The position numbers and the translations under genes are program-made. A stretch of DNA of 44,489 bases from Candidatus Cryosericum sp. (lineage in GTDB: Bacteria > Caldisericota > Caldisericia > Cryosericales > Cryosericaceae): contig DASVKR010000010.1 in assembly GCA_036385275.1 (NCBI GenBank), positions 1 through 44,489 on the forward strand, in the 5' to 3' direction. The notes under the pieces were generated by a model. That model was not told the origin of the DNA. It ran no database searches and was given only the letters and a program-made list of their open reading frames with translations. How positions within the stretch are numbered: position 1 is the stretch's first letter; the number at the start of each line of letters is the position of its first letter. This document shows, piece after piece, positions 1 to 44,489 of the stretch.

Positions 1-105
1 AATGGAACCAAGGATCTCAGCCGCATCACCACGAAGACCCGTGTCATTGCTATGTGGGATAGAAGAAATAATATGTTTGATATATGACACTAGGAGGTGT
101 TATAA

Positions 106-3100
106 ATGAATCATAAATTGCAGAAAGTTTTTATAAAGAAAAGTTCAAAGGTATTTTGGTTTAATTTTCCACTCAGATTAATAGTCTGTTTATTGGTTTG
201 TTTCTCTTTTATTCACCTTCCCTTATCTTTGGCTGCCATTACGCCCATTACTCCCATTACGCCCGTTACGCCTGTGTCGAGATGCCCTGCGACAACTCTA
301 TCCATCAGCACAGGATGGAATCATGCTACGAATACTGTCTACCCCGTAGGGTCATGGGATGATTACTGGACAGTAGTGAGTCAACCAGCAGGATTTGGTG
401 GTTCGTTGCCTAGGCCGACAAATGTGATAGTACTGCAAAGTGGATGGGCCCTGCAGCTTACAAACAGTCAGTGGTTAGGAGCTCATCCAGGCTCGATTAA
501 TGCTACCAACGGCGAATATGTATTTGAACGCAAATTCTGTGTGGCTGATACAAAAGATATACAGTTGACAATGCAGATACTGGTAGATGACGATGCCAAG
601 GTCTATCTCAATGGTACGAATCTAATTGGACAGACACCAATTGGACCATCTTCGTGCCCGGGCTGCAATTTCCAGTTACCTGCGTTAACAATCGCAACAA
701 CAAACGCTGCACTCTTTGTGCTGGGAACGAATACATTGAAGATTGTAGTGACGAACCGTTGGAGTAGAGCAATGGGATTGGATATATCGGGTTCCGTCAC
801 TGGTAACCTGATACGGCAGGAATGTTGTGATTCCAAAGGGGCTCTCGGTGGGTATAAATGGAATGATTTGAATGGGGACGGTATCTGGCAATCAACAGAG
901 CCAATGCTTGCAAACTGGCCGATTCTGTTATCCAACGGGATGACAACCACGACGGATCAATATGGGTACTACTTCTTCATGGAGGTCCCGACTGGGACTT
1001 ACACAGTAACCGAGGGACCCAAGGCAGGTTGGGTACAAACGTATCCGACGACACCGGGGTCGTACACTGTGATATTAGCTAATAATCAGATCATCAACAG
1101 TCTCAACTTTGGGAACCAAATTGGGAGTACAGGACAAATCTGTATTTGTAAATTTAACGATCTGAATGGCGATGGGAGACAAGAGGCCGGAGAGGGCCCC
1201 CTTGTTAATTGGGCGTTTAACGTCACAGGGAATAATTTCTCTGGCACAATTAAAACAGATGCAAAGGGTTGTGGTTGTCTAACAGTCCCCGCACCGGGAA
1301 CCTATACGGTTACCGAAGTAGGACAAGCTGGCTGGACAGTGACAACTAATAACAATCCTTCAACCGTGACTGTGGCGGCAGGAGGAACGGTAAATCTCTT
1401 ATTTGGAAATTATAAAAAAATAGAGACAGGACAACTCTGTGTAGAGAAGTTTAACGATTTAAATGGCAATGGAGTTCAGGACATAGGAGAACCCTTACTT
1501 GGGGGATGGGTGTTTAATGTTACAGGCTCGAATAATTTTGCTGGTACCATTACGTCTTCAGAAACAGGTTGTTCTTGTGCTTGCTTAACTGTTCCTGCAC
1601 CCGGAAGTTATACAATCACTGAGGTAGAACAAACGGGCTGGACCTTAACAACGGTAAATCCTCAGACAGTATCCATGGCAATAGGACAAACGGAAAAACT
1701 CTTATTTGGGAATAAAATTACCAATGGGACAGGACAAATCTGTATTTGTAAATTTAACGACTTAAATGGTAATGGGGTACAAGAGGCTGGCGAGGCCCCC
1801 CTTGTTGGTTGGATGTTTAATGTCAACGGACAGAGTTTCTCTGGCACAATTACAACAGATGCGAAGGGTTGTGGTTGTCTGACAGTTCCTGGGGGAACCT
1901 ATACGGTTACCGAAATAGGGCAACCTGGTTGGACTTTGACAACAACAAATGTTGGTAATAAGGTGTTTGTAACGGGAGGACAAACGGTAAATCTCTTATT
2001 TGGAAATAAAAAATCGAGCTGTATACCAATTTGTCAGGGTTGTATTAAGAAAATTATTCCCGACCCTCAAGTGAATAACAAATGGGAAGTTACCTTTGAT
2101 CCGGATTGTAACGCAAGTACCAATAATGATATGACTTATTATGTAACGGACATTCAAGTTTATACAGAACTTAAGGCAATTTTGGAAAAGTGTTCGGAGA
2201 TTGGCTCTTCAGGTTCTAAAATTTGGACGACAGACGATGATTTTATTGAAGGCACTTCGATGTCCGTAAACCATGGGTCTGATGCCTGGACCGATCCTCA
2301 CTCGGGGCAAGGGAGCCCCAATGATCAATTACAGATGACCATTCCCGGAAGTACTTTCCCCTTTATTTGGGTACCAAATGATAAAGACGGAACTGTTTCA
2401 TTACTTGCTACACAAACAACTATATTTAACACTCACTCTATTGTTGCGGGTACAGAATATGGTAGATATTTAACCGGTCCTACCAACAATGGCAATCCTT
2501 CCAGAACAACGGTAGATTTGTATGGAAATTGTTGGGTAGCTAACCGTAATACTGATACTGTTATTAAAATATTGAACCGATTTATTATGCCCATTGTTGA
2601 TATTAATACTCCACTTGACGGGGTGCAAACTTCTCCGGGATCAAGTTATTTAGCCTGGGGGAAAGATGACGCAGTTGTTTGGGAAGTTGACTTGGGCGTT
2701 TCTCCGGGCGTGTTTCGACCCGGGGCACAGCCTTTAACGGATTATACAAATTCTCCATATAACCAAATATTAAGAGCTACAAGCATTGATCGGAATAATG
2801 ACCTTTGGGTTGGGTCGTACGGTGGAACGAACAGTAATAATTATTATCATATTAGGTATAATGTGACTGGTATACCTGTTATACCTGTCACTGCAGACAC
2901 ATTTCCCAATGTTCCTTCATATGGATCCGTGATAGATAGATGTGGATTTATTTATGTAACTAATTATCAGGGAATAACTAGAATTGATCCAAGCAATGGA
3001 AGTAAATCATATGTTCCTTATGTTAATACTTATATTAGTGCTAATACATACCTTGGTTATGGGATAGCAATTGATAATGAATTGGCTAATAGGGTTTATA

Positions 3101-6100
3101 CCACTGATTATTCGCATGGTAAAATCTATGCCTGGGATACTTCTAATTGGCCAATTAGCATGGCTGCGCCTATTGCAATAGGTAACACTGTTGAAAGCTG
3201 TAGCGGTTTAACAGTAAGCAAAGATGGAATTTGGGTAGCAAATACTTGGGGTAACAAAATTATGCTTTTCGATAAAACCATTATACCAGGACCCCCAGGA
3301 ACCCCAGGAATCCTATCATTAATTAATAGCCTATTTACAAATATAGGATCAGACCCTGTTCTAAATCCAAAAGGTGTGGCTGTTGATTCAGAAGGTCATT
3401 GCTGGATAGTTGGACAGGGTAGTTCTGCAGTTAGAGAATATCAACTTATTAGTAGTACGATTACTCAGATAGGGCCATCATATAATGTTATTAATAGTGG
3501 AAATAGTCATTATGCCTATAGTGACATGACAGGGTTAATGGCAAATTCCATTGCTGCTCAGCATGGTATTTGGACTGCCACTTATGAAGCACCCTGCAAT
3601 GATCCAATATGGACAGCTTCATGGAATGTTAGCACCCCTAAATTTACCAGTTTACATCTTTCTTTTTTTACCAGTGACGATAACAACAACTGGGGGGTGG
3701 GAACGCCTACCAGTATAGTGGGGCCCGCAAGCCCTTCAACATCTTTTGTAAGTTTGACAACTCATCAAAAATACATAAAAGTAGAAGTTGAGTTTTTAAG
3801 TAACCCTCCTTGCGACACACCTTTGGAAAAATTCCCTACGCCTGTGTTGAAAGATATTACCGTCAACTGGACTTGCAAAGGAGGACAAAATAATAATTGC
3901 TGTGTCTACGCTTGTCTAACCGATGGTGTAATTTGGAACATTGATGAACAACATGTTGGTCAAAATCCTTGTTGTGGTAGTAGCGGGGGTAGAATTTTAG
4001 GAACCGTAAAAGGAAACTGTAGCCCCGGAACGATCATCCAAATTTCTGATCAAACAACAGGACAAGTTGTCTGGACAGGTTCAACGGATTCAACTAGTTC
4101 TTACGATACCGGAACTGACTGTAAATTAATTTGCGGAGAAACTTATAAAGTTGAACCATTGCAATCCTCAGGATGTACAATTACTCCGCTTTATCAGATT
4201 ATAACAATATCGCATTGTTGTCCCCCAACGCCCATTAATCCAGGATACGAAACAGTAAATTTTAAATGTGATTGTCAGCCTCACAAGGGTCGGATCCAAG
4301 GATTAGTAAAGGGAAAATGCAATCCCGTAACTATAAAAATTGAAGGTCTTGGGACAACCAATTATTCTGGAACTTTTACTACAGATTCATATACGGGCTT
4401 TTATCAAACTTCTCCCGGAGGTAACCCTCCCATTCGTTGCATTTTACCGTGTCCCGGTAAGTATCGTGTAACCCCTGTACCGGTAAATGGAGTAACATTT
4501 GTTCCTTCTTATGTAGAGATAGATATGAAAGAATGTTGTGAAGATAGTGTTTCATATGAGGCTGATTTTATTTGTACTGACAATATTGGAGACAGTATTG
4601 GACAAATTTGTATAAAGAAGTTTAATGACTTAAATGGTAACGGAGTACAAGATCCCAGTGAGTCACAACTTGCTGGCTGGAATTTTACTGTCCATAACCA
4701 AAGTACCGGTATTGATTATCCAATTGAATCCGCGGTACTGGATTGGGCTTGTGTGAAAATTCCTGCAGGTACCTATACGGTTACCGAAGTAGGACAAGCT
4801 GGCTGGACAGTGACGACTAATAACAATCCTTCAACCGTGACTGTGGCGGCAGGAGGAACGGTAAATCTCTTATTTGGAAATTATAAAAAAATAGAGGCAG
4901 GACAACTCTGGGTAGAGAAGTTTAACGATTTAAATGGCAATGGAGTTCAGGACATAGGAGAACCCTTACTTGGGGGATGGGTGTTTAATATTACAGGGCC
5001 TAACAATTTTATCGGCACCATTACGTCATTAGAAAGTGGAGGAGCTTTTCTTTCGGTTCCCGCAGGAATTTATACGGTTACCGAAGTAATGCAAACAGGG
5101 TGGACCTCGACGAAGGCAAATCCTCAAATAGTAAATGTAGTGGAAGGGCAAACAGCGAGTCTGGTATTTATGAACCATTTAATTAATAGCCCAGGAGGGC
5201 CCAAACTCAATCCCTTAATTCTTTCGGACCAAATCTGTAGCGGAAGTGAAGTGGCGGTTGATGAGAGTTGGACGGGGGGAGTAGCTCCCTTTACTTGGGT
5301 AGTTAATTATGGAGATGGAACTCCAAGTATTAATGGTTCATCAACAGGAAATAGACTAATTGTTCGTCATCTATATGCAGTCGTTGGTTTGTATACAATA
5401 AAGGTTATGGTCACAGATTCTAATGGTAAAACAGATTCTATTGCTCAGACGATTTCGGTCGTTGACTGTGAAGTTAAAGAAGAAGTATACCATCACACTT
5501 TCTTTATTGGCTATCCAGATGGGTTATTTAAACCAGAACGTAATGTTAGCAGAGCAGAAGTCGCGGCAGCGTTGTCACGAGCTCTAGGGTTAGGGTGGTC
5601 CAATACCAAACCTTCTTACCCCGACGTTTCTTCTACTCATTGGGCAACAGGATATATTCAAATAATGACGAAGGAAGGAATTATGGAGGGGGATGTCTCA
5701 GGGACATTCAGACCAGATGCATATATTACTCGCGCGGAGGCAGCTGCGGTTTTTTTACGAATGTTAAAAATTGCGCCTTTCAACAATTTAATAACTTCTT
5801 CTTTTAGAGATGTTGTTGCAAGTAACTGGGCGATTGGGTATATTGAATCAATGCAGAGATATGGACTTATCACCGGTTATCCGGATGGGACATACAAACC
5901 TAGTGCCAATATTGTTCGGTCAGAATTTGCGGCGATTGCGGATAGATCGCTTGGGAGAGAAATAAGTGATTCTTCACAAGTTACTGGATTGGGTGGAGGA
6001 GTTCGTTGGCCAGATGTTCCTCTTAATCACTGGGCTTATCTTTATATTTTAGAAGCGTCGACTCCACATACCGTGGAACAGGCAAATCGGTTGAATCGGA

Positions 6101-6279
6101 ATATTGTTTTAAGGGCAAAAACTATTCCTTTATTCTCTGATGGTACATCAATTGTTACTATCCACAGGGTGGGAGATGTGTTAACGGCCATCGTTCCGGT
6201 TGATGGGTTACAGCCGGATGGAACTGATCCTGCTGCTCGCAGGGTTGTTGTGCGCATTACCACCTTGCTTGCGCCGTAA
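106..6279 (+). CDS. Giant secreted SLH-anchored surface protein (SdrD-B/Ig-like repeats, probable beta-propeller, Cys-rich modules, PKD, 3x SLH)
   Basis: RBS AGGAGG upstream; basic then hydrophobic N-terminal signal; six K(F/W)NDLNG(N/D)G..Q...E..L..W repeats with GTYTVTE motifs; NPSRTTVD...YSDMTG propeller-like block; VNYGDG...HLY...YTIKV PKD signature; C-terminal GYPDG.FKP...SRAE SLH repeats. Confidence 0.9.
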   Translation: MNHKLQKVFIKKSSKVFWFNFPLRLIVCLLVCFSFIHLPLSLAAITPITPITPVTPVSRCPATTLSISTGWNHATNTVYPVGSWDDYWTVVSQPAGFGGSLPRPTNVIVLQSGWALQLTNSQWLGAHPGSINATNGEYVFERKFCVADTKDIQLTMQILVDDDAKVYLNGTNLIGQTPIGPSSCPGCNFQLPALTIATTNAALFVLGTNTLKIVVTNRWSRAMGLDISGSVTGNLIRQECCDSKGALGGYKWNDLNGDGIWQSTEPMLANWPILLSNGMTTTTDQYGYYFFMEVPTGTYTVTEGPKAGWVQTYPTTPGSYTVILANNQIINSLNFGNQIGSTGQICICKFNDLNGDGRQEAGEGPLVNWAFNVTGNNFSGTIKTDAKGCGCLTVPAPGTYTVTEVGQAGWTVTTNNNPSTVTVAAGGTVNLLFGNYKKIETGQLCVEKFNDLNGNGVQDIGEPLLGGWVFNVTGSNNFAGTITSSETGCSCACLTVPAPGSYTITEVEQTGWTLTTVNPQTVSMAIGQTEKLLFGNKITNGTGQICICKFNDLNGNGVQEAGEAPLVGWMFNVNGQSFSGTITTDAKGCGCLTVPGGTYTVTEIGQPGWTLTTTNVGNKVFVTGGQTVNLLFGNKKSSCIPICQGCIKKIIPDPQVNNKWEVTFDPDCNASTNNDMTYYVTDIQVYTELKAILEKCSEIGSSGSKIWTTDDDFIEGTSMSVNHGSDAWTDPHSGQGSPNDQLQMTIPGSTFPFIWVPNDKDGTVSLLATQTTIFNTHSIVAGTEYGRYLTGPTNNGNPSRTTVDLYGNCWVANRNTDTVIKILNRFIMPIVDINTPLDGVQTSPGSSYLAWGKDDAVVWEVDLGVSPGVFRPGAQPLTDYTNSPYNQILRATSIDRNNDLWVGSYGGTNSNNYYHIRYNVTGIPVIPVTADTFPNVPSYGSVIDRCGFIYVTNYQGITRIDPSNGSKSYVPYVNTYISANTYLGYGIAIDNELANRVYTTDYSHGKIYAWDTSNWPISMAAPIAIGNTVESCSGLTVSKDGIWVANTWGNKIMLFDKTIIPGPPGTPGILSLINSLFTNIGSDPVLNPKGVAVDSEGHCWIVGQGSSAVREYQLISSTITQIGPSYNVINSGNSHYAYSDMTGLMANSIAAQHGIWTATYEAPCNDPIWTASWNVSTPKFTSLHLSFFTSDDNNNWGVGTPTSIVGPASPSTSFVSLTTHQKYIKVEVEFLSNPPCDTPLEKFPTPVLKDITVNWTCKGGQNNNCCVYACLTDGVIWNIDEQHVGQNPCCGSSGGRILGTVKGNCSPGTIIQISDQTTGQVVWTGSTDSTSSYDTGTDCKLICGETYKVEPLQSSGCTITPLYQIITISHCCPPTPINPGYETVNFKCDCQPHKGRIQGLVKGKCNPVTIKIEGLGTTNYSGTFTTDSYTGFYQTSPGGNPPIRCILPCPGKYRVTPVPVNGVTFVPSYVEIDMKECCEDSVSYEADFICTDNIGDSIGQICIKKFNDLNGNGVQDPSESQLAGWNFTVHNQSTGIDYPIESAVLDWACVKIPAGTYTVTEVGQAGWTVTTNNNPSTVTVAAGGTVNLLFGNYKKIEAGQLWVEKFNDLNGNGVQDIGEPLLGGWVFNITGPNNFIGTITSLESGGAFLSVPAGIYTVTEVMQTGWTSTKANPQIVNVVEGQTASLVFMNHLINSPGGPKLNPLILSDQICSGSEVAVDESWTGGVAPFTWVVNYGDGTPSINGSSTGNRLIVRHLYAVVGLYTIKVMVTDSNGKTDSIAQTISVVDCEVKEEVYHHTFFIGYPDGLFKPERNVSRAEVAAALSRALGLGWSNTKPSYPDVSSTHWATGYIQIMTKEGIMEGDVSGTFRPDAYITRAEAAAVFLRMLKIAPFNNLITSSFRDVVASNWAIGYIESMQRYGLITGYPDGTYKPSANIVRSEFAAIADRSLGREISDSSQVTGLGGGVRWPDVPLNHWAYLYILEASTPHTVEQANRLNRNIVLRAKTIPLFSDGTSIVTIHRVGDVLTAIVPVDGLQPDGTDPAARRVVVRITTLLAP
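238..276 (+). repeat. Imperfect 9-bp tandem repeat encoding ITPITPITPVTPV linker
   Basis: attacgccc attactccc attacgccc gttacgcct gtg. Confidence 0.7.
1300..1526 (+). repeat. 227-bp intragenic direct repeat, copy 1 (copy 2 at 4771-4997)
   Basis: Ungapped near-identity at offset 3471, about 4 mismatches counted by eye. Confidence 0.9.
4771..4997 (+). repeat. 227-bp intragenic direct repeat, copy 2
   Basis: acctatacggttaccgaagtagg...ttacagg matches 1300-1526. Confidence 0.9.
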
Positions 6280-6325
6280 CACACAGAAAACCCTTATATT
6301 AGCAGAATATAGTTTATAAAGAGTT

Positions 6326-6357
6326 GGCTCCGGCGATTTCTCACCGGAGCCTTTTTG
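6326..6357 (+). terminator. Rho-independent terminator after the SLH gene
   Basis: GGCTCCGG / CCGGAGCC stem followed by TTTTT. Confidence 0.8.
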
Positions 6358-6493
6358 TGTGGAAAAATATTGAGGTTGATTGGAACGGAACAACGCAAAC
6401 GATTATGATAACATACGAACCAGCAACTTTAGACCTGCCTAATTAGGATAACATATCCAGGAAGTTAAGTTTCATATTGATATGTAAAAAAGC

Positions 6494-8050
6494 GTGCGTA
6501 AACTGTTTGAAGATGCTGCTGCCCGGAAGTTCTCCAAGTTGCTGATTTCCAAACTCGATCGGTGGGCACGCAATACGAGGGACTTCTACAATACATATGA
6601 CCGCCTTAGCAAGTACGGTGTCAGCCTTCTGGTACCTGACCAAGTTCCTGACACAGACTCCGCAACAGGGAAAGCCTTCATGGGGTTTCTTGCTGTATTT
6701 GCTGAATTGGAAGGAAGCATCATCAAGGGTCGCGCTATCAACACTACTGAGCATCTGAAAGCAGACGGAAGGGTGCTGGGACATCTTCCCTATGGCTACA
6801 CGTCAGGATTTCACACCGTAGTCCCGGATGAAGAGAAACTGAGGACAGCGAGAAGAGTGTATGATTTGTTCGAATCGGGGCACAGCCAACGAGACATCGC
6901 CCGTATGCTTGCAGTAGACGGGCTTACTCGGGACATAGTACGCGTGATCCTGACGAACCCGATCTATGCGGGAATGGTTGCTTATGGGCGAGGGAAAGTG
7001 GCGGGAGACCAACGGAAGCGCAAGAGTGGTGGGGTCGTTGAATCCTCGGGGTCCGAGCCGAAGCCCACCATAGACAAAGTCAAGAAGATAGTCAGCTACG
7101 AAGAGTGGTGTCAGGTGCAGGAGGACATCAGGAACAACTTCCGGCATGCTCAGGCGAAGACGTATCCTCTGTTCCAACATTTACTGTACTGTTCGACGTG
7201 CCACCACTTCCTGTCGGCTCATGGAGACGCCAAGGGCAAGACGAAATACGCTTGTGAGAACGACCGTGAGGGTCGCGTGAAGATTGGGATCCAGACAGGT
7301 GATCCTCAGCCGGAGCTGGCGGGCAGGCATTACTGCGGCCAGCAGCTTTGGGAACAGTACTTGGAGTTTCCAGTCGTTCGAGCTCTGGACGAGGCTGTGC
7401 GAGAGTGGAAGCCAGACATTGACCTCAGCCAGGAAATCAAAGACGTTCAGACCAAGCTCAGTCGTGCAATGGGCGTGGAGAACAGAGAGAAGGCTGATAT
7501 GGAGAATCCAGAGAAACCCTACGAAATCGCTGCCGCAAGGATGAAGAAAGCGCATGCGGTGGTCGAGGCAATCCATGAGAGACTTGACGCGCTCAAAGAA
7601 GAGAATGCTTCGCAAGAACTAGTGAAACGAATGCTCAAAGAAGGTTTTATGGAATTTTATTATAGCAAGAGACGTACCAAAGAACAGAAGCAGGGCATTT
7701 TGCAGCATCTCATCCGCAGGATTGATGTCGGGCCGCAAGAATTGACAATCACATGGCTCTTCATGAAAGACGGAAAGCGCCGAATACCTCGGAGCGCGAC
7801 AGATCCCAAGGGAGGTCATGGAAAACCCCAGAAATACGACCCAAAAGCCCAAAAACGGACCGTATCTGATGATTGTATAGCAAGACAAAACGCCAGTAAA
7901 AAGACCCCTTCCGGGGTCTCAGGTGGACGATTGGTGGAGATAGGGGCGTTGGACCACGCTGGCGAACACCCGTCGTCGCAACCTGAGAGCGCGGTCGTGG
8001 ACGCGCTTGCAGACGCGTTGCTCCGTATTCGCTCTCCCAGCAGTCGCTAG
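6494..8050 (+). CDS. Large serine recombinase (resolvase, recombinase, zinc ribbon, coiled coil), apparently 5'-truncated
   Basis: KLDRWARN, GK..MG.LAVFAELE...I..R, LPYGY, ILTNPIYAG, LLYCSTC...KYAC...C, LIRRIDV motifs. N-terminal YxRVS catalytic segment is absent and there is an in-frame TAA at 6485. Confidence 0.9.
   Translation: MRKLFEDAAARKFSKLLISKLDRWARNTRDFYNTYDRLSKYGVSLLVPDQVPDTDSATGKAFMGFLAVFAELEGSIIKGRAINTTEHLKADGRVLGHLPYGYTSGFHTVVPDEEKLRTARRVYDLFESGHSQRDIARMLAVDGLTRDIVRVILTNPIYAGMVAYGRGKVAGDQRKRKSGGVVESSGSEPKPTIDKVKKIVSYEEWCQVQEDIRNNFRHAQAKTYPLFQHLLYCSTCHHFLSAHGDAKGKTKYACENDREGRVKIGIQTGDPQPELAGRHYCGQQLWEQYLEFPVVRALDEAVREWKPDIDLSQEIKDVQTKLSRAMGVENREKADMENPEKPYEIAAARMKKAHAVVEAIHERLDALKEENASQELVKRMLKEGFMEFYYSKRRTKEQKQGILQHLIRRIDVGPQELTITWLFMKDGKRRIPRSATDPKGGHGKPQKYDPKAQKRTVSDDCIARQNASKKTPSGVSGGRLVEIGALDHAGEHPSSQPESAVVDALADALLRIRSPSSR
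7931..8050 (+). repeat. att-like site 1: 16-bp identity to tRNA-Ala 3' end plus family-A arm, inside the LSR 3' end
   Basis: TTGGTGGAGATAGGGG at 7931-7946 equals 34247-34262; arm block GGACCACGCTGGCGAA at 7951-7966. Confidence 0.9.
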
Positions 8051-8174
8051 ACAGGAATCGTTGCCGAACACTAGGGCCTGCCCTTTCTGGGTTGTCCGGC
8101 GTGCCAGTGAAACTGGCGTGTCGTCCTCTTTCCTCTATCTCATGCAATGCGGAGCAAGGAGCTCAGGAATAGCA

Positions 8175-9701
8175 TCACAGGAACTGTGACGTGTCCATAA
8201 CGATTGTCGGGATCAGTCCACTACCTCGTTTTCTGTTCTCTTCGATATTGACGCAGTTGATCAGGTAGATGATCGATGACTTCGCCAGTCTCATCAGATT
8301 GACCGTCTCACCTAGCATCGTGCTGTAACCGATATTCTCTTTGTCGTCTTTCTTGTCCGAATCAGTCGGCACTGAATCACAGATCACTAGTTTCCTATGA
8401 GTTGAGGCGTTCCTGATAGCCTGGAGGGGCTCATAGTAACCAGACTTGAAGTCCTGATATATGTCATAGAGGGCATACAAGCTGATGTTCTTTGATTCCA
8501 GGATCCTATCTCTTATCCTTCCGTCTAGTTGCCAAATCGTCGTGAAGTATATGCGGTCTGTTCGTAGTCCCAGGTTGTAGTAATCGTTTATGAAGACAGC
8601 AATCTTGTCCAAGATGTTGTAGGCTTCTTTGAAGGCTGATTTCAAGAGGCCAGAATACAGATTGAATTGCGAATAGTCCAACGTATTCACAAAAGTCGTT
8701 CTTCTGCTGATGCTGTCAAAGTCCTCTCTCTTGAATTGAGATTGCACCAATAGCAGCCTGGCAACAGCATAGTCTTCCTTGATTTGGTTGATGCTCTTCG
8801 CGAGTCGATAGAAGGTGTCGTCGTCTTCTATCGGCGTTATCAAGCTAATGAAGATGGGGTCAGTGATTGCCGATTCGCACTGCGTATCATGAACATGGAA
8901 ATTCAAGAAGAGCTTCTCCTTGGCACAGAAAGCCAAGTAGTACTCTTCGAATGTGGATAGGTTGGTCGTAGAGTAGTTGGGATGTGCAAGTCTCTTTGTT
9001 AGGTCTGTCTTGTCCTTGAAGCGGGATGCAATCCCTTGCAGTTCGTCTTCAAACGATTTCCTCGCGCTCAGTCCTCCAATTGCGATCAAGTCCTGATTAT
9101 CGATGATTGACTTTATCGCCTGGTATGCTTCGACATAGATCGCTCCTCTGTATCTCCCTGAGATATCAGCAAAGAAGCGCAGGGCTTTCGCCCTGTTCCC
9201 GATTGCCATTGAGAAGTGCTCGTCAATTGCTATTGCAGCATCATAAGCATCGAAAGCTTCCACCCCTCGCCCTAACATGTCTAGACAGTTGCCATAGTTG
9301 ACGAAGACTTGTTTCCTGAGGTCGCGTCTTGACTCGTCGCCATTTCTCAGAGCGTCTCTGAGGTGCTCTTTTGCCTTCTGCAAGTTGGCGCTTCTGGGGA
9401 TGCTCTCAACTCCGAGGTTTCTTTCAGTAAGGTAGTACAGAGAAGCGTAGCCGTTGGCCAGGTTGTAGTGAATATGGGGGTCATGTCCTGCGTACATGTA
9501 GTTCCGCAAATTGCGTTCTCCAATATCCAAAGCTTGCGCAAGAAGACGGTGATCACCTAGACCAATGCCAATGGCGACTAGAAAGGGCGGTTTGTTGAAT
9601 TGCAGGATGGCATCATCTGAATGCCGGGCTTCGCAACTCTCAACTCCCTCAAGGGCTTCCTGGAACCTACCCCGATCGATGAGAGAGGAGATGCGTTTCA
9701 T
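8175..9701 (-). CDS. TPR + LA2681-like HEPN domain protein (putative defence RNase)
   Basis: TPR-like helices (YNLANGY, VNYGNCLDMLGR..EA...YD.A); NQIKEDY..AR.LL, AFKEAYNILDKIA.FINDY; HEPN motif RNASTH; RBS GGAGG. Confidence 0.8.
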   Translation of the reverse strand: MKRISSLIDRGRFQEALEGVESCEARHSDDAILQFNKPPFLVAIGIGLGDHRLLAQALDIGERNLRNYMYAGHDPHIHYNLANGYASLYYLTERNLGVESIPRSANLQKAKEHLRDALRNGDESRRDLRKQVFVNYGNCLDMLGRGVEAFDAYDAAIAIDEHFSMAIGNRAKALRFFADISGRYRGAIYVEAYQAIKSIIDNQDLIAIGGLSARKSFEDELQGIASRFKDKTDLTKRLAHPNYSTTNLSTFEEYYLAFCAKEKLFLNFHVHDTQCESAITDPIFISLITPIEDDDTFYRLAKSINQIKEDYAVARLLLVQSQFKREDFDSISRRTTFVNTLDYSQFNLYSGLLKSAFKEAYNILDKIAVFINDYYNLGLRTDRIYFTTIWQLDGRIRDRILESKNISLYALYDIYQDFKSGYYEPLQAIRNASTHRKLVICDSVPTDSDKKDDKENIGYSTMLGETVNLMRLAKSSIIYLINCVNIEENRKRGSGLIPTIVMDTSQFL

Positions 9702-9888
9702 GTCCTCCGCTGTATGCTGACTGTTCTCACGCTTCGATCGTTGTGGCTGTTTCGTGGCTCCTCCTTGGTGCTACGTGCTCCTCCCCGTCCCAGTAGCGCT
9801 TGTGCTACACAAATGATCGTTTGAGAGCGGTATCCCGTCAAGGCGGGAAACGACAAAAACAGAACCACAATACCTGATGGTTCCTTCT

Positions 9889-10539
9889 CTATTGCCTGTC
9901 GCTCTTTCCTTGCTCCGAATTATCGTTGTTCACATGTTCTCCATTCTGAAGACCAACAGGAGGCAGTCCATTCGTGTCCTGAGGTAGGCCCTCTTTGCTG
10001 CTTCCCAGCAGAACAAAACACAAGACAGTACAACCGAGCGAAAGCAATAGTGCACAGTAGAAAGCTGGCTCAAAACTGAAAACTAGCTCTGGTGCTTGTT
10101 GGGAAAGAGCTTCGCCAAACAGGGCGGGAGCCTTGAAGTACGACCCGACGAAAGCGACTGATTGGACAACGGATGTGCACATCATCGCACCGAGGGAGTC
10201 TTCGCCGCCCAAGGATCCTGCCACGATACCAAAGCCTGAAAGGACCATGATACCGATGAGAACGGTCTGTGTGGTCGATGCTAGCTTCTTGCCAACGGTG
10301 GCGCTAAGCTGTTTGCTCGTCTGTCCATTTTCGAAATCAATGTACCCACCGGTTGCAAGCTGGTACCCGGTGGCACTCGCAACCTTCTGTCCGGTGCATG
10401 AAACCATCGCCCAGGGAAGAAAGAACATGATGATAATCCCGAGAAATAGCAGCCTGACGAACGATGCACTCTTCACTCTCTTGGTCTCCACCCGCGAGGC
10501 ATAACCCCCTCGATGTGGTATGTGGGTGGCAAGCACCAC
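9889..10539 (-). CDS. Hypothetical membrane protein (about 4 TM helices)
   Basis: Hydrophobic segments, FFLPW..VSC.G motif; start uncertain. Confidence 0.65.
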   Translation of the reverse strand: MVLATHIPHRGGYASRVETKRVKSASFVRLLFLGIIIMFFLPWAMVSCTGQKVASATGYQLATGGYIDFENGQTSKQLSATVGKKLASTTQTVLIGIMVLSGFGIVAGSLGGEDSLGAMMCTSVVQSVAFVGSYFKAPALFGEALSQQAPELVFSFEPAFYCALLLSLGCTVLCFVLLGSSKEGLPQDTNGLPPVGLQNGEHVNNDNSEQGKSDRQ

Positions 10540-10570
10540 TGTCCCCGTGCCGTGCGTCTTGCACAGAGGT

Positions 10571-11338
10571 TCACTTGGTCCAACCTGAGACTAGTCTATT
10601 CACTGCGTCGAAGAACCGATTGGCGCCGGGTTCAATGTGAACGGCCGCGCGCATGGAGAGATAGATTACGACCGCAGAAATCACCAAGCCCACCGCTTTT
10701 CGCAGAACCCTGTTCTTGGGGATGACAGCTCTCAGTGCTGGCACGACGAAGCCCAAGAGAACAGGGCACGACAGGACTAGGAAGATCGGAACATAGAGGA
10801 AGTGCGTCCAGATGTCCCTGTAGTCTACGAAGAGGTCTAGGAACAGGAAGAAGACGACTGCTGTCAGTGCGTACTCGAATAGCAGCACCTTCATGCTGCC
10901 GGTGCCACGGGGAAACTTGGTCCACAGCTCAACGCAGACGACTACGACCAAGACCATGAACAGGAATGAGAGAACGTGCGCGAACCAGCGGATTTGCAGC
11001 TGCCCGATGAAGACGGAAACAGCGGTGAACACACCGATCACCTCGAGGAGGGTGTGGTTGTCCTCCAGGAGTTCAGAGAGCGTCATGGCTGGTTTGGGCT
11101 TGGCAACGGCGTGTTCTGGGACGGTGGCTTCAACAGAAGTGGGAGTCACCGGTTCGTTGCCGGCGGGATGCGCTGATACAGCACTCTCTGAGATGGGAGC
11201 AGCAGTCATTGCGAGCGGTTGCGGCTTCAATGTTGACAAGAGTCTCAATGAGCTGACTGCAGCGACAATGCCCAGCCAAAATAACGATTGTTTCGTCGTC
11301 AACACGCGCCCCCCTAGCTCGCGACACTGGCTCGTCAA
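10571..11338 (-). CDS. Hypothetical multi-pass membrane protein
   Basis: 5-6 hydrophobic helices; co-oriented with 9889-10539; start uncertain. Confidence 0.65.
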   Translation of the reverse strand: MTSQCRELGGRVLTTKQSLFWLGIVAAVSSLRLLSTLKPQPLAMTAAPISESAVSAHPAGNEPVTPTSVEATVPEHAVAKPKPAMTLSELLEDNHTLLEVIGVFTAVSVFIGQLQIRWFAHVLSFLFMVLVVVVCVELWTKFPRGTGSMKVLLFEYALTAVVFFLFLDLFVDYRDIWTHFLYVPIFLVLSCPVLLGFVVPALRAVIPKNRVLRKAVGLVISAVVIYLSMRAAVHIEPGANRFFDAVNRLVSGWTK

Positions 11339-11522
11339 ACTGACTCTGAACGGATCCCCAGTACATCAAGCCATTGTCAGTATGGCGATGAAGGCGCTTT
11401 CTGCAACTACCAGTGCTGGCGGCGTTTGCGTGTCTGCGTGCGTATCACCGTACAGGAGTTTGTCCTGTCGGGGGATCCAGTCGGTCCGGAGAGGTACTTC
11501 AGACGCGGTATTGGTGTGGTCG

Positions 11523-11615
11523 TGCTGGAGATAGCGGTGTTGGACCACGCTGGCGAATACCCCATGCTGCAACCCGAAAGCGTAGTTGCTAACGCTCTTG
11601 CGGAATGCTTTAGGT
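11523..11615 (+). repeat. att-like site, family A (degenerate core plus arm)
   Basis: TGCTGGAGATAGCGGTGTTGGACCACGCTGGCGAA aligns ungapped with 7932 onward; reads LEIAVLDHAGEYPMLQPESVVANALAE. Confidence 0.85.
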
Positions 11616-11801
11616 CCGGTCCTTTGGAAGCGACCAGGTTTGTAGTGTTTGTTCACGCGTCGCATCTTCGTTGTCGCGACTCTCGAGACGCTGTCGTTGC
11701 AGACGGCGCCGTGGTCGGGATGGGATGCTTGACGGTCCCAGCCTCTACGGCTATGATGGCGGCGTCAGTGTTGAAAAGTAGAAGCCTGAAGGAGGCGCCC
11801 G

Positions 11802-12899
11802 ATGATCTGTCCAAGATGTGGAAAGGAGATTCTTGATGGCTCTGGAGTCTGTCCTGGATGTAGTTCGGAGTCGGCAAGCGAAGAGAGGATTCCCCAACTG
11901 TTGCCCTATTCCGAAGGTGGTAGATGGGGATTCTGTGACCGGGATAGGAGGGTAGCAGTCCCTGCAGTCTATGATCATGTTGGCCTCTTCTCTGAGGGTT
12001 TGGCCAGAGTGTGGGTCGATGGGAAGTGCGGCTTCGTCGACGCTAGAGGTACTCTGGTCGTGCCTGCCGTCTACGTTGGCGTGGGGAACTTCCACTCCGG
12101 TTTTGCCTGGGTGATACTCAATGGCAGGTATGGTCTCATCAATCTGGATGGCGAATTGGCCGTGCCGACCGTCTGTGATTACGTCGGAGACTTCCATGAC
12201 GGCTTCGCACAGATCGAGCTTGAAGGCAAGTGGAGCTTCTTGGACATGAAGTGCACCCTTGTAGCTGTTCCGACTTACAGTGCGGTAGGAGACTTCCACG
12301 ACAACCTGGCGAGTGTGGAAATCGACGGCAAGCAGGGCTTCATCAACACGAAGGGTACTCTAGTCATACCGACCATTTACGACGAAGTGCGATACTTTGA
12401 GGGTGGTTTCGCGCCGGTTGAGATCAACGGCAAATGGGGCTTCATCAATGTGAAAGGAGACCTCGTTGTAGCAGCGGCATTCGATGATGTCGAGTACTTC
12501 TTCCATGGGCTGGCCCTGGTGAAGAGCTACGCCTCATGGGGTCTAGTCGACACGAAGGGCGCGCTCATCGCTGCTCCTGTATATAGTGAGATCGGAGACT
12601 TCATCTACGGATTCGCGTGGGTAAGGACCAACGACAAGTGGGGTTTTATTGACAGCAAGGGTTCACCCGTCATACCGACCATCTACGATGAGGTGCGAGA
12701 CTTCGAAGGTGATTGCGAAGGTGATTGCGCGCCGGTAAAGATGGACGGCAAGTGGGGCTACGTCGACACGCATGGTGCTCTCGTAGTTCCCACCGCATAT
12801 GATGATGTTGCAGGCTTCAACAATGGAGTCGTGTACGCTGAAATCGACGGCACGTGGGGCCGAGTCGACAGCAATGGCGCTTTCAATCAGGATGCATAG
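11802..12899 (+). CDS. Zinc-ribbon + WG (KWG) repeat protein
   Basis: RBS AGGAGG; CPRC...CPGC; repeated GKWGFI..KG..VIP..YD.V..F..G.A.V units. Confidence 0.9.
   Translation: MICPRCGKEILDGSGVCPGCSSESASEERIPQLLPYSEGGRWGFCDRDRRVAVPAVYDHVGLFSEGLARVWVDGKCGFVDARGTLVVPAVYVGVGNFHSGFAWVILNGRYGLINLDGELAVPTVCDYVGDFHDGFAQIELEGKWSFLDMKCTLVAVPTYSAVGDFHDNLASVEIDGKQGFINTKGTLVIPTIYDEVRYFEGGFAPVEINGKWGFINVKGDLVVAAAFDDVEYFFHGLALVKSYASWGLVDTKGALIAAPVYSEIGDFIYGFAWVRTNDKWGFIDSKGSPVIPTIYDEVRDFEGDCEGDCAPVKMDGKWGYVDTHGALVVPTAYDDVAGFNNGVVYAEIDGTWGRVDSNGAFNQDA
12704..12727 (+). repeat. 12-bp tandem duplication (EGDC EGDC) in the WG-repeat gene
   Basis: cgaaggtgattg x2. Confidence 0.8.
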
Positions 12900-12919
12900 C
12901 GATTCGTCACAGCATTCCC

Positions 12920-13056
12920 TGGAGAGAATCGGGACTCTGAGCAAGTCCCAATCGGGAGCTTTTCTGCAGCAAGAGCATCAATAGCTGAACGATGGCCGGC
13001 GTAACAGGGGGGGGTTGGGGTTACTGAGAAGACTGCTATTGACGATCTGCCGTCCC
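12920..13056 (+). repeat. Partial, degenerate family-B att arm
   Basis: 13034-13056 matches 32876-32898 at 21/23; upstream CGGCGT and GCAAGTCCC also shared; weak core-like TGGAGAGAATCGGG at 12920. Confidence 0.5.
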
Positions 13057-13309
13057 GTTCGCGAGTACTTGGCTTGTCGAGGATTCTGCAGACATGGGAT
13101 CCTCCTTATGCCTGGTTGCCAGCACAGTAGTTGTGGCGCTGCCGGGTCGGACCCTGGAAACATCTCATGCGTCCCAGACAGAGCAGGCTGCGGGGGGGGG
13201 TGAGGCGTACCACAGCAAGCAATGACGCCTTGCGGGGATTGCAGTGTTGTCGCAGCATTCGAGAAGCCACGGTTGAAATGCCATTCTCTATTCAAGAAAG
13301 GAAGGACAT

Positions 13310-13534
13310 ATGACCGGAATCATGTTCTACAAAGGGGATCCTGAGACGTTGATGAACCTTGTGTCGATTCCCGGCAAGGGGTGGTCTCCGTACTATTGGC
13401 GCCCAAACAAGGCGCCGCAGGAGATTGACGACGAGGTGCTGCTCGACGAGCACTGGAGCATCGTTTGCATCATCGATGGAAAAGAAGGAAGGGCGATGTC
13501 TCGCAGGAACTTCCTGCTGCTGGCCCGGCCGTAG
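13310..13534 (+). CDS. Small hypothetical protein (74 aa)
   Basis: AAGGAAGGA RBS, ATG start, protein-like composition. Confidence 0.6.
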   Translation: MTGIMFYKGDPETLMNLVSIPGKGWSPYYWRPNKAPQEIDDEVLLDEHWSIVCIIDGKEGRAMSRRNFLLLARP

Positions 13535-14416
13535 CCTGTCCAAGCGGCTCCTGAGGAGGGAGTCCCGATGGCATCCAGCAGTGGTTCGATGGTTCCTCGG
13601 TCCCAGCACCACCAACACTATCGGCCGAAGGTGGGAGTACGAGGTTCTGTGCTCGCACCTTGAGTTAGTGAGATGACCTTGGCAGGCGAATGTTGCTGGG
13701 GAGCCTCAGCAAGTAGGTGCTGCTTGGCTTGAGTGGGGCACGCGTGCGCGGGCTTCGGGGTCATCCCTTGAAGGCGATCTGCTAGTTGTCTCAACCGGTG
13801 ACGAGTCTCGCCCGTGGATCTATGCAATAACTGGGACTGTCTCTTTCTGAGGACGGCGTGGAGTCTCTCCGTATCCTCGTGTATGATCTCAGCGTTCTGA
13901 TGGTATGAGACGATGACATCAAGGACTTGGTCCGCGTCTGCGACCAGGTCGTGTATCTCAAGGCTGCTGTCCGACGTCTCCAGCCCGTGCATCAGGAACC
14001 CCATCGTCCGATGCAGAGAATCCACGCTCCAAGCGTGAGGGCGGCGGTACCCGGCAGCATCCATGTGGCAGTAAGAAGCCCCCGCAGACGTCTGCGCTTC
14101 CGAGTCGGTGGGGTCCCGACCGGTGCAAAACTTGACACGATGATTCTCTGGCATCTTTCCTCCCAGGCTTGCATGGGTTGATGGTGGCGAAATCATGTGA
14201 TTGACCAACGTTCAATCCGGATCCATGGTCGTCCTGCCAGTCTACCTCACAGTAGCTGTTGTCCACAGGAGAGCACAGTCCACGGCTGTTCCCGATGCAA
14301 TGCTCTTGTGGTTCGAATGGACGTTCTCGGTCCAGTACACAAGGCCCACATTGCGCATAGTGCCGCGCGCAAATGGCCAACCAAGCAAGACCAACCTAAA
14401 TGGGTATATACTCTCT

Positions 14417-15952
14417 CTATTTTACAACGCTGATCTTCCCCTTGATGACGTCGGCGGCATGCTTTGAACGGATTTCAAATGCAACGCTGTCTGGGACCTT
14501 CTTGAAGTACAAGATGGATGGAAACGAGACCGTCTTGTGCTGATTGAGCTTGCTGACCCTGAACATCCATATGTCAGTACCATTCTCGGGATTGCTGTAT
14601 GGTTCGTAGCAGAGAATCCGCATCATTCTCTCTCGAAAGGCTCCTTGTTGCTGTCTGCGGGACTCTTCTGGAGACCACGCGGGGATGAATAGGCCAGAAC
14701 CGAGTGTTGGGGGGTAGTCAGAGTATGCGTCGACGTCTAGCATCCCTTGAGGCATGAAGAATTCTCTTTCCATGTTCTGGTCGTTGAACAGCTGCACATA
14801 CGCACCGTCAGGAGCGGTGAACTCGCCAATGCCACAGACGCAGCCACCAGGCAACTCGAGGCGGATCTCGATATCTTCATCGTAAGATGTGCCTTTGTTG
14901 GAAATAGCTCCGAAACAGACGGACTGGGTAGGCAGGCTGTTGATGAACGTCTTCTCAGCCACGAAGCTCCCAATGCTGGACACAAGGTGGATGATTGCGT
15001 TGTACTTCTCTTTTTCGATAGGAGATGATGCCGTAATACCCCCTCTGACGTCTTCCCAAAGGTCTCCGACATCGAAGAAACTAGTGTCATCGAGCTGAAT
15101 GTTCTGCACGTCGCAGAATCTCCTGATCAACTTGCGAGCCTCATCAACCACAACAACCTTCTTTCCCCTAATGAAGCTGCCGCCAATAGCCTGGATCTGA
15201 CTTTGGAGAGCTGAGATCGCAGCAACACCTCCGATCACGTTTCCGGCTTCAGGCCCTGTCTTGTTCTCTCTTTGTGGCACGAGGCGCATTGCACTGATCT
15301 GCGCGATCTGGCTTGTGAGCGAATCCTTGGCCTCACGCAGGCGTCTGTCGAAGTAGTCGTATTCTACGTGCAGCTCATCAGTGAGCTTGCCATTGAGGAC
15401 TCCACAGACAGTAAGCCTGGGAAGCGTCGACGCAGTAGAAACTGTCTTGCCGAGAGCGTCTGTATTGTCCCTAATGTACTGCTCAAGATCATTCGAGAAT
15501 TTTCCCCGAAAGTCCTCTGCTGAATCGAATGTCTTGTACAGGGTGTCTCCTTGGCGCCGCTGCTTGAATTCTTTTACTTTCTGCAGTTGGTCACTTTGAA
15601 GGTCGGCCGGGGGAACTGGCACGTTGGAGAAGTACAGGAACACACCCTTGCCCTGATTGCGCATCCTAGAGATCTCCTCTTCCGTACCTGACCCGTAAGC
15701 GTCAGTCGGCGTGCCAAAACGCGTCCAGAAGATGGCGACGGCGAAATCGCACCCGTCGACGACTTGATGATTCAGTGCTTCCTGTGGCTTCTTGGTCTCG
15801 GGATAAGCCAAGTGCCAGTCCTTCAAGACGATGGCCAGGTCTTCATGGCGCTTGTTGAAATCATCAACAACCGTCCGTACCACGTCCAGCTCCTCTTTGA
15901 CGTCCGAGGGGCACGAAATCAGCATGTCATATCGTGTGACATTTCTTGCCAT
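14417..15952 (-). CDS. DUF4062-like (TIR/nucleoside-deoxyribosyltransferase-like fold) N-terminal domain protein, putative defence
   Basis: LISCPSDV.EE, PQ..LN.Q....CD..VAIFWTRFGTPT....SGTEEE, VFLYFS motifs; RBS GGAGG. Confidence 0.8.
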   Translation of the reverse strand: MARNVTRYDMLISCPSDVKEELDVVRTVVDDFNKRHEDLAIVLKDWHLAYPETKKPQEALNHQVVDGCDFAVAIFWTRFGTPTDAYGSGTEEEISRMRNQGKGVFLYFSNVPVPPADLQSDQLQKVKEFKQRRQGDTLYKTFDSAEDFRGKFSNDLEQYIRDNTDALGKTVSTASTLPRLTVCGVLNGKLTDELHVEYDYFDRRLREAKDSLTSQIAQISAMRLVPQRENKTGPEAGNVIGGVAAISALQSQIQAIGGSFIRGKKVVVVDEARKLIRRFCDVQNIQLDDTSFFDVGDLWEDVRGGITASSPIEKEKYNAIIHLVSSIGSFVAEKTFINSLPTQSVCFGAISNKGTSYDEDIEIRLELPGGCVCGIGEFTAPDGAYVQLFNDQNMEREFFMPQGMLDVDAYSDYPPTLGSGLFIPAWSPEESRRQQQGAFRERMMRILCYEPYSNPENGTDIWMFRVSKLNQHKTVSFPSILYFKKVPDSVAFEIRSKHAADVIKGKISVVK

Positions 15953-16534
15953 CCCGTCCTCCGCATCAACCGAAGTCTCTCTGTGTCAAGCATAACCAAC
16001 TGCTCCTTTGCCGCAAGCCCGCAAGGCGTCTTCTCTACTAGGATGTTGGCAAGTTGTGGAAGAGAAGTACCCGAGTAGAGATCACGGCAAGCGCCAACTG
16101 GAAGATGCCTTTCAGAACAACGAATGAGAGTAGAGGTGACAAGTGAGTCGGGGCGCGCACACGATATTCTCATGCAAACGAACAATCAGCACAGCTAGTC
16201 TCGACCCCTGACGTTGGCGACCCGTGCAGCGAGCACTTCAGATCTACTCCGACTGGAACGGCTTTGGTGCCATGTCTTTCCGGTTTCACGACGCTTCTTC
16301 AACACGACGGTGGAGACATTCGCAATGCAATGGCGGATACGGAAAGCCCCTCTCAAGAAAGAGGGACTTCTCAACACGACTATTCGAGTTTGAAGACCTT
16401 GGGATCGCTAGACTCTGATCGTGCAGCCTTATTCCACTACCTAACCGGGGAGATGTCCGTCCACGCAGCTGTGAACCTCCATCGGCGTCCTTCTAGATGC
16501 TGGAGTGATCGCTCCATCCGGTATCCGACGGTCA

Positions 16535-16899
16535 CCGTGTGGAAGATGACCGATGGAGAAAGGGTCACGCTGCGGCATGCGTGTGTGCAGCGAATTGACG
16601 TAGACTTTGATTCCATGCGGGATACAGTGCTGTGGACGTTCAGTAGCACCCTAAGTCATCTAGATCTTGCAGAGGCCAAGGCAATTTCGGTACAACTCTC
16701 ATATGCTAATCGGAAAGGGGCATCAAAAGCCACTACTACACCTAGGTGTCAAATGGTGGAGCCGAGGGGCAAGGACCGGTCGTCACGACCACTTCTGGAT
16801 GCTCTTCTCACCGTTCTACGAGCTCATTCGGCAGAGGCAGTTGCGAGGAGTGCTGCAGGGGCTGCGATAGAGCAACGTCCAAGCACGGTTTCCCGCTAG
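16535..16899 (+). pseudogene. Probable C-terminal remnant of a second serine recombinase running into an att-like site
   Basis: ERVTLRHACVQRIDVD...VLWTF resembles EQKQGILQHLIRRIDVG..LTITWLF of the LSR; same frame continues into MVEPRG. Confidence 0.5.
16754..16830 (+). repeat. att-like site, family C (core TGGTGGAGCCGAGGGG)
   Basis: 16-bp core identical to 22925-22940; colinear downstream arm. Confidence 0.75.
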
Positions 16900-17162
16900 G
16901 GAGGTTGGCGTTCGCAGAAGTATTGAGGATGTCAAGGAGGGACAACGCCAAGCATGCCAGAGGTTGCATGTTCAAACGAGAAGACACCCCTTCCTCCGCA
17001 AGAGAATGCAGCCCGGAAGACTGGATGCTCCACAATTCGAGAGAGTAGCCGGCACGGAATGCATACCGCTCTCGATGTCACCTCCTCACAATTCCATTCG
17101 TCCGTTGTTTGCGCCAGCGCTGGGCGTCCGTGACCAGACGCGGCAAATCCTACAGCCGAGAA

Positions 17163-17786
17163 TCACTTGCTCTTGGCAAGCTCCCCTCCTGATGCTACTA
17201 CGGCGCCAGCAATTGCGCCGCCTATGGTTCCGAGTGGCCCGCCGGCTGAGCCCGCGAGCGCGCCGGTGCCGGCTCCCGCCAGGTCGGCACCCACAACGCG
17301 CCACCAATTGACCTCGCCTTCCGTGTGCATCTTAACAGCAATCTGAACGCTGTTCCGGGCAATGCCTGCCAACGCAATTGCAACCGGGCTTGCCTTGGAT
17401 TGTACCAATTCCTCATAGACCTCGAGGCTCACCCTCTTGACTTCATCCGTCGAAACTGATCCAGCCTCAAAGAGCGTCAAGATTCGCCCGAGGGCCAGTG
17501 CCTCTTTCGGGCTCAGGATCTTCGCATCCATGAGCTGTTCGAGTGTGTTTCTCGTAATCTGAGCAGCGCCTGCCTCAGCCAAAACTCCCTCAGCCGTGCC
17601 TCCCTCAGCCTTGCCTCCCACTCCTTTGGTGACATGGGCCTTGGTAGGCAGGAACTCGCTTGCATATTGCCTGGCTCCCTCTTCATGGATTCGACCCGCC
17701 GCCCGCGCAAAAACGAGCGGATCATAAGCCTTGACGCTGCTTTCAACATTCGCTTCGGCCTTGCCTTTGGTTAGCTTGCTTGGCAT
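17163..17786 (-). CDS. Hypothetical protein with C-terminal Gly/Ala-rich glycine-zipper-like helix
   Basis: GGAGAGAGG RBS; WWRVVGADLAGAGTGALAGSAGGPLGTIGGAIAGAVVAS. Confidence 0.7.
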   Translation of the reverse strand: MPSKLTKGKAEANVESSVKAYDPLVFARAAGRIHEEGARQYASEFLPTKAHVTKGVGGKAEGGTAEGVLAEAGAAQITRNTLEQLMDAKILSPKEALALGRILTLFEAGSVSTDEVKRVSLEVYEELVQSKASPVAIALAGIARNSVQIAVKMHTEGEVNWWRVVGADLAGAGTGALAGSAGGPLGTIGGAIAGAVVASGGELAKSK

Positions 17787-18190
17787 AGTACCTCTCTCCC
17801 ATGTACGATTTGCCCGTGTCTTGTTGGACCATGGTTCACGTCAGTGGCAAAACACCAGCATAGAAGTAGGTTAGCAGAAGACTAGGTATTTGCGACGTTT
17901 ATAGGCGAGAGATCAGTCTCGGCGATGGCAGTTCCGTACTTGCCGTTTTGGGACCTGGGCGAACCGCTCAGAAGTCGCCCTTCCTGCCCCGCCATGGCTC
18001 ACGTGCAGGAGGCGCACGTACATCTCGGTACGGCGAATCGGTGAGTGGCACCCTCTCTCATCACTACACGTCGAGACATCGCCGCCGCCGGACTGCTGAC
18101 GTAGTCATCTACTTGCAGTTCTTGGCGAATGCGCGAACTGACTCGTTCCGCAGTCAGTCCCAAGCCAAAAGGGGTTGGTTGTGATTGTGC

Positions 18191-18205
18191 GGTGGAGATA
18201 GGGGG
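18191..18205 (+). repeat. att-like core, 15-bp identity to tRNA-Ala 3' end
   Basis: GGTGGAGATAGGGGG equals 34249-34263. Confidence 0.8.
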
Positions 18206-18341
18206 ATTGGTGGGTCCTCTCGACTCTCTGTTGATGTGCTAATTGGCGCACTTCAGATGCGGTCGTTGGAGACAACTCGTACCTAGCGAGCGATGGTCGG
18301 GCACTCAGGAGGCAGTCGGAGGTAGGAGAGTGGTGGTTGTG

Positions 18342-18648
18342 TGGTGGAAATCGGGGTCTTGAACCGACGTGGCAACATCACGGAACTGCGCTCGAAAGCA
18401 TCCAGACTGCTTGAAGGCGGCAAGGTCATGCAGTTCGGGACAAAGTCGGTCCGGGAGACGGTACGGGTTGAACCGATTCTCGTGCTTAAATACTTGGCAG
18501 CGAGGATTAGTCACCTTTCATCGAGAGAGCAACGCCCCGGATGAGCCCCTATTGTCGGTGCTCGGAACAAGATCATGTACGGCGCCAGATCTGGTGGTCG
18601 TCTGGCAAGGTCTCTGTTGACTCTCCGCCATCCTGTTCATCTACAGCT
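18342..18648 (+). repeat. att-like site, family B with ~300-bp arm
   Basis: TGGTGGAAATCGGGG core; GCATCCAGACTGCTTGAA at 18398-18415 identical to 32658-32675 at the same offset; patchy similarity continues to TCATCTACAGCT. Confidence 0.8.
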
Positions 18649-18667
18649 TGCAGACGACTGACATGAT

Positions 18668-20185
18668 CTAGTTCTCCATGTAGGCGCGGAACCATGGATT
18701 CTTCCTGCGCTTCTCCGCAAGGGTCTTCAATAGAGGAGATGGGAAGCCAGCGGCTCGCATAACGGCAAATACTGCGAGAAGCCACAGTTCAGACACTGCC
18801 TCCGGAAGCTCAGTACCCTTGAACACAACCGTTGTGATCTTTGAATGGCGGGAGTGCGTTTTGGCATTTCTCGTGTTCACTGCTTTGCTTACGAAGCCAC
18901 GGAGGCTCTTCCCGCGGAGAATACTACGGATAACTCCTGGGGCCAATTCTGACACCAGACTTTCGATCTTCTCCTTCTGCGTTGTGCCGAACATCTGTGG
19001 CTCGCTCGCATCTATCGCGTCCTGCAAGCGTCTTCGGATCTCTCGGGCAATGGTGTCGGAAGTCGGTCCGAAGTCGAACTGCAACAGTGATTCGCGCGCA
19101 GAGCACGCCGCCGCAGACTTGGCCGCTGCGCGGGCAGCACCGAAACCATCTTTATCTCGACCAGCGATCTCAACGTCCCGGTCGTCGGCGAGCGTCGCCA
19201 TGGCATCCACGAGAATCTGGAGGCTGTCGATTGGCGAGAATGTGAGTCGCGTCGTAGAGAGCACCGCTTCTAGAAACCTCTTCTCAGGCGATCCATCCCC
19301 TTCAAACCACTGAACGAATCTCGAGCTGATTCTCTTCCTGAATGGCTCGATCTCTGGGAGCGTGAAGAGCATGGCGACTCGAGGGCAGAAGACCAAAACA
19401 CGATTGAATGACTCCTCGGGAGGAAATGTCCACACATCGACACGCAGTGGGAGTCCGACCTTCTGTCGCTCCGCAAGGGTGACTTCCATTGAGAGAGAAG
19501 GGGCGGGCGATCTGGTCGCCAGTTCCAGGACCATACCAACGGCGTGACGCAGGCGCACGAGTTCCCCGAGAGGGCGCGGTGAGGCAAGACTCAGGAGAAG
19601 CTGTGATTGTGGAGCGATAGACGAGGATGGGATTCCCCGGTATGAGAACATCCTCCGCCCTCGAGTTAGCAACAAGACCCCTAGTTGGGCCTTCTCAAGG
19701 ATCGGTTTCTCGCTATGCCAGGGGTCGGTGGACCTGAGCAGCGCTTCCACATCCAGATCCGTCATGCACCACTCTGAGAGACTGTGGAGTTCAAACGAAG
19801 CGGACGATACCAGAGACTCTGTTGTCAGACCGTCCAGCTTGGCTCTTGTGGCTAGGACGAAGTGAACGTCATAGACGTGCGATCGAACGTCTGTCCCGTG
19901 GAGGCTCCACTGACGTAGCTTGACCTCCAGTGCAAGTAGTGTTCCATGCTCACTGGTCTCGCACGTCAGGCAAGCTATTGAACGTGCTCTGGGGAAGCGA
20001 GGGCCTGTCAGTTCAAGTCGAATTCCGGACTTGGCATCTGCATAAAGAGTCCCGGCGTAGGACTGATTCGGTCCTGTCCCATGCCAGATACCTGTAACCG
20101 TCTTCTCAACGCGTGCTTCGTAATAGTGCTGTGCGCTGAGTTCGCCGACATACCAGTCATTGTTCACATCATGCCCCCACATCAA
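18668..20185 (-). CDS. ApeA-like protein (ApeA N-terminal domain + HEPN), putative anti-phage
   Basis: G.W.......AGTL.......IRLEL.G N-terminal motif; HEPN motif TRNAKTH; true start probably somewhat downstream of 20185. Confidence 0.7.
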   Translation of the reverse strand: MMWGHDVNNDWYVGELSAQHYYEARVEKTVTGIWHGTGPNQSYAGTLYADAKSGIRLELTGPRFPRARSIACLTCETSEHGTLLALEVKLRQWSLHGTDVRSHVYDVHFVLATRAKLDGLTTESLVSSASFELHSLSEWCMTDLDVEALLRSTDPWHSEKPILEKAQLGVLLLTRGRRMFSYRGIPSSSIAPQSQLLLSLASPRPLGELVRLRHAVGMVLELATRSPAPSLSMEVTLAERQKVGLPLRVDVWTFPPEESFNRVLVFCPRVAMLFTLPEIEPFRKRISSRFVQWFEGDGSPEKRFLEAVLSTTRLTFSPIDSLQILVDAMATLADDRDVEIAGRDKDGFGAARAAAKSAAACSARESLLQFDFGPTSDTIAREIRRRLQDAIDASEPQMFGTTQKEKIESLVSELAPGVIRSILRGKSLRGFVSKAVNTRNAKTHSRHSKITTVVFKGTELPEAVSELWLLAVFAVMRAAGFPSPLLKTLAEKRRKNPWFRAYMEN

Positions 20186-20704
20186 GCCGAAGCGGGATGA
20201 CGCTTGCCATCCTCTTGGTGTCGTTCACGTGAAGCCCGTGACTCACTGGAGAAGGAAGTGATCTCGTCTGTCATCGCCGTGGTGTCCGTGTACTACCGTA
20301 GCTTATATCGTACGAGCGCCCCTTTCAACTCCTTCGTCTTGGAGTACGAGTTCAGACGATGCAGAAAATGACGAGCTCGGATGGCACGTGTCGGACTTGG
20401 AGACGGCTGTCCCTGATGTGGAGTCGGTGCTCCTGATCTGCTATCCTGCCTTCTACCTGCAAGAGCGCGTACACGAATGAAGGTGTCTGGCGTCAGCAAC
20501 GATGAGGATGCTCACACTGCGGACCGTCCGCCTGTGCCCAGAGTGATGAAGACTTGTGACGAGCACCATGCGTGGAGCAGAGTCCCCGTGCCGGTCAAGC
20601 TCTCTTGTGGATTCAGTTCTGCGGGCTAAGATGGACAGTGGCCGCTTGGGGATGCTGTCCTAGTCGGCACATGTGATGGTTGTCCGGGCCGCAAGGAGGC
20701 GCAC

Positions 20705-21385
20705 ATGAACAAGGGGGGACTACGGTTACTTGACATGCCCGAGGACATGTCTCTCTTCAAAGGGACTCTGATACTCACGGCAGAATGCTCAAGGAGCATG
20801 AACGCCGGTGGTTTTGCCTACTGCCCGTCAGCGGTGAACATCACATTCTGGGCCGGGCCTGGATCCTCGACGGGGAATGCCAGAGCATATCTTCTCAAGC
20901 TGTTGGGCGGCTGTGGCTCGAGTCTTCCTGATCTCATGGAAGGGATGAAAGCCGTGGTAGAGAGATATGACGACCCAGCAGCATGCCATGCAGACGATGG
21001 TAGGCGCGAGATCCTGACTGTGACAGTTGGACTGGCTCCTTCGGACGGTGTAATGAAAGTTGTGCTCCTGTTCATCAAGTTCTGCATGGCGAACGGGAAT
21101 GGCAGGACGGCAAAGAAGTTCGGTCTGTTCGCCGGGTCCGCACTGGATAATGGATGTGACAGGCTCCGTCTGATGAGGGAGATATACAGGGAGTTCAAGA
21201 AGAAGCAGGAGGAGATACGAGTGCAGAAGGATGAAGTAAAGAAGGAGATGCAGGAGAAGGGCATCGAGGAGAGTGAGATAGATGCCAAGATTACAGCCAT
21301 GGATGACGATGTTTACATGACTTCAGTCGACCCCAGTGAACGCGATGAGTTTAGGGCGTATCGCCTGCGTCTTATCTCATGCTAA
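20705..21385 (+). CDS. Hypothetical protein with charged coiled-coil C-terminus
   Basis: AAGGAGG RBS, 226-aa ORF. Confidence 0.7.
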   Translation: MNKGGLRLLDMPEDMSLFKGTLILTAECSRSMNAGGFAYCPSAVNITFWAGPGSSTGNARAYLLKLLGGCGSSLPDLMEGMKAVVERYDDPAACHADDGRREILTVTVGLAPSDGVMKVVLLFIKFCMANGNGRTAKKFGLFAGSALDNGCDRLRLMREIYREFKKKQEEIRVQKDEVKKEMQEKGIEESEIDAKITAMDDDVYMTSVDPSERDEFRAYRLRLISC

Positions 21386-21695
21386 CACACCTCTAGTGGA
21401 TGAGTTGTTCCAAGTGTGGTCGTCCAAGACCGCTCCTGAGTGTCGTACTAACGGAACTGCACTCCTAGACCGACTTGGTCGAGTCTATCTCACGGTTCTT
21501 GCCTTCCCGAGAATAGGTTGCCCGCTAGAGCCGTGACACTGCGAGCAAGCCCTGTTGCTATGTCCAGTTGAGCTGCCAGGTTGATTGCAATGAGGTCTGC
21601 ATCCTTCGTGGCTCCTCCCGCAGCCGCCCTTATCTCTGCCCCCGGCTTCCTCCGGGGGCATGCTTGTCTCACGAAGAAAGTGACTGGGGCCAGGC

Positions 21696-21710
21696 GGTGG
21701 AGATGGTGGG
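21696..21710 (+). repeat. Possible degenerate att-like core
   Basis: GGTGGAGATGGTGGG, intergenic, same orientation as the other cores; only 9 bp exact. Confidence 0.3.
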
Positions 21711-21868
21711 CGAACAGGCACCCGTGCGATCTATAGGCATAGTCAATGTTGAAGCTGGTCTTGGAGGTAGTCCTTGGTGTCGGTAGCTGCTTGAACGGGA
21801 AGGACACTACGCACCGTGAATGCTCGATCCCCCGTAAGAGTGCAAAGCAGGAGCTGACAGCAGGAATG

Positions 21869-21897
21869 TTGACTCCATTCCATGAAACGGTGATAAT
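21869..21897 (+). promoter_or_regulatory. Putative sigma70-type promoter
   Basis: TTGACT-17bp-GATAAT upstream of ATG 21973. Confidence 0.4.
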
Positions 21898-21972
21898 AGA
21901 CATGGATTGAAGGTACTGCCTGCTTGGAGCGAACCAAGCACTCTGACCGGGCGCAGTGGGGTGGGGGCAAGT

Positions 21973-22889
21973 ATGTTGATGTTATGTCCTGAGTGCAAAG
22001 AGAAGGTCAGTGACAAAGCGCACGTCTGTCCACATTGTGGCTTTCAGATAGACACCCTCGTCACATGCCCAGATTGCGGCAAGCTGGTCCTGCCTGGCAC
22101 GATTGCCTGTCCAGTGTGTGGGTATCCGTTTTCCACGGCTGGCGTTTCCTCTGAGAATCGTGCGGTGTCACCAATCCACCCCAAATCTGGAGTGACTCTC
22201 AATGATAAGATGCAGGAAGGTGCTCACGTTGAAGCCTCTGTGTCGATTACATCGCACGACGGGAGGAATTCTCGGCGACGGTCGTCGAATGATTCGGCGA
22301 TGACGGGGCCTTGGGCAGTTTCAAGAGGCACCGGAGATTCATTAGAGGAGTCAAGTGTGTATTGGAGGCGCTTCACACACGTGATATGTGCCACAGACTA
22401 CACAACCACGTACGTGCCATCGAGGCCCTGATACCTCTGGCAAACGGCGAGGGATGTTGGGATTTCGCGGAACGGCTTTGCGATCTGGCAACCTATCCGA
22501 CTTGGGGAGAGAAGTCCCTCGAACGCAAGCGCAAGAACCATGTACGCCCGTATCAGGTGGGAGGCAATACTCGGTATCTGCACCGCTTTGAGGATCTTTA
22601 CGTTCTGAGGAGCAAGATAGAACATCTCCTGGATCCGAGTGATGCACGACCTGACATCTCAGACCGCGAGTTCGCGCGCTACATTGAATCTGAGTGTCGG
22701 CTCGCGGAAAGGGTGGCGTTTGGGCTCTATCGGCGGATACTCCTGAACTCAGATCTCCTGCGTATCTTCTGTGACATAGAACTGCTCAATCAGTTCTGGC
22801 ACAGTGACTCGGAAAACCGGCGTTCGACGTGGGGTATCCAAATCCGAACGGACGGCCGGTGCTCAAAAGGCATGCGGGACTGCAGCTGA
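21973..22889 (+). pseudogene. Disrupted zinc-ribbon + HEPN-like gene (or two overlapping fragments)
   Basis: Four CxxC pairs from ATG 21973; other frame has RLH.HVRAIEALI and LYVLRSKIEH; frame change near 22230 and TGA at 22290-22292. Confidence 0.55.
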
Positions 22890-22924
22890 CCGTGTGGTTC
22901 TCACTGGTCGAGTAAGTGGTCAAG

Positions 22925-23000
22925 TGGTGGAGCCGAGGGGGAACGCCCCTCCTGACAACCACTTTGTCGGTGCTATTGTCAGCATTCCCCAAGCTAGATC
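22925..23000 (+). repeat. att-like site, family C
   Basis: TGGTGGAGCCGAGGGGG; reads VVEPRGNAPPDNHFVGAIVSIPQA, colinear with MVEPRGKDRSSRPLLDALLTVLRA at 16753. Confidence 0.75.
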
Positions 23001-23132
23001 ACTAGGTTCGAAGCCATGTTCGCAGAAGAAGATATCCAGCCGGGTTCATCCGGCCTAGCCAGACTCTTTGAGGCCGCCGCTCGTGACAGTGGGCCTGCCG
23101 TGTCAATGGCATCGACTGGATAGTCAAGCCGC

Positions 23133-23160
23133 TTGACATCTGCTGCACTGTAGTTAGCAT
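23133..23160 (+). promoter_or_regulatory. Putative sigma70-type promoter
   Basis: TTGACA-16bp-TAGCAT. Confidence 0.35.
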
Positions 23161-23329
23161 GAGGCTATCAGGGACCGCTGGAATTGAAGGGGGCAGGGAC
23201 TATGGGCAGAGCAGTAGCGGGCTATGAGGGACCGGAAGACGCGTTAGATCCAGTCAACATCGCGGGGTCGTTCTTGGCCGGGGAACGAGCCGCCTTCCAA
23301 GCACTTGTCGTGACAACGGGCCGTTTGCA

Positions 23330-24982
23330 GTGAGACTCCATTCGAGTAGGCGGCGCCTGCCGATCCGGAACATCATGGAAGTGAGCTTGATTTGCGCCCT
23401 CGCACTCTTGGCGATTGTGGGCATCATCTCGCCAGAACGAGTGCCGGACGTCCTTGGACTACGCATCCCGGAGACCGGAACGGGCGCCCTCACAGTAGTT
23501 GGCGAAACAGCAGGCACAATGCTCGCTCTCTTCGGTGCAGCCCTTCTCTTCGGACTGGAGACATACCGACAGAGCTATGGGTCTCGGTACTGGGAAGCGC
23601 TGTCCACCTCTCTCAACTTGAGGTCACTCATCGCCTACCACCTTCTGTGCTTGGTGGCGTCGTTTGCTGCATTTGGACTCCGCGGTTCAGGGAGAGTATA
23701 TCAGTCAATTCTGCTCGCGGATCTTGCAGTTGTTCTCCTTGCGATTAGTGTCACCAAGGTCGTCGCAGCAGCGCACAGAATCATTGTCGAGCCTCGCCAA
23801 CTTGTCTACCTCGATGAGGTTCTATACGGAGATGGGACATATAGTGCTAGCAAGATTGGGGAAGACGCACACGCCGGTGCACTGTCGGAAGACACAATAT
23901 CGTACTTTGGAGAGGCTGCGCAGTTGGCTGTGCTACGTCACGATGACTACGCGCTAGACCAAGTTCTCGAGAGAAGCTGGGACAGAGTTGTCAACGTACA
24001 CGATAGTCAATGGGAGTACATTCGAATGATGACACGAAAGCCGCAGTCGCCGTTTCGGATCGACTGCAATGCATATGCACAGATCATGGAGAGTGCGCTA
24101 CGCGAATCGAGAAGGTCACAGGATGCTGCCATGATTGGGACCATCTTGCGGCATGTGCGCCCGGTTCTTGAGTGTGTCGTTGGTGCCGACTTGGACATGG
24201 TAGATGCTGTAGAAGTCATACACGTGTGGCAGAGGATCGTAAGGACGGCTATCTCAGAAAACTGGAGCCCGTTGCTTGTCAGTGCATGTCCCATCGTTGA
24301 CATGATAGTCACGCAACGAGCTGATCACAGAGGATATCCACCACCACTCGCAGCCAAGTGGCTAGCCCGATGGTCTAGGAATGCAGCGTTGAGTGGAAAC
24401 CTGTATCTGCTTGTGCCATTGCTGAACTGTGAGACGAGACTGGTAAGGGCTTTCCGAGAATCACATACTGCGGATGATGCATGCGCGCTCCAGTGGTTTG
24501 ACTTCTTGCGGACACTCTATGATTCCTTTGGGGAGATGATAGACCTGGCCATGCAGAAAGGAATTGACATGAGCGACCTGCGGCTCCAGGACTCACTTCT
24601 GAGCCCTGCATTCTTCTCAGAGTCAGTGGTCTCGATCGACAATGGTCAATCCTGCATCGAAGCGGTCTATCTTGACATTGCACACCATGTTCTGGCTCAC
24701 GCGGCTTTGCCTGCTACAGTCCAGGAGATGATTGAGTCGGTGGTGACCAGGCTACAGGACAACTCACAAGGCCTTGGTCAATACGGAAGAGCTCTGATAG
24801 TCACTCTGCAAGAAACCTATACGAGTACGCCAGAAGGAGAATCGGGGCAGCATGATCGGGTCTGGGCGACGAAGCTGCTCAAGTCAGTGTATGATGCAGC
24901 TGTAGATGCAGAGCAAGTCAATGTAGTCAGGCAATGCGAAGTCTCAGCCACTTCTATGGGAGCTCGGTTGGAAGATTGCTAG
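23330..24982 (+). CDS. Membrane protein with 4 N-terminal TM helices and helical cytoplasmic domain (DUF2254-like architecture)
   Basis: Hydrophobic helices and LETYRQSYGSR motif; alternative ATG start at 23375. Confidence 0.7.
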   Translation: MRLHSSRRRLPIRNIMEVSLICALALLAIVGIISPERVPDVLGLRIPETGTGALTVVGETAGTMLALFGAALLFGLETYRQSYGSRYWEALSTSLNLRSLIAYHLLCLVASFAAFGLRGSGRVYQSILLADLAVVLLAISVTKVVAAAHRIIVEPRQLVYLDEVLYGDGTYSASKIGEDAHAGALSEDTISYFGEAAQLAVLRHDDYALDQVLERSWDRVVNVHDSQWEYIRMMTRKPQSPFRIDCNAYAQIMESALRESRRSQDAAMIGTILRHVRPVLECVVGADLDMVDAVEVIHVWQRIVRTAISENWSPLLVSACPIVDMIVTQRADHRGYPPPLAAKWLARWSRNAALSGNLYLLVPLLNCETRLVRAFRESHTADDACALQWFDFLRTLYDSFGEMIDLAMQKGIDMSDLRLQDSLLSPAFFSESVVSIDNGQSCIEAVYLDIAHHVLAHAALPATVQEMIESVVTRLQDNSQGLGQYGRALIVTLQETYTSTPEGESGQHDRVWATKLLKSVYDAAVDAEQVNVVRQCEVSATSMGARLEDC

Positions 24983-25448
24983 AGGCATCTTCGGTGTGTC
25001 AACGGTTCGATCTGACCATAAGTGGACGCGAGTTCAGCGTCGAGCGCTCGACTGGAGACCTGCCCGGTTCGTACATCAGAGGGAATTTCGGAATAAGTCG
25101 ACCAACAAGGTTAGTTGCATCATAGTGACATGCGCTGCGCTCGATTCCAGCGTCAACAAGCTCGACTCTACAGAGACATCTTTCAGCGACCTTGGCCTAT
25201 GAGGGATGTGAGGGTATGAAGCATTGATACTCGACAACGGCGCGGCGACCTCTAGGTTCGTCGGGGCCGAGTCGTTCTAGGTGTGGGATGTCTGAGGAGA
25301 TCGTTCCTGCGTCGGACTTGCCGAGCACATCGATGAGTCTGTTGAGGTGGACGAGGCAACCGCACCCTGGATCGTGCATGCGCCAGGTCATCGCTGATTG
25401 AAGCGAGAGTCTTGGAGTTGTCGACTCGCGGAGGAGGGACAGAACGGG

Positions 25449-28400
25449 ATGAGCAGAATCATTAGTGAACTGGAACTGGATCAATGGGTCAGGAATCATC
25501 CGACACCTGCGGAGAGCGTGATTCCGGAACTCCTGTTGCGACTTGTCAGGCAATCTTGCCCGGGAGCCGTAGAGAGACGCATCCCGATTGGCGACAGCGT
25601 GAACCAGCCAGGGCTCGATGGCGTTCTTGTCGCGGACCAGGGTTTCGGCGCTTTCGTGCCGACAGGGAAATCCTGTTGGGAGATTGGGATTGGAGCAGAT
25701 GCAGCTGAGAAGGCGACGGACGACTATGCCAAACGGACGACCGGACTGAACACGTCGGTTCCAGAAGACATCAGGAAGGAATCGACCTTCATCTTTGTCT
25801 CACCCCTGTCGGCACAGAGAAGCTGGCGAAGAGAATCCCAGTCAGTATGGCTGGCACGGCACAGAAGTCGCAATGAGTGGGCTGATGTCCGGATCGTTGA
25901 CGGAACCGGGATCGTTGATTGGCTGGAGGATTTCCCGGATGTCGAGTTGTGGCTCGCGGGACGAATGGGGATTCACGTTGAGCAGATCGAGCTCGCGAGT
26001 CAACACTGGAAGAAAGTGTCTTCTGTTGGCAGCCACAGGCTCGCACCAGAACTGTATCTTGCAGGTCGCGAAGCCGTCTCGAGCGCGCTGGAAAAGTCGT
26101 TTGCTCATGAGCAGAAGCAGCTGGAGATTGACACCCATTTCCCCGGTGAAGCAGTGGATTTCGTGTCAGCTTTCATCGCATCGAAGGAGGTGCGCGGAGG
26201 ACAACCGGGGCTTGATCAGTGCCTGATTGTATCCGGAAGAGAAGCTTTTGATGAGATTGCGGGACTTGAAACAACCAGGGTGTTGGTTCTCGACTTCCCG
26301 TTCGGCGACGACAACACGATGACGTCCGCCATCGCACAAGTAGAATCGAAAGGAAACGTAGTTGTTTATGAAGGAGTACCGGGAGGCCAAGAAGACTCGG
26401 AAAGGGTGTTGCTGGCAAAGCCACGCAGGCATGCGATTGAAGAGAATCTTGTGAAGGCTGGTTACTCAGAAGAGCGAGCTCGGTTACTGGCACAGCAGAG
26501 TGATCAGAACCTGAGCGCTCTTCTTAGGCTGATTCAGGGCGTTCCAGCGGCACCTGAGTGGTCTCGCAGCGGAGAGGCTGCTGACCTCGCTTTGGCTCAG
26601 CTGGCAGGTGGATGGCATGAGGACTTGCCGGCTGACAAGGCGGCGGTCGAAGAGCTGTCAGGCAGGGACTATGCGACCTGGGCTACGAGGCTCAGTGGGA
26701 TCATTGCTCAGCGGCGAAGCCCGATCGTCCGGAAGGGAAAGGTGTGGCAATTCGCCGCACGCTATGAGGGTTGGCAATGCTTGGGCCAGCTGGTTCACGA
26801 CGAGGATCTTGACAGATTCCGGAGAGTTTCCATCGATGTCCTGAGTGAGCGTGATCCCCAATTCGACCTTCCCCCAGACAAGCGATTTGCGGCATCGATG
26901 TATGGCAAGACGCTCACGCATTCCGTCCAACTGAGAAAAGGATTGTCCGAGACCTTGGCGCTCCTCGGGGGTTACCCAAACACACTTACATCATGCTCAG
27001 CGGGGAGCGCCGAGGGGACTGCCACGCTTGTCGTCAGGGGCGTTCTGTCGGGGGCAGGCTGGGACCGATGGGCCAGCCTCAATGATGTGCTGCCTCTTCT
27101 CGCTGAAGCTGCGCCATTGGAGTTCCTGGATGCAGTTGACAAGTCTCTTCGCATGTCGCCGTGTCCTTTCGACACTGTTTTAGCTCAGGAGGGGAAGGAC
27201 CTGCTAACCGGAGGGAACTACATGACTGGTCTTCTTTGGGCGCTAGAAGGACTCGCCTGGAGTCGGGACTATTTCTCGAGAGTAGTGAGCATCTTGGGAG
27301 AACTGGCCCAGCGCGATCCATCAGGGAACTCGGCGAACCGTCCAGCCAACTCCTTGGTGGCAATTCTACTACCGTGGCAGCCTCAAACGACTGCCGCGCT
27401 GCAACAGAGAACGGCAGCGGTTGCGATCCTGTGCAAGAGTCAACCGGGAGTTGCCTGGAGTCTTCTAGTCACCATGCTTCCATCGATGCATCAGGTCTCT
27501 TGGCCCTCCCACCGCCCTGTTTGGCAGACCGGATGGATTCCTGAAGACTGGCGCAAAGGTGTGACGACACCGGAGTACTGGGATGCAGTCTCGGCCTATG
27601 CTGATATGACAATGGGCATGGCAAGGGACAACCTGCAGCGTCTCATGGAACTACTGGAGCATCTGAACGGTCTGTCGCCACAAGCCTTGGACGAACTACT
27701 CGTATACCTCAATTCGGATTCGATCAAGTCCCTACCTGAGAGCCAAAGAACTTGCATTTGGAATCGGCTGATGGAGTTCCTCAGTGACACCAAGAGGACA
27801 AACAGGGCTAAAGGGGCAGTGACGCCAGAAGTGCTCAACAAGATCGGAGGCGTCGCAGAAGAGATCTCCCCGAAGTCTCCCATCTATCGGCATCAGCGTC
27901 TCTTTACTGATAGAATACGAGGTCTATTCGATGACCAGGGGAGCTATGCGGAACAGCAGAAACGCCTTGATGAGCAACAGCAGGCGGCTGTCAGTGAGGT
28001 GTACAAAGCTCATGGCTATGACGGTCTCCTGAGGTTCGTCGATGCCGTACAGTCGCCGTCCCGGGTTGGATCAGCCCTGGGCGCTATTGCAGATGCCGCG
28101 GTCGATGCACGGATCCTCCCGTCGCTGATAGATTCGGATGATACAACAATCGGACAGTTCCTCGGCAGTTTCGTGTGGCGCAGGTACTTCATTCTGGGCT
28201 GGCAATGGGTTGACGCTCTAGATACTGCTTGTTGGACTTCCGATCAGAAGGCCCAATTCCTGGCATACCTGCCCTTTGCTTCGGGGACTTGGAGGCGAAT
28301 TCCGGTATGGATGAAAGAAGATGAAGCGAAGTACTGGGTCAAGACTCCTGCGGAACCGCGCGAGGACGACGAGAACCTTGCAGGTGCCGCCGAGAGACTG

Positions 28401-29264
28401 CTGGAGTTCGGTCGCCCATTGGCCGCCGTACGGTGTCTTGAGCACATAGCTCTCCAGAACAAGCCGATCGACAGTCAGCAAATCATTCGGACTCTAAGGC
28501 AAGCGGTTACGTCTTCTGAAAGACCCTATCAGGACGATGGATATGCCATCTCGAAACTCATAGACGCGGTGCAGCGGGATTCCACAGTGAAACGATCAGA
28601 TGTCGCCGCAGTGGAATGGACATTTCTGCCTCTTCTAGATGGGTATCTCGACGGGGCACACCACAAAGCGCTAGATCGTGAGCTTGCGGAGAGTCCTGCC
28701 TTCTTCTGTCAGGTGATTCGGATGGTGTTCGGCTCTGCGAAGGAGAAGGGACAGCAGCGCGACCTGGGTGAACAACAGATGAAGATGGCCGAGAACGGCT
28801 ATCGGTTGCTGAGTGAATGGGAGATTCCCCCGGGGCTGCATGAGGATGGGACATTTCACGGCGGGGATATGGTTTCTTGGCTGAACCATATCGAGGAGGA
28901 GTGCATGGAATCTGGTCATCTTGAAGTTGCCTTGGACATCGCTGGACAGGTCCTCTTCCATGTTCCTTCCGATCCCGACGGTCTCTGGATTGACGAGTCT
29001 GCCGCGAGAGTCTTGGATGAAAATGACGAGAGCGCCGAGCGTCTTCGTTCTGGGTTTGGCAGTGCAATAGTGAACTCGCGGGGCGCTCACTGGGTAGACC
29101 CCTCGGGACAGGAAGAGCGAGCATTGGCAGATGGATACCGCCAGAAGGCTGATGCTCTGAACATACATGGATACTCCCGCTTAGCTGCGACCTTTCAGGG
29201 AATTGCGAAGAGGTACGACCAGGAAGCAGGGGAGGTTGTGGCACGCCGTGAGTCGGAAGAGTAG
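25449..29264 (+). CDS. Large putative defence protein: restriction-endonuclease-like N-terminus, degenerate NTPase-like region, long helical sensor region
   Basis: PELLLRLV, PGLDGVL, VP.G.S.WEIG, KATDDY.KRT motifs; LAGRE after nuclease domain but no canonical Walker A; LLWALE.LAW, ANRP.NSL; ATG 25449 preferred to TTG 25398. Confidence 0.75.
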   Translation: MSRIISELELDQWVRNHPTPAESVIPELLLRLVRQSCPGAVERRIPIGDSVNQPGLDGVLVADQGFGAFVPTGKSCWEIGIGADAAEKATDDYAKRTTGLNTSVPEDIRKESTFIFVSPLSAQRSWRRESQSVWLARHRSRNEWADVRIVDGTGIVDWLEDFPDVELWLAGRMGIHVEQIELASQHWKKVSSVGSHRLAPELYLAGREAVSSALEKSFAHEQKQLEIDTHFPGEAVDFVSAFIASKEVRGGQPGLDQCLIVSGREAFDEIAGLETTRVLVLDFPFGDDNTMTSAIAQVESKGNVVVYEGVPGGQEDSERVLLAKPRRHAIEENLVKAGYSEERARLLAQQSDQNLSALLRLIQGVPAAPEWSRSGEAADLALAQLAGGWHEDLPADKAAVEELSGRDYATWATRLSGIIAQRRSPIVRKGKVWQFAARYEGWQCLGQLVHDEDLDRFRRVSIDVLSERDPQFDLPPDKRFAASMYGKTLTHSVQLRKGLSETLALLGGYPNTLTSCSAGSAEGTATLVVRGVLSGAGWDRWASLNDVLPLLAEAAPLEFLDAVDKSLRMSPCPFDTVLAQEGKDLLTGGNYMTGLLWALEGLAWSRDYFSRVVSILGELAQRDPSGNSANRPANSLVAILLPWQPQTTAALQQRTAAVAILCKSQPGVAWSLLVTMLPSMHQVSWPSHRPVWQTGWIPEDWRKGVTTPEYWDAVSAYADMTMGMARDNLQRLMELLEHLNGLSPQALDELLVYLNSDSIKSLPESQRTCIWNRLMEFLSDTKRTNRAKGAVTPEVLNKIGGVAEEISPKSPIYRHQRLFTDRIRGLFDDQGSYAEQQKRLDEQQQAAVSEVYKAHGYDGLLRFVDAVQSPSRVGSALGAIADAAVDARILPSLIDSDDTTIGQFLGSFVWRRYFILGWQWVDALDTACWTSDQKAQFLAYLPFASGTWRRIPVWMKEDEAKYWVKTPAEPREDDENLAGAAERLLEFGRPLAAVRCLEHIALQNKPIDSQQIIRTLRQAVTSSERPYQDDGYAISKLIDAVQRDSTVKRSDVAAVEWTFLPLLDGYLDGAHHKALDRELAESPAFFCQVIRMVFGSAKEKGQQRDLGEQQMKMAENGYRLLSEWEIPPGLHEDGTFHGGDMVSWLNHIEEECMESGHLEVALDIAGQVLFHVPSDPDGLWIDESAARVLDENDESAERLRSGFGSAIVNSRGAHWVDPSGQEERALADGYRQKADALNIHGYSRLAATFQGIAKRYDQEAGEVVARRESEE

Positions 29265-29382
29265 TTGACGTGAGGATCCTCGTTGTCAGACTGCCAAGAG
29301 ACACGACCGCACTGTCGATCCTCCGGCAGCCAATTGTGTCTCCGGATGAATTGTCCCTAGAGGAGAGGAGGTCCGCATCGGC

Positions 29383-30228
29383 ATGAACTCTACTGATTCA
29401 GCAGACGCGTGCGTTAGTGATTTTCGAAAGCGCTGGAGTATGACCCAGGTTCCTGCAGAGGCAATTGAGGACTTCCGAAACAGAGCGTTCGGGAGCATCA
29501 AGGAAGCCCTCGGAGGCTTGATACTAGATGATTCGTCGATATCGAACGCTTTCCTCCACGCGTTGGGGGAACCGGTGTCATCGGATGATTGGGGGTACAT
29601 CGACAAGCTGACGGAGACGCCACTCTGGCACGCTCTAGAGCGAAGAACTACCCTGCCCGACTTCGTTCTCGCACTTGAGGTTCTGTTTCACATCGGGTTG
29701 GATGGTCATATACAACAACAACTGGCGTGGCTGTTGCGCAAGGACATTGTGGCTTCAGGAGTACCAGTCTCGTGTGCCGAGAATAGTGGTTGCCTCACTT
29801 TCTACCCGGAGGGGGCGCGACTGCTTGATGAGCAGGTCATCAACGCTGATCTCACTTGGCTTGGTGCCTACCCGGAGGCTTTGAAGGCTTTTTCCGAGGC
29901 CCTCAGCGTCTACGGTTCGTCTGGTCAGCACAGACACATGCTTGATTGCCTCAGACTATGTATTGAAGAGCTAGCTAGGAAGGTGCTGGGGAATGAGTTG
30001 TCCCTGGAGAAGAACACCGTCGGTTTGTTGGCACTTCTTGAGCCCGTGCTAAGCAAGGAGACGCGGAACATGACTCGCGTGCTGCTCGACTACTACACCA
30101 GATATCAAAACGAACACGTCAAGCACCACGATGACTCGACTCCAGTCGAGGTCGCATTCATCCTGTATCTCACTGCGACATTCGTCTACCTGTTCATTGC
30201 GGCGCGTCGGGAAACCAGCCATGACTAG
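29383..30228 (+). CDS. Abi-like protein with C-terminal HEPN-like domain
   Basis: RBS GAGGAGG; LDCLRLCIEEL...LGN..SLE and YQNEHVKH...E..FILYLT..F. Confidence 0.7.
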   Translation: MNSTDSADACVSDFRKRWSMTQVPAEAIEDFRNRAFGSIKEALGGLILDDSSISNAFLHALGEPVSSDDWGYIDKLTETPLWHALERRTTLPDFVLALEVLFHIGLDGHIQQQLAWLLRKDIVASGVPVSCAENSGCLTFYPEGARLLDEQVINADLTWLGAYPEALKAFSEALSVYGSSGQHRHMLDCLRLCIEELARKVLGNELSLEKNTVGLLALLEPVLSKETRNMTRVLLDYYTRYQNEHVKHHDDSTPVEVAFILYLTATFVYLFIAARRETSHD

Positions 30229-30507
30229 CAATGCGACTGCATCGTGACCAGACCAGAGCGGAGGTTCCGGCGTGCACGTAGTTGAACTCGAACCCTCGCG
30301 GTCTTACGGTATGGGCTGGAGACAGTATGATGCGTTTGCCAAGGCGGTCCACAGATATCTGAGAAACTGTATAGGATATCTGGGCTGCTCTGCAGACCAT
30401 TCCAGTATGCGACTGCGACGACGGACCCATACTAGTCTCGAATAGCGAGGACGAAGCTAGAAGATGTGTAGACGGGCCCCTTGGACATTGACCGAGATTG
30501 TGCGCTG

Positions 30508-31242
30508 TTACACGCCTGCTCCGGAGCAAGGTGGGTTCGAGCCGTTCATGTTCACCCCTGGGAAGTCTCTCTCGTACTCGGGGATGCCCCGGAGGATCTC
30601 ATCGTAGTAGGGTTTCAGGATCCTCATGCCTAGAATTCTCGCGCAGATGTAGACCACCAGCGCGTCTCCGACAGTGAACATCCGATCCCTGTCCTCTCGC
30701 TGAGTGACCGCGTGCTTAGCCTGATTGTACAGTACGAGAGATGCATCAAGGCTCTCGGCCAGTCCATCGGTCACCAAACCGCGCTTCTTGAGGACGGCTA
30801 TGCTCTGTCCCAGCGTCAGTCTCTTGTAGCGGTTGGTGTCGAGAATGGAGCTCGTCCTGTTCACCCAGAACTTGGTCACAGCTTCCAGGTACATACCGGA
30901 ATTTCGGATAGACTCCCTCGCCGTGAGTGGGTTGCCGTGGTACTCGATTTCGGCAGCAGCATACTGTATTGGGCGGAACAACTCCCTGGCGATACCGCTA
31001 GGAAAAGGGTTTCCAAATGGCCTTAGAGGCATACAATAACCGCCGATGCCTCCGATTCGTGCATCGAGCTTCCAGAACGGAGTCAGATCGACCTTCAGAT
31101 CAGCACTCTCGATTCCTGCCGTGATATCTTCTGCTGTCCTCGAGAGTACCTCCACTTGATTCTTGCTGAGAAGTTGCTCGGCCAGTCGTTCTGATTCGTC
31201 CAAGAGACTAGTTCGAAGCATATCTCCCTCCACTGCAATCAT
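30508..31242 (-). CDS. Hypothetical protein with HEPN-like C-terminal region
   Basis: TLGQSI..L...YNQAKH...FT..DAL pattern. Confidence 0.65.
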   Translation of the reverse strand: MIAVEGDMLRTSLLDESERLAEQLLSKNQVEVLSRTAEDITAGIESADLKVDLTPFWKLDARIGGIGGYCMPLRPFGNPFPSGIARELFRPIQYAAAEIEYHGNPLTARESIRNSGMYLEAVTKFWVNRTSSILDTNRYKRLTLGQSIAVLKKRGLVTDGLAESLDASLVLYNQAKHAVTQREDRDRMFTVGDALVVYICARILGMRILKPYYDEILRGIPEYERDFPGVNMNGSNPPCSGAGV

Positions 31243-31457
31243 GTGCTAGTGCGTTCTCCCCTCCTGAGATCTTGCGTCGAGACTACTGCAAGTCTAGCAG
31301 GAACTCAAAATACACCCAATGGGTAAATGGTGCCCTGTCGCGCGGAGGGGTGTCGCCGAATTGGCGACTCATCACGGCTCCGCAGTATTCCGGTTCATTG
31401 CTGTGCCAAGTCTACACGGTATCATGTTCTTGAGGGATCAAGACAAGGGAGATACTC

Positions 31458-32369
31458 ATGGCCGAGCGGAAGGGCAAGGATCTTGAGATTCTGGTTGCAC
31501 AGCTTGAGTCAGCTCTTGCGGGCGAGAACGTCGTCATCACCTCCAACGAGGAGATAGCGGATGTCGTCACGGGGGAGCCGCGCGAGGTTGATGTCGCGGT
31601 TCGCACCGGAGTGGGCAGTTCGCAGCTACTTATCATAGTCGAATGCCGTGATCGGAAGGGGAGACAGGATGTTACGTGGATTGAAGGACTGGCCGCCAAG
31701 AGAACGAGTGTCGGTGCCGACAAGGCTGTCGCGGTTTCGCGCAACGGACTCAGTGATCCAGCGCTTCTGAAGGCGAAGGCTCTAGGAATCGCGGTAGCCA
31801 GCATAGAGGACATTTCTCTGGACGACATCAAGTCTTGGTGCAAACTCGATGGGCTGACGACACAGCAATACGCCGTGAGGTTCAAGGAGTTCTATGCCGA
31901 TCTTGGACTGCTGGCAGAGCAGAGCGGTTCGCTTCACAATCCGGTTATCGTTCGGAAGGTTTCTGGCGATCGTTGTTCCATGGCTGACGTCTGGAATAGC
32001 ATGCTAGAGACGCTGAAGGCGCAAGGCGATGACCTCTACGATGGGCTGGCACCTGACGGTCCCCATAGAGAGGCACAAGTCCAGGTGACGTACGCGAATC
32101 CAGCCGACTGCTACCAGATCGAGGTTGGGGGCCAAATGGTCGATGTCAAGCAATTCAGGGTAGACGCGGAGTTTTGGCTCCAGAACGTCGTTGTGCCTCC
32201 GACGCGGGTATTCACGTATGGACAGAATGGAGGTCCCGCCGTGGACGTGTTGGAATTCGATCAGGTGCCGGGACTAGGGCCGGAGCCGATGGGTCTTAGG
32301 ATTCAGCGCAACGCCGTCACTGGGATTGTTAGCGTCGTGCCTGTACGATCGAAGACGTCCGATCAGTAG
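31458..32369 (+). CDS. Mrr-like PD-(D/E)xK restriction endonuclease domain protein
   Basis: GKDLE..VA, REVDV, IIVECRD, GADKAVAVS..G....A...AK; RBS AGGGAG. Confidence 0.8.
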   Translation: MAERKGKDLEILVAQLESALAGENVVITSNEEIADVVTGEPREVDVAVRTGVGSSQLLIIVECRDRKGRQDVTWIEGLAAKRTSVGADKAVAVSRNGLSDPALLKAKALGIAVASIEDISLDDIKSWCKLDGLTTQQYAVRFKEFYADLGLLAEQSGSLHNPVIVRKVSGDRCSMADVWNSMLETLKAQGDDLYDGLAPDGPHREAQVQVTYANPADCYQIEVGGQMVDVKQFRVDAEFWLQNVVVPPTRVFTYGQNGGPAVDVLEFDQVPGLGPEPMGLRIQRNAVTGIVSVVPVRSKTSDQ

Positions 32370-32603
32370 CTCACGAACTGATAGACAGTAGCTGGATGCA
32401 CTTCTGCACAGGAGACTGGAGCGGTTCTGGCTACTGAGGCGGACTCTTCTCTCTGCTGCTCGGCCTGGGCGTTCTCTGCCACAGGGAGGGCGCTGAAACT
32501 CCACCAGTAGCGAGAGAAAGCGAGGAAGCACGCTGGAGAAGAGTAGCACATCTGAAACGAAGGTAGTGCTTATGTGGTATTCAGGAAGTCACGTAGTACG
32601 GGA

Positions 32604-32912
32604 GTGGAGATAGTGACCTCAAACCACTGTGACGGTGCTGCGTTACGGCATCGCCTCGCATCCAGACTGCTTGAACGCAGGAGCCTCAGACAGTCCCAGG
32701 CAAGTCCCGCTCCGGAGAATATGCTGGTCACCCCGGTCCTCCTGACTGAGCACTTAGCGGCACGGACTACTCATCTTTCATTGAGAGTGCAACCAGCTAG
32801 GTGAGATCCGGGTGTGTGTGCTTGACACAATATCAAACGCGGCGTCAGACCGGAGGGCTGATTCTCTTGGGGAGTTGCTATTGATGATCTGCCATCCCCG
32901 TCATCAACAGCT
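32604..32912 (+). repeat. att-like site, family B with ~300-bp arm
   Basis: GTGGAGATAG core; reads VEIVTSN...ASRLLE...P.L...LAAR..HLS.R.Q, colinear with 18344-18544. Confidence 0.8.
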
Positions 32913-32932
32913 AGTGTATCAACGGGTCAACA

Positions 32933-33038
32933 GGGGTCGGACCACGCTGGCGAACGCCCGTCATCAAAACCCGAGAGCGTAGTGGTTGACGCTCTTGCGG
33001 ATACCTTGTTGCAGGTCCGATGCTCGCACACCGAGTGA
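32933..33038 (+). repeat. Family-A arm lacking the tRNA core
   Basis: GGACCACGCTGGCGAA at 32939-32954; reads DHAGERPSSKPESVVVDALADTLLQVR. Confidence 0.85.
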
Positions 33039-33109
33039 CGTCCCGCGCATGCAACTGTGATGTCACTGTGTCCGAGATGACTGATGCCACCTACCAGGCG
33101 GGAAATCTG

Positions 33110-33838
33110 CTAGTACCTGAAGCTGTCCAGCATCTTGCGTAGAACCTGCTGGACTTCGACCACATACGCAAAGCAGTCGCTGGCCGACTGCATCGTGATG
33201 GCATTTCGGTGAGCGGACGGGTTGCGGTACTTGTTCACGATCCGGTCTATGCTGTCGGCATAGTCAAGCATCATTAGCTGGATATCCTCGTCGTCGTACT
33301 TCGCATCGAACAACCGCTCCTTGGCGTATTCAAGGAACGCAGTCCAGTTCTTCTCCCTGTCTGCCACCGCAGACGGCTTGTCAGTCTTGGTCGGAAATGC
33401 CCCAAGGATGAAGGGGTAGCTTCCAAGAGTAATCTTCTTGCCTTGCTTGACCGAATACGTTCTGACTCCACGCCTTTCCACCGCATCCACAATCTCCGGA
33501 GGCCATTTGGCTCCTTCCACTTCAATTGGGTGCCTACTCGTGACATGCACCACGTAGTCTGAGAAGAACCGCATGAATAGCTCGTACTCCACTGCTTTGG
33601 TGACAAGTATGCATACTCCCGAGTAGTCGACTGCGTTCTTCAGGTTCGCAAGAGCACCGAACGTCATCTTCGCTGAGACCAGACATGCCCTTGCCGGCTC
33701 ACTGAGCTTGTTCCATGCATCCCCCAGCATCAGGGCGAGTAGTTCTTTGTGATGGACGTAGTCTGTTTCAGAACGGACACTGGAGTAGTCGTCGCGGATC
33801 TTCTTCACGCACTGATCAGTGAAGGTTCCCATTAGCAT
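33110..33838 (-). CDS. HEPN-like protein, possibly 5'-truncated
   Basis: DYS.VCI...KAVEYEL, ITLGS, YRNPSAH; frame stays open upstream to 33994 with no ATG/GTG/TTG. Confidence 0.7.
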   Translation of the reverse strand: MLMGTFTDQCVKKIRDDYSSVRSETDYVHHKELLALMLGDAWNKLSEPARACLVSAKMTFGALANLKNAVDYSGVCILVTKAVEYELFMRFFSDYVVHVTSRHPIEVEGAKWPPEIVDAVERRGVRTYSVKQGKKITLGSYPFILGAFPTKTDKPSAVADREKNWTAFLEYAKERLFDAKYDDEDIQLMMLDYADSIDRIVNKYRNPSAHRNAITMQSASDCFAYVVEVQQVLRKMLDSFRY

Positions 33839-34004
33839 TTCTCGTGACTCAAGATCGGAAATGTTCTTGAGATGGCTGTCTACAAGTTCCTGATAATCGG
33901 AAATGCAGTTGGTGATGCCTGCGAGGGTTTGCTGGATGGCATCAAGCTTGCGGTTTGACTCGCTTACACCCCCGGCTACGCCATAGCACAGAGCCTACCT
34001 GTAG

Positions 34005-34047
34005 GCACGACGAGAAGCTCGCCTTTCTGGCGGGTTTCTTGTTGTGC
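34005..34047 (+). other. 19-bp hairpin, fully paired with G:U wobble on the + strand
   Basis: GCACGACGAGAAGCTCGCC-TTTCT-GGCGGGTTTCTTGTTGTGC. Confidence 0.6.
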
Positions 34048-34247
34048 GATAGCAAAACACGTATTGATAGCGTCAGGAGGTCTTGAGCGTATTCGTGGAA
34101 GTCGCACGGCCAAACCTGTGCCACCAATCAGCGTCGCTCAGACCAAATTGGTTCCCCGCCATTGCGTTTGCTTCAACTCGATCTGCGCACGGAGGGGAGT
34201 CGGTGGAGTCTGAAGATAGAACTGCAAACGCAGTATTGATGAGGCTT

Positions 34248-34323
34248 TGGTGGAGATAGGGGGGCTCGAACCCCCGACCTCCTGCATGCCATGCAGGCGC
34301 TCTCCCAGCTGAGCTATATCCCC
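34248..34323 (-). tRNA. tRNA-Ala (anticodon GGC)
   Basis: 76-nt cloverleaf GGGGATA...CCTGC-ATGGCAT-GCAGG...TTCGA...TATCTCCACCA, G3:U70 pair, encoded CCA. Confidence 0.98.
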
Positions 34324-34346
34324 ACGTCTTGGAAACGAACAGTGAA

Positions 34347-34374
34347 AGTATAGCGGGAAGGCCCTGAGTGTCAA
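34347..34374 (-). promoter_or_regulatory. sigma70-type promoter of tRNA-Ala
   Basis: Minus strand TTGACA-16bp-TATACT. Confidence 0.7.
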
Positions 34375-34452
34375 CCAGAGACGGCACGATTCGCGTTGCA
34401 GGCCGGTCGTGCTAGTATAAGTGCCTGACTGAAGACGTCTGAGAGGTGAGAC

Positions 34453-34920
34453 ATGCGGGCAGTAGTGCAACGAGTGAGCAGTGCGTCGGTCGCCGTGGAC
34501 GGCAAGCAGGTCGGACATATTGGAGCGGGGTTGCTGGTGTTGCTCGGGGTAGCTCCTGACGACGGCCCCGATGACATCGCCTTCATGGTGCGCAAGTTGA
34601 GTGGTCTGCGCATCTTCGCAGACGCAGACGGTCTGATGAACCGCTCGGTGGCAGATATCAAAGGTTCCTTTCTTGTCGTCAGCCAGTTCACGCTCTATGG
34701 AGACGTGGCTCGCGGCAACCGACCCAGCTTCACGGGTGCTGCACCGGGAGCATATGCCGATGAGATCTATCGGGACGTGTGCACAGGACTGCAGAGTCAG
34801 GGATTGGACGTGCAGAAGGGCATTTTCGGGGCACACATGGAAGTCAACCTGGTGAACGACGGCCCGGTCACCATCATTATCGTGACGGACAGCCGCAAGA
34901 AGCGACCTCAGCAAGGTTGA
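34453..34920 (+). CDS. dtd: D-aminoacyl-tRNA deacylase
   Basis: MRAVVQRV, SQFTL, GNRPSF, NDGPVT motifs. Confidence 0.97.
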   Translation: MRAVVQRVSSASVAVDGKQVGHIGAGLLVLLGVAPDDGPDDIAFMVRKLSGLRIFADADGLMNRSVADIKGSFLVVSQFTLYGDVARGNRPSFTGAAPGAYADEIYRDVCTGLQSQGLDVQKGIFGAHMEVNLVNDGPVTIIIVTDSRKKRPQQG

Positions 34921-34934
34921 CAGCTCTGTAAGCG

Positions 34935-34964
34935 AAAAGCCGGAGCGGTTGCCCCGGCTTCTTT
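34935..34964. terminator. Probable bidirectional terminator between dtd and the aminotransferase
   Basis: AAAAGCCGG...CCGGCTTCTTT. Confidence 0.65.
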
Positions 34965-34988
34965 CAATGTTGGTGCAGATCCAGACGA

Positions 34989-36305
34989 CTAGCGCGATGC
35001 GTTGGCGCGAGCGACGGCCGTCTCCATGACAGCGAAGGCTTCTTCCAGCTGCTGGTCCGTGATCTCAAGCGAGACCAGCATTCGGATGCAGTTGCCATAG
35101 ATACCCGAGCCGGCCACAAGGACACCGTTGTGCAGACATTCCTTGATGATCTGGCCGTTCAACTGAGTTGCGGGTTCCCGCGTCGTGCGGTCCTTGACGA
35201 ACTCGAGGGCCTGCATGGCGCCTATGCCACGGACATCGCCAATGATCTCGTACTTTTCTTTCCAGGCATCCCAGTGACTGCGAATGAGCTTGCCAAGAGC
35301 AACAGCGCGGTCGAGCAAGTGCTCGTCCTCGATGATGTCGATAACTTCGCTGGCCGCGCGGCATGCAACAGGGTTGCCAACATAGGTGCCACCGATGCTG
35401 CTGCCTGGCAGCTTGTCCATGATGTCTTTCCGGGCGATGACCGCTGACAGCGGCATGCCGGCTGCCAAGGACTTGGCTGTGCAGATGATGTCCGGGACGA
35501 CATTCCAGTTCTCGATGGAGAAGAACTTGCCGGTACGGCCGACGCCGGCCTGGATTTCGTCGACGACGAGAAGGATGCCGTACTTCTTCGAAACCTCGCG
35601 CAGCATCTCGAGGAAACCATCAGTCGGGACGCGGAATCCACCCTCACCCTGAACGGGCTCGACGACAAAGCAGGCGACCGTCGAAGGATCGACATACGTC
35701 GTCAGGAGCTTTTCCCACTCCTCGATCGTAATAGACGGATGATACGGGGTGACGAACGGCATGCGATAGACGTCTGGCGCGAAGGGGCCAAAACCCGTCT
35801 TGTAGGGCTTCGCCTTATGGGTCATGGTCATCGTGAGGAGCGTGCGTCCGTGGAATGCACGGTCGAACACGACGACGCCGGTCCGACCGGTGACGTGGCG
35901 CGCAATCTTGACTGCGTTCTCGATGGCCTCGGCGCCATTGTTGAACAAAGCTACCGACTTCTCGAAGTCGCCAGGAGCGAGCTTGGCAAGCTTCTCACAA
36001 ACGGTGAGGTACGGCTCGTATGGGACTGACGTGAAGTCCGTGTGCAGGAAGTGCTCCGCCTGGTCCTTGATGGCAGCGGTAACGCGAGGATGTGAGTGTC
36101 CGACCGCCAGGCAGCCCCAGCCGCCGGTAAGGTCGATAAAGGTGTTGCCGTCGACGTCGGTTACCAGTGCCCCATGTCCCTCAGCGATCCAGGCAGGCGA
36201 CAGGGCATCGCACATCGGTGCAGCGACGACCTTGGCCCCCCTCTTGGCAAGCTCGATGGATTTCGGTCCAGGGATTGCCGTCTTGAGTGATATGAACGTT
36301 CCCAT
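34989..36305 (-). CDS. gabT: Class III PLP aminotransferase, 4-aminobutyrate aminotransferase-like
   Basis: DVDGN.FID, GAEAIENAVKIAR, FHGRT, EPVQGEGG, DEIQ.G.GRTG, AKSLA.GMPLS. Confidence 0.85.
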   Translation of the reverse strand: MGTFISLKTAIPGPKSIELAKRGAKVVAAPMCDALSPAWIAEGHGALVTDVDGNTFIDLTGGWGCLAVGHSHPRVTAAIKDQAEHFLHTDFTSVPYEPYLTVCEKLAKLAPGDFEKSVALFNNGAEAIENAVKIARHVTGRTGVVVFDRAFHGRTLLTMTMTHKAKPYKTGFGPFAPDVYRMPFVTPYHPSITIEEWEKLLTTYVDPSTVACFVVEPVQGEGGFRVPTDGFLEMLREVSKKYGILLVVDEIQAGVGRTGKFFSIENWNVVPDIICTAKSLAAGMPLSAVIARKDIMDKLPGSSIGGTYVGNPVACRAASEVIDIIEDEHLLDRAVALGKLIRSHWDAWKEKYEIIGDVRGIGAMQALEFVKDRTTREPATQLNGQIIKECLHNGVLVAGSGIYGNCIRMLVSLEITDQQLEEAFAVMETAVARANASR

Positions 36306-36587
36306 GATAACCTCCCTTTCTCTCTCGACGAAAACGGCTTAATGATTCGCTTTCTCGGGTACTCTCAGGATATGGAGATGGTGACCGTTGTCAACGAAGT
36401 CCGTACCGAAGTCCGGTCTCGGGGACGTTTCTGAGCTTTTCGATCTTCTCCTTCCAGCGCCCGGGCGTTGTCTGGCCTTTGGAGAGTCATGTTGTCTGTC
36501 TCCTGTTTCGGACTATCATTGGGTAGCCTCCGGCGCGCATTGTATACCGGTCGAGCTGTTGTACATCATGAATGAGGAGGCCTGGCC

Positions 36588-37328
36588 ATGCTGGTACTCG
36601 GACACAGAGGGGAGCCTCGACTAGCTCCCGAGAACACGGTGGCTTCGTTCGCGCTTGTACGCGACGATCTGGACCACGGCGTCGACGGTGCCGAATGCGA
36701 TGTTCAGATGACGAAGGATGGAGAACTGGTTGTCATCCATGACGAAAACGTCGACAGGACCACGGACGGCCATGGCTGGGTGAAGGATTTCACACTGCAG
36801 GAGATCCGCAAGTTCGATGCTGGCGTTCGGTTTCCCGGTCCGCTGCACCACGAGCCGATTCCTACAATGCGGGAGGTCTTCGAGGTTTTCGACGGGACGC
36901 GGGCAACCCTCAACGTCGAGCTCAAAAATTCGGAGATCGCGTACGAGGGGATGGAAGAACGCTTGCTGGAACTGGCAAGCAGGTATTCGTTGAATGTCAT
37001 CTACTCTTCATTCAATATCCAGAGCATGGGGGTCATTCGCAAGCTGGACGCCAAGGCGCGGACTGGGCTGTTGTACGCACCATGGCTGATCAAGGCTCCA
37101 GACGTGGTTGCAGCTGCTCGTGAGCTGGGCGCCAACGCAATCCATCCTTACGTTCTCAACACGCTCGACGGGCTCATTCGTGAAGTACACGAGGCTGGTC
37201 TGGAAATTGCGCCATGGACCGTCGACCTGAGCGTGCTCGTGCGCCATTTTGCTGCCTCGGGGGTCGAGAGCGTCATCAGCAATGACCCGCGCATGGCAGC
37301 GGAGGCTATTGCCGGAGGGAGGGGATGA
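36588..37328 (+). CDS. Glycerophosphodiester phosphodiesterase
   Basis: HRG...PENT, E.DVQ.TKDG..VV.HD...DRTT, NVELK, WTV. Confidence 0.92.
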
Positions 37329-38602
37329 TGCTTGATCTGATTGTTCGCAACGCGAGGCTCCGCGCGAATGAGTCCCTGATGGACATCGGTGTCCGGGACG
37401 GTCTGTTTGAGAGCGTTCAGCCCGGGCTGTCTGCGGACGCATCTGAAACCATCGATGCGGCTGGATGTTTCGTGACACCTCCGTTTGTCGAGTCGCATGT
37501 CCACCTCGATACGACGCTCACGGCGGGCGAGCCTCATTGGAACGAGAGCGGCACGCTGTTCGAGGGGATCGAGCGCTGGTCCGAGAGGAAGGCACTGCTG
37601 ACCGAAGAGGATGTCGTGCGCCGAGCCACCAAGGCGATCGAGTGGCAGGTTTCGCATGGTATCCTGCACATCCGATCACATGTGGACATCTGTGACCCCA
37701 AGTTGACTGCCCTGCGGGCGCTGATCGAAGTCAGGCGCGTCATGGCGCCATTCGTCGACATTCAGCTGGTGGCGTTCCCCCAGGACAGCATTCTGGGGTT
37801 CGAGGGCGGAGCAGTGCTGCTCGAAGAGGCCCTCCGCCTGGGTGCGGATGCTGTTGGAGGTATCCCTCACTATGAACTGACACGTGAGGACGGTGTCGAG
37901 TCTCTGAAGATCATCTTTGCGCTGGCTGAGAAGTACGGGAAGCTGATCGATGTGCACTGCGACGAGATCGACGATGAACAGTCTCGCTTTGTTGAGGTCA
38001 TGTCGGCTCTTGCTTTGCGCACGGGGATGCGCGACCGGGTTACCGCAAGCCACACGACCGCCATGCACAGCTACAACGGTGCGTATGCGTCGAAACTTCT
38101 GAGATTCTGTGCAAAGAGCGGCATCAACTTCGTCGCGAATCCCCTGGTGAACATCCATCTTCAGGGCCGCTTCGACACGTATCCCAAGCGACGCGGTCTG
38201 ACGCGGGTCAAGGAGATGGCGGCCATGGGCATCAATGTCAGTCTTGGTCATGACGACATCCTTGATCCATGGTACCCGATGGGGACCGGGAGCATGCTGG
38301 ACGTGGCACATATGGCGGTGCATGTCGCCCAGATGACGGGAAGGGAAGAGATGCGTTCCGTGTTTCACATGGTAACGGATGCTGGAGCCCGTACATTGCA
38401 CGTTCAGGATTCCTACGGCATTGAAGCGGGGAAGCCGGCAGACCTGGTCATTCTGGACGCTCTCGACGAGCTTGATGCCTTGCGGCGGCAATCGGTCGCC
38501 CGACTTGTCCTGAGCAAGGGAAAGGTCGTCGCACGAACGACGCCGGCCGAAACCACTGTTCTCCTGCAGGGCACTTCGCATCCGATTGATTACTTACGGT
38601 AG
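37325..38602 (+). CDS. codA: Cytosine deaminase
   Basis: [53 protein letters not shown]. Confidence 0.93.
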
Positions 38603-38638
38603 AAAGAACAATAGACTGGATTCCAGGTTGTGCGACCA

Positions 38639-38668
38639 GACAGCCGGCTCACCCAAGAGCCGGCTGTC
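38639..38668. terminator. Perfect 12-bp hairpin between convergent genes
   Basis: GACAGCCGGCTC-ACCCAA-GAGCCGGCTGTC. Confidence 0.65.
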
Positions 38669-38691
38669 AGCATTCCAAGGCAGCGAGGGCG

Positions 38692-39270
38692 CTAGAGGAC
38701 CAGTGATTGCTCGAACTGCGAGACGGTCATAATCTCCACTCCCATGGTGGCCATGTCTCTGAGATTGGACAGCTGGATCTCGTCCGTCTGGGACGCAGTG
38801 GCATCCGAGAGTACGGTCGTTGCATAGTCCAGCGAGAGAGCGTCGTTTGCTGTCGCACGTATGCAGTTGGGAGTCTGCACACCAGTCAGGATCAATCTAC
38901 GGGTGTCGAGCCGGCGCAGGAGCGCGTCCAGGTCCGTCGCGAAGAATGCCGACCATCGGGTCTTGACGATAGTGAAATCCCCGGAGGCGGGCGCAAGCTG
39001 AGGCAATTCCTCTGCTCCGGGAGTTCCGGCAACCAGAAACCCTCCCATTTCCGCGAAGAGTGTTCGTCGGCTCTGGTCAACGTCTATGCCCGTGGCCCGA
39101 TGCCGGCGCGTTGCATGGATAATCGACGCATTGGCGGACCGAGCAGCTTTCAGTGCTCGCTCCAGACTTGGTACCATGGCGGGCCCACCTGCGACAAACA
39201 GCGGCGATGCCGGAGACAGAAAGTCCTGCTGCATATCAATGACAAGAATTGCCACATCAGTAAGATTCAC
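38692..39270 (-). CDS. Isochorismatase-family cysteine hydrolase
   Basis: IDMQQDF, K.RWSAFF.TDLD..LR, GVQTPNCIRATA.DA; GTG start at 39270 with GGAGGA RBS. Confidence 0.9.
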   Translation of the reverse strand: MNLTDVAILVIDMQQDFLSPASPLFVAGGPAMVPSLERALKAARSANASIIHATRRHRATGIDVDQSRRTLFAEMGGFLVAGTPGAEELPQLAPASGDFTIVKTRWSAFFATDLDALLRRLDTRRLILTGVQTPNCIRATANDALSLDYATTVLSDATASQTDEIQLSNLRDMATMGVEIMTVSQFEQSLVL

Positions 39271-39350
39271 TCGTTCCTCCTCTGTAAGCCACAATTATGT
39301 GGCCAGTATATGCGTTTTGGCTCGCCACTCCACGTGAACATTATACATCC

Positions 39351-39378
39351 TTGCAGTTTTCCGTTGTGCAACTATAAT
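39351..39378 (+). promoter_or_regulatory. Putative promoter for the amidohydrolase pair
   Basis: TTGCAG-16bp-TATAAT. Confidence 0.45.
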
Positions 39379-39438
39379 TCGCTTACCGAAGAAAAGACCG
39401 AAGGAGGTGCTGCTTTGCCCCTTCAGGAAAGGAGCCAT

Positions 39439-40593
39439 ATGATTCTTATTCACGGAGGTACCATCCTCACTGTCACGGACGGTGTCATCGAGGGCGGTTC
39501 AGTGCTGCTCGGCGACGACGACAAGATTGCCGAGGTCTTCGCGAACCACACTGACGTGGCTGGAGCGGCCGTTATTGATGCGACAGGAAAGTATGTCGTA
39601 CCCGGTTTCGTCGACGCACACACGCATCTTGGCATCTGCAACCTGGAGGTCGGCGAGATTGGCGAAGATGAGAACGAGATGACCAACCCCTCGACGCCTG
39701 CCTGCCGGGCCATGGATGCAGTTTACGTCTGGGATTCCGGGTTCGCTGATGCTCTGGCGGGCGGTATCACGACCGTGTTCACGGGTCCGGGCAGCGGCAA
39801 TGTCATTGGCGGCCAGAGCATCACGATGAAGACAGCCGGCCACTGTATCGATAAAATGGTGATGCAGAACCCGGCAGGGTTGAAAACTGCGTCAGGAGAG
39901 AACCCCAAGCGCGTGTACAAGGCCAAGACCCAGCTGCCCAGCACGCGGATGGGCACCGCCAAGGTCTTGCGCGAGGCGTTGTCGAAGGCGCGCGACTACA
40001 GGGAGCGTCGTGCAGGCACCGAGCCACCCGTTACGGATCTCGACATGGAGGTGCTGTGCAAGGTTCTCAGCCGCGAGATTCCACTCAGAATGCACTCCCA
40101 TCGTGCCGATGACATGATCACCATGGTGCGCATCCGCGATGAGTTTAACATTCGCATGGTCATTGAACATGGAACGGACAGCGTGCGGGTGCGCCATGAG
40201 CTTGCCAGAGCAGGCGTAGCGGTGATTACGGGGCCACTCCTCGACGTTTCACCCAAGGTCGAAACGGCATCATCCTCATTCAGCACACCGCATCTTCTCC
40301 ATGAGGCGGGCGTGCTGACTGCCATTATGACGGACCATCCGGTGATTCCGATTGAGTCTCTTCGACTGGAGGCTGCCATTGCGGCATATGAGGGCGGGGC
40401 AGGAGAACAGGAAGCCCTGGAGTTCATTACGATCAATCCGGCGAAGATCCTCGGGCTCGAGGACCGTATTGGCAGTATCACCAAGGGAAAGGACGCGGAT
40501 CTTGTCGTGTGGAACGGCCACCCCTTCAAGGCCACCAGCGTCGCGGAGAAGACCTTCGTCAACGGGAAGCTCGCGTGGGAGGTGAATGCATGA
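39439..40593 (+). CDS. Metal-dependent amidohydrolase (imidazolonepropionase-like superfamily)
   Basis: PGFVDAHTH, GENPKR.Y, HSHRADD, EHG, TDHPV, GKDADLV; ATG 39439 with AAGGAG RBS. Confidence 0.9.
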   Translation: MILIHGGTILTVTDGVIEGGSVLLGDDDKIAEVFANHTDVAGAAVIDATGKYVVPGFVDAHTHLGICNLEVGEIGEDENEMTNPSTPACRAMDAVYVWDSGFADALAGGITTVFTGPGSGNVIGGQSITMKTAGHCIDKMVMQNPAGLKTASGENPKRVYKAKTQLPSTRMGTAKVLREALSKARDYRERRAGTEPPVTDLDMEVLCKVLSREIPLRMHSHRADDMITMVRIRDEFNIRMVIEHGTDSVRVRHELARAGVAVITGPLLDVSPKVETASSSFSTPHLLHEAGVLTAIMTDHPVIPIESLRLEAAIAAYEGGAGEQEALEFITINPAKILGLEDRIGSITKGKDADLVVWNGHPFKATSVAEKTFVNGKLAWEVNA

Positions 40594-41702
40594 TCAGGAT
40601 AGCCGCTCAGCACCTGTTTGATGGGCACGGGATCATGAATGATGCGGTTGTTACAGTCGATGGGCCGCGTGTCGTTTCGGTGGAGACATCGGGCCATCCT
40701 GGGGACCGCTATGACTATTCGGCTGCATGGGTGACTCCCGGCCTCATCGACCTCGACTCCGGTATTGGCCTCAAAGAGGAATCGCTGGGTTTCGAAGGGA
40801 ATGACCTGAACGAAGCGACAGATGCTGTAACACCGGAGATGCAGGCAATGGATGGGCTGAGCCCGTACGACACGAGCCTCGGGAAGAGTCTCATTGGAGG
40901 CGTGACGACGGCTTTGGTCATGCCCGGCAGCAGCAACGTCGTGGGAGGCAGGGGCGCTGTGGTGCACATGGTTGGCGCGACCGCCAACGACATGTGTATC
41001 AAGGCGCCGTTCGGTATGAAGTTCTCCCTGGGCAACAATCCGAAACAGACGCACGGTGAGAAACGGACGCCCATGACACGCATGGGTAACGCATTCCTGA
41101 TCCGAGACATCCTCACAAAGGCACGCGAATACCGGGAGAAGAAGAAAGAATACAACATGAAGTACGAGGCCCTGCTTCCTCTTCTTGCAGGTGAAGATAT
41201 GGCGTTCATCCAGGCGTTGCGGGCGGACGACATCATGACGGCCGTGCGCCTCGCCGAGGAGTTTGGCCTTCGCTACGTCATCACTGGCGCGTTTGACGCG
41301 GATCGCGTGATTGACCAGCTCAAGGAGAAAGATGTGACGGTGGCGTTCGGCCCCGTTATCATGTCGAGATGGATGGATGAGGTCAAGCGCTTGCATCCTG
41401 AGAATGCCGTTGCTCTTCTCGACAGCGGAATTCGCACGGCCATCATCGCGGGCCATCCCAACTATCCCGCCAAGTATCTGCGGATCTCGCTGGGCCTTCT
41501 TGTCGGTCGGGGCATCTCTCCTGAACAGGCTCTCGGGTCCGTCACAAGCGTTCCAGCCGGAATCCTTGGCTTGGACGGGTATGGAGAGATACGTCCTGGG
41601 TCTGTCGCTGACCTGGCGTTGTTCAAAACGCAGCCATGGGAGCCCGAAGGAGTGACTGAACACACGTTCGTCGGTGGAACCGAGGTGTACGCTCGCTCGT
41701 GA
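40590..41702 (+). CDS. Amidohydrolase paralogue lacking canonical metal ligands
   Basis: ATGA overlap with upstream paralogue; PGLIDLDS, G.NPK, QALRADD, AGHPN. Confidence 0.85.
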   Translation: MIRIAAQHLFDGHGIMNDAVVTVDGPRVVSVETSGHPGDRYDYSAAWVTPGLIDLDSGIGLKEESLGFEGNDLNEATDAVTPEMQAMDGLSPYDTSLGKSLIGGVTTALVMPGSSNVVGGRGAVVHMVGATANDMCIKAPFGMKFSLGNNPKQTHGEKRTPMTRMGNAFLIRDILTKAREYREKKKEYNMKYEALLPLLAGEDMAFIQALRADDIMTAVRLAEEFGLRYVITGAFDADRVIDQLKEKDVTVAFGPVIMSRWMDEVKRLHPENAVALLDSGIRTAIIAGHPNYPAKYLRISLGLLVGRGISPEQALGSVTSVPAGILGLDGYGEIRPGSVADLALFKTQPWEPEGVTEHTFVGGTEVYARS

Positions 41703-41715
41703 GCCGGTAAGAGCA

Positions 41716-41735
41716 AGGGCCCCGGAAGGGGCCCT
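41716..41735. terminator. GC-rich hairpin between convergent genes
   Basis: AGGGCCCC-GGAA-GGGGCCCT. Confidence 0.55.
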
Positions 41736-41763
41736 GACTTCTCTCGCGTATCTGCCGCCGACG

Positions 41764-42435
41764 CTAGGCTGTTGGCGGCAGATTGTTGTCTCGATAGTGG
41801 TCCATGAAGCGGTCGCGCATGCCGTACGCGTAGGTGCGGAACCGTTGCGCGTTGGTATGGAACTGATTGCCCTTGATGAGGACTGAGGCAGCAAGAGCGA
41901 CGACGATGACGTAGTCGGGGTACCAGGACCTGTGGAGGACAATCCAGATGACGATGGGGACAGCCCCGACCGCTGAGATGAACGGAGAGAAGTGTATCTT
42001 GGCCTTGATACGGGGGGCAAGCTTCCAGATAACGCCAGCGACAGCCGCAAAGGGGAGTCCCCACAGGACCGCCACCAGGTACCCCTGTAGCAGGATTCCC
42101 AAGGTTGTCGCGACACCACCTCCACCTCTGAACTGGAAGAAGACTGGCCAGTTGTGCCCGACGATGACAGCCATGAACGAGGCAATCAGGACCCAAGAGG
42201 GGACGACAATGGAACGCAGGACGAGGCTGAGCAGATAGCCCTTCATCACGTCGAGCAGCCCGACAGTAAGGCCATAGCCCCAACCGTATTGACGGACGCT
42301 TCCCGAAAGGCCGGGATTATCCTTCAGCCGAATATCTTCGTGCTTGACAACGAAGCTGAGGACAAGGCCCCAGCAAACAGAACCCCACAGGTACGATGCC
42401 ACGACCAATGCCCCGTACTTGAGCCAGATGTTCAT
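41764..42435 (-). CDS. plsY: Glycerol-3-phosphate acyltransferase PlsY family
   Basis: SYL.GS, DIR...NPG, D..KG, GHNWPVF..FRGG.GVATTLG. Confidence 0.85.
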   Translation of the reverse strand: MNIWLKYGALVVASYLWGSVCWGLVLSFVVKHEDIRLKDNPGLSGSVRQYGWGYGLTVGLLDVMKGYLLSLVLRSIVVPSWVLIASFMAVIVGHNWPVFFQFRGGGGVATTLGILLQGYLVAVLWGLPFAAVAGVIWKLAPRIKAKIHFSPFISAVGAVPIVIWIVLHRSWYPDYVIVVALAASVLIKGNQFHTNAQRFRTYAYGMRDRFMDHYRDNNLPPTA

Positions 42436-42644
42436 CAGGATCCTCCTGAACCGTTACTCGATGCCTGACTATGTTGCCTCTGATCCGCTTTCACTCGCAA
42501 TCTGAGTTTATATCAATGTTCCGGCTTGTAAAGCAGGCTCTTGCCGGTATACTTTTCTGCACGATGAGTTGCGCCTGTCCAGCGGTGATCATCGTTGTTT
42601 CTGGTGTTGCCTGTCTGTGTTGCCACATCTATCGTGGAGGTCGT

Positions 42645-43208
42645 ATGGGTTTCTGGACTGTTTTCGTTATAGCAGTGGGGCTTTCGATGGACGCATTCGC
42701 CGTGTCCGTGGCGAACGGGTGCCTGATAAAGCGAATGACTCTGCGCGATGCGTTGCGGCCAGGCTGGTGGTTTGGTGGGTTTCAGATGCTCATGCCCGTG
42801 CTGGGCTGGCTCGGGGGCCTCGTGCTCAGAGACCTTATCCAGAGCTTCAGCCACTGGGTTGCGTTCGGTCTCCTTGTTTTCGTCGGCGGCAAGATGCTTG
42901 TCGAAGCCGTGTGTGGTGGAAAGCATGAGAACGAGTGCGGAGCAGAGAGGCGCAGCACGCGTGATATGCTGGTCCTTGCCATTGCTACAAGTATCGACGC
43001 TTTGGCGGTGGGCCTGAGCCTGTCGGTTCTGCACATGTCGATCTGGTGGCCGGCCCTGCTTATCGGGCTGGTGACATTCGCGTTCTCGCTGGCAGGCACT
43101 CTCCTGGGTTGTAGTATCGGAAAGCTGGTCAAGGACAAGGCCGAGATTCTGGGCGGCCTTGTCCTTATTGGTATTGGGATCAAAATATTGCTGCAGGGGT
43201 TGCACTAG
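42645..43208 (+). CDS. mntP: Manganese efflux pump MntP family
   Basis: GLSMDAFAVS, FG.FQ..MP..GW, LAIATSIDALAVG, AEILGG.VLIGIG; ATG 42645 with GGAGG. Confidence 0.92.
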   Translation: MGFWTVFVIAVGLSMDAFAVSVANGCLIKRMTLRDALRPGWWFGGFQMLMPVLGWLGGLVLRDLIQSFSHWVAFGLLVFVGGKMLVEAVCGGKHENECGAERRSTRDMLVLAIATSIDALAVGLSLSVLHMSIWWPALLIGLVTFAFSLAGTLLGCSIGKLVKDKAEILGGLVLIGIGIKILLQGLH

Positions 43209-43242
43209 GACGGACTGCTGCGGAAAGAAAGGAGGCTTGCAT

Positions 43243-44022
43243 ATGGCACACACGTCTTTCAATGATGAGTACAAGTATCACGTGAAGTTGAAGCAGGGTG
43301 ATGTCGGCAGGTACGTTCTGTTGCCCGGCGACCCCGGTCGCTGTGAAGTCATCGCGAGGTGGTTCGACGACCCGGTGAAAGTTGCGCAGAACAGGGAGTA
43401 TGTCACATACACGGGAACGCTCCTGGGCGAGAGAGTCTCGGTGACGTCCACCGGAATCGGAGGTCCGTCGACGGCGATTGCAGTCGAAGAACTCGCGATG
43501 GTCGGTGCGGAGACATTCATACGCGTCGGAACGTCGGGCGCAATGCAGCCTGGTATCGGCGTTGGAGATCTGGCGATCGTCACAGGCGCGATCCGCGACG
43601 AAGGGACGACAAGACAGTACATGCCTATCGAATTCCCGGCAGTGGCCAACATCGACGTGACTCTGGCACTCAGAGCTGCGGCCAAAAAACTCCATCTTGC
43701 CTTCCACCTGGGAGTGTCTCAGTCGAAAGACTCGTTCTACGGTGAGGTTGAACCCGACCGCCAGCCACTTGCAGAGCAGTTGAACGCGCGTCGCAGGGCG
43801 TGGATTGCCGGCGGAGCCGTGTGTTCGGAAATGGAGGCTGCTACGGTGTTTGTCGTATCGAGCATTCTTCATAAACGGGCCGGCGGCGTCATGCTCATCA
43901 TCAACAGCCAGTTTTCAGAGGGTGGAAACGAAGCCCATCATGAGATGCTGGACAGACTCATTTCGACCGGGATCGAGGCCATCAAACTCCTTATCGAACA
44001 GGATCGTGCTGTACGTTGCTGA
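43243..44022 (+). CDS. udp: Uridine phosphorylase
   Basis: LPGDPGR, NREY, STGIGGPS..IAVEEL, RVGT.G, RDEGT, SFY, EMEAA; ATG 43243 with AGGAGG. Confidence 0.92.
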   Translation: MAHTSFNDEYKYHVKLKQGDVGRYVLLPGDPGRCEVIARWFDDPVKVAQNREYVTYTGTLLGERVSVTSTGIGGPSTAIAVEELAMVGAETFIRVGTSGAMQPGIGVGDLAIVTGAIRDEGTTRQYMPIEFPAVANIDVTLALRAAAKKLHLAFHLGVSQSKDSFYGEVEPDRQPLAEQLNARRRAWIAGGAVCSEMEAATVFVVSSILHKRAGGVMLIINSQFSEGGNEAHHEMLDRLISTGIEAIKLLIEQDRAVRC

Positions 44023-44153
44023 GTGACGTTCTTACGCAGGAACTGCGGACCCCGGGTTCGATGTCGGGGCACGTCCCGACGCTGAAATACTTGCCCCGCG
44101 TCCCCTGAGTCGCTATGATGTATGCAGCAGACTATTGTTGTGGGGGGACTCCC

Positions 44154-44312
44154 ATGTATCTTCTGGTTATCATCACAAGACAGGAGGACAAGACTTACGA
44201 TTTCCTGAAACTGCTTCCGACAGTCGGCGTGCCGGTCACAGACGCCGAAGGTCTTGCGACAGGGCCGGACATGACGCTCCCAGGCAGTGCTCAACAGGGT
44301 CCAAACGTCTGA
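44154..44312 (+). pseudogene. Short ORF, possible fragment of a PII-like protein
   Basis: GGGGGA RBS-like site; MYLLVIITRQED...FLKLL...GV..T..EG; early stop. Confidence 0.25.
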
Positions 44313-44489
44313 TGTCAGTGCGCCGGACGTCCCGGTATGTTGTGGCGCCACAGACAAGGATATGGCGTTGATCTCTGCAATGAAAGGACAAGAGTAACGT
44401 GACCCTCGCATACTATGGCTTCGTCCTGGCTGCACTTTCTCTGCAGTTGCTCATGGGCGCCAACGACGGAGGGACGCTGCTTGGGTCAA

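Follow-up and report, generated by a model that had tools for sequence, protein, structure and literature searches.

The window, i.e., the whole 44,489-nt stretch of DNA analysed here, carries an array of gene units set between repeats of a tRNA end and anchored at a tRNA-Ala(GGC) gene (Table 1). Att-type cores lie on the + strand in a single orientation at 7932, 11523, 16754, 18190, 18342 and 22925, in addition to the tRNA itself at 34248, and the core at 7932 is an exact 14-mer of the tRNA-Ala(GGC) 3′ end. A degenerate 15-mer pattern, drawn up after the sites were known, matches the window eight times (the seven core sites and one site in the dtd gene), compared with a mean of 1.28 matches in 100 shuffles, none of which reached eight. 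At 21695 and 32920–33019 the cores are eroded and the right arms are clearly homologous to arms of relatives, while the right arm at 32602 clusters with that at 18342. The cores at 16754 and 22925 fit a different tRNA, tRNA-Ala(CGC) (G000:C99). The recurrence of tRNA-end repeats in one orientation, first proposed from the letters of the window alone (hereafter the sequence-only reading), is thus real, except that the weak site near 12920 found no arm match in two arm comparisons and is rejected as a junction. Nine core-to-core units result (3591, 5231, 1436, 152, 3353, 1230, 9677, 318 and 1328 bp), and none of the nine has a match to a large serine recombinase (LSR), in agreement with the earlier claim that the units lack an intact integrase.

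Table 1. Features of the window from the left-hand unit to the tRNA anchor.
Feature	Position	Strand	Description
Large surface protein (SdrD-B, SpaA, PKD, SLH)	106..6279	+	41.8% GC
LSR pseudogene	6491..8050	+	catalytic N-terminus missing
att core 1	7932..7946	+	antisense of tRNA-Ala(GGC) 3′ end, inside LSR frame
Right arm after core 1			R3-type; tail ends in helix AVVDALADALL
TPR + LA2681-like HEPN protein	8175..9701	-	defence-like
Junction 2	11496..11620	+	core 11523 (2 mismatches), R3-type right arm
Zinc-ribbon + WG-repeat protein	11802..12899	+	cargo
DUF4062 / PDC-S60-like protein	14417..15952	-	candidate defence cargo
Junction 3	16754..16840	+	tRNA-Ala(CGC)-type core, R4 right arm
Mini-unit, 152 bp, gene-free	18190..18341	+	core, R5 arm, LSR-tail-like left arm
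Junction 5	18342..18420	+	core degenerate, R7 right arm
ApeA-like HEPN protein	18668..20185	-	defence-like cargo
Junction 6	21695..21789	+	core eroded, R1 right arm
Junction 7	22925..23000	+	tRNA-Ala(CGC)-type core
Three genes	23330..30228	+	550 aa, 1288 aa, 281 aa PDC-S32-like
Junction 8	32602..32680	+	core eroded, R7 right arm
Junction 9	32920..33019	+	R3 right arm, core eroded
L2-type left arm	34190..34247	+	adjoins tRNA
tRNA-Ala(GGC)	34248..34323	-	target (attB) and anchor; housekeeping genes next

The left arm of junction 2 resembles the left arm beside the tRNA, and in relatives many internal cores also have an L2-family arm on their left; R1 is the most frequent right-arm family there. 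Counterparts of the gene-free mini-unit, 152–154 bp long and with other neighbours, occur in five genomes (G002, G006, G010, G011 and G016).

The LSR pseudogene is the only Resolvase match in the source genome (G000, 82% complete). It lacks approximately the first 70 residues, including the catalytic serine (Pfam Resolvase positions 53–144 only, and alignment), and is 86–87% identical to the intact LSR of a relative (G008:C262). A contig of a second assembly covers positions 5200–25100 with 0 differences from the window, so the break recurs in that assembly, which probably derives from the same reads. The core at 7932 sits within the LSR reading frame (codons LVEIG), and the frame crosses it into a 39-codon tail from the next unit. 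Because the gene has the core within its 3′ end, the LSR is a member of the unit to the left of 7932, and because its catalytic N-terminus is missing, it is not an integron platform. The sequence-only reading took the LSR, with its body outside the array, for a possible persistent platform. The position of the body, left of 7932, is as stated there, but the gene belongs in truncated form to the left-hand unit, and the intact LSRs of relatives sit inside large replication-gene elements. The features of an active LSR, i.e., a serine catalytic domain with the YxRVS motif, a recombinase domain, a zinc ribbon and a coiled coil, are present in five relatives, whereas the window copy does not carry the full set. 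The large surface protein, which abuts the LSR cut point, is probably cargo of this left-hand unit.

The TPR and HEPN protein next to core 1 has an 84% homolog within a different unit in L258/L306, and genes of the DUF4062 type directly follow an R3 arm in G020:C6, L267 and L320. The 550-aa and 1288-aa proteins have no match in Pfam, NCBIfam or PADLOC; the 1288-aa and 281-aa genes are common to a unit of G002:C27 (81%), and the Atlas matches of the 1288-aa protein are unnamed or HTH-fused clusters. At E ≤ 1e-10, PADLOC matches 17 of the 125 cargo proteins of metagenome arrays, approximately three of these being likely cross-matches, and much of the remaining cargo of relatives' arrays serves sugar uptake, catabolism or transport, or encodes surface proteins. 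The cargo is therefore mixed, and the initial label of defence cassettes is not supported. Many cargo matches between units begin or end away from the cores, showing that cargo moves by other routes too.

In relatives, intact LSRs were found in units of 23.7, 26.9 and 51.9 kb and in one open-ended unit, all of which also carry an O-like initiator with DnaB, Prim-Pol or Rep3. An intact element begins with a core and its right arm, continues with the cargo and replication genes, and ends with the LSR and a second core. The LSR usually adjoins tRNA-Ala, its frame running straight into it, and all 12 database LSR relatives with a core-like tail read into a tRNA antisense. No capsid, terminase or tail match was found among 65 proteins scanned against PHROGs, and no conjugation genes were seen in the arrays scanned (G001, G002, G011 and G020). 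A prophage origin was rejected after an LSR-alignment scan of viral contigs found distant LSRs alone (best segment 24–39% identity); there were also three viral matches to the core pattern, two of which were examined, had no arms or LSR match, and were judged to be chance. The relatives contain 82 complete units in 65 families, with a full LSR in three families, a remnant in eight and no LSR match in 54 (83%). Many families are shorter than 3 kb, units reach 14 kb with genes on either strand, and a single array holds up to 14 units. Truncated LSR remnants number 41 and span 24–1436 nt (≤140 nt in 31). Outside the genus, the ATAG core pattern gave 0–3 matches across nine genomes and no array, and G036 carries a fragment of an LSR upstream of tRNA-Ala(CGC).

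The right arms behave like alternative C-terminal tails of the LSR. Across 27 codons, the tail frame is open in 70/73 R1 alleles and 11/11 R3 alleles, with synonymous to non-synonymous variants of 39:64 and 22:19, respectively, and at the sequence level the tails look protein-constrained. In an AlphaFold model of the LSR (mean pLDDT 57.7, tail 35–48), every folded domain precedes the core, and a low-confidence helix is placed in the tail.

The array is a tandem stack of units at the 3′ end of tRNA-Ala. It probably grew as plasmid-like elements, each with the att site in the 3′ end of its LSR gene, integrated repeatedly, and the recombinase-free units are probably still excised and re-inserted by the recombinases of later elements. 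In intact elements, the LSR frame continues through the core into whatever adjoins. On the circle, the element itself would supply the tail of the LSR, predicted to be a short helix behind a disordered linker, and integration would replace this tail by antisense tRNA codons, the old tail becoming the right arm at the far end. The core variants suggest a crossover within the last 6–8 tRNA bases, such that the same enzymes may use tRNA-Ala(GGC), tRNA-Ala(CGC) and probably tRNA-Met. The LSR appears to have been lost many times independently, with approximately 50–140 bp of its end usually staying as the left arm. LSR-free units may retain working att sites, and an incoming LSR would then excise between internal cores and re-insert the excised units, which may travel alone as circles or together with an adjacent element. 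The window array is probably dormant, since an intact LSR is absent and several cores are eroded. Without a directionality factor, canonical serine integrases are not known to recombine attP-like pairs, and no such factor was identified here, which counts against this explanation. The units likely originated by serial integration with later integrase loss, which the sequence-only reading offered as the alternative, and the evidence points to both this process and the moving of units. A more tentative possibility is that the arrays form a cassette system without a resident integrase, in which two to three tRNA 3′ ends serve as entries, visiting LSRs move cassettes across strains and species, and the tail swap acts as a switch of direction or activity replacing a directionality factor.

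It is unlikely that the array reflects only successive tRNA integration and decay in place, with dead internal cores and with apparent shuffling owing to mis-assembly, slippage deletions and vertical inheritance, although such a history would fit the many lengths of the LSR remnants (up to 1436 nt), the partly eroded cores of the window and the position of most intact LSRs beside the tRNA. Differing right neighbours alone would arise if elements simply inserted one after another at the tRNA. Decay in place is also in line with G008:C73 and L268, which have the same left neighbour and, on the right, the tRNA or another unit. However, near-identical integrase-free units also have differing left neighbours. 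L248/L251 and L278/L279 (the second context being one contig) share a sugar-uptake unit of 5,072 bp at 99.7% identity, and a 3,580-bp unit is 99.6% identical in two contexts; both neighbours differ in each case, and both cases join R1-family arms with 31–34 identical bases, where assembler mis-joins are possible. The metagenome loci were chosen by the R1/R3 pattern and are not independent of each other. Further evidence against decay in place comes from G013:C46 and G014:C88, which carry two units in opposite order (89–91% identity; the one reversal found, with the core between them lost), and from an LSR-free segment that is 96.6% identical between the species of G002 and G011, in excess of the 90.3% of their housekeeping flank. 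In addition, the same cargo is present in both tRNA-Ala arrays (GGC and CGC), and CGC-type cores occur within the GGC array. One left allele pairs with up to five right alleles, and one non-tRNA right allele with up to six left alleles. No order cycle was found among the 65 complete-unit families, which was counted against ongoing shuffling, and the graph of left and right alleles has no four-cycles either. The Logan contigs of runs X1–X5 contain no circle closed core to core and no excision joint, as decay in place would predict, but contigs cannot prove absence. A joint in X1 from 32998 to 15800 was rejected as a circle, being the window's own 7939–7998 arm matched to its repeat at 32939. 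The expectation that unit content and order vary at the cores while one LSR persists was borne out in its first half, as homology breaks at cores and neighbours differ, but a persistent LSR is not supported.

Homologous recombination by the host, or slippage, at the cores or arms, with the LSR only adding elements at the tRNA, is a still more improbable source of the rearrangements. The R1 arms do share 31–40 identical bases and 65–90% identity over 60 nt, and a direct-repeat deletion would yield the structure of L261, which equals L279 minus exactly the 5,072-bp unit. However, 10 of 36 same-left pairs change to another non-tRNA arm family after ≤17 shared nt, a length too short for efficient RecA recombination, and the breakpoints cluster at the core edge instead of spreading along the arms, with identity in same-right pairs ending ≤5 nt left of the core in 35/41. 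The core variant tracks the right arm (ATAG in 23/23 for R1, CCGA in 8/8 for R4) and does not track the left arm (14 vs. 3 for L2).

Integrons resemble these arrays in that their units lack a recombinase, carry mixed adaptive cargo, enter at one end and are reshuffled at repeated sites. The recombinase-free units here change neighbours at a repeated site (subject, for R1 arms, to possible mis-assembly), but there is no IntI, fixed platform integrase or attC hairpin, and the units are as long as 14 kb and have genes on both strands. No tyrosine recombinase was found among the 34 window proteins or the 125 array proteins of G001/G002 (the two PF00589 matches of G000 are on other contigs), and no attC-like hairpin was shared across the core in 12 folds of eight junctions (z −2.0 to +0.95). 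A true integron analogue, with a single LSR residing beyond the array and serving as a fixed platform for the capture of dedicated defence cassettes, is already contradicted and has hardly any probability left, because, against the 54/65 families without an LSR match, the shuffling at cores and a window cargo with two HEPN and two PADLOC-candidate proteins, the window LSR lacks its catalytic serine, no conserved LSR was found at the outer array edge in relatives, only 11 of 23 genus genomes (incomplete MAGs) have any Recombinase-family match and many arrays have none, the arms stem from LSR genes of several clades, and the cargo is mixed. What survives of the integron-like reading is that LSR-type att junctions bound integrase-free units that change neighbours; its platform, its defence label and its novelty do not.

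The architecture, proposed earlier as a new system, was already described for the ssrA islands of Dehalococcoides (McMurdie et al. 2011, PMC3146451; here and below, comparisons draw on parts of the cited papers). Those islands, with the LSR DsiB, are tandem and bounded by repeats of the target 3′ end; the 3′ end of DsiB overlaps att, with the stop codon in the neighbour or target gene, and 15 of 31 islands, whose cargo is metabolic, lack the integration module and were proposed to be cis-mobilizable. The Cryosericum units share the tandem arrangement, the bounding repeats and an LSR 3′ end that overlaps att, with its stop codon in the neighbour or target. However, the target is tRNA-Ala (GGC, CGC) and probably tRNA-Met instead of ssrA, and the crossover would lie at the CCA end rather than in the T-loop. 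The dsiB–dsiA–recF–parB–mom–large ORF module was not found, with no second Resolvase or ParB upstream of the LSR (G001 and G002; G011/G020 proteins scanned). Unlike in the ssrA islands, replication genes are present here, a full LSR is missing from 62 of 65 families, many of them shorter than 3 kb, near-identical integrase-free units stand in differing contexts, and the tails look protein-constrained, whereas the C-termini of DsiB are divergent (PMC3146451).

Staphylococcal SCC composites (SCCmec, ACME and ccr-less modules) likewise combine LSRs, one anchor and direct-repeat modules that are found with and without a recombinase and vary in presence and order, and composite excision has been measured (parts of PMC7029739 and PMC13739063). 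Their anchor is rlmH and the Ccr genes lie inside the element, unsplit by att, in contrast to the tRNA target and single att-split LSR here; composites make up 0.8–10.6% of extracted SCC elements, compared with up to 14 units per array here. Recombinase action on non-cognate internal SCC sites is stated as unknown (PMC13739063). As in CIMEs, which have lost integration and transfer genes and kept both att sites, 54 of the 65 families have no LSR match and eight a remnant, all set between cores with arms, and the movement of units that genome comparison shows may be in cis or in trans; the accretion examples for CIMEs, ICEs and IMEs in parts of PMC5704250 involve tyrosine integrases, conjugation and few elements, whereas no conjugation genes were seen here. 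The "suicidal" integrases of the archaeal SSV family also have att inside the gene, which integration splits, with hybrids of mixed origin (PMC7253208, in part), but these tyrosine recombinases yield two inactive parts, whereas the serine recombinase here would keep its predicted folded domains and swap its tail. Prochlorococcus tycheposons, as described in parts of 10.1101/2020.12.28.424599, are elements with replication genes that sit at the 3′ ends of tRNAs, tRNA-Ala(GGC) among them; their tandem copies are parted by partial tRNAs and their remnants pile up; 910 of 937 have tyrosine recombinases, in contrast to the serine recombinase here. Titles and abstract openings of the Cryosericum papers found contain nothing on these arrays, and the word "tRNA" is absent from the available main text of an LSR survey (PMC10083194), the supplements of which may hold further examples.

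With the architecture itself known, what is new here, as far as genome comparison goes, is the evidence for shuffling, the traffic between two tRNA-Ala loci and the conserved tails. The Dehalococcoides and staphylococcal papers leave open the mobility of recombinase-free modules, the use of non-cognate internal sites and the role of the att-overlapping C-terminus. These questions are testable in this genus, where intact LSRs of several clades, natural att arms by the dozen and units that recur almost unchanged in differing contexts are all available. Serine integrases serve as genome-engineering tools, and if the tail controls direction, this would be a new mode of their regulation. The arrays also suggest a route by which an uncultured soil and permafrost fermenter exchanges sugar-uptake, surface and defence genes.

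The tRNA-derived repeats at tRNA-Ala proposed in the sequence-only reading are real. A degenerate pattern of the core, i.e., the repeated tRNA 3′-end att site, matches the window eight times against 1.28 expected. A weak site near 21696 also held up, with an eroded core and an arm common to relatives, and one near 12920 was not confirmed as a repeat. The variant cores correspond to tRNA-Ala(CGC), which itself sits on contig C99 of the window's own genome, G000. The core-to-core units number nine (152-9,677 bp), and none matches a large serine recombinase (LSR), in agreement with the claim that they lack an intact integrase.

Features of the window, of its genome (G000) and of related genomes and loci
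Feature	Location	Strand	Remark
tRNA-Ala(GGC)	window 34248-34323	-	sole tRNA in window (ARAGORN)
tRNA-Ala(GGC) 3′-end copies	window 7932, 11523, 18190, 18342	+	
Variant core copies	window 16754, 22925	+	3′ end of tRNA-Ala(CGC)
Eroded cores	window 21695, 32602, 32920		arms in common with relatives
Window LSR ORF	window 6494-8050		Resolvase positions 53-144 plus Recombinase domain
2057-aa surface protein	window 106-6490		internal ~300-bp repeats; abuts cut LSR
1288-aa protein	window 25398-29264		co-travels with PDC-S32-like gene
Two further exact cores, R1 arms	G000:C158:971 and 15594		14.6-kb unit between, possibly outer part of window's array
3.7-kb unit, tRNA-Met-type core to tRNA-Met	G000:C3:4261-8084		L4-type arm; no LSR
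Arm remnants adjoining tRNA-Ala(CGC)	G000:C99:1150-1754		no LSR
74-bp unit, GGC-type core to tRNA-Ala(CGC)	G019:C1:88114-88188		
tRNA-Ala(CGC) 3′ part, full tandem duplication	listed with G011:C51:3013 and 4984; G003:C3 (L371)		
LSR clade at tRNA-Glu	L012, L020, L080		
LSR clade at tRNA-Arg	L013		

The window LSR starts about 70 residues late relative to an intact homolog (86-87% identical), so that the catalytic serine is missing; the lost part was found neither upstream nor elsewhere in G000 (82% complete). Position 7932, where a core starts, falls within the LSR ORF, and this core is read as codons LVEIG; thus, the LSR closes the unit to the left of 7932 on its right side, and the next unit supplies the final 39 codons. 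The adjoining surface protein gene has a GC content of 42% vs. 57% for the genome and is likely foreign.

The window LSR or its tail (the codons past the core) was matched in 16 of 41 related genomes, and a search of the genome collection gave five close matches (four Ca. Cryosericum and one labelled Ca. Deferrimicrobium), the remaining 75 kept loci being distant. Three of the five intact LSRs read from loci in relatives continue directly into tRNA-Ala antisense, with the C-terminus ...EIGGLEPPTSCMPCRRSPS, and the other two terminate in a neighbouring unit's arm. Of 156 database proteins fetched, the 12 whose tail is core-like all end in this tRNA peptide (some duplicate the loci read). Other LSR clades of the genus (517 and 569 aa frames) show the same read-through into tRNA-Glu(CTC) or tRNA-Arg(CCG) antisense. 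Units holding intact LSRs measure 23.7, 26.9 and 51.9 kb or are open-ended. They encode an O-like initiator together with DnaB, Prim-Pol or Rep3, and their cargo is of restriction, BREX-like or Schlafen type. A scan of 65 proteins matched no structural phage gene. The array on G002:C27 comprises 14 units over 79 kb, and tRNA-Ala(CGC) also carries arrays, which are smaller.

Comparison of related loci gives evidence that units without a recombinase change places at the cores, and that there is traffic between tRNA loci. The metagenome scan gave at least 124 loci, with wide flanks taken for 80; one metagenome locus and three viral loci were discarded as chance matches, and G019:C16 and three weak matches were skipped. 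Among the loci listed, 82 complete units form 65 families: the LSR is complete in 3 and a remnant in 8, and 54 have no match. Cores were called at ≤2 mismatches, so that some eroded junctions were merged. More than one partner was seen for 15 left and 16 non-tRNA right alleles (95% over 150 nt; among the loci listed). As the earlier reading had anticipated, breakpoints coincide with the cores: identity ends ≤5 nt from the core in 35 of 41 same-right pairs. Serial insertion is sufficient by itself to account for the varied right neighbours, and no order cycle was found among the complete units of the 65 families listed. Among same-left pairs, 10 of 36 switch to another non-tRNA arm family after ≤17 nt, a shared stretch below the word sizes that assemblers usually employ.

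Among whole units, two cases are the strongest. A 5,072-bp unit carrying a PTS mannose-family operon and NanE is 99.7% identical between metagenome loci L248/L251 and L278/L279, both neighbours being different, and L261 equals L279 minus exactly this unit, with flanks 99.6% and 99.8% identical. The pattern recurs in a unit of 3,580 bp that contains an LSR remnant, at 99.6% identity and again between different neighbours on both sides. However, R1 arms (one family of right arms) have 31-34 identical bases in common, so assembly mis-joins may explain both cases. Comparisons between genomes add two cases: G013:C46 and G014:C88 hold two units in opposite order, the core between them being gone in the latter, and tRNA-bearing contigs of G002 and G011 have an LSR-free segment in common at 96.6% identity vs. 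90.3% for the housekeeping flank. Contigs of X2, a sequencing run from a separate study, match window 9298-16769 at 95-99%, the last piece among those listed ending at core 16754. Many cargo matches start or stop within units. A recombinase-free unit would be excised alone as a circle or would ride with a neighbour, and the data fit either; no core-to-core circle was found in the contigs of runs X1-X5.

Many arms appear to derive from LSRs. LSR ends often form the left arm: 45 of the 159 left alleles could be aligned with the 3′ end of one of five LSRs (4 whole, 41 truncated to 24-1436 nt, 31 of these at ≤140 nt), and the other 114 with none. Many junctions (G011:C1, G020:C209, C239 and C94, G015:C39, L251-type loci) have in common a block of ~500 bp to the left of the core; it has no LSR match and possibly represents the end of an LSR from a clade that was not sampled. 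About nine right-arm families were distinguished. Third-position changes in the VEIG frame are in excess in R1, R3, R4 and R6, with no such excess in R5, R7, L2 and L3. A 27-codon open frame is kept in 70 of 73 R1 and 11 of 11 R3 alleles, and synonymous:non-synonymous variants number 39:64 in R1 and 22:19 in R3 vs. about 1:3 for neutral DNA, the alleles in each set being mutually related and chosen by their first codons. A weak structure model for an LSR bearing an R3 tail has all folded domains before residue 515; a linker without predicted order comes next, and the tail forms a helix of low confidence. We infer that, on the circle, LSRs have the right arms as their tails. The ATAG/CCGA core variant tracks the right arm rather than the left, and tRNA-Met, which shares just the first 6 bases with the core, is yet adjoined by arms of the same families, suggesting that the crossover lies at the CCA end. 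Across all junctions (window 7931-8050 is one example), the core-overlapping codon is nearly always GTG, ATG, TTG or CTG, and in some left arms purine-rich stretches immediately precede it; judged from these start-like signals, the tails might be made as separate putative peptides of 30-50 aa.

The array is a real variant of an already described architecture. The Dehalococcoides ssrA islands are described as tandem islands whose LSR overlaps att and stops inside the neighbour, 15 of 31 being without an integration module and proposed as cis-mobilizable (PMC3146451). The Cryosericum array works alike, but its target and module differ, so it is not a member of that group. Other aspects are paralleled by SCC composite islands (PMC7029739, PMC13739063), CIME accretion (PMC5704250), tycheposons (10.1101/2020.12.28.424599) and SSV-type split integrases (PMC7253208). 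The array, read earlier as an integron-like platform, is no integron, although its units show cassette-like behaviour. What is new is the comparative evidence for core-bounded shuffling of recombinase-free units, for traffic between tRNA loci and for protein-like conservation of the swapped tail. A cassette system served by visiting integrases, with a tail switch, is a tentative reading to which we give somewhat less than an even chance.

The earlier description of the units as defence cassettes is too narrow. The window encodes two HEPN proteins, PDC-S60-like, PDC-S32-like and WG-repeat proteins and many family-less ORFs. Of 125 proteins from metagenome arrays, 17 match PADLOC (type I RM, PD-Lambda-5, Avs2, Dit, GmrSD-like and others), about 3 of these matches looking like cross-matches. 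The remainder includes many transporters (PTS, TRAP and ABC), enzymes of catabolism and redox reactions, and surface proteins. The 1288-aa protein has no match in Pfam, NCBIfam or PADLOC; its Atlas neighbours are unnamed, and some are HTH/HigA fusions.

What the first reader, a model, noticed from the sequence alone, without database searches (positions are those of the whole stretch)
7931..8050. att site lies inside the recombinase gene; downstream arms are swappable C-terminal tails
Seen: the LSR frame reads through the core (LVEIG) into ALDHAGEHPSSQPESAVVDALADALLRIRSPSSR*. Homologous arms read LEIAVLDHAGEYPMLQPESVVANALAE (11523) and DHAGERPSSKPESVVVDALADTLLQVR (32939). Between the first and last, V-V-D-A-L-A-D is kept with five synonymous third-position changes (gtc/gtg, gtg/gtt, gcg/gct, gca/gcg, gac/gat). 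Joining the LSR directly to the tRNA would give LVEIGGLEPPTSCMPCRRSPS*. Established analogy: in mycobacteriophages BPs and Brujita attP lies within the repressor gene, so integration alters its C-terminus. Inference: each recombination event would change the recombinase tail, possibly controlling directionality or stability.
Basis: partly seen in the sequence, partly recalled or inferred. Interest (0 to 1): 0.82.

Follow-up and report, generated by a model that had tools for sequence, protein, structure and literature searches.

The report
Integrase with swappable, selected C-terminal tails
A DNA-inserting enzyme of Cryosericum bacteria has its insertion site inside the end of its own gene, so near-identical copies of the enzyme end in different short tails borrowed from neighbouring gene cassettes or from a tRNA gene; the cassette tails are conserved as protein and likely act as a switch needed for integration, although the copy in this window has lost its catalytic start and is predicted to be dead.

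Summary
Observation confirmed. The large serine recombinase (LSR) frame runs through a 14-bp core, the antisense 3' end of tRNA-Ala(GGC), into a 34-residue tail. The swap is seen in nature: the window enzyme's own 90% cluster carries three different tails, including the predicted tRNA-encoded one, and a second LSR family carries tRNA, B, C and C2 tails behind an identical 25-residue stretch. Tails are under purifying selection in the LSR frame (dN/dS 0.33, 0.40, 0.37 for families A, B, C). Corrections: the window's LSR lacks its first ~70 residues with the catalytic serine; the two other A arms are damaged; there are at least five more tail types; about 15 of 50 genome-derived arms are broken. 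Best reading: an Mx8-like switch in which the tail is needed for integration, and integrase-less cassettes keep tails to ride with a resident LSR (inferred, untested). The layout is published for Dehalococcoides DsiB (PMC3146451), which left the tail's role open, and this scan noted it before in at least 15 other genomes. New here: measured selection and combinatorial exchange. New variant of a known kind; interest 0.57.

The parts
6488..8050 (+). LSR reading frame, 5'-truncated (residues ~71-551 of P0003, 95% identical), ending in tail A; predicted inactive
7865..7932 (+). left att arm (family L2) inside the LSR's linker; holds a hairpin 7903-7918 with an A run, terminator-like on the minus strand by eye (not listed by the scan)
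7933..7946 (+). att core, identical to the antisense 3' end of tRNA-Ala(GGC); encodes VEIG; crossover inferred within its first 7 bases
7947..8050 (+). tail A (34 codons + TAG); right att arm of the next cassette (7933-11523); predicted single helix in the natural fusion P0008
8175..9701 (-). cargo of the first cassette: LA2681-like HEPN protein
11470..11609 (+). junction L1 left arm + mutated core (11524) + damaged arm A
16755..16843 (+). core of tRNA-Ala(CGC) type with a D-like tail
18130..18342 (+). L0 left arm + core (18191) + arm D (-1 frameshift in the G run) + L5 left arm: a 152-bp cargo-less cassette
18343..18418 (+). degenerate core + arm E
21696..21782 (+). degenerate core + arm B (+1 frameshift)
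22926..23010 (+). second core of tRNA-Ala(CGC) type with a related tail
32603..32690 (+). degenerate core + arm E
32940..33038 (+). arm A without core; open frame with stop (TGA) at the codon-39 position
34180..34248 (+). L1 left arm at the tRNA-proximal junction
34248..34323 (-). tRNA-Ala(GGC), the anchor; its antisense strand encodes the 16-residue tail after VEIG

Best explanation
This is a tandem array of small islands at the 3' end of tRNA-Ala(GGC) whose serine integrase has the recombination core inside its last codons, so the enzyme ends in whichever tail lies across the junction, and the island-borne tail is a protein-constrained, predicted helix that is likely needed for integration (an Mx8-like direction switch, untested). 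Shown: core inside the gene; the same enzyme with different tails; free reassortment of left and right arms at the core; dN/dS of 0.33-0.40 in the tails. Inferred steps: (1) in the excised circle the LSR is joined to an island tail and integrates; (2) integration replaces that tail with the 16-residue antisense-tRNA peptide, giving a form that would not re-integrate; (3) later arrivals insert at the tRNA-proximal junction, push the older LSR inward and hand it their tail, which is the state at 7933; (4) integrase-less cassettes keep their tails because, when they leave together with a downstream LSR element or insert behind one, their arm becomes that enzyme's tail; (5) inward LSRs decay, as here.
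For: Natural swaps: window cluster has tRNA (3), A (1), C2-type (1) tails among 6 members, 1 without the region; clusters 2 and 6 show tRNA, B, C, C2 tails behind the same 25 residues; full-length LSRs end in A (P0008), B (P0065), C (P0070), C2 (P0059). DNA reassortment: 30 pairs share a left arm (<=3 of 60 differences) but differ in right class, 16 pairs share a right arm (<=3 of 100) but differ on the left (pairs not independent). Selection: dN/dS A 0.33 (95% CI 0.24-0.45, n=20), B 0.40 (0.32-0.50, n=64), C 0.37 (0.24-0.56, n=10); column shuffles never reached it (0 of 60, 0 of 25, 0 of 60); strongest beyond the DNA-binding range (codons 14 on: 0.27, 0.48, 0.24); stop at codon 38-39 in 15 of 19 A arms. 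Left remnants are less constrained (0.63-1.31). Short terminal branches stay low (0.26, 0.35, 0.32); B and C arms with the same downstream flank stay low (0.36, p 3e-8; 0.43, p 0.006). Of 18 cluster representatives with the catalytic motif, 14 end in the tRNA tail and 4 in an arm; intact LSRs sit next to the tRNA in L002, L004, L006 with cassettes lacking an intact LSR distal in the two mapped arrays. AlphaFold puts a helix at P0008 599-613 after a disordered linker. Precedent: Mx8 (PMC6070905 passage; title of Tojo and Komano 2003 in a reference list); DsiB (PMC3146451 passages).
Against: No activity, expression or binding was measured. About 15 of 50 genome-derived arms are broken (11 at the junction, 10 of them by one base at the G run; hand count). 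Broken arms show the same low dN/dS (0.33-0.49), so the measure cannot tell current from recent selection. For arm A itself, same-flank pairs give 0.66 (p 0.13, 5 links), and arm A and its L1 left arm show no significant co-divergence (rho 0.28, p 0.185, n=6). Left remnants of families 0 and 3 also fall below 1 in close pairs (0.56, 0.42). The mirror antisense frame gives 0.46, 0.49, 0.37, equal to the sense frame for C. Arm D shows no codon periodicity (n=6). Tail families are so unlike one another that one shared docking function is not obvious. Helix confidence is modest (pLDDT about 68, pTM 0.50). Decay of inward LSRs is equally explained by age.
Confidence: 0.5

Rival explanations
1. Relic tails: the tails mattered only on ancestral, integrase-bearing islands; on today's integrase-less cassettes the arms serve only as att DNA and are decaying, so the array is a stack of scars.
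For: About 15 of 50 genome-derived arms are broken; broken arms keep low dN/dS; arm A same-flank pairs 0.66, not significant; no co-divergence of A with L1; window enzyme truncated.
Against: Short terminal branches and same-flank B and C pairs stay at 0.26-0.43; six A arms on L1-ended cassettes give 0.27 (0.17-0.45) while 1 of 25 L1 arms has even a weak LSR-profile hit upstream and L1 spacing to the core varies by 4-7 nt; right arms are more constrained than left remnants.
Confidence: 0.2
2. The tail is a negative element (degradation tag or auto-inhibitory helix): a cassette that inserts behind a resident LSR switches it off and so locks itself in.
For: Fits the same selection data; BPs repressor precedent for an att-removed degradation tag (PMC3694055 passages).
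Against: The constrained part is the internal helix, while the last residues vary freely, unlike a terminal tag; the circle form would carry an inhibited enzyme just when it must integrate; arm-tailed inward LSRs are often truncated anyway.
Confidence: 0.15
3. The arms are translated on their own from the core's GTG as small peptides that act in trans on the LSR, like a directionality factor.
For: Would explain selection on integrase-less cassettes and the 152-153-bp tail-only cassettes; ATG replaces the GTG at three sites.
Against: Shine-Dalgarno strength before the GTG equals that of shuffled sequence (median -3.8 both, p 0.59, 107 junction 20-mers); the upstream DNA changes with every neighbour; natural fusions exist.
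Confidence: 0.1
4. The conservation is at DNA or RNA level, or belongs to the antisense frame.
For: Codons 6-13 of A and C are slow-evolving with dN/dS 0.80 and 1.59, as for a binding site; mirror frame is also below 1.
Against: Codon periodicity and low dN/dS are strongest 25-85 nt beyond the core; the sense frame is the one LSRs read into and fits better for A and B; stop position kept with TAG, TAA or TGA.
Confidence: 0.05

Closest known systems
Dehalococcoides ssrA genomic islands and their LSR DsiB (McMurdie et al. 2011, PMC3146451; passages read)
   Same: LSR gene overlaps att at its 3' end and reads on into the RNA gene or the next island; tandem islands, many without an integration module; authors suggest full function only on the circle or beside an island with the right 3' fragment.
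   Different: Target is tRNA-Ala, not ssrA; the paper calls the DsiB ends divergent and leaves their role open, whereas here several tail families are constrained and exchanged among near-identical enzymes.
Myxophage Mx8 integrase (review PMC6070905 and Islander PMC4383910, passages; primary papers not held, titles only)
   Same: attP inside the integrase gene; integration gives a new C-terminus and, per the review, changes the enzyme's behaviour without killing it.
   Different: Tyrosine recombinase (stated in PMC4383910's framing), one phage, two forms; no array of alternative tails.
Archaeal suicidal (SSV1, pTN3, pT26-2) integrases (PMC8371274; passages and section 31)
   Same: att inside the integrase gene; hybrid int(N)/int(C) genes proposed; frame kept across att.
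   Different: Tyrosine family; the split removes the catalytic domain, while here only a tail beyond all Pfam domains is exchanged, and hybrids arise at tandem junctions.
Integration-dependent immunity of mycobacteriophages BPs/Brujita (PMC3694055; passages)
   Same: Integration edits a protein's C-terminus.
   Different: The edited gene is the repressor and the removed piece a degradation tag; no conserved terminal motif is seen here.

Membership tests
Large serine recombinases | N-terminal resolvase domain with catalytic serine | tested here: met
   Met for full-length relatives (PF00239, RVST). Not met for the window copy, which starts at model position 52.
Large serine recombinases | Recombinase domain, zinc ribbon and coiled coil | tested here: met
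   PF07508 above cut-off in window, P0003, P0008; PF13408 below cut-off but four invariant Cys; long helices 387-461 in the model.
Large serine recombinases | Fold of solved serine integrases | tested here: met
   Best Foldseek hits are serine integrases (9dxd E 7e-19, Bxb1, phiC31); TP901-1 by sequence.
Large serine recombinases | Unidirectional attP x attB reaction reversed by an RDF | not testable with these tools
   Arrays imply use of hybrid sites; no RDF gene was sought.
Dehalococcoides ssrA islands (DsiB) | LSR gene overlaps att at its 3' end | tested here: met
Dehalococcoides ssrA islands (DsiB) | Tandem islands, many without integrase | tested here: met
Dehalococcoides ssrA islands (DsiB) | Target is ssrA | tested here: not met
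   Target is tRNA-Ala(GGC)
Dehalococcoides ssrA islands (DsiB) | dsiA/recF/parB/mom module beside the LSR | not tested
   Neighbours of intact LSRs were not annotated; in the window the upstream part is lost.
Mx8-type integrase | att inside the integrase gene changes its C-terminus | tested here: met
Mx8-type integrase | Tyrosine recombinase | tested here: not met
Mx8-type integrase | Tail change alters activity | not testable with these tools
   needs an assay
Archaeal suicidal integrases | Integration separates the catalytic domain from the rest | tested here: not met
   Core lies after all Pfam domains and a disordered linker
BPs-type integration-dependent immunity | attP in a repressor gene removes a terminal degradation tag | tested here: not met
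   Gene is the recombinase; terminal residues vary

The most novel reading that the evidence does not exclude
A cassette system in which integrase-less gene cassettes each carry a licence: a tail exon that completes and activates a shared serine integrase only when the cassette is joined to it, with several interchangeable tail families and tail-only 152-153-bp mini-cassettes that retune the enzyme, so the order of the array sets the recombinase's direction or rate.
Probability: 0.25. Interest if true: 0.82.

Novelty: new variant of a known kind. Interest (0 to 1): 0.57.

Why it matters
Serine integrases are major genome-writing tools, and their direction is normally set by a separate factor. 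A family whose own recombination edits a selected C-terminal helix would be a built-in switch, and nature supplies matched variants (one body, four or five tails) for a direct test. It also addresses the question left open for DsiB in 2011, whether such overlapping tails matter, and explains how integrase-less cargo blocks (here with HEPN and PADLOC candidate-defence genes) could stay mobile in tRNA-anchored arrays.

Tried and rejected
Complex prediction of LSR body with tail A was not available, so docking of the tail is untested. No RNA holder was listed, so expression is open. Read laying found no joint that removes a whole cassette in the four-run sets (contigs only; two weak joints with 20-22-base sides were set aside); the 6490 junction is in one piece at even depth only in the run that may be this DNA's source, which is not independent; in three other runs matches begin at 6490. 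No relative in viral contigs (0 of 17 candidate stretches), so no free circle was seen. Dyad-symmetry scan did not fix the crossover (best 0.27-0.31 complementarity). IQ-TREE codon output gave no readable omega; an own MG94 fit on fixed HKY trees was used. The Fisher tests are not relied on: the metagenome pattern demanded CG after the core and so favoured in-frame arms, and some left-arm indels lie where homology ends (8 of 29, not 15, lie within 75 nt in family 0). The host's empty site could not be pinned down. Tail A has no Pfam match. Rows left out: 74 of 206 core matches unclassified at first pass, mostly chance hits in unrelated genes; L055_5127 dropped from C; families D, E, F, C2 too few to model. 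The metagenome scan covered 20 of 64 parts. Paper searches that gave nothing for an LSR tail-swap system: 0 papers each; 1 unrelated listing; Mageeney 2020 and the Mx8 primary papers are not held; Durrant 2022 has no tRNA or C-terminal passage in its main text; PMC12884075 passages added nothing. No supplements were read.

Full report
Observation. The frame 6488-8050 (+) is a serine recombinase (Pfam Resolvase and Recombinase) that reads through a 14-bp core at 7933-7946 into a 34-residue tail. The core is the antisense 3' end of tRNA-Ala(GGC) at 34248-34323. The only run that spans the joint may be the source of this DNA; in three other runs matches start at 6490. I read the window copy as a dead enzyme.

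Setting. Related loci with titles are mostly Candidatus Cryosericum. The core occurs in 21 of 23 genus genomes at up to one mismatch; arm A in 9 of 84 class genomes, all in this genus. Mapping arrays with profiles shows units of the form core - right arm - cargo - left arm - core, stacked behind the tRNA; the window holds eight core sites besides the tRNA and one coreless arm. Right arms fall into families A, B, C, C2, D, E, F; left arms into at least 13 families, some of them clear LSR 3' remnants (family 0: 26 of 29 hit the LSR profile), others not (family 1: 1 of 25, weakly).

The swap is real. Full-length LSRs abut the tRNA and end in the antisense-tRNA peptide (L002, L004, L006), or end in A (P0008), B (P0065), C (P0070) or C2 (P0059, L005). 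Among 24 cluster representatives, the 18 with the catalytic motif carry the tRNA tail 14 times and an arm 4 times. The window enzyme's own cluster of 6 has tRNA tails (3), A (1), a C2-type tail (1) and one member without the region; another lineage shows tRNA, B, C and C2 tails behind an identical 25-residue stretch. At DNA level, 30 pairs share a left arm but differ in right class and 16 pairs share a right arm but differ on the left (not independent). Tail A therefore belongs to the cassette downstream of 7933, not to this LSR. Sites of a sister type, matching tRNA-Ala(CGC), share left arm L1 while the core type follows the right arm, with one exception; I infer that the crossover lies in the first seven bases of the core.

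The tails are constrained as protein. Third positions vary about twice as much as first and second in A, B and C, not in D. An MG94 fit gives dN/dS 0.33 (A, n=20), 0.40 (B, n=64), 0.37 (C, n=10), with upper 95% limits 0.45, 0.50, 0.56. Four other frames give 1.0-2.9; the mirror antisense frame gives 0.46, 0.49, 0.37, its expected shadow, though equal to the sense value for C. Column shuffles never reached the observed values (0 of 60, 25, 60). For A and C the first eight codons behave like a DNA site (0.80, 1.59) and the rest like protein (0.27, 0.24); B is low in both parts (0.28, 0.48). The A stop stays at codon 38-39 in 15 of 19 arms while the preceding codons vary. AlphaFold of the natural fusion P0008 gives an LSR fold (best hits solved serine integrases), a disordered linker at 517-596 and one helix at 599-613 with modest confidence. 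A tail A profile found 23 proteins among 1.84 billion; the 22 printed are this arm, one long repeat protein was not inspected.

Is selection current on integrase-less cassettes? For: short terminal branches 0.26, 0.35, 0.32; same-flank pairs 0.36 for B and 0.43 for C; six A arms on L1-ended cassettes 0.27; left remnants 0.63-1.31. Against: same-flank A pairs 0.66, p 0.13; no co-divergence of A and L1; broken arms keep low values; close pairs of left families 0 and 3 are also below 1; and 11 of 50 genome-derived junctions are out of frame, about 15 of 50 arms broken in all (hand count). The figure of 100 of 112 in-frame junctions is inflated by the metagenome pattern. So past selection is shown; current selection is supported for B and C and unresolved for A.

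Mechanism. I commit to an Mx8-like switch (0.5). The circle joins the LSR to an island tail and integrates; integration installs the tRNA tail; newcomers enter at the tRNA-proximal junction and give their tail to the older LSR; integrase-less cassettes benefit from a working tail when co-excised with, or inserted behind, an intact LSR. The first clause of each step (which tail sits where) is geometry seen in the data; every effect on activity is inferred. [quoted passage not shown] Rivals: relic tails (0.2), inhibitory or degradation tail (0.15), free peptide (0.1; no Shine-Dalgarno excess over shuffles), DNA-level constraint (0.05).

Comparison and novelty. It works like DsiB of Dehalococcoides ssrA islands, where the same overlap and the same hypothesis are in print, but fails membership on the target. 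It resembles Mx8 and archaeal suicidal integrases but is a serine enzyme and loses only a tail. The Islander paper of 2014 states that serine integrases were not known to target tRNA genes; later work may have changed that and I could not read Mageeney 2020. My searches found no paper on selected, exchangeable LSR tails; most subscription papers are outside the library. Unchecked notes of this scan report the layout in at least 15 other genomes, which makes it a recurring design rather than a local oddity. Verdict: new variant of a known kind, interest 0.57; the value lies in the measured constraint and the ready-made panel of tail variants.

Noticed in passing
window 18191-18342; L033 15953-16105; L052; L062 11327-11479; L058 3550-3702: A 152-153-bp cassette made only of core, arm D and left arm L5, with no cargo, recurs in five genomes; similar 125-bp units with another tail precede L1 junctions in L033 and L036.
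   Followed up: partly
window 16755 and 22926; L055: Cores matching tRNA-Ala(CGC) lie inside the GGC array, and a sister array at tRNA-Ala(CGC) holds a GGC-type site and L1 arms: cassettes appear to cross between two tRNA-Ala loci.
   Followed up: partly
window 106-6279: A 2057-aa S-layer/SdrD-B repeat gene at about 40-44% GC in a 57% GC genome abuts the truncated LSR at 6490; foreign DNA or an assembly join.
   Followed up: partly
window 7872-7918: The LSR linker before the core holds a minus-strand hairpin with a T run and a promoter-like match pointing into the LSR gene; this region shows dN/dS 1.3, as if kept for DNA signals.
   Followed up: no
window 8175-9701, 14417-15952, 18668-20185, 29383-30228: Cargo includes HEPN proteins and PADLOC candidate-defence matches PDC-S60, PDC-S58 (weak), PDC-S32.
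   Followed up: no
L016 391-1944; L012, L013, L020, L028, L029: More distant LSRs lie beside tRNA-Arg and tRNA-Gln/Glu in this genus, and L016 reads through the tRNA-Arg antisense strand.
   Followed up: no
window 18200: A contig of run X5 has one more G in the core's G run, which would restore the arm D frame; one-base changes at this run make up most junction frameshifts, a possible on/off variation.
   Followed up: partly
G000 contig C158, 972, 4420 and 15595: A second stretch of the same genome holds three more arm sites (B, D-like, B).
   Followed up: no
L050, about 60-25 nt before the core at 8379 (minus strand): A near-consensus sigma-70 promoter-like spacing, seen by eye in a left arm of family 9, points toward the tail.
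   Followed up: no
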